Assembly: GCA_964344965.1 (NCBI GenBank)
Contig: CAYFPJ010000007.1
Coordinates: 1 to 48,273, forward strand
Reading direction: 5' to 3'
Length of the DNA stretch: 48,273 nt
Origin: an uncultured Gammaproteobacteria bacterium
Lineage (GTDB): Bacteria > Patescibacteriota > Patescibacteriia > Magasanikbacterales > UBA922
Positions 1 through 48,273 of this stretch are shown one piece after another. A model generated the notes under the pieces. The model saw only the letters and a list, made by a program, of their open reading frames with translations, was not told where the DNA came from and made no database searches. The position numbers were made by a program, and so were the translations under genes. The first letter of the stretch is position 1. Every line of letters starts with the position of its first letter.

Positions 1-22
1 ATTAAAAATTGTAAATTAACAT

Positions 23-40
23 ATGGTACCGTAGCCAAGT
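23..40 (+). repeat. 18-nt direct repeat duplicating the 5' end of the downstream tRNA-Cys gene (partner at 120-137)
   Basis: atggtaccgtagccaagt occurs at 23-40 and again at 120-137, where it starts the intact tRNA. Confidence 0.8.
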
Positions 41-121
41 TCCGCCTACAAAAGGTTTCGGCGGACAGGGTCCAGGCATAGATCTGTCAAACCCACAAAT
101 CGCTACGGCACAGTACAACAT

Positions 122-196
<75 letters not shown>

Positions 197-231
197 AAAC
201 AACAGTTGACAATTAACCCTTAACAATTAAC

Positions 232-258
232 AAACCCGACAATGAGTCGGGTTTGTTT
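232..258. terminator. Hairpin terminator between tRNA-Cys and the convergent 3D-domain gene
   Basis: aaacccgac / gtcgggttt, a 9-bp perfect stem with 5-nt loop, followed by a T-rich tract. Confidence 0.6.
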
Positions 259-294
259 GGTAAAAGTCAATTGTAAATTGTTAATAGTCAATTG

Positions 295-825
295 TTATTT
301 AGAATACACTTCCATCTTCATACTCTTCACCCCAAAAGCAATGGCCTTTTTCTTGGCTTCAGCCACTATCTCCGGAGTTGTAGGCGCTGGGGACCCAACC
401 CAAAAATCTATTCTGTTGGTACCATTATACCTAGCGTTCATTCTGTCTCGTACCGTAAAAATCTTATCGCCATAAACTTCTGGAAATCTCACCTGGGTTC
501 CGAGAGGAAGAAAATTGGCAGCAATAGTGTCCTCAAGACCATGTTCTTCGTAATTTTCACAAAGATTAAATTTCCACATCGCTGGTAGACAGGGAGTATT
601 GTCTGTCTGACGAGGGTCACTAGAAAAACTAGTAGCATAGACCCACTGCTCCCAAGCTGGCTCCACGTCACCACTCCTAGGGTAAGACGCACCACTCTGT
701 CGATCAAAAAAATCAAAAACCTTGGCTTCAGCTGATTCCACCCTCGGCACAGAGAAAACAACAAGGGCTAAAATAATAAAACCGGTACTTATGCTATTCA
801 ATTTTCCAAATTTTCTATTATTCAT
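295..825 (-). CDS. Secreted or membrane-anchored 3D-domain (RlpA/MltA-like) cell-wall protein
   Basis: ORF 295..858. Start taken at MNNRKFGKL because it precedes a hydrophobic anchor (alternative start 858). C-terminal DTIAAN...LPLGTQV...VRDRM...IDFWV resembles the 3D domain. Confidence 0.6.
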   Translation of the reverse strand: MNNRKFGKLNSISTGFIILALVVFSVPRVESAEAKVFDFFDRQSGASYPRSGDVEPAWEQWVYATSFSSDPRQTDNTPCLPAMWKFNLCENYEEHGLEDTIAANFLPLGTQVRFPEVYGDKIFTVRDRMNARYNGTNRIDFWVGSPAPTTPEIVAEAKKKAIAFGVKSMKMEVYSK

Positions 826-1005
826 AATATCAAAATTAGATACAAGTTTGTCCGGCACACCTCCGGGGAATAAAATGGATCGGAGGGCAGAGCCGAAAAA
901 AATTCAAAACCCTAGTATAATACTAGGGATGTGAGCTCTTTTTTTGATTGCCGGAGTATAGCATAATGACGCCACTTTGTCAATGTGGTACAATATACAC
1001 AACTC

Positions 1006-1033
1006 TTGACAAATAAGAAAAAATAGCTAAAAT
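1006..1033 (+). promoter_or_regulatory. Sigma70-type promoter upstream of the PBP gene
   Basis: TTGACA (1006-1011), 16-nt spacer, TAAAAT (1028-1033); ATG at 1043. Confidence 0.5.
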
Positions 1034-1042
1034 AAGCTAATT

Positions 1043-4039
1043 ATGAAAAAGAAAGATTTCCACAGTCGCTCTTATGGTTATACCAACAAAGAAGCACCCA
1101 AAACCCCAAAGGCGACTCCAAAACCAAAGCAGATCAAGCCACTCAAAAAAAGAACTAAGAAAAAACCTCCCGTTGATCTTACCAAAATACTACTTTACCC
1201 TTTTCAAATCCTAGGTTGGATTTTGGTAAACATATGGAAATTGTGGAAAAAAAGACCAAAACTAAGCAAAAAAAAGAAAAAATCTCTACGAAAAAAAACA
1301 AAAAAAATCTTCATCTGGGGAAGTGTCATGGGAATAATGTCTGTTTTCATTTTATTTGCCTGGGCCGGTAAAGACCTCCCAGACCCAGACAAACTTACAG
1401 ACCGTCAAGTGGCCGAAAGTACCAAAATATATGATCGAACAGGAGAGCACTTACTGTATGAAATATTTGCCGATAAAAAAAGAACCATAGTGGAGTTGGA
1501 AGAAATCCCCCAACACCTCATTGACGGAGTGATTGCCACCGAAGATAGTAAATTTTATGAACACAAAGGAATACGACCTCTTAGTATGCTCCGCGCTGTA
1601 GTGATGGGACTACTACCTGGAAAAAGAGTGGCTGGCACATCTACCCTAACCCAACAGCTAGTCAAAAATGCAATTCTCACCAACGAAAGAAAAATTAGTC
1701 GCAAAATAAAAGAGGTGATCCTATCTGTACAGTTGGAACAAAAATTTGATAAAGACCAAATTTTAAAAATTTACTTCAACGAAATACCCTACGGCTCCAC
1801 CAACTATGGAATAGAGTCGGCTTCTCAGAGTTATTTTGGAAAACATGTTTCAGACTTAGACCTACAAGAGTCAGCCACTTTGGCAGGATTACCAAAAGCC
1901 CCCTCCAGATATCTCAAAGACAGCGAATCACTAAAAACCAGGAGAGACTTTGTGCTCCGAAGAATGCATGAAGAGGGATACATCACAGAAGAAGAAAAAA
2001 AAGAAGCCCAAAACATGCCGGTGACACTAGAGAGGCGCTTCGGCAACATCAAAGCTCCTCACTTTGTCCTTTATGTCAAAGAGAAATTAGTTGAAGAATA
2101 TGGAGAACAGGTCGTGGACACTGGCGGCCTAAAGGTGTTGACCACCCTTGACTGGGACAAGCAACAGGCAGCAGAAAAGGCTGTATTAGAGGTTGGGGAA
2201 GAAGTGCTGGCTGCAGCAGAAGCAGACAACACTTCTCTGGTAGCTCTAGATCCCAAAACTGGCCACATCTTGGCAATGGTGGGGTCACGTGATTTTGAGA
2301 ATGAAGAAATTGACGGACAGTTCAATGTTGCCACACTAGGAAGAAGGCAACCAGGATCTTCCTTTAAACCAATCGTCTATACAGCAGCCTTCGAAAAAGG
2401 ATATACTCCTGAAACAGTATTATTTGATGTTATCACAAATTTTGCAGCCTCTGGAAAACCATACCAACCTCTCAACTACGACTTACAAGAACATGGACCA
2501 GTGACAATGCGTCAAGCTCTCCAAGGATCACTAAATATCCCATCAGTAAAAACTTTGTATTTAGTAGGAGCAAAAAAGGGAGTGGAGTTTGCTGAACGTC
2601 TTGGGTACAGCACTTTCAGGACAGGAGACTTCGGTCTTTCTCTGGTATTGGGTGGTGGAGAAGTGAGGCCAATCGAACATATCAATGCCTTTGCAATCCT
2701 GGCCAACGGTGGGGTGAGGCACAAGCCAACAAGCATTCTGAGGGTGGAGGACAACACAAAAGAAATTTTGGCAGAGTGGAAAAAGACAAAAGGTGAAAAA
2801 GTCCTAGACACAGAAATAACAAACACCATTTCAAACGTTTTAAGTGATGATGGGGCCAGAGCATATGCTTTTGGTGGAGGAGGAATACTAACCTTGCCAG
2901 GAAGGCCGGTGGCGGCAAAGACCGGAACAACAAACAACTACGTAGATGCCTGGACAGTGGGATACACCCCCAGCCTGGTTGCCGGAGTGTGGGCTGGCAA
3001 CACCGACAACTCTCCAATGAAGCCAGGTTTTGGTGGAAGCAAGGTGGCTGCCCCAATCTGGAATGCCTTCATGAAAGAAGTACTACAAGGCACAAGTGTC
3101 GAAAGCTTCCCTCCAGCCCCCAAAAGTAAAACAAGTAAAGCAGTCCTAAACGGTTCGGCCGGAGGAGGCATAACCCTCAAAGTAGATAAGGTGACTGGAA
3201 AAATTGCCACCAGCTCCACACCAAAAAACTATATTGTAGAACGCACCTACACTCAGCCCCATTCCATTCTTCACTATGTTTACAAAGATGAACCGCAAGG
3301 AGAAACCCCAACAGAACCAAACAACGACCCTCAATATAGCATATGGGAGGCCGCCATTCAGGGTTGGATCAAAAGAAAACAGGAAGAAAACCCAGACTGG
3401 GAAATAAGTTTTGAAGAGCCGCCAACAGAGTACGACGACATCCACTCTCTAGAGCTGATCCCAACATTAGAGATAGTATCTCCAAGCGCAAGCTCTACAC
3501 TCGACACCAGACAGATTGATACTGATATCCGCGTTACTGCTCCACGAGGGGTGACTAAGGTTACCTATCGTCTAGATGGTAAATATGTAGGAGTAATCAG
3601 AGACCATCCTTTCAATCTGAACTATTATGCTGAATTTTTGGAACCAGGCGCCCACATCTTAACCATAATTGTAGAAGACGACGTTGGGAATAAACTAGAA
3701 GAATCTATCCCGTTCACGCTGGATGTGGAAACAAAGCAGCCAGAAATATCTTTTGCTCAGGACTATACAGAGCTCTTCTCTGAGGATTTCCCTAAAACCC
3801 TAGTCTTGAATCACTTCAAATTAAATGAAATAGAGGAAATAAAAATCTATTTAGAGAAAAACAATGGAGACAAAGAGCTCATAAAGGCAACGGATGATTT
3901 TTCCAATCTGTTCAACAACCAACTACTAGTAGAATGGAAAGAAAAACCAGAGACCGGAAAATACACACTAAAAATAGAAACAACAATCATTGGCGGTCAA
4001 TCAAAAATAAGTGATCATGCCGAAATAACAATAAAATAA
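1043..4039 (+). CDS. Class A penicillin-binding protein (glycosyltransferase GT51 + transpeptidase) with Lys-rich N-terminus and long C-terminal extension
   Basis: 998-aa ORF. GT51 motifs (ATEDSKFYEHKGI, RKIKE), transpeptidase motifs (SSFKP, KTGTT), and an N-terminal TM segment. Confidence 0.9.
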   Translation: MKKKDFHSRSYGYTNKEAPKTPKATPKPKQIKPLKKRTKKKPPVDLTKILLYPFQILGWILVNIWKLWKKRPKLSKKKKKSLRKKTKKIFIWGSVMGIMSVFILFAWAGKDLPDPDKLTDRQVAESTKIYDRTGEHLLYEIFADKKRTIVELEEIPQHLIDGVIATEDSKFYEHKGIRPLSMLRAVVMGLLPGKRVAGTSTLTQQLVKNAILTNERKISRKIKEVILSVQLEQKFDKDQILKIYFNEIPYGSTNYGIESASQSYFGKHVSDLDLQESATLAGLPKAPSRYLKDSESLKTRRDFVLRRMHEEGYITEEEKKEAQNMPVTLERRFGNIKAPHFVLYVKEKLVEEYGEQVVDTGGLKVLTTLDWDKQQAAEKAVLEVGEEVLAAAEADNTSLVALDPKTGHILAMVGSRDFENEEIDGQFNVATLGRRQPGSSFKPIVYTAAFEKGYTPETVLFDVITNFAASGKPYQPLNYDLQEHGPVTMRQALQGSLNIPSVKTLYLVGAKKGVEFAERLGYSTFRTGDFGLSLVLGGGEVRPIEHINAFAILANGGVRHKPTSILRVEDNTKEILAEWKKTKGEKVLDTEITNTISNVLSDDGARAYAFGGGGILTLPGRPVAAKTGTTNNYVDAWTVGYTPSLVAGVWAGNTDNSPMKPGFGGSKVAAPIWNAFMKEVLQGTSVESFPPAPKSKTSKAVLNGSAGGGITLKVDKVTGKIATSSTPKNYIVERTYTQPHSILHYVYKDEPQGETPTEPNNDPQYSIWEAAIQGWIKRKQEENPDWEISFEEPPTEYDDIHSLELIPTLEIVSPSASSTLDTRQIDTDIRVTAPRGVTKVTYRLDGKYVGVIRDHPFNLNYYAEFLEPGAHILTIIVEDDVGNKLEESIPFTLDVETKQPEISFAQDYTELFSEDFPKTLVLNHFKLNEIEEIKIYLEKNNGDKELIKATDDFSNLFNNQLLVEWKEKPETGKYTLKIETTIIGGQSKISDHAEITIK

Positions 4040-4040
4040 T

Positions 4041-4289
4041 ATGAAAAAAATAAACGAACGCAAAACAAATATTTTCAAAAACATTGCCATAATAATATTT
4101 GGGGCAATCATCTACCCATCAATCAACTCTAGCCTACACTCCACAAGCCCCGAAAGCATAGACGGATACCTCATGATAGTCAGTATCCTAATAGTTACAG
4201 CATGTTTTGCAAATTTTGCCTTTAGCCATGAAAACACAAAAAAACAATGCAGGGCGTACTATTGTCCCATTTTACAACCTTTATTCTGA
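4041..4289 (+). CDS. Small hydrophobic protein, possibly the 5' half of a frameshifted 4-TM membrane protein
   Basis: 82-aa ORF with two hydrophobic segments. It overlaps the next ORF by 43 nt around an A7 run (4238-4244). Confidence 0.4.
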   Translation: MKKINERKTNIFKNIAIIIFGAIIYPSINSSLHSTSPESIDGYLMIVSILIVTACFANFAFSHENTKKQCRAYYCPILQPLF

Positions 4290-4438
4290 TGCTACTAATA
4301 TTAATCTTACTTGAAATTTTGGTTGTGTCATCAAAAATTGTATATCCAGAACTTTATAGCACGACCTTACTGATCGCCACCCTTCTTTATTTGGGTACGG
4401 CTTTATATGATTTTTGGGACATAGAGCGCCTAAGGTAA
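4247..4438 (+). CDS. Small hydrophobic protein, possibly the 3' half of the same membrane protein
   Basis: 63-aa ORF with two hydrophobic segments. One extra A in the A7 run would fuse it to 4041..4289. Confidence 0.4.
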   Translation: MQGVLLSHFTTFILMLLILILLEILVVSSKIVYPELYSTTLLIATLLYLGTALYDFWDIERLR

Positions 4439-4454
4439 AACAAAAGAGATCTAA

Positions 4455-4488
4455 TAAAAAAACACCCGCCTCATTACGGGTGTTTTTA
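4455..4488. terminator. Bidirectional rho-independent terminator
   Basis: A-run, aacacccg / cgggtgtt stem with 8-nt loop, then T-run. Lies between convergent genes. Confidence 0.75.
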
Positions 4489-4498
4489 TCCCAAAGCA

Positions 4499-5623
4499 CT
4501 ATTGCCGAATCGGCATCACCACATAAAGATAATCTTCTTTTCCTTTCGGACGAAACAAGCACGGAGCATCTCCAGTATTAACACAAAATTCCACCCTCTC
4601 AGTTGTTATTTGTTGCAGACCATCCAAAACATAGCGGTGATTTAGCAATATTGAATTTTCCTCCCCCACGATCTCCACATCCACCTCAGAAGAATGCTCT
4701 CCCGTCTGAGTACTGGTAGAAGAAATACCAACAGTATTATTGCTCACGTTTAGATCAAAAGATACTGCATTCACCCCAACCGAAGTAAAGAGGCTGGCGG
4801 CTTTTATTTTTTTTATCAAACCATCGGCTGAGAGGGTTGCGGTAGTATTAAAATTATCGGGAATTATTTGAGTGTAGTCTGGATATTTTCCACTCACAAC
4901 ACGACTACTCATCTCAAATTCACCATAACGAACAGCAACTTGATTTTCACTCACCCAAACCCGCACCACCGACTCCACCTCCGACCCAGCTGCCCCACTC
5001 AAAAGTCTTCCAATCTCATGAACAGTCCTGAAAGGAACAATACACTCAAAAACATCCTGCCCTTGGGCAACTGATATTTTTTTTTCAGCCAGACGATAAG
5101 AGTCTGTTGCAGCCAACACCAGGCCAGAATACCGCTCACTAAAAAAACTAAAATAAACACCTGAAAGCTCTGGGCGAATCTCATTTTTGGCTGTAGCAAT
5201 TGCCACCTGGGACAGGGCTTTTTTAAAAGGTTCTACTGCCAAGCTGTATCCGTGCTGCTCTTCTATGTCCGGAATAACAGGATACTCTTCAGGAGAGCTT
5301 CCTTTTATTTTTGTATTTGAAGAACCGCAGGTTATCAACATCTCATTCCCTTGGAGCTCCATTTCAATCTGCTCTTCCGTAAGAAGATTTACATAATCAG
5401 ACAGTGTTTTTGCGGGTATAGTAAAACCACCTTCTCTCTCTGTCTTTGCTCTAAAAGAAGTCTTCACGGCAATTTCAAGGTTGGTAGATATTAATTCAAC
5501 TTGTGATTCTCTAACCTGAAATAAAATGTTTAGTAGGATGGGAAGGTTGACATGCTTTTGAGCAACACCTCCTACTATGCCTAGGGCACGGGAAAGGTTT
5601 TCTTTTGTGCAGGTGAATTTCAT
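4499..5623 (-). CDS. dnaN: DNA polymerase III beta subunit (sliding clamp)
   Basis: 374-aa ORF with typical DnaN N-terminus (MKFTCTKENL...) and length, immediately downstream of dnaA. Confidence 0.93.
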   Translation of the reverse strand: MKFTCTKENLSRALGIVGGVAQKHVNLPILLNILFQVRESQVELISTNLEIAVKTSFRAKTEREGGFTIPAKTLSDYVNLLTEEQIEMELQGNEMLITCGSSNTKIKGSSPEEYPVIPDIEEQHGYSLAVEPFKKALSQVAIATAKNEIRPELSGVYFSFFSERYSGLVLAATDSYRLAEKKISVAQGQDVFECIVPFRTVHEIGRLLSGAAGSEVESVVRVWVSENQVAVRYGEFEMSSRVVSGKYPDYTQIIPDNFNTTATLSADGLIKKIKAASLFTSVGVNAVSFDLNVSNNTVGISSTSTQTGEHSSEVDVEIVGEENSILLNHRYVLDGLQQITTERVEFCVNTGDAPCLFRPKGKEDYLYVVMPIRQ

Positions 5624-5688
5624 AATTCCAACATCAATTATATAGTAATATTTTTTAAAATTGAATTAGTAGTAAGGGGTGTTGATAG

Positions 5689-5697
5689 TGTGGATAA
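5689..5697. promoter_or_regulatory. Perfect DnaA box in the dnaA-dnaN spacer
   Basis: TGTGGATAA is the reverse complement of the consensus TTATCCACA. Confidence 0.6.
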
Positions 5698-5879
5698 AGC
5701 CTTTTTTTGTTTTATTTTGGCGAAAAATTTGTGTTTGGGGGTGTGTACTTTTTGTTTATTTTTTTGTGTTATAAATGTTTATATCTTTTGGTCTTGTTTT
5801 TTGGGTGTTAGTTTTGTGTTGATAACTGGTTTTTTTATGCAGTGTTTGTGTTGGTTTTGTTAACATCTTTTGGTTAATT

Positions 5880-7259
5880 TTACACAGCATCTGTGTAAAG
5901 TCTTTGTTTTATGTTTGCGATATCTTGTTTCAATTTTAAGTCGTCTTCGATGTTGGTGCTAATTTTTGTGTGAGCGTGCATTGCTGTTGTGTGATCTCTT
6001 CCTCCGAGTTCTCCTCCGATTGCAGGGTATGACATTTTTAATTCTTCTCGTAATAGATACATTATGATCTGACGAGGAAAGGCCAGTCTTTTTTCTCTGC
6101 TTTTACCTAGAACATCTTCTGTGGAGATATCAAAGAAGTTTACCACTGTGTTTATCATCTCTCTCGGTGTCACGGATTTTCTTGTACCCTGATTTTCAAA
6201 GCTCGAGAGAAGGGATTTGATACTCTCTTTTGTTGGTTCCATGTTTTTTAGTTCGTGAAAGGCGATTATTTTATTGAGAGCACCTTCTAGTTCTCGGATA
6301 TTGCTTTGTACTGTGGCTGCGACAACATTGGTGAGATTTTCGGAGAGAGAAAAATTCTTTTCCTGGCACTTGGATTGTAAAATAGCTGTTCTGGTTTCCA
6401 GGTCTGGACTAGAAACGTCAACAATCATTCCCCACTCGAATCTACTGCGCAGGCGGTCCTCGAGAGCTGGAATGGCTTTTGGTGGTCGATCACTTGTCAT
6501 CACCACCTGCTTCCCTTGTTGGTGTAGCTCGTTGAAGGTGTGGAAGAATTCTTCCTGTGTCTGTTCTTTTCCACCAATAAACTGAATATCATCGATGAGA
6601 AGTAGATCTAAATTGCGGTAACGCTCTTTAAATTCTTTTGCCTTCCCCTCTTTTATTGAGCTTACAAATTCGTTAGTGAATTTTTCTGAACTGACGTATA
6701 GAATTTTGGTCTTAGGGTCTCTCTCTATCATCACATTGCCAATGGCTTGTAAGAGGTGTGTTTTGCCAAGACCTACACCACCATATATAAATAGGGGGTT
6801 GTAAGCTTCGCCTGGACGGTCGCTGGCAGCCTTGGAAGCGGCGTGAGCAAGTTCATTTCCTTTTCCAACTATGAATGTATCAAAAATATATTTTGGGTTG
6901 AGGCCAAACTGAGAGCCTGGACTGCCTTTTGGTTTGTGGTGTGCTGGGTTTTGCTTGTTATGCACAGGAGGGGTGCTGACAATGTGACACTCTTGCTCCT
7001 CGATGTGTTTTATGTTTTCAACCTTGTATTCTATCTTTTTAATTGCTTTGGTGGTGACGCGCTCTAAAACTTTTACAATGTCAGAGTGGTATTTTTTTTC
7101 TAGCCAGCTTTTTGTAAAAGCATTTGGCACGCAAATTATTACATGGCCTGCCTCATACTTTGCAATACCTGTGCTACGGAACCATGTTGTGAAGTTTGCT
7201 TTGGAAACTTTTAGCTCAAATTCTGCTAGTACTGCTTGCCAAATTTCATAATTTGTCAT
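5880..7259 (-). CDS. dnaA: Chromosomal replication initiator protein DnaA
   Basis: 459-aa ORF with Walker A GGVGLGKTHL, LLIDDIQF, and a C-terminal DNA-binding helix region (DHTTAMHA). Confidence 0.95.
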   Translation of the reverse strand: MTNYEIWQAVLAEFELKVSKANFTTWFRSTGIAKYEAGHVIICVPNAFTKSWLEKKYHSDIVKVLERVTTKAIKKIEYKVENIKHIEEQECHIVSTPPVHNKQNPAHHKPKGSPGSQFGLNPKYIFDTFIVGKGNELAHAASKAASDRPGEAYNPLFIYGGVGLGKTHLLQAIGNVMIERDPKTKILYVSSEKFTNEFVSSIKEGKAKEFKERYRNLDLLLIDDIQFIGGKEQTQEEFFHTFNELHQQGKQVVMTSDRPPKAIPALEDRLRSRFEWGMIVDVSSPDLETRTAILQSKCQEKNFSLSENLTNVVAATVQSNIRELEGALNKIIAFHELKNMEPTKESIKSLLSSFENQGTRKSVTPREMINTVVNFFDISTEDVLGKSREKRLAFPRQIIMYLLREELKMSYPAIGGELGGRDHTTAMHAHTKISTNIEDDLKLKQDIANIKQRLYTDAV

Positions 7260-7392
7260 AGGTGGAAGTTTTTAGCTGTCGTTTGTTGGTATTTTTTATT
7301 AGAGACAGGCTTTTTTAAGTTTTATTTTTATTATGTACAATCAATTTTAGCACACTATTAGGTTCTAAAAAATGGCTTAAAATAGCTAAAAA

Positions 7393-7470
7393 GTGGGTAA
7401 GGTGTGGAAAGACTGTGGATGGTGGGGATAAGATTATTATTATGTTTCAGGTTATATTATTATTTGTCTT
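7393..7470. promoter_or_regulatory. Candidate oriC core: phased DnaA-box-like 9-mers followed by an AT-rich tract
   Basis: tgtggaaag (7403), tgtggatgg (7414) and tggggataa (7423) share one orientation at 9-11 nt spacing. They are followed by attattattatgtttcaggttatattattatt. The site lies between divergent dnaA and rpmH. Confidence 0.55.
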
Positions 7471-7497
7471 TTGCCAACCTCCTTTTGGTCCGTAGTC

Positions 7498-7526
7498 TTG
7501 ACATTTTTGATAAATTTCGATATAAT
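7498..7526 (+). promoter_or_regulatory. Consensus sigma70 promoter for rpmH
   Basis: TTGACA (7498-7503), 17-nt spacer, TATAAT (7521-7526). Confidence 0.65.
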
Positions 7527-7585
7527 TATCCCGCTTTATATTATTCCTAGCTTATTGTTGAGCTGGTACCAAGAGTGATAAAAAT

Positions 7586-7762
7586 ATGCCTAAAAGAACT
7601 TATCAACCAAAAAAACGTAAAAGAGCCAAAGCACACGGGTTTCGTTCTCGTATGAAGACCAAAGACGGGCGTGATGTTTTGAAGAGACGTCGTCGAAAGG
7701 CTCGCAAAAAGCTAACTGTTAGTGATGAGAAGACTGGTAAAAGAACCAGAAAAACACGATAA
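7586..7762 (+). CDS. rpmH: 50S ribosomal protein L34
   Basis: Not in the ORF track because it is under 60 aa. Hand translation gives [58 protein letters not shown]. It holds the classic position upstream of rnpA. Confidence 0.9.
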
Positions 7763-7795
7763 TTAGCTTATTTTAGCGAAATTTTATCTAACAAG

Positions 7796-7819
7796 ACCTC
7801 GTTTCGACGAGGTTTTTGT
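7796..7819 (+). terminator. Hairpin plus T-run after rpmH
   Basis: acctcgt-ttcg-acgaggt followed by tttttg. Confidence 0.6.
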
Positions 7820-7947
7820 GTTATACTCCTTGACAAGAGACAACATACAAATAATAAAATACAAAAATTATTGGAATTTGCTTTTTATTTGAAAAGACTG
7901 ATCTTTTGTATCTTTTTATGTGTATTTTTTATATTGCCCACTAAAAT

Positions 7948-8331
7948 ATGTTACCTAGAGAAAATCGCCTACGTAAAATGAAAGAATGGGAAATCCTCTT
8001 CCAAGAGGGGCGTTTTGTGGCTGGTAAATTGGTAAATTTGAAGATTTGGGAAGTCAACCCAGCCAAATATCCCAAGAGAGATTTTTCTACTGGAGATTTG
8101 AAGATTGGCTTTGCTGTGGGGCTTAAGATTAGTAAGAGTGCCGTCAAGCGTAATAGGGTCAAGAGGCAGATGAGAGAGGTCGTCCGCCTTCTTTTGAAAG
8201 AAAATAAGCTAAAACAAGGCTTTTTTGTGGGAGTTTTGGCGAAATCTGAGATTGTTGGTAGTGAATATGGTGAGATTGAGAAAGATATTAAGGGGGTTTT
8301 GGTCAAAGCGAGAATACTGAACAAAAATTAG
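7948..8331 (+). CDS. rnpA: Ribonuclease P protein component
   Basis: 127-aa basic ORF (LPRENRLRK...) with conserved rpmH-rnpA-yidD synteny. Confidence 0.85.
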   Translation: MLPRENRLRKMKEWEILFQEGRFVAGKLVNLKIWEVNPAKYPKRDFSTGDLKIGFAVGLKISKSAVKRNRVKRQMREVVRLLLKENKLKQGFFVGVLAKSEIVGSEYGEIEKDIKGVLVKARILNKN

Positions 8332-8337
8332 GCAAAT

Positions 8338-8604
8338 ATGAGGCAAATACTAAAAAAAATATTATATATCCCTCGCCTACCCTTCCTCTGGCTGATCAGA
8401 ATTTATCAAAAAATACTTTCACCAGACCACAGTTTTTGGGCAAAGAGTAAGAATCCACATGGTTATTGCAAATTTACCCCGACCTGTAGTCAATATGGCT
8501 ATGAAGTAATAAAAAAAAGAGGAATACTTGTTGGTATTCCCAAAGCTGGATGGAGGATTTTGCGTTGCAATCCTTGGAATGAGGGGGGTGAAGATTTGCC
8601 ATAG
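8338..8604 (+). CDS. yidD: Membrane protein insertion efficiency factor YidD
   Basis: 88 aa with [20 protein letters not shown]...[10 protein letters not shown], the YidD signature. Confidence 0.88.
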
Positions 8605-8652
8605 GGCATGTAACATATATCATATAACAAATTTGACCGAAACTATTTTCTG

Positions 8653-8895
8653 TTACATGATTTGTGCTATATGACCACCAATTTCAATAATTTTATTTCT
8701 ACTCGTCATACCTTTGACGATTTTTATTTTACTTTTTGGGACGCCAAAATGCCCAGCGAGAAGTTCAATGAGTTTTTTATTAGCTTCTCCATCTACTGGA
8801 GCGGCAGTTAGTTTTATTTTCAATGTTCCATCTACCATTTCTCCAACCACTTTGTTTTGTGATGAGCGAGGGATTACTTTGATATTTATTTTCAT
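8653..8895 (-). CDS. DUF167 (YggU-like) protein
   Basis: MKINIKVIPRSSQNKV...APVDGEANKKLIELLAGHFGVPKSKIKIVKGMTSRNK matches the DUF167 pattern. Start taken at MKINIK (the ORF extends to 8922). Confidence 0.7.
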   Translation of the reverse strand: MKINIKVIPRSSQNKVVGEMVDGTLKIKLTAAPVDGEANKKLIELLAGHFGVPKSKIKIVKGMTSRNKIIEIGGHIAQIM

Positions 8896-8924
8896 ATAAT
8901 AAATAGTATAACACGCGGACAAAC

Positions 8925-8950
8925 AAAAAACGGACTCTCGCCCGTTTTTT
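8925..8950. terminator. Bidirectional terminator after tig
   Basis: aaaaacgg / ccgttttt stem with 8-nt loop, flanked by A- and T-runs. Confidence 0.65.
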
Positions 8951-8955
8951 TTATT

Positions 8956-10350
8956 TTATTTTTCTTCGTGTTTGTGATCATGATCATGATCATGATCATG
9001 CTTACCATCTTTACAGTTCTGACATCCTAGTTCATGAAGTTGACTGTCTTCGGCCAGCTCCTTGGCTAGTATTTTGACAGTGAGGAATTGAATTACTTTT
9101 CTATTCTGGACTGCGCTAGCAATACTGTCTCTAATTTCTGGTTTTTTGAGGTTATCCATGTACTCTTTGTTGTCCCGATAGACGTCTTCCATCATCTTGA
9201 TCTCTTGGTCAATTTCTAGGTCAGAGACAGAAAGATTATTGTCTATAGCAACTTGTCTAGAGACGAGAGCTCCTTTTGCCCTTTTTTCGGCCTGCTGTTT
9301 GAAATCTTCGAAGAGTTCTTTTTCGTCTTTTTTAATATCCTCCAAATATTTTTCAATGGTCACTCCATGTCTGTCGAGATCCCTCTTGAGTTCATAAAAC
9401 ATTTTTTGTCTCTCTGCGTCAATTAGCACTTCTGGAATCGGTTCAAATTCACTTTTGGCAACTAGCTGATCGAGGATTTCTATTTCTGCTTTTTGATTAG
9501 CTTTTTGTTGAGCCTCTTGGATCAAATTATTTCTAATTAATTCTTGCAGTTTTGCCACACTTTCTTGTCCAAGTTTTTTAGCGAGGTCGTCAGAAAGTTC
9601 TGGAAGTTGACGTTCGAAGACTTCTTTTACTTTGATTTTGAAATCAACTTTTTTTCCGGCCAGATGTTTTTGGTAATGAGTTTCTGGGAAGTCTAGTGAA
9701 AATTCTTTTTCTTCATCTTTTTTCAGACCTTTCAGATAGTCTTCAAAACCTGGAATGTAATGTTTTTCGCTCAAATACACTTGATGGTCTTTGGCTTGAC
9801 CGCCCTCAACTGGGACTTTGTCAATGAACATATCCATGTCAATGACTAGCTTGTCAGTACCATCTGCTTTGCCATCCTTTACCACTTCTTTAGCATGCAT
9901 GCCGCGAACTGCATCGAGTGTTTCAGTAATTTTCTTTTCGTCTATTTGCGCATTATCACGTTCTACTTTTATTTTTTTCAAATCTGGTAATTTGACTTTT
10001 GGCAATAAGGCGACGACGGCTTTGTAAGTAATATCGTTGCCTGGTGCCAATTTTTCGATTTCAATCTTTGGCATACCAATTGTGTCCAGGTTTTCTGCTT
10101 TTACGGCTTCATAGAAGCTTCTTTGTACAATAGATTCTAGAGCTTCCTGCATGATAGCCATTTCTCCCACTTCTTTTTTGACAGTGTTATATGGAGCTTT
10201 TCCTTTGCGAAATCCTTTGATTGCTGTTCTTTCAGATATTTTTTGGGCAGCCTTGTCTAGATCTGCTTTATATTCATCCACTGAGACAGTGATATGCAGT
10301 TCTACTTGAGAATTATCTAGTTTTTTGAGAGTGTAGTTCATAAATTTCAT
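8956..10350 (-). CDS. tig: Trigger factor with a His/Asp-rich C-terminal tail
   Basis: 464-aa ORF with trigger-factor N-terminus (...GFRKGKAP...) and domain order. The tail is CQNCKDGKHDHDHDHDHKHEEK. Confidence 0.88.
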   Translation of the reverse strand: MKFMNYTLKKLDNSQVELHITVSVDEYKADLDKAAQKISERTAIKGFRKGKAPYNTVKKEVGEMAIMQEALESIVQRSFYEAVKAENLDTIGMPKIEIEKLAPGNDITYKAVVALLPKVKLPDLKKIKVERDNAQIDEKKITETLDAVRGMHAKEVVKDGKADGTDKLVIDMDMFIDKVPVEGGQAKDHQVYLSEKHYIPGFEDYLKGLKKDEEKEFSLDFPETHYQKHLAGKKVDFKIKVKEVFERQLPELSDDLAKKLGQESVAKLQELIRNNLIQEAQQKANQKAEIEILDQLVAKSEFEPIPEVLIDAERQKMFYELKRDLDRHGVTIEKYLEDIKKDEKELFEDFKQQAEKRAKGALVSRQVAIDNNLSVSDLEIDQEIKMMEDVYRDNKEYMDNLKKPEIRDSIASAVQNRKVIQFLTVKILAKELAEDSQLHELGCQNCKDGKHDHDHDHDHKHEEK

Positions 10351-10393
10351 TTATTTTAAAAAAGAGTTGCTCTAATATAGTACAATTTTATCC

Positions 10394-10468
10394 AAAAGTC
10401 AACCCAGGCTTTGCTTAAAATTTAAGGACTTGCCCGGCGGAGATATGGCGTAGCCTGGGTTGACTTTT
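10394..10468. repeat. 17-bp perfect inverted repeat with 41-nt loop in the tig / M23 divergent intergenic region
   Basis: aaaagtcaacccaggct (10394-10410) pairs with agcctgggttgactttt (10452-10468). Confidence 0.7.
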
Positions 10469-10497
10469 TCTCTTTGTTGAGCCATAATAGACGCAAT

Positions 10498-11886
10498 ATG
10501 TCTTATTTTTTAAAGAAGATTTTCCTCTACATTCTATATTCTCTTGTTCATGTCAAGCGTGGTTTGGTTTGGATATGGGGCAGTTTGATTGTTAGACCTT
10601 TTTTGCATTTTAGGAGAATATATCAAAAAACCCTGGGAAAATGGACCTACAAGTTTTTTTTGTTTGCAAAAAGACGTATTTTGGTAAAAATATCACCTCA
10701 TTCTGGCGGAATATTAGATTTTTTTGGAAAGCGGAGTACTTTGCAGGCTGTTTTGTTTATAGTGGTAGTTGTGATTATGATTCCACATACTAGGTTGTAT
10801 ACCATGGAGAGTACCAGTATTGCTGGTAGAAACACCCTCCTCTACAGTCTAGTTGGTCCCGGGGATCAAGATTTTGCTTCAGATGAGATATTTGTTGACG
10901 AAGGGGCTTTGGTTGTGGAGCCTACCCGCACTTGGCGTGAGGGCAGTGTGAGTGCTGATACCCAGTCTGTGGTTGGTGAAGATTTGGTTTTGGTGCCAAA
11001 AGAAATTGCTAGCATATCTGCTGGAGGTACTGCTGTAACCAAACCTACTATTTTACCTGGCGTAGATTTGCCTGTTACTGGCACAGATGAAGCTTTAATT
11101 CAGAAAACTGGCCGAACCAAGATCGTCCAGCACACTATAGAGCCTGGTGACACATTGGGAGGTATTGCCGAAAAATACGATGTGAGTGTGGCTACAATTT
11201 TGTGGGCCAATGACTTGAGTATTCGTTCTGTGTTAAGGTTGGGACAGACTTTGGAGATTTTGCCAGTTGAGGGATTGGTCCATACTGTCAAGCGGGGTGA
11301 CACTGTCAGTAAAATTGCAAAATTGTATGATGCTGAAATGGATCAAATCATATCTTACAACAAGCTTCAAACTAACGGAGCAGATATTGTTATTGGAGAA
11401 GAGCTCGTTGTACCTGGAGGCGTAAAACCACAACCAAAGAGGACCTATGTTCCTCCTACAAAGACATATAGTGCTCTTAGAAATATCTCCGCCCCTCCAC
11501 CTTCTGCTGCTGCTCCGGCAGGTTCAGGATATTTGTGGCCAACAAGTGTGCGGACTATTACCCAATATTTTGGTTGGCGCCATACCGGACTTGATATTGC
11601 TGGTCCGATGGGATCTGCCATCTATGCTGCCAAATCAGGTACGGTTGTAAAAGCACAGGCCGGATGGAATGGTGGTTATGGTACTTACATAATTATTGAT
11701 CACGGAGGGGGTGTGCACACCTTGTATGCTCACAATTCCCAACTTTATGTAAGTGTTGGGGAGAAGGTAACCCAGGGACAAACTATTGCTGCCATGGGAT
11801 CCACCGGACGATCTACTGGACCCCACATTCATTTTGAGGTGAGAATCAATGGTGCGAAGTACAATCCTTTGAAGTATATCCGCTAA
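10498..11886 (+). CDS. LysM-domain M23 family metallopeptidase (peptidoglycan endopeptidase)
   Basis: N-terminal TM segment and two LysM repeats (HTIEPGDTLGGIAEKYDVS.., HTVKRGDTVSKIAKLYD..). C-terminal M23 motifs (HTGLDIAG, GSTGRSTGPHIHFEV). ATG at 10498 preferred over the TTG at 10474. Confidence 0.88.
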   Translation: MSYFLKKIFLYILYSLVHVKRGLVWIWGSLIVRPFLHFRRIYQKTLGKWTYKFFLFAKRRILVKISPHSGGILDFFGKRSTLQAVLFIVVVVIMIPHTRLYTMESTSIAGRNTLLYSLVGPGDQDFASDEIFVDEGALVVEPTRTWREGSVSADTQSVVGEDLVLVPKEIASISAGGTAVTKPTILPGVDLPVTGTDEALIQKTGRTKIVQHTIEPGDTLGGIAEKYDVSVATILWANDLSIRSVLRLGQTLEILPVEGLVHTVKRGDTVSKIAKLYDAEMDQIISYNKLQTNGADIVIGEELVVPGGVKPQPKRTYVPPTKTYSALRNISAPPPSAAAPAGSGYLWPTSVRTITQYFGWRHTGLDIAGPMGSAIYAAKSGTVVKAQAGWNGGYGTYIIIDHGGGVHTLYAHNSQLYVSVGEKVTQGQTIAAMGSTGRSTGPHIHFEVRINGAKYNPLKYIR

Positions 11887-11894
11887 CCATATAG

Positions 11895-12320
11895 CATGGA
11901 ACATGGATCATGGAACACAGATTATTATTCTTGTGTTCTTTTTTTCTTTATACCTTTGATTGTACTATATAGCATCGCGGCTATTTCTTCTTTTAATAAA
12001 AATGCTTTTTCATACTCGTTCTTTGCTGTGTATCTAAGTTCGCTAGCCAAGAAACGACAGTATATTGATTCCTTTAAAGACGTAAAGGATGTTTCATACA
12101 TATTTTGTTTTACGGCGATTTTTATTCTGGCATAACCTTCTACATGGTTGAGCATGACAGAGACACTGGATTTTCTGTCTTGTGATTGCAATCCATATTT
12201 TTCATTTTTGGGATATTTTTTTGTTTGCTAGTAGGTTAATAGGATGTGGTTGTGAATGAGAATTTTTAGTTGGTCATGAAATTTATTCATAATTTGTTCC
12301 ATGTCATATGCTCCATGTTC
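11895..12320. repeat. IVS-like element: imperfect inverted catgga-word arms enclosing a four-helix-bundle gene
   Basis: Left arm is catggaacatggatcatggaacac (11895-11918). The reverse complement of the right arm (12299-12320) is gaacatggagcatatgacatgg. The arms abut the M23 stop and the comM stop. Confidence 0.55.
11925..12191 (-). CDS. Four-helix-bundle protein (23S rRNA intervening-sequence protein family), apparently cut short by an in-frame TAG
   Basis: KNEKYGLQSQDRKSSVSVMLNHVEGYAR... fits the family core. An ATG at 12290 is in the same frame (MNKFHDQLKILIHNHILLTY) but is followed by TAG at 12230-12228. Confidence 0.6.
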   Translation of the reverse strand: MQSQDRKSSVSVMLNHVEGYARIKIAVKQNMYETSFTSLKESIYCRFLASELRYTAKNEYEKAFLLKEEIAAMLYSTIKGIKKKRTQE

Positions 12321-12325
12321 TATAC

Positions 12326-13849
12326 CTACTCCGTTTTCGCCCGATATTGAAGAGCCTCTGCCACATGGGTGGTTTCAATACCATCTTTCCCATCCAGATC
12401 AGCAATAGTCCGGGCTAGCTTCAAAATACGATGATAACTACGGGCCGAAAGATGCATTTGTTGGACTGCCTGTTTGAGGAGATTAATAGATTGATCATTG
12501 AGTTTACAATATTCGCGCACCTCTCTATTGCGCATCTCACTGTTGGTGGTGTGCGGAGTATTTTTTAATCTAATGTTTTGACGTTCTCTTGCTTCTTCTA
12601 CTCGAGCGCGAATTTTTTCACTTGGTTCACCTAAGTCATCTTTACTTAACTTTTCAAATTTTACACGAGGCACTTCGACATGGAGGTCGATCCTGTCGAG
12701 CAGGGGGCCACTGATTTTTTTCTGGTATCTAGCAATGGATAGTGGTGAACAAAGGCAGTTTCGTTCTGGGTCACTGGCATAGCCACATGGGCAAGGGTTT
12801 TGACTAGCGACCATGGTGAAGCGAGCTGGGAAAGAGATTGTCCCTTGCGCCCTGGAGATTGTGATTACTCCGTCTTCCAGTGGTTGGCGCAAATTTTCTA
12901 AGACAGCGCGAGGAAATTCTGGAAATTCATCGAGGAATAATACTCCACGGTGAGCCAGGGAGATTTCTCCAGGTCGAGGAAACTTGCCGCCACCGACAAG
13001 AGCCACTCCACTGGCTGTATGGTGAGGGGCACGAAATGGTCTAGTTGTTACCAGAGGTTTGTCACTGGGTAGTATCCCAGCTACAGAATATATTTTGGTC
13101 ACCTCAATCGCTTCTTCGATTGTCATTTTTGGCAAAATGCTTGGCATGGTGCGAGCGAGGAGGGTCTTGCCAGAGCCAGGCGGACCAGAGAGGAGGATGT
13201 TGTGCGCGCCACTGGCAGCGATCTCCATCGCTCGTTTGACAAACTCCTGGCCCTTCACATATTTCATATCCATCTCATAACTGCTTTTTGAAAACCATTT
13301 TTCAATCGGCTGACCAGGGAGCGGAGAGATTTCTTTTGCTCCGGCCAGATGATTGACTATGTCTTGAAATTTTTCTACCGGATATACTTCTACCCCTTGA
13401 ATCAGGCTGGCTTCTTTGGCATTGATTGCTGGGACAAACAATTTCTTGTATCCTTTTTTTTCAGCAAAAATTGCTAGTGGCAGAATTCCATTGGTGTGAC
13501 GTAGTGTTCCGTCGAGAGCCAGCTCGCCGACAAAAAGAGAATCAGACAGATCAATGTCAGACGGATTTTCAATGGTCATATACATTCCCACTGCCATAGG
13601 CAGATCATACATGCTACCTTCTTTTCGTACGTCTGCTGGGGCGAGGTTGATGACAATGCGTGAATTGTTGGGAAATTTGAGATTAGTATTTTTCCAGGCT
13701 GTCCTGATGCGTTCTTTGGCTTCTTGGATGGCTGTGTCTGGCAAGCCGACGATCTGATAGCCAGGCCAGCTGCCCGCCACATCGACTTCCACAGTGATTG
13801 GTGTACAATCCAAGCCAAGCACTGCGGCGGAGTTTATTTTGGTGAACAT
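12326..13849 (-). CDS. comM: YifB/ComM family Mg-chelatase-like ATPase
   Basis: 507 aa with Lon-like N-domain, Walker A GPPGSGKT, FLDEFPEF, and a C-terminal ChlI-like domain. Confidence 0.9.
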   Translation of the reverse strand: MFTKINSAAVLGLDCTPITVEVDVAGSWPGYQIVGLPDTAIQEAKERIRTAWKNTNLKFPNNSRIVINLAPADVRKEGSMYDLPMAVGMYMTIENPSDIDLSDSLFVGELALDGTLRHTNGILPLAIFAEKKGYKKLFVPAINAKEASLIQGVEVYPVEKFQDIVNHLAGAKEISPLPGQPIEKWFSKSSYEMDMKYVKGQEFVKRAMEIAASGAHNILLSGPPGSGKTLLARTMPSILPKMTIEEAIEVTKIYSVAGILPSDKPLVTTRPFRAPHHTASGVALVGGGKFPRPGEISLAHRGVLFLDEFPEFPRAVLENLRQPLEDGVITISRAQGTISFPARFTMVASQNPCPCGYASDPERNCLCSPLSIARYQKKISGPLLDRIDLHVEVPRVKFEKLSKDDLGEPSEKIRARVEEARERQNIRLKNTPHTTNSEMRNREVREYCKLNDQSINLLKQAVQQMHLSARSYHRILKLARTIADLDGKDGIETTHVAEALQYRAKTE

Positions 13850-13855
13850 ATTGTA

Positions 13856-13890
13856 TGTGCGAAATTACGAAAAATACGAAAAATACGAAA
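13856..13890 (-). promoter_or_regulatory. Tandem TTTCGTA-word motif immediately upstream of the comM start codon
   Basis: Read in gene direction: tttcgtatttttcgtatttttcgtaatttcgcaca, then 6 nt, then ATG. A near-identical arrangement precedes the ABC ATPase gene (27923-27957). Confidence 0.45.
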
Positions 13891-14009
13891 CGATTTAGTT
13901 CATATCTTTAGTGTAGCACAAACAAAAAAACCAGCTATTTTACTGGTCTTTTTACTATGTTTTTATATTGTTTGTTTATAATTTTTTGTATTTATTTTAA
14001 TATCTTAGA

Positions 14010-14264
14010 CTATTGAAGCCTCTCTTTGTTGCGTGTGTTTTCTATAGCAGATACTGCCTCGGCTAGTGTGACATTTCCAGGAAAATCAGTAAAAGGTAGA
14101 TGGTCTGGAGGCAAAAGTCTGGCATGTTTTAGAGCCCTATATCTTTCTTCAGTGTCTAAGTCGTTCAATAATGTCAAATCTTCTGGAGACAGTCCTTCCA
14201 TGGTTTTGGAAACTACGGTTTCTTGATTGCCCGCCTTAGCTGAAGTCTCTGCATATGGAGTCAT
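14010..14264 (-). CDS. Hypothetical protein
   Basis: 84-aa ORF in line with the rmuC operon; no family recognised. Confidence 0.4.
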   Translation of the reverse strand: MTPYAETSAKAGNQETVVSKTMEGLSPEDLTLLNDLDTEERYRALKHARLLPPDHLPFTDFPGNVTLAEAVSAIENTRNKERLQ

Positions 14265-14288
14265 ATATGTAATATTATATTAATAAAA

Positions 14289-15407
14289 TTAATTATCCAA
14301 TTTTGGCTTATCAAGCAACTCTGGTTCAATCACTCGCTCGCCTTCAGTAATCCGTACCACGTCTTTATCAATTTTACCAAGCTCTCTATAGGCAGTATTG
14401 TAGTGATTGACTGTGGTGGTCATGCTGTTACCTAGTTTTTTCATATAGTCTTCGTAGGCTTTGACATGCTTGCCGAGCAGCTCGACATTTTTGCGAATTT
14501 GTTTGGCCCCTTCTTCGATCTTCAGAGCTCGCAACCCCTGGAGGACAGTCTGTAAGTAAGCGGCGAAAGTAGTTGGTGATACTATTATAACCTTTTTGTC
14601 ATTGAAAGCATAGTCAATCAGATTTCTGGTGTTCACCTTCACGGCCCCCACCTCATTGACTAGGAGATCGTAGTAGATTGCTTCACTGGGGATGAACATG
14701 AAAGCAAATTCTAGTGTGCCATCTTTTGGTTTGATATACTTGGCAGTTTCATCAATCCTTTTTTTGAGATCATTTTTAAACTCTCTTTCCAGCACTTCTC
14801 TTTGTCTGTCGTCTATGGCATCGACAATGCGTTGATAATTATCAAGAGAGAACTTGGCGTCGACTGGGATGAGACCATCTTTGGTTTTGATAAGAGCATC
14901 TACAATATCACCATCAGGAAATTTGTATTGTAGTTCGAAGCTCCCTGGTGGCAGCATATTTTCCAGGACCAATTTCAAACCAGCTTCACCCAAGTTGCCC
15001 CGCTGTTTTTGGCTTTTCAAAACTTTTTCAAGATTACTAAGCTGCTCAGAAAATCCGATTACTTGCTGATTAGTTTTATCCAGGCTAGTAAGCTTTTCAG
15101 TGATTTCAGCAATCATTTTATTACTCTGACCGGTAATACCTTGCATTATCTTGGTATTTTGTCCAAACTGGTCTTGGATGGTCTTGTGCAGACTTTGTTG
15201 GGTTTCTCCCATTGCTTTGTGAGTTTCGCTCATCTTTTGATCTACCGTCTTATTGAGGTCTTGGATCTGTTGTTGGAGCATGATGAAGAGGTTTTGATCC
15301 CCTTCTTTTGGTTTTTGTAGAACGGTCAATTTTTTGTATAACAAAAACATGGTCACTACTGTGACAAGAAGTAGGATGGCCAAAACAGGAAGTAGGATTT
15401 GTTCCAT
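14289..15407 (-). CDS. rmuC: DNA recombination protein RmuC
   Basis: 372 aa with N-terminal TM, coiled-coil region, and a conserved C-terminal RmuC nuclease-like region (FAFMFIPSEAIYY...). Confidence 0.85.
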   Translation of the reverse strand: MEQILLPVLAILLLVTVVTMFLLYKKLTVLQKPKEGDQNLFIMLQQQIQDLNKTVDQKMSETHKAMGETQQSLHKTIQDQFGQNTKIMQGITGQSNKMIAEITEKLTSLDKTNQQVIGFSEQLSNLEKVLKSQKQRGNLGEAGLKLVLENMLPPGSFELQYKFPDGDIVDALIKTKDGLIPVDAKFSLDNYQRIVDAIDDRQREVLEREFKNDLKKRIDETAKYIKPKDGTLEFAFMFIPSEAIYYDLLVNEVGAVKVNTRNLIDYAFNDKKVIIVSPTTFAAYLQTVLQGLRALKIEEGAKQIRKNVELLGKHVKAYEDYMKKLGNSMTTTVNHYNTAYRELGKIDKDVVRITEGERVIEPELLDKPKLDN

Positions 15408-15410
15408 AGT

Positions 15411-15683
15411 TTAGTTGAGGGATATTTTCAGATCAGCATCCAGGGCTTGGGCTGTTTTTTTTAGAAAAGCAATACTAGTATTGTAGTTGCCTGACTCCAG
15501 TCTGGCAATGGCAGGCTGTTTGGTCCCGAGCTTTTTGGCTAGCTCAGCTTGAGATAGACCAAGCTTGAGTCGTTTTTGGATGATAGCTTTGGCCAATTCA
15601 AACTCTGGGGACAAGTTATCATAGGCTTTTTTTACACTCTTGTTTTTTAGAGCTTGCTTTTTGAATTGAGAGAAAGTTTTCAT
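15411..15683 (-). CDS. HTH XRE-family antitoxin (HigA-like)
   Basis: LKLGLSQAELAKKLGTKQPAIARLESG is an HTH_3 motif. Start taken at MKTFSQF (15683), just downstream of the toxin gene. Confidence 0.75.
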   Translation of the reverse strand: MKTFSQFKKQALKNKSVKKAYDNLSPEFELAKAIIQKRLKLGLSQAELAKKLGTKQPAIARLESGNYNTSIAFLKKTAQALDADLKISLN

Positions 15684-15705
15684 ATAAATTAATATAACAA
15701 ATATG

Positions 15706-16023
15706 TTATGACTTGTCAAGTTGGTCAAGGTATTTTTTAGCCTTGGTAATTTCTTTTTTTGGGAGACGCTGTGATTTTTTGACAAATCCTGATAATAGGA
15801 TTATAGAGTGTTTATAAAAAGTATAGAAGATACGTATTTTCATCTTTCCTCTTAGTCGCAATTCAAAAAGATCTTTGCCAATTTTTTTGGTATATGGTGG
15901 TCCCAGCTTATGTCCAAATGTTTCCAAAAGTTCGATATGGTGCAATACTTTTGCTTGGGTTTGATCGTCTAGAGACAGAATAAATTTTTGTAATTCTTCA
16001 TTAAGAAAATGAACACGGCTCAT
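15706..16023 (-). CDS. RelE/ParE-superfamily toxin (HigB / Gp49-like)
   Basis: 105 aa with ...DLFELRLRGKMKIRIFYTFYKHSIILLSGFVKKSQRLPKKEI.., typical of toxin-first HigBA modules. Confidence 0.75.
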   Translation of the reverse strand: MSRVHFLNEELQKFILSLDDQTQAKVLHHIELLETFGHKLGPPYTKKIGKDLFELRLRGKMKIRIFYTFYKHSIILLSGFVKKSQRLPKKEITKAKKYLDQLDKS

Positions 16024-16146
16024 ATTTTTCTTAATTATGATTATTTAGTGCCAGTAATTATAACATAAAAAATGAGAATTTGATTTTTATAGCAGTTTTC
16101 TTTAGCTTGCTTCAAACAGCAATTTTTTTGGCAATCCTATCAATAC

Positions 16147-16175
16147 TTGAATAAAAACCATGGTTGTATTAGAAT
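16147..16175 (+). promoter_or_regulatory. Sigma70-type promoter upstream of the YceI-like gene
   Basis: TTGAAT (16147-16152), 17-nt spacer, TAGAAT (16170-16175). Confidence 0.5.
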
Positions 16176-16219
16176 GACTTAAGTGTCTATATATTAATTA
16201 TTTTTAATCATATTGAAAT

Positions 16220-16996
16220 ATGAAGAAATTAGCAATACTGATTGCCTTGGTGATCTTGGGGGGAGCATTTTTTTATGCACAGACGAGCAAAGAAGCAGCA
16301 GATCCAGTTGAAGATGTAGAAGAAGCAATGGAGGAAGTCATGGAAGAAGCAATGGAAGAAGTAGAAGAGGCAATGGAAGAGGGTGAAGATAGCTCAGAAG
16401 AAGGAGAATCAGAAGCGGGAGAGGCAATGGAAGGGGAATCCATGGCTGCTACAAAAGGAACTTCTAGTGAGGGAGAAAATACTGAAGAAGTCATGGAAGA
16501 AGCTATCGCTGAGCTGGATTATGCTGTCACGTCTGGCTCGTCATCATATTCTGTCCAAAAAGAATTTTTTGGTAAGCCAACTGAGACTATCGTTGGGACC
16601 AGTAGTGGTGTTAGCGGCTCTCTTAACTTGCTTGATGATAAGCTATCTATAGACGTCACTGTCAAAAATGATTTCTCATCTGGCAATGGTAGTCGTGATG
16701 GTGAAGTGAAGCAGTGGCTTGGTGGTGATATCTCTGTCAAAGCTAGCGAACTTACTCTAAATGATGGTTTTTTTGTTAGTCAGGGTACAGCCAGTCTTCC
16801 ACTTCAGTTGACTATCAATGGTATCACTAAGACAGTTCAGTTCAGTGTTACTGGTGCCATTACGGATCCTGTGATCACAGCCTCTGGAAGTGCTACTATT
16901 AATATGAATGATTTTAATGTTACCCCACCTTCAATCTTAAATGTTTATTCTGTGGCTCCGGAAACTCTGCTTAGTTTTGAGGTAGAAGCGAAATAG
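16220..16996 (+). CDS. Secreted YceI-like domain protein with an acidic E/M-rich repeat linker
   Basis: Signal peptide MKKLAILIALVILGGAFFYA, an EEAMEEVMEEAMEEVEEAMEE repeat, and a C-terminal YceI-like pattern (..SGNGSRDGEVK..). Confidence 0.7.
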   Translation: MKKLAILIALVILGGAFFYAQTSKEAADPVEDVEEAMEEVMEEAMEEVEEAMEEGEDSSEEGESEAGEAMEGESMAATKGTSSEGENTEEVMEEAIAELDYAVTSGSSSYSVQKEFFGKPTETIVGTSSGVSGSLNLLDDKLSIDVTVKNDFSSGNGSRDGEVKQWLGGDISVKASELTLNDGFFVSQGTASLPLQLTINGITKTVQFSVTGAITDPVITASGSATINMNDFNVTPPSILNVYSVAPETLLSFEVEAK

Positions 16997-17052
16997 GGTA
17001 TTGATCTAGACTGATTTGCCTTTGATTGAAACTGATGAAAATAGAATAAAAC

Positions 17053-17083
17053 AAAAAATCTCCGTGGGTGCGGAGATTTTTTT
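17053..17083. terminator. Bidirectional terminator between convergent genes
   Basis: aaatctccg-tgggtg-cggagattt flanked by A-run and T-run. Confidence 0.75.
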
Positions 17084-17084
17084 G

Positions 17085-18521
17085 TTATACTTTTTTAATT
17101 ATTCCTTTTTCTGCGTCCACTTTTACCACATCTCCGTCTGAGAATACTTTGGTAGCATTTTGTACCCCTACCAAACAAGGAATCCCAAATTCTCTAGAGA
17201 CTATAGCGGCGTGATTTGTAATGCTTCCTTCGTCCGTTACAATTGCTGCAGACTTTTTCATGGCAGGTACAAAGTCTTGTCTTGTCATCGTAGCGATCAT
17301 AATATCGCCATCCTCTATCTTGTGCAAGTCTTGATTTGTTATAATAATTTTGGCTGGCCCAATGGCTGTTCCTTTGGACGCGACAGCACCTCTGAGCTCG
17401 CTTGTGTCTACGATGTGTTTTTTTCCAAGCTCAGCAATAGCTTTTTTGTATGCAGCATCTCCTGAATAGATTTCAATATTGCCACCAACATCAATAAGAA
17501 GAAATCCTTTTTCCCGTTCTTTTGCAAGTGCTTGAAAATCGTAGACATCTTCATTATTCAGACCAGATGCAATTTCTTCGTTTGTTAGATTTGTTGCTTG
17601 TTCAGTAGTAATAACAAGACGTTCCCCGATTTCTTCGTACATGTATCTATCGAGCAAGTACATCTTTTGCCTCAGCGTATCGCGATAATCACGCACAAAG
17701 ACGGTATGCTTGAGCATAAGGATGAGATCAAACAGCGGGTCTGTTGGGTCAAGCTTGAGACTACTTAGTGCACAATCAAACTTCATCTTTCGCCCTCTCA
17801 TTTGGGCAGTGAGCTCATGCAATTCTCTGACAGGGTCTTTCATTTCAGCGAGTGCCTTGCGAAAGTGTTCGATCATGTACGGTTCATGGTCAAAACCAAA
17901 CATAGGGATATGCTCAAACCGTTTTGCATGAGTAGAAAGTTTTGTTTCAAACGCATCTTTCGTCAGCGCAGGCTGCTCTAACTTCAGGTGTAGGAGTGCA
18001 ATGCGTTCTTTCATAGCATCGTTTTCTTCGAGTGGGGTACAGAAATTGAGCATGTACTTTTCGAGCAGCATGCTTCCCATTCCTCTCTTTTCTAGCTCAT
18101 TTCTAACCTTCTGCTCGATTACTTCATTGATCAAGTAAATCATCCAAGTTCGTGAATTCGTCCAACTAACTTCGTTTGCCACATGACGTTGAAGCGAAAG
18201 CAGTTCATCATTTGTGAGAGTTGGAAGATTGATTGGAAATGACTTGCTAAAGCGTTCGAGCTGATGCTCCAGAAATGTCTGCGCTTCCCATGGAATAGTT
18301 CGAACCCATTTTTTTTGGTCAAGCAAGTCCCACTGATTTTTTCTATACTGCTTCCACTCCTCAGCATCTACATAGTATTCTGTTTTCTTTCCATCAAAAT
18401 ACTGCAATGTTTTTCTAATACCAAAACCGTACGTGTACTTCTCCTTTTTCCAAAATCCATCATTCCAAAACAAACACATTTGGAGTGAAATTCTGCGTGT
18501 ATTAATGTGGTGCCATTTCAT
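17085..18521 (-). CDS. PEP-utilizing enzyme mobile-domain protein (PpsA/rifampin-phosphotransferase-like swivel His domain at the C-terminus)
   Basis: The C-terminal ~90 aa is GDIMIATMTRQDFVPAMKKSAAIVTDEGSITNHAAIVSREFGIPCLVG. The N-terminal ~380 aa was not recognised. Confidence 0.75.
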   Translation of the reverse strand: MKWHHINTRRISLQMCLFWNDGFWKKEKYTYGFGIRKTLQYFDGKKTEYYVDAEEWKQYRKNQWDLLDQKKWVRTIPWEAQTFLEHQLERFSKSFPINLPTLTNDELLSLQRHVANEVSWTNSRTWMIYLINEVIEQKVRNELEKRGMGSMLLEKYMLNFCTPLEENDAMKERIALLHLKLEQPALTKDAFETKLSTHAKRFEHIPMFGFDHEPYMIEHFRKALAEMKDPVRELHELTAQMRGRKMKFDCALSSLKLDPTDPLFDLILMLKHTVFVRDYRDTLRQKMYLLDRYMYEEIGERLVITTEQATNLTNEEIASGLNNEDVYDFQALAKEREKGFLLIDVGGNIEIYSGDAAYKKAIAELGKKHIVDTSELRGAVASKGTAIGPAKIIITNQDLHKIEDGDIMIATMTRQDFVPAMKKSAAIVTDEGSITNHAAIVSREFGIPCLVGVQNATKVFSDGDVVKVDAEKGIIKKV

Positions 18522-18535
18522 AGTGTATATGTTAT

Positions 18536-18600
18536 GTAACTCAGGCCTTTAGGCCTGATGAGCTCCAATGCACTGGGTCAAACCTAAAGGTTTGAGTTAC
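18536..18600 (-). other. 65-nt predicted three-way-junction structure 14 nt upstream of the PEP-utilizing gene start codon
   Basis: P1 is gtaactca/tgagttac, with hairpins ggcc-ttta-ggcc and tcaaacc-taaa-ggtttga. Strand is assigned only from its position in the 5' UTR of the minus-strand gene. Confidence 0.35.
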
Positions 18601-18652
18601 AGGATTAGTGAACACATTTGAACTTCCATTCAGAAATAGAAACTCAAACGGA

Positions 18653-18696
18653 TCTCGGAAGCAGGCAGCGATGACTCGTACTGCGAGCTTCCGAGA
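18653..18696 (-). terminator. GC-rich hairpin downstream of the histidine phosphatase gene
   Basis: tctcggaagc / gcttccgaga, a 10-bp perfect stem. A second hairpin, cttcgc/gcgaag, lies at about 18710-18730. Confidence 0.4.
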
Positions 18697-18765
18697 AGGA
18701 GCAGCCGTGCTTCGCCTGGAGGAAGCGAAGTGCGACATTGTGGACGACTCAGTGGTGACGGGTTC

Positions 18766-19494
18766 CTACAGAGGGCCTTCATCCCCTTTTTGGGATCTGA
18801 ACAGCGGGGCGAGTACACGTCCCTGGCGCAGCGGTGGGGGATTCATGAGCTCCCTATTCGGGATGTGTCGGCACCCGACGAATTCCCCTCCAGCCTTCAG
18901 GATTACTTCGATGACATCCCCGTATGCCATCATTTCGTCCGGGTCGGGGAACCACTTGTCCAGGATGTTTGGGTGTCGAAGTGCTGTCACGATGTGCTCA
19001 GCCCTATACCCAGAGTGGGCACCGAAAAGGATATTCTTGCCGCCTATATTTGAGACGGCTTTCTCGAATTCCAGAAAAAGCGCGGCTCCCTCCCTGCCTC
19101 GCTCGAAGCGGGTCTTGTCGAGGAAGCGTGAGACTTTCTGGTCCCACTTTCTGTAGCCCAAGAGCTGTTCGGTCGTTATCTCCAGCTCTGCCGCGAGATG
19201 TCTGATGTTGAATTTAGCTCTGTTCTCCATCTCATCCAGAGGATTGAGGCGTGAGTCAGTCATAATTCGCGTATCCGTCTGCTGAGCCCCACGCAACACG
19301 CATGCTACGGTTTCTATCCCCCTCAGATAGAGGCTGGAGAATGCAAAGGCAAAATACAGGTTCATGCCAAGCGTTACTCCAACTACCTTGAGCTTCTCAC
19401 GCCACTCGGGCGTGAGCTCGTTGTACTCGTGCTCGCCGTGACGAACGCCGAGGATTCGGTATTCGTCGTCCTTCAACTGACGAAACTGCAACAT
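18766..19494 (-). CDS. Histidine phosphatase family protein (phosphoglycerate-mutase-like), visibly GC-rich
   Basis: RHGEHE motif near the N-terminus (ILGVRHGEHEYN), later GAHSG. Start at ATG 19494 is preceded by SD gggggag at 6-nt spacing. The longer ORF to 19692 runs into AT-rich non-coding sequence. Confidence 0.75.
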   Translation of the reverse strand: MLQFRQLKDDEYRILGVRHGEHEYNELTPEWREKLKVVGVTLGMNLYFAFAFSSLYLRGIETVACVLRGAQQTDTRIMTDSRLNPLDEMENRAKFNIRHLAAELEITTEQLLGYRKWDQKVSRFLDKTRFERGREGAALFLEFEKAVSNIGGKNILFGAHSGYRAEHIVTALRHPNILDKWFPDPDEMMAYGDVIEVILKAGGEFVGCRHIPNRELMNPPPLRQGRVLAPLFRSQKGDEGPL

Positions 19495-19626
19495 TATACA
19501 CTCCCCCGAAACCAGGCCTCGGTGGCGGGCGCTAAAAAAGTTGAAAGAACGAAGAAATTTCCGTCGATATCGTGAAATACTGGATTTCTTGACATTGAAC
19601 AAGTAAATATATATAATAAATAAAGA

Positions 19627-19663
19627 GTGGTAAATACCACCACGTGGTGTAGATAAGCACCAC
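19627..19663. promoter_or_regulatory. GTGGT/ACCAC palindromes in the phosphatase / TrmB divergent intergenic region (candidate operator)
   Basis: GTGGTAAATACCAC (19627-19640) is followed by GTGGT-N10-ACCAC (19644-19663). Confidence 0.4.
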
Positions 19664-19741
19664 TTAGTATAAAAATAGCTATAATTAGGCAAAAAAGATA
19701 TGCACAGGACCTCATTGCATTACGCCCTGTAAACTTTTCAT

Positions 19742-20491
19742 ATGTACTTAGATGTTTTAGAAAACCTTGGGTTATCAAAAAACGAAGCAAAAATTTATGA
19801 AGCTCTGCTTGAGATTGGAGAAAGTACAGTGAGCAAACTTTCGGGCAGAAGTAAAATTCACAGGAGGAACATCTATGACTCTATGAATCGTCTCATCGAG
19901 AAAGGCCTAGTTTTTCAGGTTATTGGTAGAGGGGATAACCTCTACAAGCCAGTCGAGCCAGCTAAATTGATGGAATTGGTAGACGAAAAAAGGGCAAAAT
20001 TAGAAAAAATTCTCCCAGATCTCAATTTGCAATACGAAGAAAAGCCGCATCTGGAGGCGGCTTATATTTATAAGGGTCTAGAAGGGTTCAAAAACTATCT
20101 TCGCGATATTTTGAGCACAAACGAAGATGCCTATTTTATAGGGGCAAAAGGGGCCTGGTTTGATCCACGACTCAAGACATTTTTAGATAAATTTCTAATT
20201 GATGCCCAGAGTAGAGGTATTCAGTATTATCACCTCTTTGATTATGAAGTCAGAAATGGAGCAGCGCATGTGCCAGAGGCAGTCGGAAAGCCTTACAAAT
20301 TTCTTCCGCAGGAGTACTCAACTCCCAGCATGGTAGATATATTTGGAGACCATGTGGTGTCCTTCACAGGAGCTGGGCTTACCAAAATAAGTGATGATAT
20401 TACTATCTTTGTTAATATTTCTAGACCTCTAGCTACTAGCTACAAAACTTGGTTTCAGTTCATGTTTGACCATTGTCCAGAGGGAGATTAA
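19742..20491 (+). CDS. TrmB family transcriptional regulator
   Basis: N-terminal wHTH LENLGLSKNEAKIYEALLEIGESTVSKLSGRSKIHRRNIYDSMNRLIEKGLV; 249 aa. Confidence 0.8.
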   Translation: MYLDVLENLGLSKNEAKIYEALLEIGESTVSKLSGRSKIHRRNIYDSMNRLIEKGLVFQVIGRGDNLYKPVEPAKLMELVDEKRAKLEKILPDLNLQYEEKPHLEAAYIYKGLEGFKNYLRDILSTNEDAYFIGAKGAWFDPRLKTFLDKFLIDAQSRGIQYYHLFDYEVRNGAAHVPEAVGKPYKFLPQEYSTPSMVDIFGDHVVSFTGAGLTKISDDITIFVNISRPLATSYKTWFQFMFDHCPEGD

Positions 20492-22484
20492 TTTTTGTCA
20501 TCTCCTCCACCGCCCAGATCAACCTCTTTGCATCTTCCATATCATTACACAAACCAACAGAGACGCGGACCACACCTTCATTATTGTCAGTTAATTTCCT
20601 GATGACATTGTAAACACAAAAGTTTCCAGACCGCACTCCAATGCCATAGTCGTCATTTAACATTTGGGCGGTTTTTTCCGGTGTCAAACCCTTGATATTG
20701 AAAGTAATGATGCTATTGAGATGATTTTCTTTTGTGTGGACTGTGATTTTTTTATTGCTTTTTAGATAATCATATATTTTTTTGGCAATGCGATATTCAT
20801 GTCGATGAATATTCTCTAACCCTATTTCAGATAATTTTTGCAAAGCCACTGTCATGGCAATGGCCCCAGCAGCATTCGGCGTACCAGGATCATGAGTGAG
20901 ATTATTTTTTTGCCAATAAAATTTACCATCTTCATCTATATAATCTATATTACCGCCACCGATTTGATAAGGCAAAAATTGATCAAAAAAATGTTTTGGT
21001 CCAATAATAAAACCACTGCCATAGGGAGCATAAAATTTGTGGCCACTAGCAATTAGAAAATCAATTTTTAAATCTGTCATATCGATTTTTTTATGTTGGA
21101 TGTATTGACAGGCGTCAACAATAAAATAAGTATTATATTTTTTACAGAGCTGCCCAATAGTTTTCAGATCTGGACAATAGCCAGTGACATTTGATGAAGC
21201 TGTCACTACTAGAGCTTTGATTTTGTTGTCTGACAATATTTTTTCAATATCACGAATATCAAATTCTAGATCATTATTGACATCATAGGTGAGGACAAAT
21301 TTTTTACCAGTATTTTGGATTTCCTCTCCTAAGGTCTTCTCATTATCAGAATGGCGTTGTTTGTCTAGGTGTCTTATCCCTTCTGACTTTATCCACGGCA
21401 ACCAAGACGAGCTGTGCTCTATAGAAGAGACTGCTATTTTTCCAGGCAAAAAAGAAAAAAAATGAGCCAGCATGTTCATTCCTCCTGTAGTGTTGTTTGA
21501 GAATAAAACATAGGAATTCATTGGAGCATGAACAAAATTTTTGATTACTTCTCTACTTTTTTCATATTGATCAGTCGAGACTTGTGATTTTTGACCAGCC
21601 CCCCTGTGCACAGACCCATAGTGGCTCATGAAGTTTTGAATTTTTTCTTGTACCACTTGGAGTGGTGGTGTAGTGGCGGCATTATCGAAATTTACATACC
21701 TCGTTTTTCCAAGCTTGTTGGTTTGGACTTGATAATTCTGCACCTCATCAGGAAATAATTCAGAAGAGTTGTCTTTTGTTGTAATTGGTTTTTGAGCCAC
21801 AAGCAACAATGTATTAATTTTTTGTAGTAGAGTTTTTGTTTCAAATCCTAGATCATCAATCCATTTTATTAGTTCCTCTTTTGGTGCCAGGTCATTGAGA
21901 TACAAATGATGATATGACCATTCGGTCAAAGTTATGTCATCGCTGGTGTTTTCGACTAAGTGATGGAAATGCTTTGCTTGGTTCAGAGCTGCTATGTTTT
22001 CATCTTTGTGTGTCACCAGATCACCAAGAATGAACCATCCACCAGGTTTTAGACTTTGGTATATTTTTTCTAATACTTTCTTTTTGCCGGCAGTATTTTG
22101 ATGATGTAGACCAATAACAGAAATAATTAGATCATATTTATTTTCATCAAAATTTGTTTCTGCATAGTCTGCTAAAATATATTTGACGTCACTATCCCCC
22201 AACTTTTTTCTGGCACCATCAAGCATGCTTTTGGAAAAGTCCACAACATCAAATTTAGCTTGAGGCAGGAGATCTTTTAACAATCTGCTGGTATTACCCG
22301 TTCCTGCGCCGAGATCTAGAATTGAATATGTTTGATTTGGGGAAAAATTTTTTGTCACGAATTCAGCTATTTTGCTGTGCAATTCGTGATAATGAGGGAT
22401 CACTCCAATGATATCTTTGTCATATTTTTCATCGGCGTAAGAGTCGTAATTCAAGTCACCACTCTCGACATTTGTTGTTTCCAT
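20460..22484 (-). CDS. Fusion protein: N-terminal class I SAM-dependent methyltransferase + C-terminal class V aminotransferase / cysteine-desulfurase-like PLP enzyme
   Basis: SAM motif I is ILDLGAGTGNTS, with ..LKPGGWFILGDLV. The C-terminal half has NFDNAATTPP, the SSIEHSS region, and the PLP-lysine motif ASGHKFYAPYGSG. Confidence 0.8.
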   Translation of the reverse strand: METTNVESGDLNYDSYADEKYDKDIIGVIPHYHELHSKIAEFVTKNFSPNQTYSILDLGAGTGNTSRLLKDLLPQAKFDVVDFSKSMLDGARKKLGDSDVKYILADYAETNFDENKYDLIISVIGLHHQNTAGKKKVLEKIYQSLKPGGWFILGDLVTHKDENIAALNQAKHFHHLVENTSDDITLTEWSYHHLYLNDLAPKEELIKWIDDLGFETKTLLQKINTLLLVAQKPITTKDNSSELFPDEVQNYQVQTNKLGKTRYVNFDNAATTPPLQVVQEKIQNFMSHYGSVHRGAGQKSQVSTDQYEKSREVIKNFVHAPMNSYVLFSNNTTGGMNMLAHFFSFLPGKIAVSSIEHSSSWLPWIKSEGIRHLDKQRHSDNEKTLGEEIQNTGKKFVLTYDVNNDLEFDIRDIEKILSDNKIKALVVTASSNVTGYCPDLKTIGQLCKKYNTYFIVDACQYIQHKKIDMTDLKIDFLIASGHKFYAPYGSGFIIGPKHFFDQFLPYQIGGGNIDYIDEDGKFYWQKNNLTHDPGTPNAAGAIAMTVALQKLSEIGLENIHRHEYRIAKKIYDYLKSNKKITVHTKENHLNSIITFNIKGLTPEKTAQMLNDDYGIGVRSGNFCVYNVIRKLTDNNEGVVRVSVGLCNDMEDAKRLIWAVEEMTKINLPLDNGQT

Positions 22485-22528
22485 ATATTTTGGATTACTA
22501 GCTGACCAAGCATTTTAATCCAAAATAT
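22485..22528. promoter_or_regulatory. 13-bp perfect inverted repeat abutting the start codon of the methyltransferase-aminotransferase gene
   Basis: atattttggatta (22485-22497) pairs with taatccaaaatat (22516-22528), with an 18-nt loop. Confidence 0.45.
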
Positions 22529-22685
22529 TGATAGTGTAAATAATTATAGACAAATAATCTTTACAATTTACCTAAAATAAAGTATAATTCATACACAAAA
22601 TAAAACTGTCGTAAAATTTTGATACACAAAAATGTGGATAGGGCTCCGCTGCGCTACGCCCTATAAATATTTTTTGAATTCCAAA

Positions 22686-22821
22686 CTCGTCATTGCGAGG
22701 AGTGGGCGAAGCCACACGACGAAGCAATCTATACTTTGTAAGTGTAGATTGCTTCGTCATCCCGGACTTCGTACAGTACCATACGGTACTGCACTTCGTC
22801 GGGATTCCTCGCAATGACGAG
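22686..22821. repeat. Nested GC-rich palindromic element (no ORF)
   Basis: Outer 16-bp arms are ctcgtcattgcgagga / tcctcgcaatgacgag. Inner 14-bp hairpin is gacgaagcaatcta / tagattgcttcgtc, plus cagtacc-atac-ggtactg. Confidence 0.75.
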
Positions 22822-22855
22822 AGCTTTGTTTCGTAATCCAAAGTAAATATGTGAT

Positions 22856-23608
22856 ATGGAAAATTTGACTACACTTAAAAACTTGGGATTGTCAGATCAA
22901 GAAGCTGATATATATCTGGCCATGCTTAAGCTTGGGGGATCACAAGCTAGCAAAATTGCCAAGGACGTTGGTATCAAGAGGACCACTATCTATCCAATTT
23001 TGAAAAAATTGGCATCAGAGGGGTTTGTCAATGTTTATTTTCGCCAAAATAAGCGCTTTTATTATGCTCAGAAGCCACAAAGAGTGGCAGCTTTGTTCGG
23101 CAAGAAGTTAGATTCATTTTATGCCATGATTCCGATGTTGGAGCAATTAGAAAAAAAGGAAGTCCAGATGACAGGGTTGCGTTTTATTGAGACTCTGGAC
23201 GAGTTGAAGCAATTTTATACTGGGATATTAGACGAGTATAGAGATAAGGAATATTATATTATTGGCAGTGCGGGTGGTTGGGAAGATCTTGATAATGAAT
23301 GGTTTAGGCAGTATCGTTATGATCGAGGGCGAAACAATATTCATACAAAATTGCTACTTACAGACGAATCAAAGAGTGTAAATCCTGAAGATGAGAAACT
23401 CCTCCGAGATGTTAGATTTCTTCCTCCTAAGTATAAATTTACAAGTATTATTGACATTTTTGATGACAAAATTTTGATTGTTAGTGCTGAGCTTTCCTCT
23501 CTAGCTGTTGTCATTCAGATTCCAGCCATGCATGATATTTTCAAGAGTATTTTTGATATGCTTTGGGATTTGACGCCAATAGCTGATTTGACAAAAAGTA
23601 TTACTTAG
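22856..23608 (+). CDS. TrmB family transcriptional regulator (second copy)
   Basis: LKNLGLSDQEADIYLAMLKLGGSQASKIAKDVGIKRTTIYPILKKLASEGFV; 250 aa. Confidence 0.8.
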   Translation: MENLTTLKNLGLSDQEADIYLAMLKLGGSQASKIAKDVGIKRTTIYPILKKLASEGFVNVYFRQNKRFYYAQKPQRVAALFGKKLDSFYAMIPMLEQLEKKEVQMTGLRFIETLDELKQFYTGILDEYRDKEYYIIGSAGGWEDLDNEWFRQYRYDRGRNNIHTKLLLTDESKSVNPEDEKLLRDVRFLPPKYKFTSIIDIFDDKILIVSAELSSLAVVIQIPAMHDIFKSIFDMLWDLTPIADLTKSIT

Positions 23609-23648
23609 TGTATACTTTATATATCTAATATACTAATTAAATAATACT

Positions 23649-23948
23649 ATGAAAACCGCAACCATTACTGTAAAAGTAAAGCCAGAAATAAAAAAACAAG
23701 CCAAACAAGTAGCTGATGATTTGGGTTTCAATCTTAGCTCATTGGTCAATGCCTACCTTGCCGACCTAATTCGTAATCGAAGAGTTTATTTTGATGGTCG
23801 ACCTGAAATTCCTAATGAATATTTTAAGCAGGCATTGCAAGAGTCACAGCAGGATTATCGGAATGATGATTCGATCTCTTTTGACAATGCTGATGATGCT
23901 ATAGCGTATTTGGAAGATACTATTAAGGAGGACGAACATGAAAATTAA
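23649..23948 (+). CDS. RelB/DinJ family antitoxin
   Basis: ITVKVKPEIKKQAKQVADDLGFNLSSLVNAYLADLIRN is an RHH DinJ-like N-terminus. It overlaps the toxin gene by 11 nt. Confidence 0.75.
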   Translation: MKTATITVKVKPEIKKQAKQVADDLGFNLSSLVNAYLADLIRNRRVYFDGRPEIPNEYFKQALQESQQDYRNDDSISFDNADDAIAYLEDTIKEDEHEN

Positions 23949-24195
23949 GTATTCTAAGAAATTTGAAAAATGTCTTAATAAGGTTCCTCTTCATATCAAG
24001 AAAGCATTTGTCGGAAGATTAAGACTTTTTCAACATGACCGGTATCATCCGCGATTGAATTATCATAGATTGAAAGGTGAATATCGGGATTATTGGAGTA
24101 TCAATGTTACTGGTGATTGGCGAGCATTGTTTGAGGAAGAAGACGGAATAGTGAAATTTCATTTGTTTGGGACTCATAGTGAACTTTATGGATAA
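23938..24195 (+). CDS. RelE/ParE family mRNA-interferase toxin
   Basis: 85 aa with ...YHRLKGEYRDYWSINVTGDWRALFEEED... SD aaggagg lies 7 nt upstream, inside the antitoxin gene. Confidence 0.75.
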   Translation: MKIKYSKKFEKCLNKVPLHIKKAFVGRLRLFQHDRYHPRLNYHRLKGEYRDYWSINVTGDWRALFEEEDGIVKFHLFGTHSELYG

Positions 24196-24198
24196 GGA

Positions 24199-24224
24199 AA
24201 CCCTCCTAATGAGGAGGGGTTTTA
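24199..24224 (+). terminator. Rho-independent terminator after the TA module
   Basis: aaccctcct-aatg-aggaggggtt followed by tt. Confidence 0.65.
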
Positions 24225-24287
24225 CCATGGTAATAAAAGTTGAATAATATTGAGAAATATAGTAGGATTGTTTCACATGGAAGATAT

Positions 24288-24397
24288 GCCCCTGTAGTTT
24301 CCCGATAGCACTCGTGTTAATCGGGACCAGCTTCTGGCTGGCAATGTTGGTGTGCGGGGCTCTGTAGTCTAATGGATACCTGTCCGCCAGTGCCTAT
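24288..24397 (+). pseudogene. Two decayed tRNA-Arg-derived fragments upstream of the intact gene
   Basis: 24288-24360 starts gcccctgtagtt (identical to the tRNA 5' end) and ends tgcggggc, but has no T-loop. 24353-24397 contains ctgtagtctaatggata, compared with ctgtagttcaatggata in the tRNA. Confidence 0.5.
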
Positions 24398-24469
24398 GCC
24401 CCTGTAGTTCAATGGATAGAACAAGACACTCCTAACGTCTAGATCTAGGTTCGACTCCTGGTGGGGGCA
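24398..24469 (+). tRNA. tRNA-Arg (anticodon CCU)
   Basis: Acceptor gcccctg/tgggggc (two G-U pairs), D arm gttc-aatggata-gaac, anticodon loop ctCCTaa, T arm ctagg-ttcgact-cctgg, discriminator a. Confidence 0.8.
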
Positions 24470-24549
24470 CTTATTACAACTAACAATTAACAAATTTTGA
24501 AATTAGAATTTGTTTTATCAAGCTAGTTTGTTACTTGTTACTTATTATT

Positions 24550-25158
24550 GTGAAAAATCTCGTTCTAGCAACTACAAATCCTACCAAAGTAGAGCGTTAT
24601 GGCAGATTTCTCTCCCATTTTAGCAATCTCAACCTCCTCTCACTAGGGGATTTCTCTGATTTACCAAAGATTGACGAACCTTTTGACACAGCTGAAAAAA
24701 ATGCTATCCATAAAGCCAAGAAATATCATGAATTGCTAAATGAAAATGTCTTGGCAGTAGATGAGGCTCTATACGTAGATTTCCTCCCCCAAAGGGAGCA
24801 GCCTGGTGTTCATCCTCGTAGGGTAGTTGATGGGGTCACGGCAGTCAGCGATGAGGAGATTTTGGAGTACTGGCTTAATAAATTGAAAATTAGAGAAGAT
24901 TTGGGAGGTGGATACTGGCTCAGCGCCTATGTGATTTGCCCTGTGGGTAAAGAAATAATGAGTTGCGAACATAAGAGTCATTTTTTGTTTGATATCTTTG
25001 ATCCAGCAGGTTATTTACCAGGGTATCCGATGTCTGGTATTTGTAAGGTAGAACTTTATAATAAGGTGTATGCTAAGATGAGTGAAACAGAGCGCTGTGG
25101 ATATGATAAAAAAATATTAACTCCTTTGACCGCCATAATTGAACAATTTTTATCTTAA
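24550..25158 (+). CDS. Ham1/ITPase-like non-canonical NTP pyrophosphatase family protein (divergent)
   Basis: VKNLVLATTNPTKVERY resembles the Ham1 N-terminal ATgNxgKxxE motif. GTG 24550 chosen; the ORF track starts at TTG 24535. Confidence 0.5.
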   Translation: MKNLVLATTNPTKVERYGRFLSHFSNLNLLSLGDFSDLPKIDEPFDTAEKNAIHKAKKYHELLNENVLAVDEALYVDFLPQREQPGVHPRRVVDGVTAVSDEEILEYWLNKLKIREDLGGGYWLSAYVICPVGKEIMSCEHKSHFLFDIFDPAGYLPGYPMSGICKVELYNKVYAKMSETERCGYDKKILTPLTAIIEQFLS

Positions 25159-25203
25159 AAGTACAGACTATTGTATACAAACTTTTTTAAAGTTAGTCAG
25201 GAG

Positions 25204-25231
25204 AAACACTTTGTTTAATAAAGTGTTTTTT
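25204..25231. terminator. Terminator between convergent genes
   Basis: aaacacttt-gtttaat-aaagtgttt followed by ttt. Confidence 0.65.
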
Positions 25232-25379
25232 GTTTCACAAGAAACTGAATTGCTTGTTGTTTAAACTGGTTTATCTATCCTTGGTGGGTATAAAATTAAG
25301 GTTGTGTCTATGTTTGTTTGGTAAGAAAATCTTTGGAATAAAATATATAATAATGTACGACATTAATATATATTATAAT

Positions 25380-26090
25380 TTAGTCAAATTTATAATAATA
25401 AATCAATCCAGAGACAATCGCTCTTGCCATTTTAGTTAGCTTTTCTTTGTCAGTCTGTAGGTCGTGTAAGTTGGAGGCTACTTTTTTTCTATCTCCACTA
25501 GAAATGGAGTTTTTTGGAATATCTATCAGAAGGCCGCGACCAAATTTTTGCATTAGCTTGGCGGCAGTGATGTTGCTGGTCATTGGATGAGGATTATTTC
25601 TACCAAATTCAAAATCGTTCTCTTGTAGCGAACTTTCTATATTTTTGGTCAGAGTCGGATCGGATATGTCTACTCCTGGCTTTTCTATTGTACTGGTCGC
25701 TACATTGATAACCCTTGGCTCTCCCCAATGAAAAGGACTGATATAAGAATCCAGATATCCTGAAATATTGTTTGGCGCAAGTGCTACTGGGTCTGGACCA
25801 TATTTTGCAGATTTGGGGTTGAAAGGGGCCATGGTGTGGAGATCAATCCAGAATCCAGTATCAGACAAATTTTGAAAGTAGTCAAAGATTTGCTCTAGTG
25901 TTTTTTGGTGGAGATTTTGTAGATACTTTAGTATCTTAGGGTATTTATTTTTGTCAAAAATATTTCTCACGGCAGAGTCTGGACTGATCCTTCCGATATC
26001 TAGGATTCCACGAGGGATTTGGATGTCAATCACATCTACCCGCATTTCTTTATTTTTTTCAATGACTTTTTTGGCAATCTTGTGAACCAA
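25380..26090 (-). CDS. N-formylglutamate amidohydrolase (FGase) family protein, C-terminal ~80%; 5' part separated by a repeat insertion
   Basis: IPRGILDIGR resembles the family xRxxxDxNR motif. The open frame continues upstream into repeat copy 1, and the TTG at 26090 is only the first start-like codon. Confidence 0.55.
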   Translation of the reverse strand: MVHKIAKKVIEKNKEMRVDVIDIQIPRGILDIGRISPDSAVRNIFDKNKYPKILKYLQNLHQKTLEQIFDYFQNLSDTGFWIDLHTMAPFNPKSAKYGPDPVALAPNNISGYLDSYISPFHWGEPRVINVATSTIEKPGVDISDPTLTKNIESSLQENDFEFGRNNPHPMTSNITAAKLMQKFGRGLLIDIPKNSISSGDRKKVASNLHDLQTDKEKLTKMARAIVSGLIYYYKFD

Positions 26091-26119
26091 TTTTGTGACC
26101 CCGACATCTTTTTCAATTT

Positions 26120-26267
26120 TTAAATCTTTAAGCGGTTTTATTCCTCGATGCTTGCATCGAAAAAGTGAAAACTAACATTGGTTGAAATAAGATTTTCTGC
26201 CAATACCCCGCAGCTTGCTGCGGGGATGGCCCGATGAAGTCTTACTTAAACCAAATTTACTTTTATT
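26120..26267 (+). mobile_element. 148-nt MITE-like repeat, copy 1 (inside the FGase-family gene)
   Basis: Base-for-base identical to 29683-29830, 36409-36556 and 43054-43201. Confidence 0.85.
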
Positions 26268-26427
26268 AGTCAAGAAATGTTTTTTGCTCTACTTGCAGAG
26301 CTTCTGTGATCTCTGGATTATCTTTTAAAAATTTTTGCCCATCATCACCATGAAGATTTAATAAAAAATAATCTGCCTTGGTTCTGTTTTCTCCATAATT
26401 TGTGGTGTTTATATATTTTACACTCAT
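26266..26427 (-). pseudogene. N-terminal 53-codon fragment of the interrupted FGase-family gene
   Basis: MSVKYINTTNYGENRTKADYFLLNLHGDDGQKFLKDNPEITEALQVEQKTFLD then TAA, which is contributed at the repeat boundary. Deleting 26123-26267 joins it in frame to LKIEKDVGVTKLVHK... Confidence 0.55.
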
Positions 26428-26537
26428 ATTTATAACACTGATTACACAGATTTAGAAAGGATTGCACGGGCATGAGATGAAGGTGTGTTACTGAGGCAAA
26501 CATCTTGTAGTCTGGCAACGTTCTATATTCTTTTGTT

Positions 26538-26870
26538 CCTGACCCTTTGGCTCTTTGGTTCAGGAGGGGTCATAAAGGTAACTAGACACATGTTGTTATC
26601 TGTCTACTGTTCCTTTCCCCAGCTATTTGTGTCATTCGCCGCTGGGGATGGCAGATTTTTTGAGACGTCACGCCGCCTGCTCCCCGTCCTCTCGGACGAG
26701 GGTCAGAGCGGCGGGCTGCTCGTTGCCAGTCTCCTGGCAACGAGCAGCCTTCATTCGGTCCTGCCACTCACCCCACGTCACCGTGGGGTGGCAGTAGAAG
26801 AACCCCGGCTGGGGGCGCCACGCCCCCTGAGTCTCGTTCATTCCTTCCTCCATGTCAAGGCATATTTGGA
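26538..26870. other. Visibly GC-rich array of adjacent near-perfect hairpins (unidentified structured RNA or foreign remnant)
   Basis: Stems are: cctgacc/ggttcagg; ccccagc/gctgggg; a long imperfect stem at about 26671-26715; a 15-16 bp perfect stem 26715-26729/26734-26748 with loop tctc; ctgcca..ccccacg-tcac-cgtgggg-tggcag (26761-26794); and gggggcg-cca-cgccccc (26811-26827). Confidence 0.5.
26668..26853 (-). CDS. Doubtful 61-aa GC-rich ORF
   Basis: An internal ATG is preceded by ggagg. However, the ORF contains a 34-nt perfect palindrome and other hairpins, and all frames are open in this GC-rich patch. Confidence 0.2.
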   Translation of the reverse strand: MEEGMNETQGAWRPQPGFFYCHPTVTWGEWQDRMKAARCQETGNEQPAALTLVREDGEQAA

Positions 26871-26900
26871 GAGAATTTTTTCTCTACAAACATGCTTTGA

Positions 26901-27009
26901 CAAAAGAAAAAACCTTCGTCATATTGACGAAGGTTTTTTATTAGAAATATTTATTTCAGCGAAAACACAACCTTCGTCGGGAGAGGGGCATCATCATGCT
27001 CATCATCAT
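26901..27009 (-). promoter_or_regulatory. Candidate leader-peptide attenuator A (Met-codon-rich mini-ORF + alternative hairpins + U-run)
   Basis: Mini-ORF 27009->26956 is MMMSMMMPLSRRRLCFR*. gacgaaggtt occurs inside the ORF (26978-26969) and as the terminator 3' arm (26920-26911). Both are complementary to aaccttcgtc (26935-26926). The terminator is followed by ttttcttttg. Confidence 0.4.
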
Positions 27010-27045
27010 GATTGTGTTTAGAATAGAGTTCATAATAGTTGTTAG

Positions 27046-27140
27046 AAATAAAAAACCTTCGCTTGTTTTGCGAAGGCTTTGGAGATTTTTGGTGTTAGTT
27101 AAATCAGGCCTTCGCAAGGGGTCATCATCATGGCCATCAT
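27046..27140 (-). promoter_or_regulatory. Candidate leader-peptide attenuator B (same architecture as A)
   Basis: Mini-ORF 27140->27099 is MMAMMMTPCEGLI*. tgcgaaggc in the ORF (27116-27108) and gcgaagg (27062-27056) both pair with gccttcgca (27077-27069). The terminator is followed by ttttttattt. Confidence 0.4.
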
Positions 27141-27279
27141 GTTGGTAGATTGTGTAGCAATATTTTTCATATTATTTATACCTTACACTGATACCTTCAG
27201 TTTGTCAATGATCAACTGTGGAATATCCAAAAAAGAAAAAATTTGGTATAATCACAATGTTGTTTTTAACATAAAAAAT

Positions 27280-27597
27280 ATGCCTGTTATCGAGGCCTTA
27301 AATTTTATCACCAGCTATGTTGGTTTGATCATCCAATACATTGGACTTTTTATTGTAGCTATTTCTGTGATTATTGGCCTGGCTAAGCTACCGATGAAGG
27401 AGTATACAGTAGATCACGTTCGTAAGCATATGGCTGCCCGAATTATTTTTGGGTTGGAGTTCGTGATTGCGGCTGACATCTTGCTTGCTACTGTAGCTAC
27501 CAGCTATAATGAGATTTTGAGACTGGGAGCTATCGTACTTATTAGAATCATGCTTGGTTATGTCTTGCGCAAAGACATGGCTGAGTTGAAGGGTTAA
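27280..27597 (+). CDS. DUF1622-like small membrane protein
   Basis: MPVIEALNFITSYVGLIIQYIGLFIVAISVIIGL... An extended -10 (tggtataat, 27244-27252) upstream supports this start over ATG 27130. Confidence 0.55.
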   Translation: MPVIEALNFITSYVGLIIQYIGLFIVAISVIIGLAKLPMKEYTVDHVRKHMAARIIFGLEFVIAADILLATVATSYNEILRLGAIVLIRIMLGYVLRKDMAELKG

Positions 27598-27685
27598 GTC
27601 ATTTTTTTGGACAGAACGCTCATATTGACGTCCTGTTTTTATTTTGATATAATTTTTTCGCTCTTAAAAAAGAAGAGTATATAAA

Positions 27686-27759
27686 GGGCCATTAGCTCAG
27701 TTGGCTAGAGCGCCGCCATGGCATGGCGGAGGTCAAGGGTTCAAATCCCTTATGGTCCA
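27686..27759 (+). tRNA. tRNA-Ala (anticodon GGC)
   Basis: Acceptor gggccat/atggtcc with the G3:U70 Ala identity pair, D arm gctc-agttggcta-gagc, anticodon stem ccgcc/ggcgg with loop atGGCat, T arm aaggg-ttcaaat-ccctt. Confidence 0.9.
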
Positions 27760-27765
27760 CATTTT

Positions 27766-27957
27766 GTGTACGAAATTACTAACATTACGCCATGCCTACC
27801 TACCGGCAGGAAAGATACAAAAAAGGCAATTAAGTCGTTAGGATTCCTCCTGAAAGGCGGGTTGACTCCAAACCATGTCTGTTGCGACCGCCTTTCGGCG
27901 GTAATCATAGTCTAGTAGCAACATTTCGTACCTTTCGTACCTTTCGTATTTCGCACA
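27766..27957. repeat. Word-type inverted-repeat element without ORF, between tRNA-Ala and the ABC ATPase gene
   Basis: The left end tgtgtacgaaattac matches the reverse complement of the right end, tgtgcgaaatac. Internal hairpins are gaaaggcgg/ccgcctttc and cctaccggcagg. The right arm carries three ttcgta words. Confidence 0.5.
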
Positions 27958-27963
27958 TCTTTT

Positions 27964-28677
27964 ATGAATGCTCTTGAAATAAACAATTTCACCAAAAAGT
28001 ATGGTGACAATGTCGCTGTAGATAACATCTCTCTCACTGTCAAGCAAGGAGAGTTTTTTGGTTTTTTGGGGAAGAATGGTGCTGGTAAGACGACGACCAT
28101 CAGTGCCGTTACTGGTATTGGTAAGATTACTAGTGGAAATATAAAAGTATTTGGAATTGATGTGGAAAAAAAATATCGAGATGCTCGTCGTAAGATTGGA
28201 TTGTCTCCTCAAGAATTCAACGTAGACATCTGGGCCAAAGTGAGAAATATATTGTGGTATGTTGGTGGATATTATGGTATGAACAAACCTGAAAGAGAAA
28301 AAAGAATTGCAGAATTATTAAAAATTTTTGAACTAGAAGAACATCAGGACAAAGAATTTCGTCAGCTTTCTGGAGGATTGAAAAGGAGATTGATGTTGGC
28401 TCGAGCCATGATGCATGATCCAGATTTATTGATTCTTGACGAGCCTACTGCCGGGGTAGATGTAGAACTTCGTCATGAACTGTGGAAATATCTACGTCGT
28501 ATCAACGAGGAAGGAAAAACTATTTTTTTTACGTCACATTATCTCGAAGAAGTAGAAGAACTTTGTAGTCGTATCGCCATCATTGACGGCGGTAAGATTA
28601 TTGCTGATGCTCCGAAGAGTGAATTTATTCGGGACGGCAGCTCATTAGAAAAGAAATATTTAGAATTGACGAAGTAG
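27964..28677 (+). CDS. ABC transporter ATP-binding protein (ABC-2 exporter type)
   Basis: Walker A GKNGAGKTT, signature LSGGLKRR, Walker B LLILDEP. Confidence 0.9.
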   Translation: MNALEINNFTKKYGDNVAVDNISLTVKQGEFFGFLGKNGAGKTTTISAVTGIGKITSGNIKVFGIDVEKKYRDARRKIGLSPQEFNVDIWAKVRNILWYVGGYYGMNKPEREKRIAELLKIFELEEHQDKEFRQLSGGLKRRLMLARAMMHDPDLLILDEPTAGVDVELRHELWKYLRRINEEGKTIFFTSHYLEEVEELCSRIAIIDGGKIIADAPKSEFIRDGSSLEKKYLELTK

Positions 28678-28801
28678 GGAGATAAGGAGATATTGCTCCA
28701 GCCTTCGGCTGTCGCGAGATAAGAGATAAAAGTAATTACAACGCATTATCTCCCTATCTCCTATCTCTTTTTCCGAAGGAAAAAATTATCTCCTTATCTC
28801 C
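28678..28801. repeat. Nested inverted-repeat element (gagataa words) between the ABC ATPase and permease genes
   Basis: ggagataaggagata (28678-28692) pairs with tatctccttatctcc (28787-28801), 15 bp perfect, with inner imperfect gagataagagataa / ttatctccctatctc. It starts right after the TAG stop. Confidence 0.75.
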
Positions 28802-28841
28802 ATGTAATGATTACTCCATCACAAACTTCCTAAATTTATAT

Positions 28842-29603
28842 ATGAATATAGTCGGCCTCAAAACCCTCATCTACCAAGAAATCCAGCGTTTTTCTCGTGT
28901 GTGGATTCAGTCTTTGGTTAGTCCATGGATCAATGCCCTTCTTTATATCCTTGTCTTTGGTGTGATTGTAGGTTCACGGATTGATCTTATTGCTGGGGTG
29001 ACTTACATTGATTTTGTCTTGCCTGGCATTGTGATGCTCAATTTGATTTCAGCTTCATATATGCAGGGGGCTTTCGGTCTTTATTTCAAGAGATTTGCAC
29101 GCCATATTGAGGAGGTCTTGATAGCTCCTTTTTCTCATTTTGAAATACTAATTTCTTTTGTAGCAGCGGCTGTACTGCGGGGTCTGATTGTCGGGTTTGG
29201 GGTTTACGTCATAGCATTATTTTTTAGTGCAGCGACTATCACTCACCTCTTCTTGTTCTTGTTTTACAGTATTTTGGTCGCGATAATTTTTTCATTTGTT
29301 GGTCTCATTATTGGACTCTGGGCCAATAATTTTGAACAGGTGTCAGTTTTGAACACATTTGTGATTACGCCCCTTACTTTCCTTGGTGGTGTATTCAATT
29401 CCATCACCATGCTGCCAGAGAGTGCCCAGTTTTTTGTTCGTCTCAATCCTTTTTTCTATTTTGTCGACGGCCTGCGCTACTCCATGATCGGAATTAGCGA
29501 GGCCAATGTCTGGGTTGGTCTGGGAATTATTTTTACTTTGATTGTTGTTCTTGGGGGGGTTGTTTGGTATTTGTTTAAGATTGGGTGGAAGATTAGGACG
29601 TAA
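28842..29603 (+). CDS. ABC-2 type transporter permease
   Basis: 253 aa with about 6 TM segments, adjacent to the ATPase. Confidence 0.85.
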   Translation: MNIVGLKTLIYQEIQRFSRVWIQSLVSPWINALLYILVFGVIVGSRIDLIAGVTYIDFVLPGIVMLNLISASYMQGAFGLYFKRFARHIEEVLIAPFSHFEILISFVAAAVLRGLIVGFGVYVIALFFSAATITHLFLFLFYSILVAIIFSFVGLIIGLWANNFEQVSVLNTFVITPLTFLGGVFNSITMLPESAQFFVRLNPFFYFVDGLRYSMIGISEANVWVGLGIIFTLIVVLGGVVWYLFKIGWKIRT

Positions 29604-29682
29604 GAATTTTTAATTTGTAATTTATAATTTTCAAACAATTTTCAATCTTAAAATTAATAAATTTTTTCATTCTAAATTGTTT

Positions 29683-29830
29683 TTAAATCTTTAAGCGGTT
29701 TTATTCCTCGATGCTTGCATCGAAAAAGTGAAAACTAACATTGGTTGAAATAAGATTTTCTGCCAATACCCCGCAGCTTGCTGCGGGGATGGCCCGATGA
29801 AGTCTTACTTAAACCAAATTTACTTTTATT
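29683..29830 (+). mobile_element. 148-nt MITE-like repeat, copy 2
   Basis: Identical to copy 1; intergenic between the permease gene and ychF. Confidence 0.85.
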
Positions 29831-29858
29831 TAAAAATTTCAAATTGTAAATTTTCAAT

Positions 29859-30935
29859 ATGTTATCAATCGGAATAGTCGGTCTCCCAAATGTTGGTAAA
29901 TCCACGCTTTTCAATGCCCTCACCAAGAGTAAGCAAGCAGACGCCCAAAATTATCCTTTTTGTACCATCGAACCAAACGTTGGTGTTGTTGAGGTTCCAG
30001 ATGCAAGGCTGCAAAAGTTGAGTGATATTTCCAAATCAAAAAAAATAATTCCCACTGCCATAGAATTTATCGACATTGCGGGGATAGTCAAAGGTGCATC
30101 AGAGGGTGAAGGTCTTGGTAATAAGTTTCTCTCTCATATTCGTGAATGTGATGCTATTGCTCAAGTGGTGCGTTCTTTTGAAGATGGCAATATTACTCAT
30201 GTCCATAATAAAGTGGATCCCAAAAGTGACGTAGACGTGATCAATCTGGAATTGGTGCTAGCTGATTGGCAGACTGTCTCGAAGAGGCTCGAAAAGGTTG
30301 CTAGGGAAGCAAAGGGTGCAAAGGCTAAGGAGGTGGCTGTGGAGTTGTCTGTTTTAGAAAGATTAAATAAACAATTAGAAAATAGTAAACCAGTTCGTCT
30401 GCTGGAGTTTTCAGAGGATGAAGAATTGATTGTTAGGGATTTGCATCTACTGACTATGAAGCCAATGATGTATATTGTAAACGTCAGTGAACAGGAAACA
30501 GTGAACAGTGAACAGTTGAAACTGGAAGAAGGTGCTGTACATGTCTACATCTCAGCCAAGATTGAGGCAGAAATTGCCGAGTTGCCCGAGGAAGATGCCA
30601 AAGAATTTATGGAGGATCTAGGAATGAGGCAGTCAGGATTGGACAAGATTATCACTGCTGGTTACAAATTGCTTGATTTGGTGACATTTTTCACTTCTGG
30701 AGAGATGGAGACTAGGGCCTGGACTGTGAAGAGTGGGGCGACTGGTCCTGAAGCAGCTGGAGTAATTCACACAGATTTTCTCAAAGGGTATATCAAAGCT
30801 GATGTGGCGAATGTTGGTGATTTTGTTTCTTGTGGTGGATGGAATGGAGTGAAAGAAGCTGGGAGGATGCAATTGGTTGGGAAGGATTACATAGTTCAGG
30901 ATGGGGACGTTTGTTACTTTCATATATCTACATAA
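29859..30935 (+). CDS. ychF: Ribosome-binding ATPase YchF
   Basis: [36 protein letters not shown], and a C-terminal TGS-like region ([12 protein letters not shown]). Confidence 0.92.
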
Positions 30936-31007
30936 GTCGCAAGACTGAGATGTTTGCCTGCCCGCCGAAGCTTTAGCGAAGGTGGGTTACTTCCATACTT
31001 CTACTTA

Positions 31008-31272
31008 GAACATGAAACATTAAACATGGAACAAAAAGCCACCTGTTGTAGGTGGTTTTTGGGCTTTTGCAACTTACTATATCAGAACTCTTGAATAATT
31101 TTGCCAAAATATGCGATAAAATAGTTATTTACTTACCACCAGAATGCAACCAAGAGTTCATTCTTTGAGTACATCATAACACAGCATCTTCATTATACCA
31201 CCCCCACCCAAAAAACAACAAAATTCCTCTATATTCCTCCCTTGTCTCATGTTATATGCTCCATGATCCATG
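31008..31272. repeat. ORF-less relative of the catgga-word IVS-like element
   Basis: The left arm is gaacatgaaacattaaacatggaac. The right arm, catgttatatgctccatgatccatg, closely matches the right arm at 12299-12320 (catgtcatatgctccatgttc). Confidence 0.5.
31038..31062 (+). terminator. Rho-independent terminator downstream of ychF
   Basis: gccacct-gttgt-aggtgg followed by tttttggg. Confidence 0.7.
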
Positions 31273-31291
31273 CCAAATGTCTACACTACTC

Positions 31292-31320
31292 TTGACAAAC
31301 AGCCATTTTTGTGCTATACT
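31292..31320 (+). promoter_or_regulatory. Sigma70 promoter for the DUF5667 gene
   Basis: TTGACA (31292-31297), 17-nt spacer, TATACT (31315-31320). It leaves a ~175-nt leader containing GC-rich hairpins. Confidence 0.6.
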
Positions 31321-31497
31321 AAGGTATGTAATCTTTACCTGTGTTGTTTTCAGGGAGAGATAACGCTTCAAACAAAAAAACCCTCATCAGCCCCAGCCAC
31401 AGGGTGCCTGCCCGCCGATATAGAGGGGTCAGCCTCTGGCTGAAGGTGAGCTGGCAAACAAAAATTCAAAAACAAACATAAACATAAACACAAACAT

Positions 31498-34281
31498 ATG
31501 CCCCCAAAACATCGCGGTCTTGTTGATGGAGACCAAAAAACATTTACATACTTATATACTTATCTTTTGACAGGTATCGTTCTGCTGATAGCTGTTTTTT
31601 TATTTGCTGCCCCAGCTAATGCTCAGACATTATCGAATGGTGTGGACGAGAATGATTCCGCCATAGACGAGATCGTCGAAGAGGAGGATTTTGGCATCTT
31701 AGAAGAAGTTGAAGCTCCCGGGAGGTTCCATTTTTTAAAAAGATTTGGTCGCTCTGTCAAAGAATTAACTACTTTTGATCCGATCAAAAAAGCAGAGGTT
31801 CGTCTTCGACATGCCAATTTGGAATTGTTGGAGGGTAAAGTGGCTACTGAAAATGGGGATGTGGATGCTGGCACGGAAGCCATAAAAAGATATGAAGCCA
31901 AATTGGAAAAGATTAAAGCAGACAAATTGGAAGATGGCGGGTCAGAGGCTGCTGCATTTCTAGACACTGTTTTTGATCACCAAATAAAACAACAAAAGAT
32001 TCTTGATAATATCGAGAAACATGTTGGGGAAAATTTGCCAGAGGAGCAGCAGCACAAAATTTTTGAGAATATTCATAGAGTCCAGCAAGACGTGGCCGCT
32101 CATGTGGGCGAAGTTCTTCATGAGGCTGGAGGTGATGAGGGGGATTTTACGGCCCGTATTGATCGTGTTTTACAAAACCAAAGAGGAGGAGATTTTAGAG
32201 AAATAAAAAATTTGGAAGTTTTGAAAAGGATTGGTGATCATATTCCAAGTGACGCAAGAGACGCTGTCCGTCAAGCCGAAGATAATGCTTTACGACGTTT
32301 TGCCGGTCATGCAATGACTATCCCAGCAGAAGAGCGGGCTGAAAGATTTGAACAATACACCAGACACGTCGAGGGTGACGAGACTCTCTTTTTGGAAATT
32401 TTTGACGAGATGAAAACCAGGCTGCAGGGCGACTCTGGTTTGCCTCCAGAGATTTTGGAAAAAATAGAGACTGCCAAAGACATTGCTGTCCGTCGTTTTC
32501 AGGATAAGATTGAATCGTTTGAAGACGATGAATTTCGAGCCAGAGCTCAAAAAAGAGCCATGGCCCGATTTGATCAAGAAGAAGCTGACCTAAGTCATTT
32601 GAGAGTGGTGGAGGAATTTCGTCAGCGAGTTAAATTCGAAGATCAAAAATTGCAAAAAGAAATTGAAGCTGAGCATGAAGCCTCGATCGAAAGGTTTAAA
32701 GAAGCATTCCCAGATGCCCAAAATGATGCTGAGAGGTTTCGTGAGTTGTCAGCTCAGATGGCTAACAATCCTGATCCGACCACCTTCCGCCTCCTTCAAG
32801 AACTTGAGGAGAAGGTGAAGTCAGACCCGGCCAAGAGGGAATTTCTTGAAAAAATGGAACAAGAAACCAAACGTCAATTTGCTGACCGAGCCAGAGAAGA
32901 AGGAGATGAATTTTTTAGACACATATCTACCAACAATCCAAGGGATGTAGAAATTTTCAAAAAATTACAGGCTGATTTCGAGGGGAATCCAGAAGACTTT
33001 TTTGGCCCTAGTGGTCCTGGATTTGGTCCTGGGGACTTTGGTCCTCCACCTGGATTTGATCAATTTTTTGACGATGCTATTGATCATCAGGCGGGTGTAA
33101 TCACTAGTCACTTGGAAGATATAAATGATCCAGAATTGTTTGGAGATTTTGAAAGAAGATTTGATGATATTCCACCAGAAATAATAGAAGAAATAAAGCG
33201 CCGTGATCGTCATTTTGAGTTGAGATTTGAGCATAAAAAAGATTTTGTATCTCAATTTGAGTTTGATGAGCGAAATGGGGGGAATTTCGACCAACAATGG
33301 GAAAGCGAAAGGCATCGTTTTGATAGAGAATTTGACGAGTTTGAAGATCGTAGATTTGAAGATGATAGAGATAGAGAGTGGAAAGAAAGATTTGACAGAG
33401 AAGGTCAGGGCGAGTTTGGTCCAGATTTTGATCATGATGTGGATTTCAATCATCCTCAAGATAGTTTTGTACCATCAGGTCCAGAATTTGATTCAGGCCA
33501 TCCTGACCAATTTCATCCTGGACAGTTTGATCCAGATTTTGAAAACCATGAATTTGATAATCATCCAGGAGGGCATGAAAAATTTGAAGATCACAAATTT
33601 GGACCAAATTTCAAAGAAGAATTTGATGGTGATTTTAAATCTGAAGATGAGTTCGGTCCAGACTTTTTTCCTGGATCAAAGTTTGATGAAAAAAATGAAG
33701 ATTTTCCGTTAGGCTCACCAGGGTTTGACGGTCACGAAGATGAACATAAATTTGAACAACCAAAGTCTAACAATCAAGACTTCGATGATAAAAAAGATGA
33801 TTTTTCTAATTTAGATGATTTTGGTCCAGTAGATTCCTCCTTAGATCAATTCCATCCAGAGCAAGTAGAGCCGAATTTTGATCCAGGACCTCCTCAACCT
33901 GTCGGCCAAAATAATTTTGAAGGACCAGGCTCTTCATTTGATAAATTCCAACCAGAATCATCAGATTCCAAATTTGATTCAGACCATTCACAGCCCCAGT
34001 CTTTTGGGAAAGATTCTGGTCCGCCGCAAGTTCAATCTGACCAGCCAAAATCGCCTCCAGGTCCAGAGCAAGAATCAATCAAGCAGGAACCTCCACAATC
34101 TCCAGGAGGATTTGACCCTGGCAGTCCCGGACCAGGGATACCTCCTTCAGAAGGAGGTCCGGATTCATCTCCTTCCAATGTCTTACAGAGTTTCATCTCA
34201 GATGTAACTGGAAACTTCAATTTTATCCGTAATTTCTTTGTAGATACGGTGTCGGCGGCCTCTAGGTTGTTTTTAAACTAA
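31498..34281 (+). CDS. Secreted DUF5667-like protein with a very acidic, F/D/E/P-rich low-complexity C-terminal half
   Basis: Signal/anchor ..LLIAVFLFAAPANA-Q. FHFLKRFGRSVKELTTF..KAEVRLRHANLEL resembles the DUF5667 N-terminal region. The C-terminal ~450 aa is dominated by FD/FE/GP repeats. Confidence 0.7.
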   Translation: MPPKHRGLVDGDQKTFTYLYTYLLTGIVLLIAVFLFAAPANAQTLSNGVDENDSAIDEIVEEEDFGILEEVEAPGRFHFLKRFGRSVKELTTFDPIKKAEVRLRHANLELLEGKVATENGDVDAGTEAIKRYEAKLEKIKADKLEDGGSEAAAFLDTVFDHQIKQQKILDNIEKHVGENLPEEQQHKIFENIHRVQQDVAAHVGEVLHEAGGDEGDFTARIDRVLQNQRGGDFREIKNLEVLKRIGDHIPSDARDAVRQAEDNALRRFAGHAMTIPAEERAERFEQYTRHVEGDETLFLEIFDEMKTRLQGDSGLPPEILEKIETAKDIAVRRFQDKIESFEDDEFRARAQKRAMARFDQEEADLSHLRVVEEFRQRVKFEDQKLQKEIEAEHEASIERFKEAFPDAQNDAERFRELSAQMANNPDPTTFRLLQELEEKVKSDPAKREFLEKMEQETKRQFADRAREEGDEFFRHISTNNPRDVEIFKKLQADFEGNPEDFFGPSGPGFGPGDFGPPPGFDQFFDDAIDHQAGVITSHLEDINDPELFGDFERRFDDIPPEIIEEIKRRDRHFELRFEHKKDFVSQFEFDERNGGNFDQQWESERHRFDREFDEFEDRRFEDDRDREWKERFDREGQGEFGPDFDHDVDFNHPQDSFVPSGPEFDSGHPDQFHPGQFDPDFENHEFDNHPGGHEKFEDHKFGPNFKEEFDGDFKSEDEFGPDFFPGSKFDEKNEDFPLGSPGFDGHEDEHKFEQPKSNNQDFDDKKDDFSNLDDFGPVDSSLDQFHPEQVEPNFDPGPPQPVGQNNFEGPGSSFDKFQPESSDSKFDSDHSQPQSFGKDSGPPQVQSDQPKSPPGPEQESIKQEPPQSPGGFDPGSPGPGIPPSEGGPDSSPSNVLQSFISDVTGNFNFIRNFFVDTVSAASRLFLN

Positions 34282-34301
34282 ATACACAGAAATCTCTAGA
34301 C

Positions 34302-34363
34302 AAAGGATTCCCGGCGAAAGCCGGGTCAGTACCCACCCGGCTTTCGCCGGGAATCCTTTTTTT
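34302..34363. terminator. 24-bp perfect inverted repeat plus T-run (word-type palindrome acting as terminator)
   Basis: aaaggattcccggcgaaagccggg (34302-34325) pairs with cccggctttcgccgggaatccttt (34336-34359), then tttt. Confidence 0.75.
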
Positions 34364-34432
34364 GAAAGAGTTTTATAATCACAAAAAGTATAGTAAACTA
34401 GTTACTAGTTATCAATTACTAGTTACTTTCAC

Positions 34433-35140
34433 ATGCACGTCCCGTTTAACAAAAACTATATTCATCATCGTTCTCCAGACATCGGAGCTACTGTCCGAGA
34501 GCTTGTTTTTGGGATGGAGGATGGAATGGTCTCGACCATGGGCGCGATCACTGGGATTGCTGTTGGAAGTGGTAATCCAGAGATTGTGATTTTGTCTGGG
34601 GCTGTGATCATCGCTGTCGAATCTATTTCTATGGGAGTGGGGTCTTATCTATCCAACAAATCTGAACGAGAAATAAATGAAAATATTATTTCTGAAGAAA
34701 AGGAGGAGATAAAAAACTTTCCAGAAGAAGAAAAAAAAGAAATGCTCGGATTGTTTCTCATGGATGGTTGGTCGAGAAATATGGCTGAGAAGATGACTGA
34801 AGAAGCCAGTAAGGACAAAAAATTGATGCTCAGAGAGATGGCTTATCGAGAATTGAAAGTCAATATTGACATCATGCATTCTCCATGGAAGAATGGGCTG
34901 ATCATGTGGGGATCTTATATTGCTGGAGGTCTCATACCTCTTTCACCTTATTTATTTTCAAATAATTTAGAATTTGTTACTCCGTTGTCAGTTTCTATCA
35001 CCCTGGTAGGATTGTTTGCTCTTGGTAGTGTCACGACACGCTATTCCAAGCGTAAATGGTGGAAGGCGGGGTTGGAGATGTTTGCCTTAGCTAGTTTTGC
35101 TGCTTTGGTTGGGTTTGTGATTGGGAGTTGGGTTGGGTGA
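34433..35140 (+). CDS. VIT1/CCC1 family iron/manganese transporter
   Basis: VRELVFGMEDGMVSTMGAITGIAVGS, a central acidic loop, and C-terminal TM segments. Confidence 0.78.
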   Translation: MHVPFNKNYIHHRSPDIGATVRELVFGMEDGMVSTMGAITGIAVGSGNPEIVILSGAVIIAVESISMGVGSYLSNKSEREINENIISEEKEEIKNFPEEEKKEMLGLFLMDGWSRNMAEKMTEEASKDKKLMLREMAYRELKVNIDIMHSPWKNGLIMWGSYIAGGLIPLSPYLFSNNLEFVTPLSVSITLVGLFALGSVTTRYSKRKWWKAGLEMFALASFAALVGFVIGSWVG

Positions 35141-35177
35141 GATTGTTAATTTACAATTTTAAATTTTAAATTTTTAA

Positions 35178-35203
35178 ACACCGATCAATGCCGGTGTTTT
35201 TTA
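35178..35203. terminator. Terminator between convergent genes
   Basis: acaccg-atcaatgc-cggtgt followed by tttttt. Confidence 0.7.
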
Positions 35204-35235
35204 TTGTATGTGAGTTTTTTTACTAAAAATCTGTC

Positions 35236-36360
35236 TTATTTTTTTCTGAGCTTATAAATTCCTCTCCCCACATACTGCTTCTTCCTCCAATACAACAAAT
35301 TCTCTTCTTCGCCAAAAGGCTCTAGCTCAAAGCCGATTTTTTTTATTTGGTCTACGCAGTCAATTTTCACCCAATTATCTTTATGACGAAATTGAGGGAT
35401 GATAAAGATTGCTACACCATCTTTTTTTAAGATTTTGTGAAAATTTTTAAAACTCTCAGTGTATAGTTCACTTAGCTCACGGGCTTGTGTTTGTAATCGT
35501 TCTTTACTTTCTTTTCCTCGAAGAGGTGCTCCCATGTAGGGTTCACTGATGATAGCATCAATACTACCATGCTTGATGTGTTGTGATAGTTCGGTCGCGT
35601 CCACGGTGTTGAGGTGATAAGAACAATCCACAACGTTGTGGTTTTTTATAAACCAGTCTATATTTTTTTTGGTGTCGGTGATTGCTTTTTTTGACAGATC
35701 TGTGCCTACTAGATTTGTGAACCCCATGTGCCATGCCTCTAAGAGGACAGTACCGGAACCACAGAAAGGATCTAGCAATTTTTTATCTCTCTCTATTTGT
35801 GAGAGATTGATCATTATTCTCGCCAGCTTTGGTGGGAGCATGCCAGACACAGTGTCTGATCCAGGACGGTCATAGTCTCTCTTAGAAAAACTTTCTATAT
35901 CTTGTACTCCGGCTGTGACAAACACCTTTCTGTCGATTATGGTGAAATCTGATTTTCTTTTTACAAGATGATTATGAATGATGGTCGCTGTATTGTTTGC
36001 TTCTATATATCGTACAGATCTGTTTCTAGATTTCAATTCTTTTTTTACAGCCAGGGCAGTCTGTTTGGCATTGTCGCCAGAAACAGAGAAGTGTACTTTA
36101 CCAGTTTTATCTTCATCTAGAGAATCGCTAATAGTTTTTACGATATCTTCATCCAATTCCAGCTCTGTGCCAATTTTGATCACCCCTCCTAGCATTCCTA
36201 TTAATTCTTTTGCGTCAAAAGACTTGTCTGTGTTCACAATCAAGAATTGGTTTAATTGTTTTTGGGATTTTATTTTTATATTTTCACGCAAAAAAATTGC
36301 CTCTATTTCGGCAATTGAAATTTGTTTTTCTCTTCCAAGTTGGAAAATATAATTGAACAT
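35236..36360 (-). CDS. Putative RNA (guanine-N2/adenine-N6 type) methyltransferase, UPF0020/Trm11-RlmL-like
   Basis: SAM motif LLDPFCGSGTVLLEA and catalytic-type motif IISEPYMG; 374 aa. Confidence 0.6.
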   Translation of the reverse strand: MFNYIFQLGREKQISIAEIEAIFLRENIKIKSQKQLNQFLIVNTDKSFDAKELIGMLGGVIKIGTELELDEDIVKTISDSLDEDKTGKVHFSVSGDNAKQTALAVKKELKSRNRSVRYIEANNTATIIHNHLVKRKSDFTIIDRKVFVTAGVQDIESFSKRDYDRPGSDTVSGMLPPKLARIMINLSQIERDKKLLDPFCGSGTVLLEAWHMGFTNLVGTDLSKKAITDTKKNIDWFIKNHNVVDCSYHLNTVDATELSQHIKHGSIDAIISEPYMGAPLRGKESKERLQTQARELSELYTESFKNFHKILKKDGVAIFIIPQFRHKDNWVKIDCVDQIKKIGFELEPFGEEENLLYWRKKQYVGRGIYKLRKK

Positions 36361-36408
36361 AGCTATTCTGGATCTGCTGTTGTTAAGTCTCCTTTTGGAG
36401 AAGCTACA

Positions 36409-36556
36409 TTAAATCTTTAAGCGGTTTTATTCCTCGATGCTTGCATCGAAAAAGTGAAAACTAACATTGGTTGAAATAAGATTTTCTGCCAATACCCCGC
36501 AGCTTGCTGCGGGGATGGCCCGATGAAGTCTTACTTAAACCAAATTTACTTTTATT
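36409..36556 (+). mobile_element. 148-nt MITE-like repeat, copy 3
   Basis: Identical to copy 1. It overlaps the last 22 nt of ORF 36535..36792, including the stop codon. Confidence 0.85.
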
Positions 36557-36792
36557 GGATTTTTGATATTTGTCAATGTGGTGGTGCTATTTTTGTCATC
36601 TAAGTTTTTTTTGACAGCATCATATTTTTTGAAGTCTACCACTTCGTGCCCTATCTCAGATCTCATAAAAATAGTACCTTGTGCCTGCTCAATGGCTGTA
36701 GACGTGGATTGGTAAACAGAGAAAAGGGCAAAAATAGTCAAATTTAAAACGACTATCAAAAAAGTTATCAAAAAAAATCTAACCACTTTCAT
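36535..36792 (-). CDS. Small membrane protein at the distal end of the pilus cluster; C-terminal IKVNLV* encoded by repeat copy 3
   Basis: Start taken at MKVVRFFLITFLIVV (TM segment); the ORF track extends to 36888. Confidence 0.45.
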   Translation of the reverse strand: MKVVRFFLITFLIVVLNLTIFALFSVYQSTSTAIEQAQGTIFMRSEIGHEVVDFKKYDAVKKNLDDKNSTTTLTNIKNPIKVNLV

Positions 36793-36853
36793 CTTAGAAT
36801 AATGTTTGTTTTCAGTCCAAGAAGGGTTTTTTTGGGGCTTGTTTTTTTTGAGG

Positions 36854-37411
36854 TTAATTTGTAGTTTCTGCATAAATATGTCCATCAAACCTAAGGGTAA
36901 TTGATGTATCTTCTTCTAAACTACCCGATCTTTTTTCCCACTGTAGATTAGATATGTTTATATAGTAGGGTAGTCTTTCCATTTCATATAAGAAATTCAT
37001 ATGATTTTCAAAGGTGCCATGGTTTAAAAAGGAAAAAGTATAGTCAACACCATCACTATTTGGTAGTTGTATGTTAGTTGAGTTGGCATGTAGGGTTTGT
37101 GTTATTGAATATTTTTTTGCTAGACCTTCTAATTCTATAATGACAGATAATTCTTGACCTGGCGTGATGAAAGACTTTTTTATATTATCTATTTCTTTTT
37201 CTATTGCGCTTAGTTCATTTAGAGTACGTTTCATCTGTCGGGTTTTTTGGTAGTCTATTTCCATTGACTTATGAATACTTGTGATTTCTTTTTGGAGTGC
37301 CTCTATTTTTTTCAAGGTCGGTAATATAATTGTAATCAAGATCAAAACAATTAACAGGAAAATTCCAGCGTTTTTTATTATTAATTGAGTGTTTACAGAA
37401 AATCTTTTCAT
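36854..37411 (-). CDS. pilO: PilO-like type IV pilus assembly protein
   Basis: N-terminal TM, coiled-coil, 185 aa, positioned after pilM-pilN. Confidence 0.5.
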   Translation of the reverse strand: MKRFSVNTQLIIKNAGIFLLIVLILITIILPTLKKIEALQKEITSIHKSMEIDYQKTRQMKRTLNELSAIEKEIDNIKKSFITPGQELSVIIELEGLAKKYSITQTLHANSTNIQLPNSDGVDYTFSFLNHGTFENHMNFLYEMERLPYYINISNLQWEKRSGSLEEDTSITLRFDGHIYAETTN

Positions 37412-37421
37412 AACGTGACAC

Positions 37422-37955
37422 TTAGATGCTTATGGGAATATTGAAAACAAAAGGAACTTCTTCTGGCTTGGTAAGTTGTTCAAGAGGAACTTGGATGGTA
37501 TCTATGTAGTCTAGTTCTTCTAGGCTATTTTTTAGCCTCAGCAAATCTTCTCTTGTCTTTGCTTGACCAGATAGGATTAATTTTTGATCATTTTTTTTGA
37601 TATCAATTAGAGATAGAGAAATATTTGGTGTGATTTTGTCACTAAATTTTTGCATAAAATTAGTCCAAGGCATATACCCATCTTGGATTTGCTCCAGGTT
37701 GGCTAGTGTGTCATTTATTTCTTTGCAATTACATTTTTGTTTGATGGTGTGAGATGGGCTAATTATGGCTGTGCTGGCAGTAGCCTCAAAAAAATAGTTT
37801 TGTAAGATAGATTGGGCCCCTAGCAAGGCCATGCCGAATATGGCGACAAAAATTAATAAAATTTCTATTGAAAATTTTAAAAATTGGACATAAAGAATTT
37901 TGGCGAGATAGGCCTTTTTGTGTTTTGGTGCGATGTTCAATCTTGTGGGGTGCAT
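37422..37955 (-). CDS. pilN: PilN-like type IV pilus assembly protein
   Basis: Single TM after a short cytoplasmic N-terminus, 177 aa, immediately downstream of pilM. Confidence 0.5.
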   Translation of the reverse strand: MHPTRLNIAPKHKKAYLAKILYVQFLKFSIEILLIFVAIFGMALLGAQSILQNYFFEATASTAIISPSHTIKQKCNCKEINDTLANLEQIQDGYMPWTNFMQKFSDKITPNISLSLIDIKKNDQKLILSGQAKTREDLLRLKNSLEELDYIDTIQVPLEQLTKPEEVPFVFNIPISI

Positions 37956-37962
37956 ACTTAGT

Positions 37963-39069
37963 CTAGATGGTATCGTGAGAGGAAAAAGGATTGTCTGCTG
38001 CTCTTAGGGCCAACCCTATGGCCGTTGCAAATTTTAAGGACTCTTCTTTATTTTCGTGTTGATCATTGGAAGATAGATTTTTCCAAACATTTCCTGGAGC
38101 ACACTCTATGTTTAGTTTTTTTGATAAGATCTCTGGAAGCTTTTTTAGTAATGCGCCTCCGCCACACATAGTGATGTGAGTAATGTTGTTGGGATTTATG
38201 AAGCGTGAATTATAAAAATTTATAGACTCATTTATATCCTCCACCAACGTGTCAATTGATTGTGACAATAATTGCAATATGTGACCGTGCTTTTCATTAT
38301 AGGCAAATCCGTACTTTATTTTTTTGTTTTCAGCTTCTTTTCTGGTGATATGCAGTGACTGTTCAAAAATAGTATTTATAAGCTCTCCAGAAAACGGCAG
38401 AGTTTGACTGAATTGGATAATGTCATGATCATAGATAATCAAACTAGAACGTGACGCCCCTATATCTAGTAAGCCTCTGGCTTCTCCTTCGTATTGCTTT
38501 GAAGCTGTAATCATGGAGCGAGCTATTGCCAGAGCCTCAATATCCAAACCTACAATACCAAGACCAAGGCTTTCTAGTAGGTAGGTATACATATCAGAGA
38601 TGTTTTTTTGGGTTGCACCTACTAGGATAGATGTGTGGGTTTCATTTTTTTTGGGTATATATTGCCAGTCAAAATAATATGTTCCTTCGTCGAAAGGTAT
38701 GTGTTTTTTGACATGTTCTAATACATCTTGTTCGGTGATTTTGTCTGGTTTTTTTTTGATTTCGATATGACGAAGAAATGTCTTGGTCTCTGGCAATCCT
38801 GCAACCACCCATGAGCTTTCCATTGGTTTGCGACCATCATTTGTGGATGAGAGCATCTCTTGTATTTTTTTGCGTACTTCTTCTGGTTTTTGTATCTCTC
38901 CATCAATAATTAAGCCTGGTGGTAAGGAAATGGACTTGGTGTTAACTATTTTGTATTCTGCTTTTTTATGACCTTTGGAAATATTCTTGAGTTGTACTGC
39001 TTTCACAGAAAGATCTCCTACATCTAGACCAAAGGCATTGGGGAATATTTGATTGAACATAGTAATCAA
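37963..39069 (-). CDS. pilM: Type IV pilus assembly protein PilM (actin-like ATPase fold)
   Basis: 368 aa with FGLDVGDLSVKAV.., ..LLDIGASRSSLII.., ..MCGGGALL.. Confidence 0.78.
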   Translation of the reverse strand: MITMFNQIFPNAFGLDVGDLSVKAVQLKNISKGHKKAEYKIVNTKSISLPPGLIIDGEIQKPEEVRKKIQEMLSSTNDGRKPMESSWVVAGLPETKTFLRHIEIKKKPDKITEQDVLEHVKKHIPFDEGTYYFDWQYIPKKNETHTSILVGATQKNISDMYTYLLESLGLGIVGLDIEALAIARSMITASKQYEGEARGLLDIGASRSSLIIYDHDIIQFSQTLPFSGELINTIFEQSLHITRKEAENKKIKYGFAYNEKHGHILQLLSQSIDTLVEDINESINFYNSRFINPNNITHITMCGGGALLKKLPEILSKKLNIECAPGNVWKNLSSNDQHENKEESLKFATAIGLALRAADNPFSSHDTI

Positions 39070-40169
39070 AAGTTTTGGACTAGTGAATACATAGGCATTA
39101 TCACTGCTACTGCCACACCTCCTACTGCCAAACCAAGCATGATGATAAGTACTGGCTCGATGATAGTGGTGAAATTTTTCATGGTTTTATCTACTTCTGT
39201 GTTGTAAAAATCGGCTAGTTCAGTAAGTAAATTGTCAATTTCACCGGTCTGCTCACCGACCATGATCATCTCTGTTACCATTGGTGGAAATATTCTGTTG
39301 TATCGACGAAGTATTTCTGAGAGCGGTGTACCACTTTTTATTTCTTCGCTTGCTTTGTGTAGTGATTCTTTATATAAAACATTGCTACATGTGTCTGCTG
39401 TAATATCTACTGAGTCAATGATCGGAATGGCACTTTTCATGAGAGAAGATAGTGTCATTGAGAAACGAGCCAAATTTATTTTTTTTATTACTGATCCAAA
39501 TATCGGGATACGCAGGTTGATATTGTGAATCATGCGCTTGAATGAAGGAGATTTTTTTAGCAACATTACAAAGCCCACTATCAGTAGTCCCAAAAGTGAG
39601 ACAAGAATAGCTAGATTTATCGGATTGCTTACGAATTCTGTGATAGCGATTAGTATTTTGGTGGCCAGAGGTAATTCTGAGTCAAATTCACTAAATATTG
39701 TGATAAGCTTTGGTAGAACGACAGTCGTCATCAGGACACCAATCCCAATCATTGCCATTACAACTACTGATGGATAGATCATGGCACTACGAATACTGGA
39801 TTTGAGTTGTTGAGTTTTTTGCATTTGTGTCGCGACTTGTTCAAGCGCATTTTCTAGCTTTCCACTTACTTCACCAGCAGAGACCATTTTTACATATATT
39901 GGCGGGAATATTTTTGGGTATTTTGCCAGAACTGCACTAAATGATTTTCCTTCGTTTACCTCTTTTTTTATTTCCCAGATTATTTTTTGGAAGCTCTTGT
40001 TGGAAGTCTCTTTGTGTAGTATCTCCAGGGATGCCACCAGAGACAAGCCAGCATGGATCATTGTTCGTAAGTGTTCTACAAAAAATATTTTTTGGACAAA
40101 AGAAATATGAGAAAAGTGTGTAGCTACCCAATCATTTAGTTTTTTTTCAAATTTTGTTAGCTCCCTCAT
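39066..40169 (-). CDS. pilC: Type IV pilus platform protein PilC (GspF family)
   Basis: Two GspF repeats and three TM segments. Start taken at MRELTKFEKK (40169) rather than 40253. Confidence 0.85.
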   Translation of the reverse strand: MRELTKFEKKLNDWVATHFSHISFVQKIFFVEHLRTMIHAGLSLVASLEILHKETSNKSFQKIIWEIKKEVNEGKSFSAVLAKYPKIFPPIYVKMVSAGEVSGKLENALEQVATQMQKTQQLKSSIRSAMIYPSVVVMAMIGIGVLMTTVVLPKLITIFSEFDSELPLATKILIAITEFVSNPINLAILVSLLGLLIVGFVMLLKKSPSFKRMIHNINLRIPIFGSVIKKINLARFSMTLSSLMKSAIPIIDSVDITADTCSNVLYKESLHKASEEIKSGTPLSEILRRYNRIFPPMVTEMIMVGEQTGEIDNLLTELADFYNTEVDKTMKNFTTIIEPVLIIMLGLAVGGVAVAVIMPMYSLVQNF

Positions 40170-40187
40170 ATATTTAGATAACCTAAT

Positions 40188-40304
40188 AAATCCAAAACAA
40201 CAACAAATCACAAATCCAAAACAGATTTCAATTATCAAACTCCAAATATACAAACATCTATATTTATTAGTTGATAATTGGGGCTTGTTTTGGTACTGGT
40301 GTTG
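40188..40304 (-). other. Long nested hairpin in the pilB-pilC spacer
   Basis: aaatccaaaacaaca (40188-40202) pairs with tgttgttttggattt (40290-40304). The inner pair is caattatcaa / ttgataattg. Confidence 0.5.
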
Positions 40305-40315
40305 TTTTGGATTTA

Positions 40316-42037
40316 CTATTCTCGAGTAACTCTCAAAACTTCTTCGATAGTAGTGATACCTTGTTTTGCTTTTATTATTCCATCTTGAAGCATGGTCATC
40401 ATTCCTTGTGTCTCGGCCTGTTTTGATATTTCTTGAGCGTTGGCATTGTTGTTTATCTTAGCAGACATTTCTTTGTCTATCTCTAGTACTTCATAGATTC
40501 CGACACGTCCTTTGTAGCCTGTCTCATTGCAAGTGCGACAGCCTGCTCCGCGATAGAAAATCATAGTTCCTACGTTTTTCTCTTTTGGGAGAATGGCAAC
40601 TTTATTTTTTTCAAGTAGCGGTATTATTTTTTTTATACCATTCATCTTTTCTAATTGGGAGACAGCTTTTTTTTCTAGTGTGTATTCTTGTTTGCATTTC
40701 TCACATATTTTTCTTACTAGGCGTTGGGCGACTATTACGTTGGCAGTGAAAGCAACCAAAAAAGGTGGAATTTCCATGTCTATAAGACGGGGTAGAGTGG
40801 TTGGAGCATCATTTGTATGGAGGGTTGACAAAACAAGGTGGCCGGTCATGCTAGCATGGATTGCTATTTCGGCTGTATCCTTGTCGCGGATTTCTCCTAC
40901 CATGATGATGTCTGGATCTTGGCGTAAGAATGCTTTTAGACCTCCCGCAAAATTGAATCCCACCCTTGCATTGACTTGACTTTGGTTGATGCCTTTGACG
41001 TGATATTCGATCGGATCTTCAATGGTACAAATATTTACATCTGGTTGGTTCAGTATTCCAAGCAGAGAGTAGAGGGTTGTGGTTTTACCAGATCCGGTCG
41101 GTCCAGTGACCAGCACCATTCCATGTGGTTTCTCTATGGCTGCCTCTAATTTATTCCTTGGGCCTGGTAAAAATCCAAGATCATCAAGTGACAAAGGTTT
41201 TTGACCTTCTTGCAAGAGGCGCATTACTATTTTTTCACCATCGTAGACTGGCATGATGGAAACACGGAAAGATACTTTATCTTGATGTAATTTGATCTTA
41301 AATCGTCCGTCTTGGGGCACCATGTGTTCGTCTATCTTTAAGTTGGCTAGTATTTTTATTCTGGCAATGATCCCTCTTTGGACATTTTTTGGGAGATTCA
41401 TCATATTGCGCAGTATCCCATCCACTCTGTATCGGACAGTTATTTCTTTTTCGACTGGTTCAATATGAATATCACTGGCTCCTTGATAGACTGCATGTTC
41501 GAGAATGCTTTTTACAATATTTATGATTGGTAGTTCTTCTGCTACCTTTTTCAAATCTGTGCTATTGGATTTTTGTTTGGACTCAATACTCTTGAATGTA
41601 TCTTCTAGACTGGTGTGGTACAAGCGCAGTGCTTTTTTTATTACTGAGGGTTTTGATAAAAATATTTTGGGGGTAAGGCCGGTTTTTCTTCTGATGAATT
41701 CGACTGTTTGGATATCTAGGGGGTCACCCATGGCTAGATGAATTTGGTTGTCTGTTTTTTTGAAGGCAATAATTTGGTGAGTCTCTGCCAAGGGTTGAGG
41801 AATCAATTCATATACTTCTTTGGGGATGTCTTGGGTGTGTATATCCGTTAGCGGTACTTCCATTTCTTTGGCAGCCCAGGTATAAAGAGTTGCTTCCTCA
41901 ATTATTTCTTCGTCTAGCAGATATTGTTCAAGTTCTTTCTCATTTTGTTGAGCTTTTTTGCCAAGAGATTCTTGGTTCTTGACTGATAGGTTGGCAAATT
42001 CTGTCAGATATTTGATCAAAATATTTTTTGGGAGCAT
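40316..42037 (-). CDS. pilB: Type IV pilus assembly ATPase PilB (GspE family)
   Basis: 573 aa with T2SSE N-domain, Walker A GPTGSGKTT, Asp/His boxes, and the tetracysteine motif CEKC..CRTC. Confidence 0.92.
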   Translation of the reverse strand: MLPKNILIKYLTEFANLSVKNQESLGKKAQQNEKELEQYLLDEEIIEEATLYTWAAKEMEVPLTDIHTQDIPKEVYELIPQPLAETHQIIAFKKTDNQIHLAMGDPLDIQTVEFIRRKTGLTPKIFLSKPSVIKKALRLYHTSLEDTFKSIESKQKSNSTDLKKVAEELPIINIVKSILEHAVYQGASDIHIEPVEKEITVRYRVDGILRNMMNLPKNVQRGIIARIKILANLKIDEHMVPQDGRFKIKLHQDKVSFRVSIMPVYDGEKIVMRLLQEGQKPLSLDDLGFLPGPRNKLEAAIEKPHGMVLVTGPTGSGKTTTLYSLLGILNQPDVNICTIEDPIEYHVKGINQSQVNARVGFNFAGGLKAFLRQDPDIIMVGEIRDKDTAEIAIHASMTGHLVLSTLHTNDAPTTLPRLIDMEIPPFLVAFTANVIVAQRLVRKICEKCKQEYTLEKKAVSQLEKMNGIKKIIPLLEKNKVAILPKEKNVGTMIFYRGAGCRTCNETGYKGRVGIYEVLEIDKEMSAKINNNANAQEISKQAETQGMMTMLQDGIIKAKQGITTIEEVLRVTRE

Positions 42038-42394
42038 ATAGTTTCTGATTTTTTGTATGCATTCATAATATCATATTTTGTTCTAGTTTGACAGTTTTTT
42101 TGTCTGGTGTTAACATTAATTTGGGAGTTTTATGGCTCTATATTTTTTTACAATTTTTTAAATTTGCTAATGATACAGATTGATTTTTATGACTATCTGA
42201 ACGGAGCTATTTTTTTGCTGTGAAATTCGTCTCAAGAATAATTTACTTCAGACAAAAAAATTGATTTATATCATTCGTACATCAATAATTTATGAAAAAA
42301 ATTTTATTTCTCCAAACCAGAACAAACAAAAGTCTAGAGCACGAGAGAGTGTGTTAGACGTCTGTGGCCAGAGTATGTTGATGATATTCAGTTT

Positions 42395-43039
42395 GTGAAT
42401 TTGCTCAATGATGAAGTGGTGCCAGATTTGGACAATGTCAGAGCGATAATTATGGGTGGTAGCGGTGAGGTTCATCTGAATGAGGATCACTCCAGAGAAA
42501 CTTGGTTTTTGGTGGCTAGCAATCTCATGAACGAAGTAATCAAAAGGGAGATCCCTATGCTTGGAATTTGTTTTGGTTTTCAATTCATTGCTCTCCATCA
42601 AGGTGCCAAGGTTGTACTAAGAGAAGGTTGTGATGAGGTGGGGTCATTTGCAATTACCAATTTTCCTGCTGCCAAGGAGGATCCTTTATTCAAAAATTTG
42701 CCAGATACATATATAGTCCAAGAAGGTCACAATTTGGTAGTGGAAGATTTGCCAGATCATTTAGAATTGTTAGCCAGATCAGAGAGAGTGCCAATTCAGG
42801 CTTTCAAGATGAAGGGTAAGCCAGTCTGGGGCGTGTTATTTCATGTGGAGCTCGATAAGAGAGGGACTGAGGAGAGGGTGAATTTGTATGATGATGACGA
42901 TTATGACTATACAGGAGGGGTCGGGCCTGGCAGTGACCTGCTTAAGGAATCTCCTGAGGCGAACAAATTGTTGGGTGATTTTTTGGAGTATGCTTTTCGT
43001 CAGGAGGAGATCTTGGCTGGTCAGAAGAGTAATGTGTAA
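42395..43039 (+). CDS. Class I glutamine amidotransferase-like protein; the 5' end appears frameshifted (N-terminal piece starts at 42292)
   Basis: Nucleophile elbow MLGICFGFQ and FHVE. MKKILFLQTRTNKSLEHER is in another frame upstream and looks like the true N-terminus. Confidence 0.75.
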   Translation: MNLLNDEVVPDLDNVRAIIMGGSGEVHLNEDHSRETWFLVASNLMNEVIKREIPMLGICFGFQFIALHQGAKVVLREGCDEVGSFAITNFPAAKEDPLFKNLPDTYIVQEGHNLVVEDLPDHLELLARSERVPIQAFKMKGKPVWGVLFHVELDKRGTEERVNLYDDDDYDYTGGVGPGSDLLKESPEANKLLGDFLEYAFRQEEILAGQKSNV

Positions 43040-43053
43040 AATAAAATTATTTT

Positions 43054-43201
43054 TTAAATCTTTAAGCGGTTTTATTCCTCGATGCTTGCATCGAAAAAGT
43101 GAAAACTAACATTGGTTGAAATAAGATTTTCTGCCAATACCCCGCAGCTTGCTGCGGGGATGGCCCGATGAAGTCTTACTTAAACCAAATTTACTTTTAT
43201 T
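43054..43201 (+). mobile_element. 148-nt MITE-like repeat, copy 4
   Basis: Identical to copy 1; lies 15 nt after the GATase stop. Confidence 0.85.
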
Positions 43202-43286
43202 AAGCTAGATATTTTGTTCTAGCTTATTTGATTTAAGTTTCAAATTATTATAATATATGAGAGTTATAATATAATTTTATCTAATT

Positions 43287-45164
43287 ATGGGAAAAAATGA
43301 AGTGGGCACATCTGGTTACAAACCGGTGGAAAATCCTGACCTTATCCCAGCAATACGTAGAGATTTTAATCTTGATGAAGAGGCTCGATTAGATGGCTTA
43401 CGAAAATTGTTGGAAATTGATTCTGATCTCTTGGCTGACAGGCACGAAAATCCTGCTACAGAAGTGTTTTTTTCTGGTTTTTCACTTGATGAGGAGGAGT
43501 TGGCAAAAATTGACGGGATAGAACATTATGAGACTAGGACATTGTATAAGATAGGTCAATTGGCCAAGGATCCCAATCTGAGATTGGTCATCGTGACCAG
43601 AAAGATACCAGATCAGAGAATTATTGATTTTTACTTGAATAGATTTGTTGATGAAAGTAGTAATGATATTAGTCTGGAAGATGTAAAGGAAAGACTTACT
43701 TTTATAGAAGCCAAAGAGAAAACTTTAAAACTAGATATAGGTGCTCCAGCAGGTGACCTTGGAGCGGAACCAAAAACAGTGGTGCATAGTACTGGAAAAA
43801 GGATAGACAGTACTACTAAAATTGCTGTTAGTAATGAAGCAACACTTTTCGATATTAGACAAGAGTTGAACAAGACAGGGGGTCGAGGTGTGATCCGTTG
43901 TTTTAATAGCAGTCCTCATGAGGTGGAAGCAGCATTGAAACTTGATGTGCCTCTCTATGCTCCAGATGCAAAAACAGTCAAAGAAGTGAACGGAAAATCG
44001 CATGGTCGAGTATTTTTTCGAGAAGCTGGAGTACCTTTGGCAGAAGGTAGAGAATATATCCGTACTCATCAAGAGATGTTTAAGACATTGTTTATTCTGG
44101 CCGAAAAAGGACATCGATCTGCTGTAATAAAATTAGAAGATAGTTTTTCTGGAGAAGGTAATTTGAAGATTGATTTAGCAAAGATGAAGAAAGAATTTCT
44201 TTTGGATCAAAAGGAAGGAGAGGGAATGAAGTTTAGTGTTGATGGAGCATTGGCCGTAGGTAAAACAGAGGATTTATTGGAAATTTTGAGTAGAGTTGTA
44301 ACCCAGCATCCAAAGGGTGTAGAACCTGGGGTAATCTTGGAAAAGTTTGCAGAAATTGGTGGTATTGTGGAGGCCTGGGTCAGCACACCCGAAGATGAAG
44401 AGCCAAGAGAGAGAAGGGGGAGAAAAACAAGCCCTAGTGTACAGATGGAAATTTTACCTGGCAGTGGTGATGATAAGATAAAAATTATCTCTTCTCATGA
44501 ACAGATTTTGGATGGGCAAACATATCAAGGGGCTTCTTTCCCAGCCGAACGTAATTATATCGGCAGTATTGTCAGTGCCGCCAAAAAAGCGGGAAAGAAA
44601 TTACAAGAGGCTGGTGTACTGGGACGAGTGGCAGCTGATTTTATAGTTACTTTTCAGGAAGAAAAAAATGATTGGGAAGGTGAAGAAATATGGCAAATTG
44701 ATAGTCGCACTGTCGAAGTGTATGGGGTAGAATTCAATATTCGTAAAGGTGGGACTACTCACCCTTATGAAGTAACCAAATTACTTACTGATGGAAAAAG
44801 AGATAAGGATGGTAAATTGAAAGACAGGCATGGAAGAGAAATATTTTATATAGCTACAGATAATATTAAGAAAGAAAGATTGAAAGGTGTGGATATAGGA
44901 AAGTTTTTAGAATTTTTGGATAGTACTGGATTGCTTTTTGATGAAGAAACAAACCAAGGTATCATGCCGCATCTAATGTCAGCAATACCAGAATATGGAA
45001 AGTTTGGCTTCACTGCCATAGCTCATTCTCATGAAGAAGCTAGGATTATATATGATAATTTTATGTATAAGGTAAACACAAAGTGGGAGGATAGGAGAGG
45101 AAAGGGGCAGGACGGAGTAAGAGAACCTGATAAAAGAAAAAGAAGAACTAGGACAAAGAAGTAG
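43287..45164 (+). CDS. ATP-grasp-type ligase-like protein (resembles PGM1-type peptide ligases) with a basic C-terminal tail
   Basis: 625 aa. EFNIRKGGTTHPY and the overall layout recall pre-ATP-grasp + ATP-grasp ligases. This assignment is from memory and is weak. Confidence 0.4.
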   Translation: MGKNEVGTSGYKPVENPDLIPAIRRDFNLDEEARLDGLRKLLEIDSDLLADRHENPATEVFFSGFSLDEEELAKIDGIEHYETRTLYKIGQLAKDPNLRLVIVTRKIPDQRIIDFYLNRFVDESSNDISLEDVKERLTFIEAKEKTLKLDIGAPAGDLGAEPKTVVHSTGKRIDSTTKIAVSNEATLFDIRQELNKTGGRGVIRCFNSSPHEVEAALKLDVPLYAPDAKTVKEVNGKSHGRVFFREAGVPLAEGREYIRTHQEMFKTLFILAEKGHRSAVIKLEDSFSGEGNLKIDLAKMKKEFLLDQKEGEGMKFSVDGALAVGKTEDLLEILSRVVTQHPKGVEPGVILEKFAEIGGIVEAWVSTPEDEEPRERRGRKTSPSVQMEILPGSGDDKIKIISSHEQILDGQTYQGASFPAERNYIGSIVSAAKKAGKKLQEAGVLGRVAADFIVTFQEEKNDWEGEEIWQIDSRTVEVYGVEFNIRKGGTTHPYEVTKLLTDGKRDKDGKLKDRHGREIFYIATDNIKKERLKGVDIGKFLEFLDSTGLLFDEETNQGIMPHLMSAIPEYGKFGFTAIAHSHEEARIIYDNFMYKVNTKWEDRRGKGQDGVREPDKRKRRTRTKK

Positions 45165-45195
45165 TAGTAGACAGAGAAGGGGTAGTTTTCAAAAA

Positions 45196-45221
45196 ACCAA
45201 TGTATCAACATTGGTTTTTTG
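45196..45221 (+). terminator. Rho-independent terminator
   Basis: accaatgt-atca-acattggt followed by tttttg. Confidence 0.75.
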
Positions 45222-45280
45222 TTCCAAAATATCCTCAAAATAAACCAATCCTTTATTCCAACCATATTTTTGGCTCTATA

Positions 45281-45309
45281 TTGACAAATTTTTCATCACC
45301 TGATATATT
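45281..45309 (+). promoter_or_regulatory. Sigma70 promoter upstream of the rpsF operon leader
   Basis: TTGACA (45281-45286), 17-nt spacer, TATATT (45304-45309). Confidence 0.6.
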
Positions 45310-45588
45310 ACTCAAGCTCTAAAATGAGTTTATCAGCGCAACTTTACCAGCTTACAGGTCGATCGTAAGCGTGGAGGATGGTAAATAGATAACAAACCCA
45401 AACACAGGCGAAACACTTTTTTTCTTATAATCAAGGGTATTAATCCCAGGGTAATTCCTGGACCGACCTTTCTGAGACAGGTCTAGGTGAATTAGGCAGA
45501 TCTCTTGTCCCGTACCGAGGGACGAGGTCGGGATTAAAGAAAAAATAGCTAAGTATTTGCTAGTCTGTGGTAGACAAATTAAATAATT
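45310..45588 (+). promoter_or_regulatory. Long (~280 nt) structured 5' leader of rpsF-ssb-rpsR
   Basis: Several local stems: gcttac/gtaagc, ttacc/ggtaa, ccagg/cctgg, ccgacct/aggtcgg enclosing gtccc/gggac. No ORF. Confidence 0.4.
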
Positions 45589-46227
45589 ATGAAAAATTAC
45601 GAATTACTTTGTATTCTGCCTGGGACAATGACTGAAGAAGAAGTCATGAGTCAGGTGGAAGAAGCAAAAAAATTAATCGAAGAAAAAGGTGGGACAAATA
45701 TAGTTCACCAAGATAAAGGCAAGAGCCGTCTTGCTTATCCAATCCGCCACATCCGTTATGGATACTTCCACCTTATCCAGTTCGAAGCTGAGACAAGCGT
45801 GATTGATCCACTTAGAAAAGTATTGAACCTCAACCGTGAATTGCTCCGCTCAATTATCACTGCCTATGATCCAGTGCGTCGTGCAGAGAGGGACAAGCAA
45901 TTCACAGGTAGAATAAAGACAATTTCTACTTTTTCGAGTATTCATGATCGTCCAGCCCAGCCAACCAGAATAGAAGATGGGGGTGCTACAGGCATGAAGA
46001 ATATTCCGGCAGCACCTGTCAAGTCGGCAGCAAAACCAGCACCTGTTGAAAAAGCCAAAGAGACAAAAGAAGACGAAATCGCAAGTAATGTGGAAGACGA
46101 AGAGAAGACTGCGGAAGTTGAAGACATGGAGGAACTGAAATCAGAAGAAAAGAAAGAGGAAATTAAGATTGATGATATTGATAAGAAGTTGGATGAACTT
46201 CTGGAAAAAGATTTAGATAAAATTTAA
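45589..46227 (+). CDS. rpsF: 30S ribosomal protein S6 with ~100-aa K/E-rich C-terminal extension
   Basis: MKNYELLCILPG...SRLAYPIRHIRYGYFHLIQFEA, with rpsF-ssb-rpsR synteny. Confidence 0.88.
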   Translation: MKNYELLCILPGTMTEEEVMSQVEEAKKLIEEKGGTNIVHQDKGKSRLAYPIRHIRYGYFHLIQFEAETSVIDPLRKVLNLNRELLRSIITAYDPVRRAERDKQFTGRIKTISTFSSIHDRPAQPTRIEDGGATGMKNIPAAPVKSAAKPAPVEKAKETKEDEIASNVEDEEKTAEVEDMEELKSEEKKEEIKIDDIDKKLDELLEKDLDKI

Positions 46228-46253
46228 TTACTTTTATTTGCCAAACTCCCCTC

Positions 46254-46330
46254 AATTCTTTTTACTTTTTTGATGAACCAAAATCAGATAGTCGCAGACT
46301 GTTGGTTTCATAAAAAAAGTAAAAAGAATT
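46254..46330 (+). other. 77-nt AT-rich hairpin in the rpsF-ssb spacer
   Basis: aattctttttactttttt (46254-46271) pairs with aaaaaagtaaaaagaatt (46313-46330), 18 bp perfect, extended by gatgaaccaa / ttggtttcat. Confidence 0.6.
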
Positions 46331-46385
46331 GATATTTGGGAGCTTGAACAATTTAAAGTAATAGTTATTCTTAAACTTATCTTCT

Positions 46386-46826
46386 ATGGATCTCAATCGA
46401 GCTACCATACTAGGTAGATTGACACGCGACCCAGAAGTCCGTACTACAACTACGGGCAAGACTGTGGCCAGCATGGCAGTCGCCACCAATAGAGTATGGA
46501 CCAATCAATCTGGCGAAAAACAAGAATTTGTCGAATACCATGACTGTGTGTTGTGGGGCAAGATCGGTGAAATCGCCGGACAATACCTAAGTAAAGGTAG
46601 ACGAGTTTATCTAGAGGGGAGATTACAAACCCGCGATTGGGTAGGCAATGATGGTGTGAAAAGATATCGCACTGAGATCATCGTCGACAATATGATTATG
46701 CTCGATGGTCCTCGTAATTCCGGGGCACCTGCCCAAGGTCAGAGTTCTACTAGTGATGATACTCCCCCACCTCCAACAGATGATGCCGGAGCAGGAGAGA
46801 TCAAAGTGGAAGATATTCCATTCTAA
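46386..46826 (+). CDS. ssb: Single-stranded DNA-binding protein
   Basis: OB-fold N-terminus (NRATILGRLTRDPEVRTT..) and an acidic tail ending DIPF. Confidence 0.92.
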   Translation: MDLNRATILGRLTRDPEVRTTTTGKTVASMAVATNRVWTNQSGEKQEFVEYHDCVLWGKIGEIAGQYLSKGRRVYLEGRLQTRDWVGNDGVKRYRTEIIVDNMIMLDGPRNSGAPAQGQSSTSDDTPPPPTDDAGAGEIKVEDIPF

Positions 46827-46831
46827 TTTAT

Positions 46832-47059
46832 ATGCCGCATAAAAAGAATCAAAAAACTGATAAACAATGCTATTTCTGTCTGAATAACATTGTGGAGATC
46901 GACTACAAGGATGTGCAAACTCTTCGTCGTTTTGTCTCTTCATATATGAAGATCGCACCACGAAGAAGAAGTGGTCTATGTGCTGGTCATCAACGCAAAG
47001 TTGCTCGCGCTATCAAGCAATCTCGTATTGCTGGGTTGATGGCTTTTGTGCCGAAGTAA
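46832..47059 (+). CDS. rpsR: 30S ribosomal protein S18
   Basis: CYFC....IDYKDVQTLRRFVS...I.PRRRSGLCAGHQRKVARAIKQSRIAGLM. Confidence 0.92.
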   Translation: MPHKKNQKTDKQCYFCLNNIVEIDYKDVQTLRRFVSSYMKIAPRRRSGLCAGHQRKVARAIKQSRIAGLMAFVPK

Positions 47060-47067
47060 TTGGTCCA

Positions 47068-47114
47068 CAGACTACCTGCCTGCCGGCAGGCACGGCGGTA
47101 GACAGACTACAGAC
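47068..47114. repeat. GC-rich palindrome with flanking cagactac direct repeats
   Basis: tgcctgccggcaggca (47077-47092) is a 16-nt perfect palindrome. cagactac occurs at 47068 and 47103. Confidence 0.6.
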
Positions 47115-47127
47115 TTAAAAAATAAAA

Positions 47128-47155
47128 AACTCTCCATATTTGGAGAGTTTTTTGT
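47128..47155 (+). terminator. Rho-independent terminator after rpsR
   Basis: aactctcc-atattt-ggagagtt followed by ttttg. Confidence 0.75.
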
Positions 47156-47201
47156 ATTCCTTCATTTCAAATACAGTTTTGTATATGTATGAGAAATTGT
47201 T

Positions 47202-47275
47202 ATCCTGAGCGCAGCGAAGGATCTTTCTTGTGGAGGATATCTTCCTTGCTAAAGATCCTTCGCTGCGCTCAGGAT
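47202..47275. repeat. 25-bp perfect inverted repeat (word-type palindrome)
   Basis: atcctgagcgcagcgaaggatcttt (47202-47226) pairs with aaagatccttcgctgcgctcaggat (47251-47275). Confidence 0.8.
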
Positions 47276-47309
47276 GACAGGGTTAAAAACATTCTATAAT
47301 ATTTTATTA

Positions 47310-47603
47310 TCAGATATTCAAAAAAACTATTATCACAATTTGCACTGCCAAAATTACAGCCACTCCAGCCTGAAAAGACATTTTTTTAGTCTTGTGCCGG
47401 AAAAAGGACATGCCAACAAGGGCACCGACTGATCCGCCAACTAGTGCCAGTACCCAGAGAGTCTTCTCACTCACTCTTCTTTTTTGGAGCTGAGATTTCA
47501 TCTTATCTATTCCAAAATAAAAAAAAGTAATCAAATTTATCAATAGTAAGTAGATGACAGCAATCTGCCAAAATAATGTGAGATTGGCGAACCAAGTGAG
47601 CAT
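47310..47603 (-). CDS. DUF1294 family membrane protein
   Basis: FYFGIDKMKSQLQKRRVSEKTLWVLALVGGSVGALVGMSFFRHKTKK matches the DUF1294 core. Confidence 0.65.
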   Translation of the reverse strand: MLTWFANLTLFWQIAVIYLLLINLITFFYFGIDKMKSQLQKRRVSEKTLWVLALVGGSVGALVGMSFFRHKTKKMSFQAGVAVILAVQIVIIVFLNI

Positions 47604-47605
47604 AG

Positions 47606-48157
47606 TTATTCGTTTATGGCGGTATTCATGTGGTATTTGCGATCTTCATCTGCAAAGTGTATTAGGTCTTCTCGCACTTTGTTTGGCTCTGAAACATTTT
47701 TGAAAATAATATCTGTGTTGATCGATGCTGTCTTGATGTGAATTCTTCCATAATTGAAAATAGTAGAGAAGAACCCCCTCATTTCTACAGTGACGTCCTG
47801 GATTCTGAACAAATCTAATTCTGTAGTGGTTCTAGAAAATAGACCATGCTGTTCGATATCTATTATTCTGTCATTGGTCACTATCCATACATCTAGGTAG
47901 TAGTCTAAGAAACGAACATAAAAGAATAAGTACATGCTAAGCATATAAGTACTACCAATCAAGACTGAAATCGGATAAGCAAGAGGTCCTTGGAAAAATG
48001 TTGGGAAAAGATTTTCAACCAAAAAATAAAGTGCTACCGGCACCAAGAATAAAACCAAAGACAGAAAAATAATCGGAATAAAAGTAATTGGGTGTCTTCG
48101 TAGACGATAGATTACCTTTTCGTATGATTTTTGTTTGATGAGTTCTGCGAGATGCAT
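47606..48157 (-). CDS. Membrane protein with bacterial PH (YdbT/DUF304-like) domain
   Basis: Two N-terminal TM segments, then ...DRIIDIEQHGLFSRTTTELDLFRIQDVTVEM.. Confidence 0.5.
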   Translation of the reverse strand: MHLAELIKQKSYEKVIYRLRRHPITFIPIIFLSLVLFLVPVALYFLVENLFPTFFQGPLAYPISVLIGSTYMLSMYLFFYVRFLDYYLDVWIVTNDRIIDIEQHGLFSRTTTELDLFRIQDVTVEMRGFFSTIFNYGRIHIKTASINTDIIFKNVSEPNKVREDLIHFADEDRKYHMNTAINE

Positions 48158-48231
48158 AGGAGCACTAATTTTAACACCAATTTACACGAATATTTTTTTG
48201 GAATTAAGATAAATTTTGTTCAATGACTTGA

Positions 48232-48273
48232 AATAAAAGTAAATTTGGTTTAAGTAAGACTTCATCGGGCCAT
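48232..48273 (-). mobile_element. 148-nt MITE-like repeat, copy 5 (inverted, truncated by the window edge)
   Basis: aataaaagtaaatttggtttaagtaagacttcatcgggccat is the exact reverse complement of the last 42 nt of the other copies. Confidence 0.8.

Follow-up and report, generated by a model that had tools for sequence, protein, structure and literature searches.

Palindrome-associated transposable elements (PATEs) are gene-less derivatives of IS200/IS605 elements that have been described in Haloquadratum walsbyi (PMC3119063) and Geobacillus stearothermophilus (PMC10055086). The IS200/IS605 family also includes IS608 and ISDra2, which move by single-strand “peel and paste” transposition (PMC5027513, PMC3597680). 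A 148-nt block repeated in a candidate-phyla-radiation (Patescibacteria) bacterium can be set against both. Like PATEs, it lacks coding capacity, retains subterminal hairpin ends alone, occurs in several copies, inserts 3′ of a fixed 5-nt motif without duplicating it, and is presumably mobilised in trans by TnpA. Unlike PATEs, it resides in a patescibacterial host, shows no sign of an omega RNA, and ends on the right in an AATA-guided hairpin of the kind found at the left end of autonomous relatives, here borne by a long extended stem, with 36 nt separating the core hairpin from the end motif. With IS608 and ISDra2 it shares ends that fold into hairpins, a 4-nt guide that precedes the hairpin foot and is complementary to the cleavage motif, the absence of target duplication, and, on the top strand, a target motif located 5′ of the left end; its left linker measures 18 nt, that of IS608 19 nt. 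It differs from the two in having neither tnpA nor tnpB, a different target (TTAAA) and a longer right linker, and from IS608 in its perfect 8-bp CTTG-loop hairpin, where IS608 has an imperfect palindrome.

The block is very probably a 142-nt non-autonomous, PATE-type IS200/IS605 derivative that is moved in trans by a TnpA encoded elsewhere, having in all likelihood kept from its parent just two subterminal DNA hairpins and their 4-nt guides. It is placed with these derivatives rather than with MITEs defined by terminal inverted repeats and target duplications because it has no duplication, no true inverted repeats, and hairpins of the Y1 type.

Copies, boundaries and interrupted genes

The window, that is, the whole 48,273-nt stretch of DNA analysed, contains four complete copies of the block that are mutually 100% identical, with identity stopping abruptly at either edge, and an inverted fifth copy of which 42 nt (48232-48273), also 100% identical, precede the window end (Table 1). 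These coordinates and this identity are as the earlier note had given them, and its observation that the copies occupy varied contexts was borne out, with copy 1 in a gene, copy 3 over a gene’s stop, and copies 2 and 4 intergenic. The two CTTG-loop hairpins that it had described, and the longer imperfect stem under the second, were likewise present in the folds. Its remark that no transposase, TnpB or integrase is encoded in the window also held, as neither Pfam and NCBIfam profiles run over about 45 ORFs nor seven TnpA sequences used as tblastn queries revealed one in the 48-kb contig. No decayed copies of the block were found elsewhere in the window, and since all copies are identical, the element has probably moved recently.

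Table 1. Positions of the repeat, its parts and the genes it interrupts
Feature	Position	Strand	Remarks
148-nt block, complete copies	26120-26267, 29683-29830, 36409-36556, 43054-43201	+	
Copy 1 (142-nt element)	26125-26266	+	inside ~300-aa gene of the - strand
Copy 2	29688-29829	+	between ABC-2 permease gene (ends 29603) and ychF (starts 29859; 28 nt separate it from the block); 100% identical
Copy 3	36414-36555	+	in 3′ part of 117-aa pilus-operon gene
Copy 4	43059-43200	+	glutamine amidotransferase gene before (block starts 14 nt past its stop), ATP-grasp gene downstream
Copy 5, inverted	48233-48273	-	final 41 nt of element, then contig end
TTAAA, copy 1	26120-26124	+	target (transposon-adjacent) motif; host DNA, not element
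TTAAA, other complete copies	29683-29687, 36409-36413, 43054-43058		identical 5 nt
Left guide TATT	26139-26142	+	immediately precedes hairpin 1 (8-nt arm)
Hairpin 1, left-end	26143-26162	+	CCTCGATG-CTTG-CATCGAAA; arm 8 nt
Extended imperfect hairpin, putative right end	26178-26254	+	TTGGTT...AACCAA; DNA and RNA folds
Right guide AATA	26202-26205	+	directly 5′ of hairpin 2
Hairpin 2	26206-26225	+	CCCCGCAG-CTTG-CTGCGGGG
Transposon-end motif TTTAT	26262-26266	+	last 5 nt of element; boundary set independently by gene restoration
Gene broken by copy 1	25380-26427	-	N-terminal 53 codons 26269-26427; C-terminal part 25380-26117
Gene hit by copy 3	36535-36888	-	117 aa, pilus operon; C-terminus replaced

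What moves is a unit of 142 nt, block positions 6-147, rather than all 148 nt. The exact boundaries, the target motif and the lack of target duplication were observed directly: the block consists of the TTAAA target, the 142-nt element and a T, because removal of 142 nt rejoins two broken genes in frame. TTAAA is kept in the sole excision register that restores both genes, and the insertion point in this contig is always TTAAA^T.

At copy 1, the two halves of the interrupted gene are both covered by homologues of 309 aa (P0028) and 303 aa (P0029). Once 142 nt are removed, ORF A and ORF B fuse into a 301-aa ORF whose junction, ..FLD-YLK-IEKD.., corresponds to QKYLNLEAD and IQYCKLERD, respectively, and whose Tyr-Leu-Lys aligns without gaps to Y-L-N in the former and Y-C-K in the latter. 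This register scored highest (581 and 375) among all those tried at copy 1; removal of the whole 148-nt block produces a TAA stop, and models with a TT or TTA duplication, in which 146 nt are removed, leave the gene out of frame. Copy 3 provides the last six codons and the stop of its pilus-operon gene. Without the 142 nt this gene ends in ..KNPFNVASPKGDLTTADPE and its NPFN is restored, a [DN]PF motif being present in 34 of 35 homologues of this small protein; removal of 145 or 148 nt loses F or FN. Homologues of the interrupted genes in other genomes are uninterrupted, the closest of those behind the two restorations being just 31–54% identical.

The T at 26267, after TTTAT, is either host DNA or ambiguous, as is the T at 48232 beside copy 5; with a T on both flanks of copy 1, the register 26126-26267 is equivalent to 26125-26266. 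In four of the five copies the top strand is the lagging-strand template, a bias not beyond what the supply of TTAAAT sites predicts (17 on the + strand, 8 on the - strand).

Hairpins, guides and relatives

The block folds far more stably than its shuffles, with z-scores of -5.4 (+ strand) and -6.0 (- strand). In the folds of hairpin 1, six pairs form (26145-26160) and two foot pairs are lost, a decayed foot that left-end hairpins of L023, L103 and L018 also display. Hairpin 2 forms the tip of the extended hairpin, whose internal loop contains the guide, and on this extended stem it may serve as the right end. Sister hairpins vary by compensatory changes while retaining the CTTG loop; covariation is absent within the element’s own family, all copies being identical. 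Judged by homology, both hairpins are subterminal DNA hairpins of the type bound by IS200/IS605 Y1 transposases.

Each hairpin is preceded on its 5′ side by four bases complementary to a cleavage motif, TATT with TTAAA and AATA with TTTAT, and this complementarity is again a direct observation. The guide rule predicts TAAA from TATT and TTAT, the element’s last four bases, from AATA, and both predictions coincide with the boundaries fixed independently by gene restoration. The rule also reproduces the IS608 guide/motif pair AAAG/TTAC (PMC5027513). Across 120 loci, the predicted motif was found 4–5 nt past the hairpin in 59, versus a mean of 26 and a maximum of 37 for permuted guides; by guide, GATA was followed by TCAT in 42 of 46 loci, GATG by TCAC in four of six, and AATG by TTAC in four of five. 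For AATA-guided hairpins in public genomes, TTTAT lies 11–19 nt from the foot in 73 of the 103 listed (control windows, 6/97), and TTAAA followed after 10–17 nt by TATT and a hairpin occurs in L018 (both copies), L022, L034, L041, L067 and L106. The right end is atypical in that 36 nt separate the foot of the core hairpin from TTTAT on its 3′ side, versus 4–5 nt in relatives. Measured from the foot of the extended hairpin, the motif is 8 nt away and the cut 12 nt away, and the sequence past hairpin 2 is like the interior of the left end in autonomous copies and unlike a canonical right end.

The exact 20-mer of hairpin 2 was found in more than 120 contigs from metagenomes, and the 27-mer that includes the AATA..ATG flanks in at least 96 stretches of genomes. 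In about 40 public loci, mostly of Methanosarcinales, the 20–27-nt hairpin adjoins a gene for an IS200-type (Y1) transposase. Of the 103 genome occurrences of the 27-mer listed, 31 have tnpA less than 250 nt downstream, and in eight metagenome loci among the matches listed, Y1_Tnp proteins of about 150 aa are encoded 2–100 nt upstream of the 20-mer, two of which were scanned and matched PF01797 (E 4e-32 and 5e-39). The 20-nt hairpin is also found singly, downstream of many ordinary genes in metagenomes.

Comparison of sequences shows homology of both hairpins and the left end with the ends of TnpA-linked IS200 elements. The TnpA-only IS200 elements of Methanothrix and Methanosarcina (L198, with a 591-nt period, and L134) share the identical 27-nt AATA-hairpin-ATG, about 25 alignable nt past hairpin 2, and a right end of the same build, in which an extended stem and an internal loop with the guide precede the core hairpin; these right ends obey the guide rule (CATG, TGAC). 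Methanothrix L134 has hairpin 2 at one end and, at the other, a right-end hairpin of the hairpin-1 type, CCCCGATG-CTTG-CATCGGGG. Unlike the block, these elements encode TnpA, reside in archaea, use their AATA hairpin as the left end, with TTTAT 12–19 nt upstream, and have TTGAC as the right-end motif. Two-hairpin metagenome elements without tnpA (L018, L067, L007, L106) share a homologous left end (TTAAA, about 17 nt, TATT, decayed-foot hairpin) and, 30–45 nt later, a second hairpin with the identical 20-nt core; they differ in their canonical right end (GATA-core-AGGTTCAT, 4–5-nt linker, end motif TTCAT) and their length of about 105 nt. At the left end, TTAAA, TCTTTAAGCGGTTTTATT and the hairpin align with TTAAA, TCTCTCCGGGTAATATT and the hairpin of such small, tnpA-less elements in L018 (two copies), L067, L106 and L041, and TTAAA also precedes the homologous left end of L022. 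In another candidate-phyla-radiation genome, of Candidatus Doudnabacteria, at least 20 near-identical copies of a tnpA-less element of about 113 nt carry the same hairpin, always between TTTAT and T.

Alternative explanations

The earlier note had called the block MITE-like; its mobile, non-autonomous, recently spread and non-coding nature stands, but the anatomy of a MITE does not. A classical MITE, the deletion derivative of a DDE-transposase IS that moves by cut-and-paste between terminal inverted repeats and leaves a short target duplication, would suit the small size, several identical copies, lack of coding capacity and varied insertion contexts, and, like classical MITEs and Rickettsia palindromic elements, the block is short, structured, multi-copy and able to sit inside genes. 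In addition, TAAATCTTTAAG has a weak inverted match, with a gap, to an internal site close to the right end. However, the imperfect terminal repeats proposed earlier do not hold: most of the left arm (TAAAT...) belongs to the target, the right arm is set 8 nt in from the block edge and matches only if a 3-nt gap is allowed, and the arms are unpaired in minimum-energy folds. Moreover, no duplication fits, neither the 146-nt nor the 148-nt removal restores the copy-1 gene, and the 142-nt excision leaving TTAAAT both matches the copy-1 homologues best and alone restores PFN at copy 3. Contradicted by these two restorations, a classical MITE is very improbable. The insert further differs from MITEs and Rickettsia palindromic elements in that 142 nt is not a multiple of three, so that it breaks the frame and offers no read-through.

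REPs resemble the end hairpins of IS200/IS605 elements and are handled by Y1 enzymes (PMC3333891), and with no tnpA in view and the same hairpin standing singly behind many metagenome genes, the block might be a host-domesticated REP/BIME-like palindromic repeat that a single-copy RAYT (REP-associated Y1 transposase), rather than an IS200 TnpA, spreads and maintains. This is improbable for a 142-nt unit whose left and right ends differ, that carries guide/cleavage-motif pairs and has TTAAA as its defined target, that inserts into coding sequence and breaks genes, and that is most closely related to the ends of IS200 elements present in many copies and having an ordinary TnpA. It is quite improbable that selection on a structured small RNA, either a regulatory sRNA or the omega RNA that PATEs often carry (PMC10055086), has kept the copies identical. 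The fold is very stable on both strands, but no Rfam family matched the block with the E threshold relaxed to 10, neither copy 2 nor its flanks showed a site resembling a promoter or terminator, and the relatives, IS200 elements with TnpA alone, lack TnpB and IscB; copies also lie in either sense relative to neighbouring genes, break genes, and are identical exactly as far as the transposition boundaries. The hairpins are best read not as features of an RNA product but as DNA hairpins like those at the ends of TnpA-linked IS200 elements. Finally, short-read consensus assembly could inflate perfect identity, and a k=127 assembly breaks in the repeat, yet a single consensus pasted into several gaps is barely credible, as unique flanks at every copy join seamlessly into gene sequence that is restorable to the base. 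An independent assembly (L001) extends from the unique DNA on either side 120–123 nt into the repeat and breaks inside it at both its ends, as expected of a multi-copy element.

Proposed transposition and effects on the host

For a PATE-type derivative, a Y1 (HUH) transposase TnpA, probably encoded elsewhere in this same genome, would bind both hairpins on the single-stranded top (+) strand. The left guide would pair with the target TTAAA and the right guide with TTTAT, TnpA would cut after each motif, and the top strand would be excised as a circle and pasted 3′ of another TTAAA, here always TTAAA^T, without target duplication.

The block is a real mobile element of a known kind, residing in at least five TTAAAT sites of a candidate-phyla-radiation bacterium, where its insertions have split one conserved gene and deprived one pilus-operon gene of its conserved C-terminus. 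Excision of IS200/IS605 elements is precise, and both gene disruptions should therefore be reversible.

A mobile unit of 142 nt within the repeat

Repeat search and alignment both recover the four identical 148-nt blocks on the + strand and the inverted fifth copy at the window end that an earlier note had read directly from the DNA. Identity among the four complete copies is 100%, similarity drops abruptly at either edge of the block, and no decayed or weaker copies were found elsewhere in the window. The block also contains the two perfect CTTG-loop hairpins of that note, TCGATG/CATCGA at the left end (hairpin 1) and CCCCGCAG/CTGCGGGG on the right side (hairpin 2), the latter carried on a longer imperfect stem, and its predicted fold is ~5-6 standard deviations better than that of shuffled sequences on either strand.

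Features of the window considered in this part
Feature	Position	Strand	Remark
dnaN	4499-5623	-
dnaA	5880-7259	-
rnpA	7948-8331	+
Acidic stretch	16277-16523		degenerate 9/12/21-nt tandem repeats
YceI-domain protein	16220-16996
Toxin-antitoxin pair	23649-24195		type II
C-terminal part of gene split by copy 1	25380-26117	-	236-codon ORF, open stretch leading in
Block copy 1	26120-26267	+	148 nt
Extended hairpin of copy 1	26178-26254
N-terminal part of gene split by copy 1	26269-26427	-	53-codon ORF
G+C-rich island	26560-26945
Terminator-like hairpin of island	26909-26940		two-way
Block copy 2	29683-29830	+	148 nt
Block copy 3	36409-36556	+	148 nt
Block copy 4	43054-43201	+	148 nt
Ribosomal protein S6 gene	45589-46227		212 aa
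Block copy 5	48232-48273	-	inverted, cut by window end

The limits of the mobile unit can be read from two genes that carry it. For copy 1, which splits a gene whose two halves are both covered by two homologues (309 and 303 aa), all plausible deletions around the block were made in silico and the results translated. Deletion of the 148-nt block leaves a TAA stop at the junction; deletion of 142 nt (block positions 6-147, with 7-148 giving the same result) yields a 301-aa ORF, and the restored junction ...FLD-YLK-IEKDVG... aligns gap-free against ...QKYLNLEADIG... and ...IQYCKLERDFG... of the two homologues. This register gave the top score of all those compared (581 and 375), and models with a TT or TTA duplication were rejected because the broken gene stays out of frame or stopped. 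A 117-aa gene in the pilus cluster takes its final six codons and its stop from copy 3, and the same 142-nt deletion changes its C-terminus from ...KNP-IKVNLV to ...KNPFNVASPKGDLTTADPE, each followed by a stop. A [DN]PF motif occurs at that position in 34 of 35 homologues, the closest of which reads DPFNMV, and deletion of 145 or 148 nt loses F or FN. Since two independent genes agree, the element is 142 nt in length and is inserted without duplication; the TTAAA that opens the block and the single T that closes it belong to the host. The true ends are TCTTTAAG... and ...ACTTTTAT, with TTAAA preceding all four complete copies, and the flanks share no repeat beyond the block that could represent a target-site duplication.

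The block is very probably a non-autonomous hairpin element of the IS200/IS605 family, of the type known as palindrome-associated transposable elements (PATEs), inserted without target duplication, and not a MITE with terminal inverted repeats and target-site duplications. The earlier description as MITE-like holds insofar as the element is mobile and non-autonomous, and fails on anatomy. Of the arms proposed as terminal inverted repeats, the left one is mostly target DNA and the right one is set 8 nt in from the end, and the predicted folds do not pair them; in their place are subterminal hairpins homologous to the ends of elements encoding the Y1 transposase TnpA. A classical MITE was therefore rejected, there being neither a duplication nor inverted repeats at the true ends. 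REP/BIME sequences are short (~20-40 nt) extragenic palindromes, often paired and tied to a single RAYT gene, and this alternative was judged improbable because the repeat unit is 142 nt long, its two ends differ, and it also lies inside genes. The element has no coding capacity of its own, the ORFs overlapping it being read-ins from flanking genes only. As for a known RNA family, Rfam returned only three tRNAs in the window and left the block unmatched even at E up to 10, and Rfam 15 gave no family for the element at the gathering score (best score 18 bits, E = 4.2). PATE-type derivatives of IS200/IS605 have been described before (PMC3119063, PMC10055086).

Hairpins, guides and autonomous relatives

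The whole block was present in none of the more than 120 listed metagenome contigs bearing hairpin 2, the exact 26-mer formed by hairpin 2 and ATGGCC had 0 matches in 185,579 representative genomes, among which neither the species nor its exact element is represented, a left-end 28-mer had 0 matches in viral contigs, and literature searches with the hairpin sequence found no paper. Hairpin 2 by itself (20 nt) occurs in more than 120 metagenome contigs among the matches listed, most of which carry TTCAT or TTTAC 4-5 nt past the hairpin and then diverge, giving the appearance of a mobile-element end. In eight metagenome loci among those listed, a protein of ~150 aa ends 2-100 nt upstream of hairpin 2, and the two of these eight that were scanned match Pfam Y1_Tnp, the IS200-like transposase (E 4e-32 and 5e-39). 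At their opposite end, these elements have a sister hairpin whose stem differs by compensatory changes and whose loop is again CTTG. A first search for TnpB among ORFs upstream of hairpin 2 in metagenome loci returned ordinary genes only.

Among representative genomes, hairpin 2 framed as AATA-hairpin-ATG is found in at least 96 stretches, mostly of Methanosarcina and Methanothrix, with Ignavibacteria, Anaerolineales, Dehalococcoidia, and two candidate-phyla-radiation genomes also among the matches listed; tnpA starts less than 250 nt downstream in 31 of the 103 occurrences listed. Across these genome loci (L124-L219), the 27-nt AATA-hairpin-ATG is base-identical in Methanosarcina, Methanothrix, Thermoplasmata, and bacteria of several phyla, and a few methanogen loci match 37-39 nt of the window element at 90-95% identity. 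Judging from these matches, the sharing between archaea and bacteria could mean that a single IS200 lineage spread horizontally, or that TnpA constrains the motif strongly.

A tandem pair at locus L198 shows a complete 591-nt IS200 that follows TTTAT and consists of TTTTAATG-AATA-hairpin, tnpA, and then an extended stem, CATG, the same hairpin, the stem, and AACTTGAC. The IS200 of locus L134 has hairpin 2 at its left and CCCCGATG-CTTG-CATCGGGG at its right. Hairpin 1 of the window, CCTCGATG-CTTG-CATCGAAA, is of the L134 right-end type minus its two foot pairs, and the left-end hairpins of L023, L103, and L018 have decayed in the same way. The left end as a whole (TTAAA, ~17 nt, TATT, hairpin) aligns with that of small, tnpA-less, two-hairpin elements at L018 (two copies with different flanks), L067, L106, L041, and L022; the alignment row for L034, taken at wrong coordinates, is disregarded.

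In IS608, the foot of each hairpin has on its 5′ side a tetranucleotide that pairs with the cleavage motif, AAAG with TTAC (PMC5027513, PMC3597680). Public loci yielded a rule by which a guide g1g2g3g4 specifies the motif comp(g2) comp(g1) comp(g3) comp(g4). The predicted motif lies 4-5 nt past the hairpin in 59 of 120 loci listed, compared with a mean of 26 and a maximum of 37 for permuted guides. GATA specifies TCAT in 42 of 46 loci, and the pairs GATG with TCAC, AATG with TTAC, and GATT with TCAA also follow the rule, as do CATG with TGAC in L198 and L134, and IS608 itself. Among the 103 AATA-guided hairpins listed, 73 have TTTAT at a distance of 11-19 nt from the foot, versus 6 of 97 control windows. 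In the window element, the 8-nt arm of hairpin 1 is preceded on its 5′ side by TATT, which predicts TAAA, the target being T-TAAA; hairpin 2 is likewise preceded by AATA, which predicts TTAT, and the element terminates in T-TTAT. The guide evidence is independent of the boundaries obtained by gene restoration, and the two lines agree.

Putative transposition and the unusual right end

Transposition would proceed by "peel and paste", with TnpA supplied from outside the contig; the 48-kb window encodes no Y1 transposase, TnpB, IscB, or integrase, in keeping with the earlier report of their absence. A TnpA dimer would bind both top-strand hairpins and cleave past TTAAA and past TTTAT, releasing a single-stranded circle, expected to carry ACTTTTAT joined directly to TCTTTAAGCGG, that would then be inserted 3′ of another TTAAA. 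The + strand is taken to be the top strand for copies 1-4 because the loop of autonomous copies reads CTTG on the strand that is sense for tnpA, and because the conserved target is on the 5′ side. [quoted passage not shown] This bias was dropped as support in its own right, since the supply of TTAAAT sites there is itself skewed (17 on the + strand versus 8 on the -).

Ends of this family are asymmetric, with a left linker of ~15-19 nt and a right linker of ~8 nt (PMC3597680). In relatives, the end motif begins 4-5 nt past the hairpin foot, and 8-9 nt separate the foot from the cut. In the window element, the left linker is 18 nt, and TTTAT begins 36 nt past the core hairpin or 8 nt past the foot of the extended hairpin, placing the cut 40 or 12 nt away, respectively. 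In L198 and L134, too, the core hairpin of the right end is carried by an extended stem whose internal loop holds the guide, and published work has found that altered spacing is tolerated and downstream boundaries are captured (PMC10055086). The role of the extended-hairpin structure as the right end is nonetheless putative. Autonomous copies have, in their left-end region, sequence similar to the AATA hairpin and ~25 nt beyond it, and because of this resemblance the element may be a rearranged product. Over 27-38 nt, the AATA-guided right-end hairpin and the left ends of IS200 copies from Methanothrix and Methanosarcina are identical. That a left-end-type hairpin was re-used with a downstream TTTAT in an "inside-out" mini-element, the sharing with methanogens reflecting recent cross-domain IS200 transfer, is an improbable reading; such transfer would possibly run between episymbionts and hosts. 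A TTTAT situated 37-38 nt past the hairpin in several methanogen loci was once considered a right end and was withdrawn, as conservation continues into tnpA; that TTTAT belongs to the left-end interior and is perhaps a TATA box.

Chromosomal setting, related mini-elements, and significance

The window is a piece of bacterial chromosome of ~39% G+C. Because dnaN, dnaA, and rnpA sit together there, the chromosomal replication origin is probably near 7.3-7.9 kb; GC skew is positive from about 5 kb rightward, and the five element copies lie 18-40 kb from this presumed origin. Also encoded are a type IV pilus cluster (pilB, pilC, pilM), ychF, rpsF, ssb, and a large DUF5667 protein whose best relatives (at most 46% identity) are proteins that their sources name as Patescibacteria or Candidatus Magasanikbacteria. 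The same stretch in an independent k=127 assembly (L001) starts and stops inside copies 2 and 3, which is the behaviour of a multi-copy repeat. The copies cluster within 22 kb, preceded by 26 kb free of them, and this clustering together with their perfect identity suggests a recent local burst.

Several other features of the window deserve mention. The island downstream of copy 1 is G+C-rich (52-65%, its surroundings having about 38%), is predicted to form long perfect hairpins one after another (z = -13.9 on the + strand, -12.1 on the -), and terminates in a two-way terminator-like hairpin. Rfam gave no family for it except terminator-driven "leader" matches, and a 178-aa ORF across it has no family and an odd composition; the island may represent a structured RNA not yet described, or a further palindromic element. 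Adjoining a tRNA-Arg are adjacent small genes with RelB-antitoxin and YafQ/ParE-like toxin domains, and the YceI-domain protein has, in its N-terminal half, an acidic stretch rich in Glu, Ala, and Met that is encoded by the tandem repeats. The S6 domain of the ribosomal protein is confined to residues 1-92, leaving a long C-terminal extension.

Comparable mini-elements occur elsewhere. Candidatus Doudnabacteria RIFCSPHIGHO2_01_48_18 contains at least 20 near-identical, tnpA-less copies of ~113 nt that carry this hairpin and are invariably flanked by TTTAT and T (loci L137, L140, L145, L150, L153, L155, L167, L170, L174, L181, L188, L195, and L197), and no tnpA was seen in the flanks examined. 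After TTTAT, this element reads CCAGCACCTTCCAGAATA-hairpin-ATGAATGG...GGTGCTGGATTTAT and is followed by T; L174 holds three copies spaced 620 nt. BLAST against plasmids and phages gave short hairpin matches only, of which the one on a Piscirickettsia salmonis plasmid proved to be a homologous two-hairpin element. It is found on plasmid pPSLF89-1 (L122, locus 1400-1590) and in 35 other P. salmonis plasmid records, begins after TTCAA with TCGCTGTGGGTCTGATT-CCCCGCAG-CTTG-CTTCGAAA, and continues through AAATA-CCCCATAG-CTTG-CTGCGGGG-AT to AAATTTATT. Gene-less and located between hypothetical genes, it is unannotated in the record. Together, the Doudnabacteria and P. salmonis elements indicate that such mini-elements are widespread.

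Neither the type of element nor its mechanism is new, and the finding would not surprise a specialist; the literature searched held no papers linking Patescibacteria or other candidate-phyla-radiation bacteria with IS200-derived mini-elements. Base-exact boundaries were obtained here from protein homology alone, with no empty site, and they serve as a caution that 148-nt "MITE-like" blocks may contain target bases. The guide-to-motif rule, which holds across more than 200 public loci, could aid the annotation of such elements. Candidate-phyla-radiation genomes are small and reduced, and in this one a mini-element of the single-strand transposon family appears to have multiplied recently within 22 kb beside the presumed replication origin, its copies splitting one conserved gene and clipping the conserved C-terminal end of a protein from the type IV pilus operon. 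Excision of IS200/IS605 elements is known to be precise, and both gene changes should therefore be reversible.

Follow-up and report, generated by a model that had tools for sequence, protein, structure and literature searches.

Can a run of methionine codons in a short leader ORF couple the transcription of a downstream operon to the supply of charged Met-tRNA? The known leader-peptide attenuators respond to trp, his, phe, leu, thr and ilv, and in mycobacteria to cys; the sensing of methionine has been ascribed to SAM riboswitches, T-boxes and protein regulators. The question is raised by two tandem units on the minus strand of a Patescibacteria contig, of which we analyzed a stretch of 48,273 nucleotides (the window). 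Each unit combines a run of Met codons inside a short ORF with an RNA arm that may pair either with the end of that ORF or with the 3′ arm of a terminator. We conclude that each unit is probably a transcription attenuator of the ribosome-mediated, leader-peptide type, which gauges how much charged Met-tRNA is available, a conclusion reached without expression data. Methionine is named as the signal because, before the same operon, some relatives have this mini-gene and others a SAM riboswitch.

Two methionine-codon units in tandem

Unit B is the first to be transcribed and consists of the following features.

27203-27208, minus strand: TTGACA, the −35 hexamer of promoter P1, read from the sequence
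27180-27185, minus strand: TAAGGT, the −10 hexamer of P1, with a 17-nt spacer from the −35 hexamer and 9 nt to the ATG
27099-27170, minus strand: leader ORF B by ORF calling, MKNIATQSTNMMAMMMTPCEGLI and stop, 23 codons, ATG at 27170
27123-27140, minus strand: Met-codon run, five of six codons ATG, from the sequence
27108-27117, minus strand: S1 (UUGCGAAGGC), the antiterminator arm within the ORF, from S1:S2 pairing
27068-27077, minus strand: S2 (GCCUUCGCAA), the shared arm whose partner is S1 or S3, from folding
27046-27062, minus strand: S3 (GCGAAGG, 27062-27056) and U tract UUUUUUAUUU; S2:S3 is the intrinsic terminator

The 9-nt distance between the −10 hexamer and the ATG implies a near-leaderless mRNA. 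The stop codon of ORF B is TAA (27101-27099, minus strand), and the 3′ end of S1 lies 6 nt ahead of it. The terminator-like hairpin with its U tract extends over 27080-27052 on the minus strand, and the competing S1:S2 duplex has a free energy of −18.3 kcal/mol, a strength reached by none of 500 shuffles of the ORF tail.

Unit A follows with the same order of elements and an additional upstream segment.

26956-27033, minus strand: leader ORF A by ORF calling, MNSILNTIMMMSMMMPLSRRRLCFR and stop, 25 codons, ATG at 27033
27010-27019, minus strand: upstream segment AAACACAAUC, which by folding pairs with GGUUGUGUUU (26972-26963)
26989-27009, minus strand: Met-codon run, six of seven codons ATG, from the sequence
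26969-26978, minus strand: S1 (GACGAAGGUU), from its duplex with S2
26926-26935, minus strand: S2 (AACCUUCGUC), from folding
26901-26920, minus strand: S3 (GACGAAGGUU, 26920-26911) and U tract UUUUCUUUUG, from folding
26852-26902, minus strand: long hairpin directly after terminator A, from folding (z-score −7.7)

ORF A ends in TGA (26958-26956, minus strand). Its S1:S2 duplex has a free energy of −16.8 kcal/mol (matched by none of 500 ORF-tail shuffles), and its terminator-like hairpin with U tract extends over 26939-26907 on the minus strand, with a stem of 15 bp when the A/U extension is counted. By analogy with segment 1 of a classical attenuator, the pairing of AAACACAAUC with GGUUGUGUUU may sequester the S1 of unit A in untranslated RNA. 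No P1-type promoter was found in the sequence ahead of ORF A, so that access to it is probably by read-through of terminator B. A hairpin in the place equivalent to the one after terminator A is folded in a homologous contig, L064 (z-score −7.0), and is seen in the sequence of two others, L094 and L088.

A first-pass annotation of this DNA had described the Met runs, pairing arms and stop codons of both units, and all of these sequences and minus-strand coordinates are right. It had read shorter mini-ORFs: their stops at 27099 and 26956 hold, but they were started too far downstream, and the true ATGs lie in frame at 27170 and 27033. It had also found no well-spaced −10 element for the TTGACA at 27208-27203; TAAGGT at 27185-27180 is such an element, and the homologs described below have equal geometry.

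A chance origin of the combined pattern of Met run, terminator and third arm can be excluded. The pattern ATGATGNNNATGATGATG occurs twice in 48 kb, only at units A and B, where shuffles give an expectation of 0.01. Both hairpins were scored as terminator-like on the minus strand. When about 35 terminator-like hairpins in the window were compared, the upstream segment pairs with the 5′ arm at −17.4 and −16.4 kcal/mol in the two units, against −3 to −11 kcal/mol for the remainder, with a 25-bp GC-rich hairpin at 34302-34359 (−20.4 kcal/mol) as the sole exception. The S1:S2 duplexes are thus outliers relative to nearly all terminator-like hairpins of the window.

The start of ORF B is also unexceptional for this genome. 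No Shine-Dalgarno (SD) sequence was found ahead of any of 30 window genes, and a TAnnnT box lies 4-12 nt 5′ of the ATG in 12 of the 30, compared to 17% of random positions. Because genes here lack an SD sequence and often have a −10 box near the ATG, the beginning of ORF B looks like a normal gene start.

Conserved units and their exchange with a SAM-I riboswitch

We found homologous units in three further Patescibacteria contigs (L064, L088 and L094), for a total of five units in four organisms. All three have the Met run, a CCCC motif, the three arms, the U tract, the start codon and the reading frame. Their runs contain four to six Met codons, and the distance from run to S1 is the same in all five units. 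The ORF stops inside S1 or within about 11 nt after it, the stop codon and S2 are 21-26 nt apart in all units, and every homologous unit has an intrinsic terminator. ORF B resembles the ORFs of L088 (MKNYRNNSTMMMVMMMTPLERR and stop) and L064 (MKNISHKFGMQMMMPLARRLFSA and stop); the C-terminus of ORF A resembles that of L064 (MMMPLARRLF), with indels between them that preserve the frame. A promoter of conserved geometry (TTGACA, 17-18 nt, TAnnnT, 9 nt, ATG) precedes unit B and the three homologs; it is known from sequence alone, and transcription from it is inferred at most.

The conserved N-terminus of the short ORF is MKN(I/Y). Beyond the Met run the peptide is read in two frames (MMMTP... and MMMPL...) over constant nucleotides, CCCC..GCG(A/C)AGG. 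Two peptide frames over constant nucleotides indicate that it is the RNA, not the peptide, that is constrained. Arm sequences vary between units, yet complementarity is kept, with S1:S2 duplexes of −16.3 to −18.3 kcal/mol in the five units (reached by 0-9 of 500 shuffles). In the antiterminator helix, three pairs have changed on both sides and 87% of positions are paired, versus 31-44% with a slid partner; this pairing level was matched by 5-11 of 500 shuffles. In the terminator helix, four pairs have changed on both sides and 100% are paired, with 2 of 500 shuffles as high. The slid-partner controls gave 31-64% for both helices together. The covariation statistics are weak because only five units are known.

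These data bear on several earlier expectations. The first-pass annotation had argued that compensating changes preserve the alternative pairing, which the three double-sided changes in the antiterminator and four in the terminator bear out. It had considered its proposal refuted if the mini-ORFs were not conserved in relatives, or if the hairpins served only as bidirectional terminators and the codon runs were repeat words. The three relatives keep the Met run, frame, start codon and arms, and both helices covary, so that the proposal stands on both counts. On its remaining condition, minus-strand transcription entering the units, the evidence is confined to the promoter sequence.

Further units were sought by several routes. 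A DNA pattern scan of metagenomes returned 67 matches, of which 66 were chance or coding matches and one, L064, was genuine; viral contigs gave no match to the Met-run pattern. A profile of the five units found no further units by nhmmer in 643 kb searched, and BLAST of 26590-27220 against plasmids and phages found no match. Synteny of the window's DUF1622 gene, examined in GTDB genomes and a set of 5.8 billion proteins, revealed no Met-run unit beside DUF1622 in relatives (the nearest at 56-72% identity), which shows the unit to be independent of that gene; His-rich ORFs beside DUF1622 in two other loci (L015 and L017) had no similarity to the window.

What, then, would the units control? In L088 and L094 the unit lies directly 5′ of two genes that form an operon, the first for a GC-rich PGM1/BesA-like ATP-grasp ligase and the second for an FGase-like amidohydrolase. 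The orthologous operon of three other lineages (L086, L091/L092 and L095) is preceded instead by a SAM-I riboswitch with a terminator after it, and these loci have no short ORF. The riboswitches score 62.1, 64 and 62.8 bits, respectively, with Rfam model RF00162 (gathering score 44.4). In the window no SAM aptamer was detected at the gathering threshold, nor at E <= 10 within 26000-27400. That the same operon carries either a Met-run unit or a SAM-I riboswitch is strong support for Met-responsive, ribosome-mediated attenuation. The riboswitch in three lineages ties the operon to methionine/SAM, although its biochemical role is not established.

The window retains a homolog of the operon's second gene:

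25380-26427, minus strand: FGase-like amidohydrolase gene, the presumed regulated gene, from homology search

Its homology to the operon gene is clear (E between 5e-52 and 1e-37, with N- and C-terminal parts colinear). The homologs were found only by exhaustive HMMER search; a word-index search and a metagenome scan with this protein found nothing, and neither it nor its homologs match a Pfam or NCBIfam model. Its predicted structure (pLDDT 94) matches N-formylglutamate amidohydrolase 2q7s best in the PDB (E = 2.9e-4), with a TM-score of only 0.38, followed by poly-gamma-glutamate hydrolases. The FGase family is presumably Pfam PF05013.

An attenuation model and its competitors

According to the proposed mechanism, transcription would start at P1, just 5′ of ATG 27170, to yield a nearly leaderless mRNA whose 23-codon leader ORF would be translated while RNA polymerase advances. 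When methionine is sufficient, the ribosome would reach the stop codon and cover S1, since the stop lies within S1 or at most about 11 nt after it; the S2:S3 hairpin and the U tract would then terminate transcription. When Met-tRNA is scarce, the ribosome would stall on the five or six Met codons, in a run that ends 4-10 nt before S1. With the ribosome so stalled, the free S1 would capture S2 once it is made, no terminator would form and the polymerase would read through. Within the window, read-through of unit B would feed into the duplicated unit A, which is arranged in the classical four segments (AAACACAAUC:S1 region, S1:S2 and S2:S3). The regulated target would be the downstream operon, in relatives the PGM1/BesA-like ligase and the FGase-like amidohydrolase. 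The sequence features, their conservation and covariation and the exchange with the riboswitch are observed directly; translation of the short ORF, stalling at the Met codons and read-through are each inferred.

The homologs suggest a second version of this layout. In L064, L088 and L094, the Met run is directly followed by a CCCC(U/G)C motif (S0) that complements S3, so that RNA without a ribosome on it can still form a hairpin next to the U tract. We infer that in this nested version S3 would be unpaired only with a ribosome on the last Met codons.

Folding the leaders in silico with a ribosome mask gave results that vary with the assumed footprint and ignore kinetics. With a ribosome placed at the stop codon, unit B, L064, L094 and L088 fold into the terminator (P = 0.87-1.0), and free RNA or a ribosome on earlier Met codons leads to S1:S2. 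The expected switch appears in unit B, L094 and L088, partly in L064 and not at equilibrium in unit A, which folds into the terminator for every ribosome position; any read-through of unit A would depend on kinetics. With the A site on the last Met codons, pairing of the 3′ arm is at its lowest (unit B, L094 and L088). In L064, L094 and L088, the alternative fold pairs S3 too, and it might itself terminate. Given the conserved units, the covariation and the riboswitch swap at the same operon, the trp/his-type attenuator reading of the first-pass annotation is supported.

Homology to working attenuators does not require that the window's own units still work. It is possible, though we hold it unlikely, that they are relics whose controlled operon has decayed, a reading that bears only on what they do today and does not conflict with the mechanism. 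In the window the FGase-like gene falls into two parts, 26427->26266 and about 26125->25380, separated by a frame-changing insert of about 140 nt, and unit A is without its own promoter. The stretch from the leader to the FGase-like gene yielded no ATP-grasp homolog. Where relatives have the ligase gene, the window has a different element:

26668-26853, minus strand: GC-rich segment (about 65% GC) with four strong hairpins and a 61-codon ORF after the SD-like GGAGGAAGGA, from folding and ORFs

No protein homolog of the 61-codon ORF was found. The segment was considered as a remnant of the ATP-grasp gene and rejected as such, with no ligase similarity by tblastn, hmmsearch or hhalign. With the ligase missing and the amidohydrolase split, the local elements may be relics. 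Yet both units are intact, each with an open frame, perfect 10-bp S1:S2 pairing and a good terminator, and the sequence is identical in three independent assemblies. The split gene could also yield two polypeptides, or the insert could be removed, both of which are hypothetical.

Another reading makes the short ORFs independent small-protein genes, with the operon served by a separate promoter and the Met-rich peptide functional in its own right, for example as substrate or partner of the PGM1-like ligase. PGM1 acts on ribosomal peptides, and the operon's ligase is similar to PGM1, 8ynd and other peptide ligases of the ATP-grasp type. The MKN(I/Y) N-terminus is conserved, and the ORF is flanked by a promoter and a terminator. 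After the terminator, a TTGACA-like hexamer with a spaced −10 occurs in the window (TTGTCA-17-AAAAAT, a possible second promoter within the hairpin at 26852-26902), in L064 and above all in L094 (TTGACA-17-TACAAT), the window and L064 versions being weaker. If real, such a second promoter would make read-through less important. We nevertheless consider this reading improbable: L088 has no promoter-like site after its terminator, the peptide beyond the Met run occurs in two frames over conserved nucleotides, the SAM-riboswitch loci have the same operon and no short ORF, and the third arm and its covariation would be left without a role.

If the leaders are attenuators, they could still sense translation in general, through ribosome availability or inhibitors, rather than methionine; any ribosome short of the stop codon would then permit read-through. 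In unit B, free RNA or a ribosome anywhere 5′ of codon 16 indeed gives the antiterminator, which is reminiscent of leaders responsive to translation inhibitors. Against a signal of this kind stand the four to six Met codons kept in five of five units at the same distance from S1, and the exchange of the element for a SAM riboswitch at this operon; we find it less plausible still.

Finally, it is very improbable that the hairpins do no more than terminate transcription in both directions while the ATG/CAT runs are repeat words or belong to the plus strand: hairpin A does have an A run and a T run and a terminator call on both strands, and the plus strand offers SD-like GGAGAGGGG and AAGGGG before ATGs with open frames of 50 and 155 codons, but this genome does not use SD sequences, only the minus strand has an antiterminator arm 5′ of the terminator (the plus-strand upstream duplex has −5.7 kcal/mol), and the sense-strand features are conserved in four organisms. 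Specific plus-strand candidates were rejected individually. A reading of the runs as His codons fails because that CAT frame lacks a start codon. Comparison with homologs, which are 101-133 aa long and start where the 105-aa form starts, rules out an N-terminally extended DUF1622 protein of 155 aa. A type I toxin-antitoxin locus, in which the plus-strand ORFs would encode small hydrophobic proteins, is not supported, as the plus-strand ORFs (26996-27148, and 27130 onward) are unconserved and the antisense ORFs lie in different frames among homologs, here the window and L064.

Relation to known regulators and significance

The units belong to no Rfam leader family. Searches with Rfam at the gathering threshold and at E <= 10 returned only tRNAs and sub-threshold look-alikes of leaders and terminators; the best leader-family match was Thr_leader (RF00506; 32.9 bits, gathering score 55) at 26903-27028 on the minus strand, and His_leader (RF00514) reached 32.6 bits (gathering score 49) on the plus strand. 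Full-text literature searches found no described Met leader peptide, and no leader peptide was reported for methionine operons in Actinobacteria (PMC1262725).

The resemblance to the classical attenuators of Proteobacteria (trp, his, thr, leu, phe and ilv) is close. These also have a leader ORF with a run of codons for a single amino acid, and a terminator and a mutually exclusive antiterminator between which ribosome position chooses; unit A shares their four-segment form. Here, in contrast, the amino acid is methionine, the host is a Patescibacteria (CPR) organism without SD sequences and with nearly leaderless mRNA, three of the units are inferred to nest S0:S3 around S1:S2 rather than arranging the segments serially, and the window's units stand in tandem. 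Exchange of one sensing system for another is a further likeness: leaders of the classical type take the place that a riboswitch or T-box holds at that gene in other lineages, a change described, with the His leader of hisS/hisZ in Bacilli, in PMC2965389.

The polycysteine short ORFs of mycobacteria (bioRxiv 10.1101/834739) offer a second comparison. As described there, they too are leaderless, use a codon run for a sulfur amino acid to sense on behalf of a downstream operon, and act by ribosome pausing that alters mRNA structure. The present units differ in their Met codons and in their output, a canonical intrinsic terminator with a U tract. The SAM-I riboswitch (S box, RF00162) occupies the same place before the same operon, also with a terminator after it, and expression is expected at low methionine/SAM in both cases. 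Its aptamer binds SAM directly and needs no translation, whereas the Met-run unit would read Met-tRNA charging via the ribosome. As with the trpL attenuator of Sinorhizobium meliloti and its rnTrpL sRNA (PMC6614838), the terminated leader here would be a discrete small RNA of about 110 nt, equipped with a promoter and a terminator. The apparent second promoter after the terminator raises a trans role for the Met-run leader as a possibility only, and we obtained no evidence for one.

On balance we favor the view that the Met-run unit represents an undescribed, methionine-specific class of leader peptides in Patescibacteria, which replaces a SAM-I riboswitch at one operon, acts on near-leaderless mRNAs without SD sequences and, in some lineages, nests S0:S3 around S1:S2; the ligase/amidohydrolase pair would then be a methionine/SAM-regulated pathway of unknown chemistry in genomes of reduced size. 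Five aligned units are enough for a covariance model with which to start a broader survey.

If this is true, the operon is a clean natural experiment in which metabolite-sensing and ribosome-sensing RNAs substitute for one another. Bacteria of the candidate phyla radiation, with no SD-led initiation in this genome, would be using translation-coupled attenuation on near-leaderless transcripts. The uncharacterized ATP-grasp ligase/amidohydrolase pair would be flagged for the sulfur amino-acid physiology of these unculturable organisms.

Two tandem candidate leader units and their homologs

Units A and B, the tandem candidate attenuators of the window, each contain a run of ATG codons on the minus strand (27009-26989 in A, 27140-27123 in B), after which come a short open frame and then a hairpin with its U tract. 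Near the end of each frame, a segment of 9-10 nt repeats the hairpin's 3′ arm, all as the first-pass annotation had described. We call this segment S1, the shared 5′ arm S2 and the terminator's 3′ arm S3; the antiterminator S1:S2 and the terminator S2:S3 are mutually exclusive. The pattern ATGATGNNNATGATGATG occurs twice in 48 kb, both times at the units, while shuffled sequences give an expectation of 0.01, and it is not a chance arrangement. Both hairpins score as terminator-like on the minus strand. Across a survey of about 35 terminator-like hairpins in the window, pairing between the 5′ arm and an upstream segment reached -17.4 and -16.4 kcal/mol in the two units and -3 to -11 kcal/mol elsewhere, except for a long GC-rich hairpin at 34302-34359 (-20.4 kcal/mol). 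The units are a diverged tandem duplication of ~135-143 nt.

Two details of the earlier description needed revision. The mini-ORF starts had been placed too far downstream, as each frame extends upstream to an in-frame ATG, and the TTGACA hexamer, thought to lack a well-spaced -10, is followed by TAAGGT after 17 nt. The homologs keep this promoter geometry; unit A lacks such a promoter. At the gathering threshold, Rfam finds tRNAs alone in the window; the unit region matches Thr_leader below threshold (32.9 bits; gathering score 55) and belongs to no Rfam leader family.

To find homologs, we scanned metagenome contigs with a DNA pattern made from the blocks common to units A and B (ATG run, CCCCT, CGAAGG), obtaining 67 matches, 66 of them chance or coding and one a real unit (L064). 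Homologs (~300 aa) of the FGase-like protein encoded downstream came from an exhaustive HMMER search, and their neighborhoods yielded two further units (L094 and L088); with the same protein as query, neither a word index nor a metagenome scan gave matches. The alignment of the five units spans the -35 hexamer to the U tract. A sixth unit was not found in 643 kb of collected sequence, no Met-run unit lies beside the DUF1622 gene in relatives identified through that gene (Patescibacteria matches, 42-72% identical), and plasmid and phage collections contain no DNA similar to the unit region.

Promoters, leader frames and arms of the units
27208-27203 TTGACA, 17 nt, 27185-27180 TAAGGT, 9 nt, ATG; minus strand; unit B promoter
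27170->27099; minus strand; unit B leader ORF, MKNIATQSTNMMAMMMTPCEGLI
27033->26956; minus strand; unit A leader ORF, MNSILNTIMMMSMMMPLSRRRLCFR
L064; promoter TTGACA-17-TATACT, 9 nt, ATG; frame MKNISHKFGMQMMMPLARRLFSA; S1 GCGAAGGC, S2 GCCTTCGC, S3 GCGAGGGTC; T7 tract
L094; TTGACA-18-TAGGCT-9-ATG; frame MRRHFPKMMMNMGLRDQRR; terminator CCTCCGC/GCGGAGG
L088; TTGACA-17-TACAGT-9-ATG; frame MKNYRNNSTMMMVMMMTPLERR; terminator ACCTCGCT/AGCGAGGT

Other collected loci carry features of their own. Two relatives carry a His-rich ORF of 125-128 aa, divergent from the DUF1622 gene and on the minus strand of the locus (L015 3514-3900, L017 1744-2121). The motif SEHH(E/D)HDPHTE is conserved between them, and the ORF, which shows no similarity to the window, may encode a metal binder. 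In L004, an AT-rich relative, a GC-rich hairpin array at 2690-2880 separates a tRNA gene from the DUF1622 gene. L004, L014 and L017 share the motif ATTGTACGAC in this variable region, and L015, L016 and L012 contain it too.

Covariation and modelled ribosome-dependent folding

The mini-ORF is conserved in the relatives: each of the five units has its run of 4-6 Met codons in the frame of a start codon, and a CCCC motif immediately follows every run. The S1:S2 duplex has a free energy of -16.3 to -18.3 kcal/mol in 5/5 units, a level that 0-9 of 500 shuffles attain. The stop codon falls within S1 or no more than ~11 nt past it, and 21-26 nt before S2. Beyond the Met run, the reading frame differs (MMMTP in unit B and L088, MMMPL in unit A and L064) while the nucleotides are kept in both, which indicates a constraint on the RNA and the stop-codon position, not on the peptide. 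Arm sequences vary by lineage (CCUUCG, CCUCCGC, CCUCGC) with pairing maintained. Aligning the five sequences shows 87% pairing and three pairs changed on both sides for the antiterminator, and 100% pairing and four such pairs for the terminator; sliding the partner as a control lowers pairing to 31-64%. With only five sequences, these figures are supportive of the alternative pairing, not conclusive.

We then folded the leaders with a masked stretch imitating the ribosome, an approach whose outcome depends on the assumed footprint. With the mask at the stop codon, the terminator forms in unit B, L064, L094 and L088 (P = 0.87-1.0); in free RNA, or with the mask on earlier Met codons, S1:S2 forms. 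In unit B, pairing of the 3′ arm falls to its minimum (P = 0.02-0.08) with the A site over the last three Met codons and rises to 0.99 one codon on; the last Met codons of L094 and L088 give a comparable minimum. At equilibrium, unit A folds into the terminator for all ribosome states; S1:S2 forms when the nascent RNA ends at S2, and in untranslated RNA the S1 region pairs with AAACACAAUC upstream of the Met run, an arrangement known from classical four-segment attenuators.

The CCCC(U/G)C motif after the Met run (S0) is complementary to S3 in L064, L094 and L088, where a long hairpin, still ending at the U tract, could therefore form in untranslated RNA. Under such a nested four-segment logic, only a ribosome on the Met run, covering S0 but not S1, would prevent termination. 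This ribosome-mediated mechanism, nested logic included, is an inference from sequence and thermodynamic models, without expression data. Every sORF-type leader has a further long hairpin directly after the terminator (window 26852-26902; L064 1176-1249; L094 ~2012-2052; L088 ~1971-2021), with z-scores of -7.7 and -7.0 where folded. Downstream of the U tract, the window, L064 and, most clearly, L094 have a TTGACA-like hexamer and a spaced -10, and no promoter-like hexamer was found there in L088. Such a hexamer may be a second promoter, in which case read-through would weigh less.

The downstream operon and its incomplete copy in the window

Relatives carry the FGase-like gene as the downstream member of a conserved pair. 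The upstream member has a strong Shine-Dalgarno (SD) sequence and encodes a protein of ~420-467 aa, whose profile matches the ATP-grasp peptide ligase 8ynd (E = 2.5e-6), the L-propargylglycine-L-glutamate ligase 8yi6 and PGM1 3wvq. In several Patescibacteria lineages its GC content is 56-64%, against 31-47% in the adjacent FGase-like gene.

SAM-I riboswitches and gene pairs in relatives
L086; riboswitch 1392-1493, 62.1 bits; gene pair 1637-3987
L091/L092; riboswitch 1628-1733, 64 bits; gene pair (L091) 1997-4448
L095; riboswitch 1790-1893, 62.8 bits; gene pair 2021-4403
L094; no riboswitch found (Rfam); gene pair 2070-4424
L088; no riboswitch found (Rfam); gene pair ~2050-4397

The 'FGase-family' label of the first-pass annotation is weakly supported. 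The predicted structure (pLDDT 94) has as its best PDB match the N-formylglutamate amidohydrolase 2q7s (E = 2.9e-4, TM-score 0.38), followed by poly-gamma-glutamate hydrolases; the protein has no Pfam or NCBIfam match. Alignment with the homologs shows the window's copy (25380-26427, minus strand) to be in two parts, a 53-codon N-terminal ORF at 26427->26266 and the remainder at ~26125->25380, separated by ~140 nt that shift the frame and contain the hairpin CCCCGCAGCAAGCTGCGGGG. This copy may be a pseudogene, or the ~140 nt may be a small inserted element. As the ligase gene is absent and the amidohydrolase gene interrupted, the window's units may be intact relics.

The units are flanked on one side by the DUF1622 gene (from 27281, plus strand) and on the other by a 65% GC segment (26668-26853), an AT-rich spacer and the FGase-like gene, all on the minus strand. 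In a genome of ~39% GC, this segment is an island occupying the position of the relatives' GC-rich ligase gene, to which it has no detectable similarity. It folds with a z-score of -11.6 into four strong hairpins, three of them with minus-strand GNRA loops, and contains a 61-codon ORF after the SD-like GGAGGAAGGA, with a coding-like GC periodicity (0.68/0.52/0.81) and no homolog found. Further GC-rich islands, up to 62% GC, lie within or beside ORFs at 18641-19540 and 13101-13260. A hairpin and T run resembling a terminator lie at 26630-26660 on the plus strand, without an obvious gene upstream on that strand, and may end a small plus-strand RNA from ~26430-26660.

The closest DUF1622 homologs carry the Magasanikbacteria name, identifying a Patescibacteria genome of that type, and the region is present in identical copies in three ENA assemblies from one project. 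SD sequences are absent from the window's genes, and a TAnnnT box lies 4-12 nt before the ATG in 12 of 30 genes (40%; 17% at random positions), together suggesting that leaderless or short-leader mRNAs are widespread. Three tandem TTTCGTA-type repeats followed by TTTCGCACAT occur at ~27920-27963 and ~13850-13895, just upstream of an ABC transporter ATPase gene (start 27964) and a minus-strand gene (start 13849); these repeats resemble a common operator of a single regulator.

Alternation with the SAM-I riboswitch

Three lineages have a SAM-I riboswitch upstream of the gene pair, above the Rfam gathering score of 44.4. In L094 and L088, the Met-run unit occupies the riboswitch position, and the window's units lie upstream of its own FGase-like gene copy. 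An exchange between a riboswitch or T-box and a leader peptide at one gene is a known evolutionary pattern (PMC2965389). A simple distance tree of the amidohydrolases does not separate the two leader types; it is poorly resolved, with every pair at only 33-43% identity.

It is not excluded that the sORF is an independent small-protein gene, possibly encoding a peptide-ligase substrate, but this would leave unexplained the third arm, the conservation of nucleotides across the frame change and the sORF's absence from riboswitch loci. A general translation sensor accounts for neither the conserved Met run nor its alternation with a SAM sensor. Plus-strand readings (His codons, hydrophobic ORFs, a DUF1622 extension) are contradicted by the evidence.

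We infer that the units work like classical leader-peptide attenuators and like the polycysteine sORFs of mycobacteria, which are leaderless (10.1101/834739). Full-text literature searches found no described methionine leader peptide, and in Actinobacteria an earlier survey (PMC1262725) reported no RNA element at methionine operons. Leader-peptide attenuation itself is known; we rate as new the amino-acid specificity, the phylum and, partly, the topology. In the absence of expression data, we read the Met-codon run as a putative sensor of methionine supply because it alternates with a SAM sensor, an alternation that would be hard to explain otherwise.
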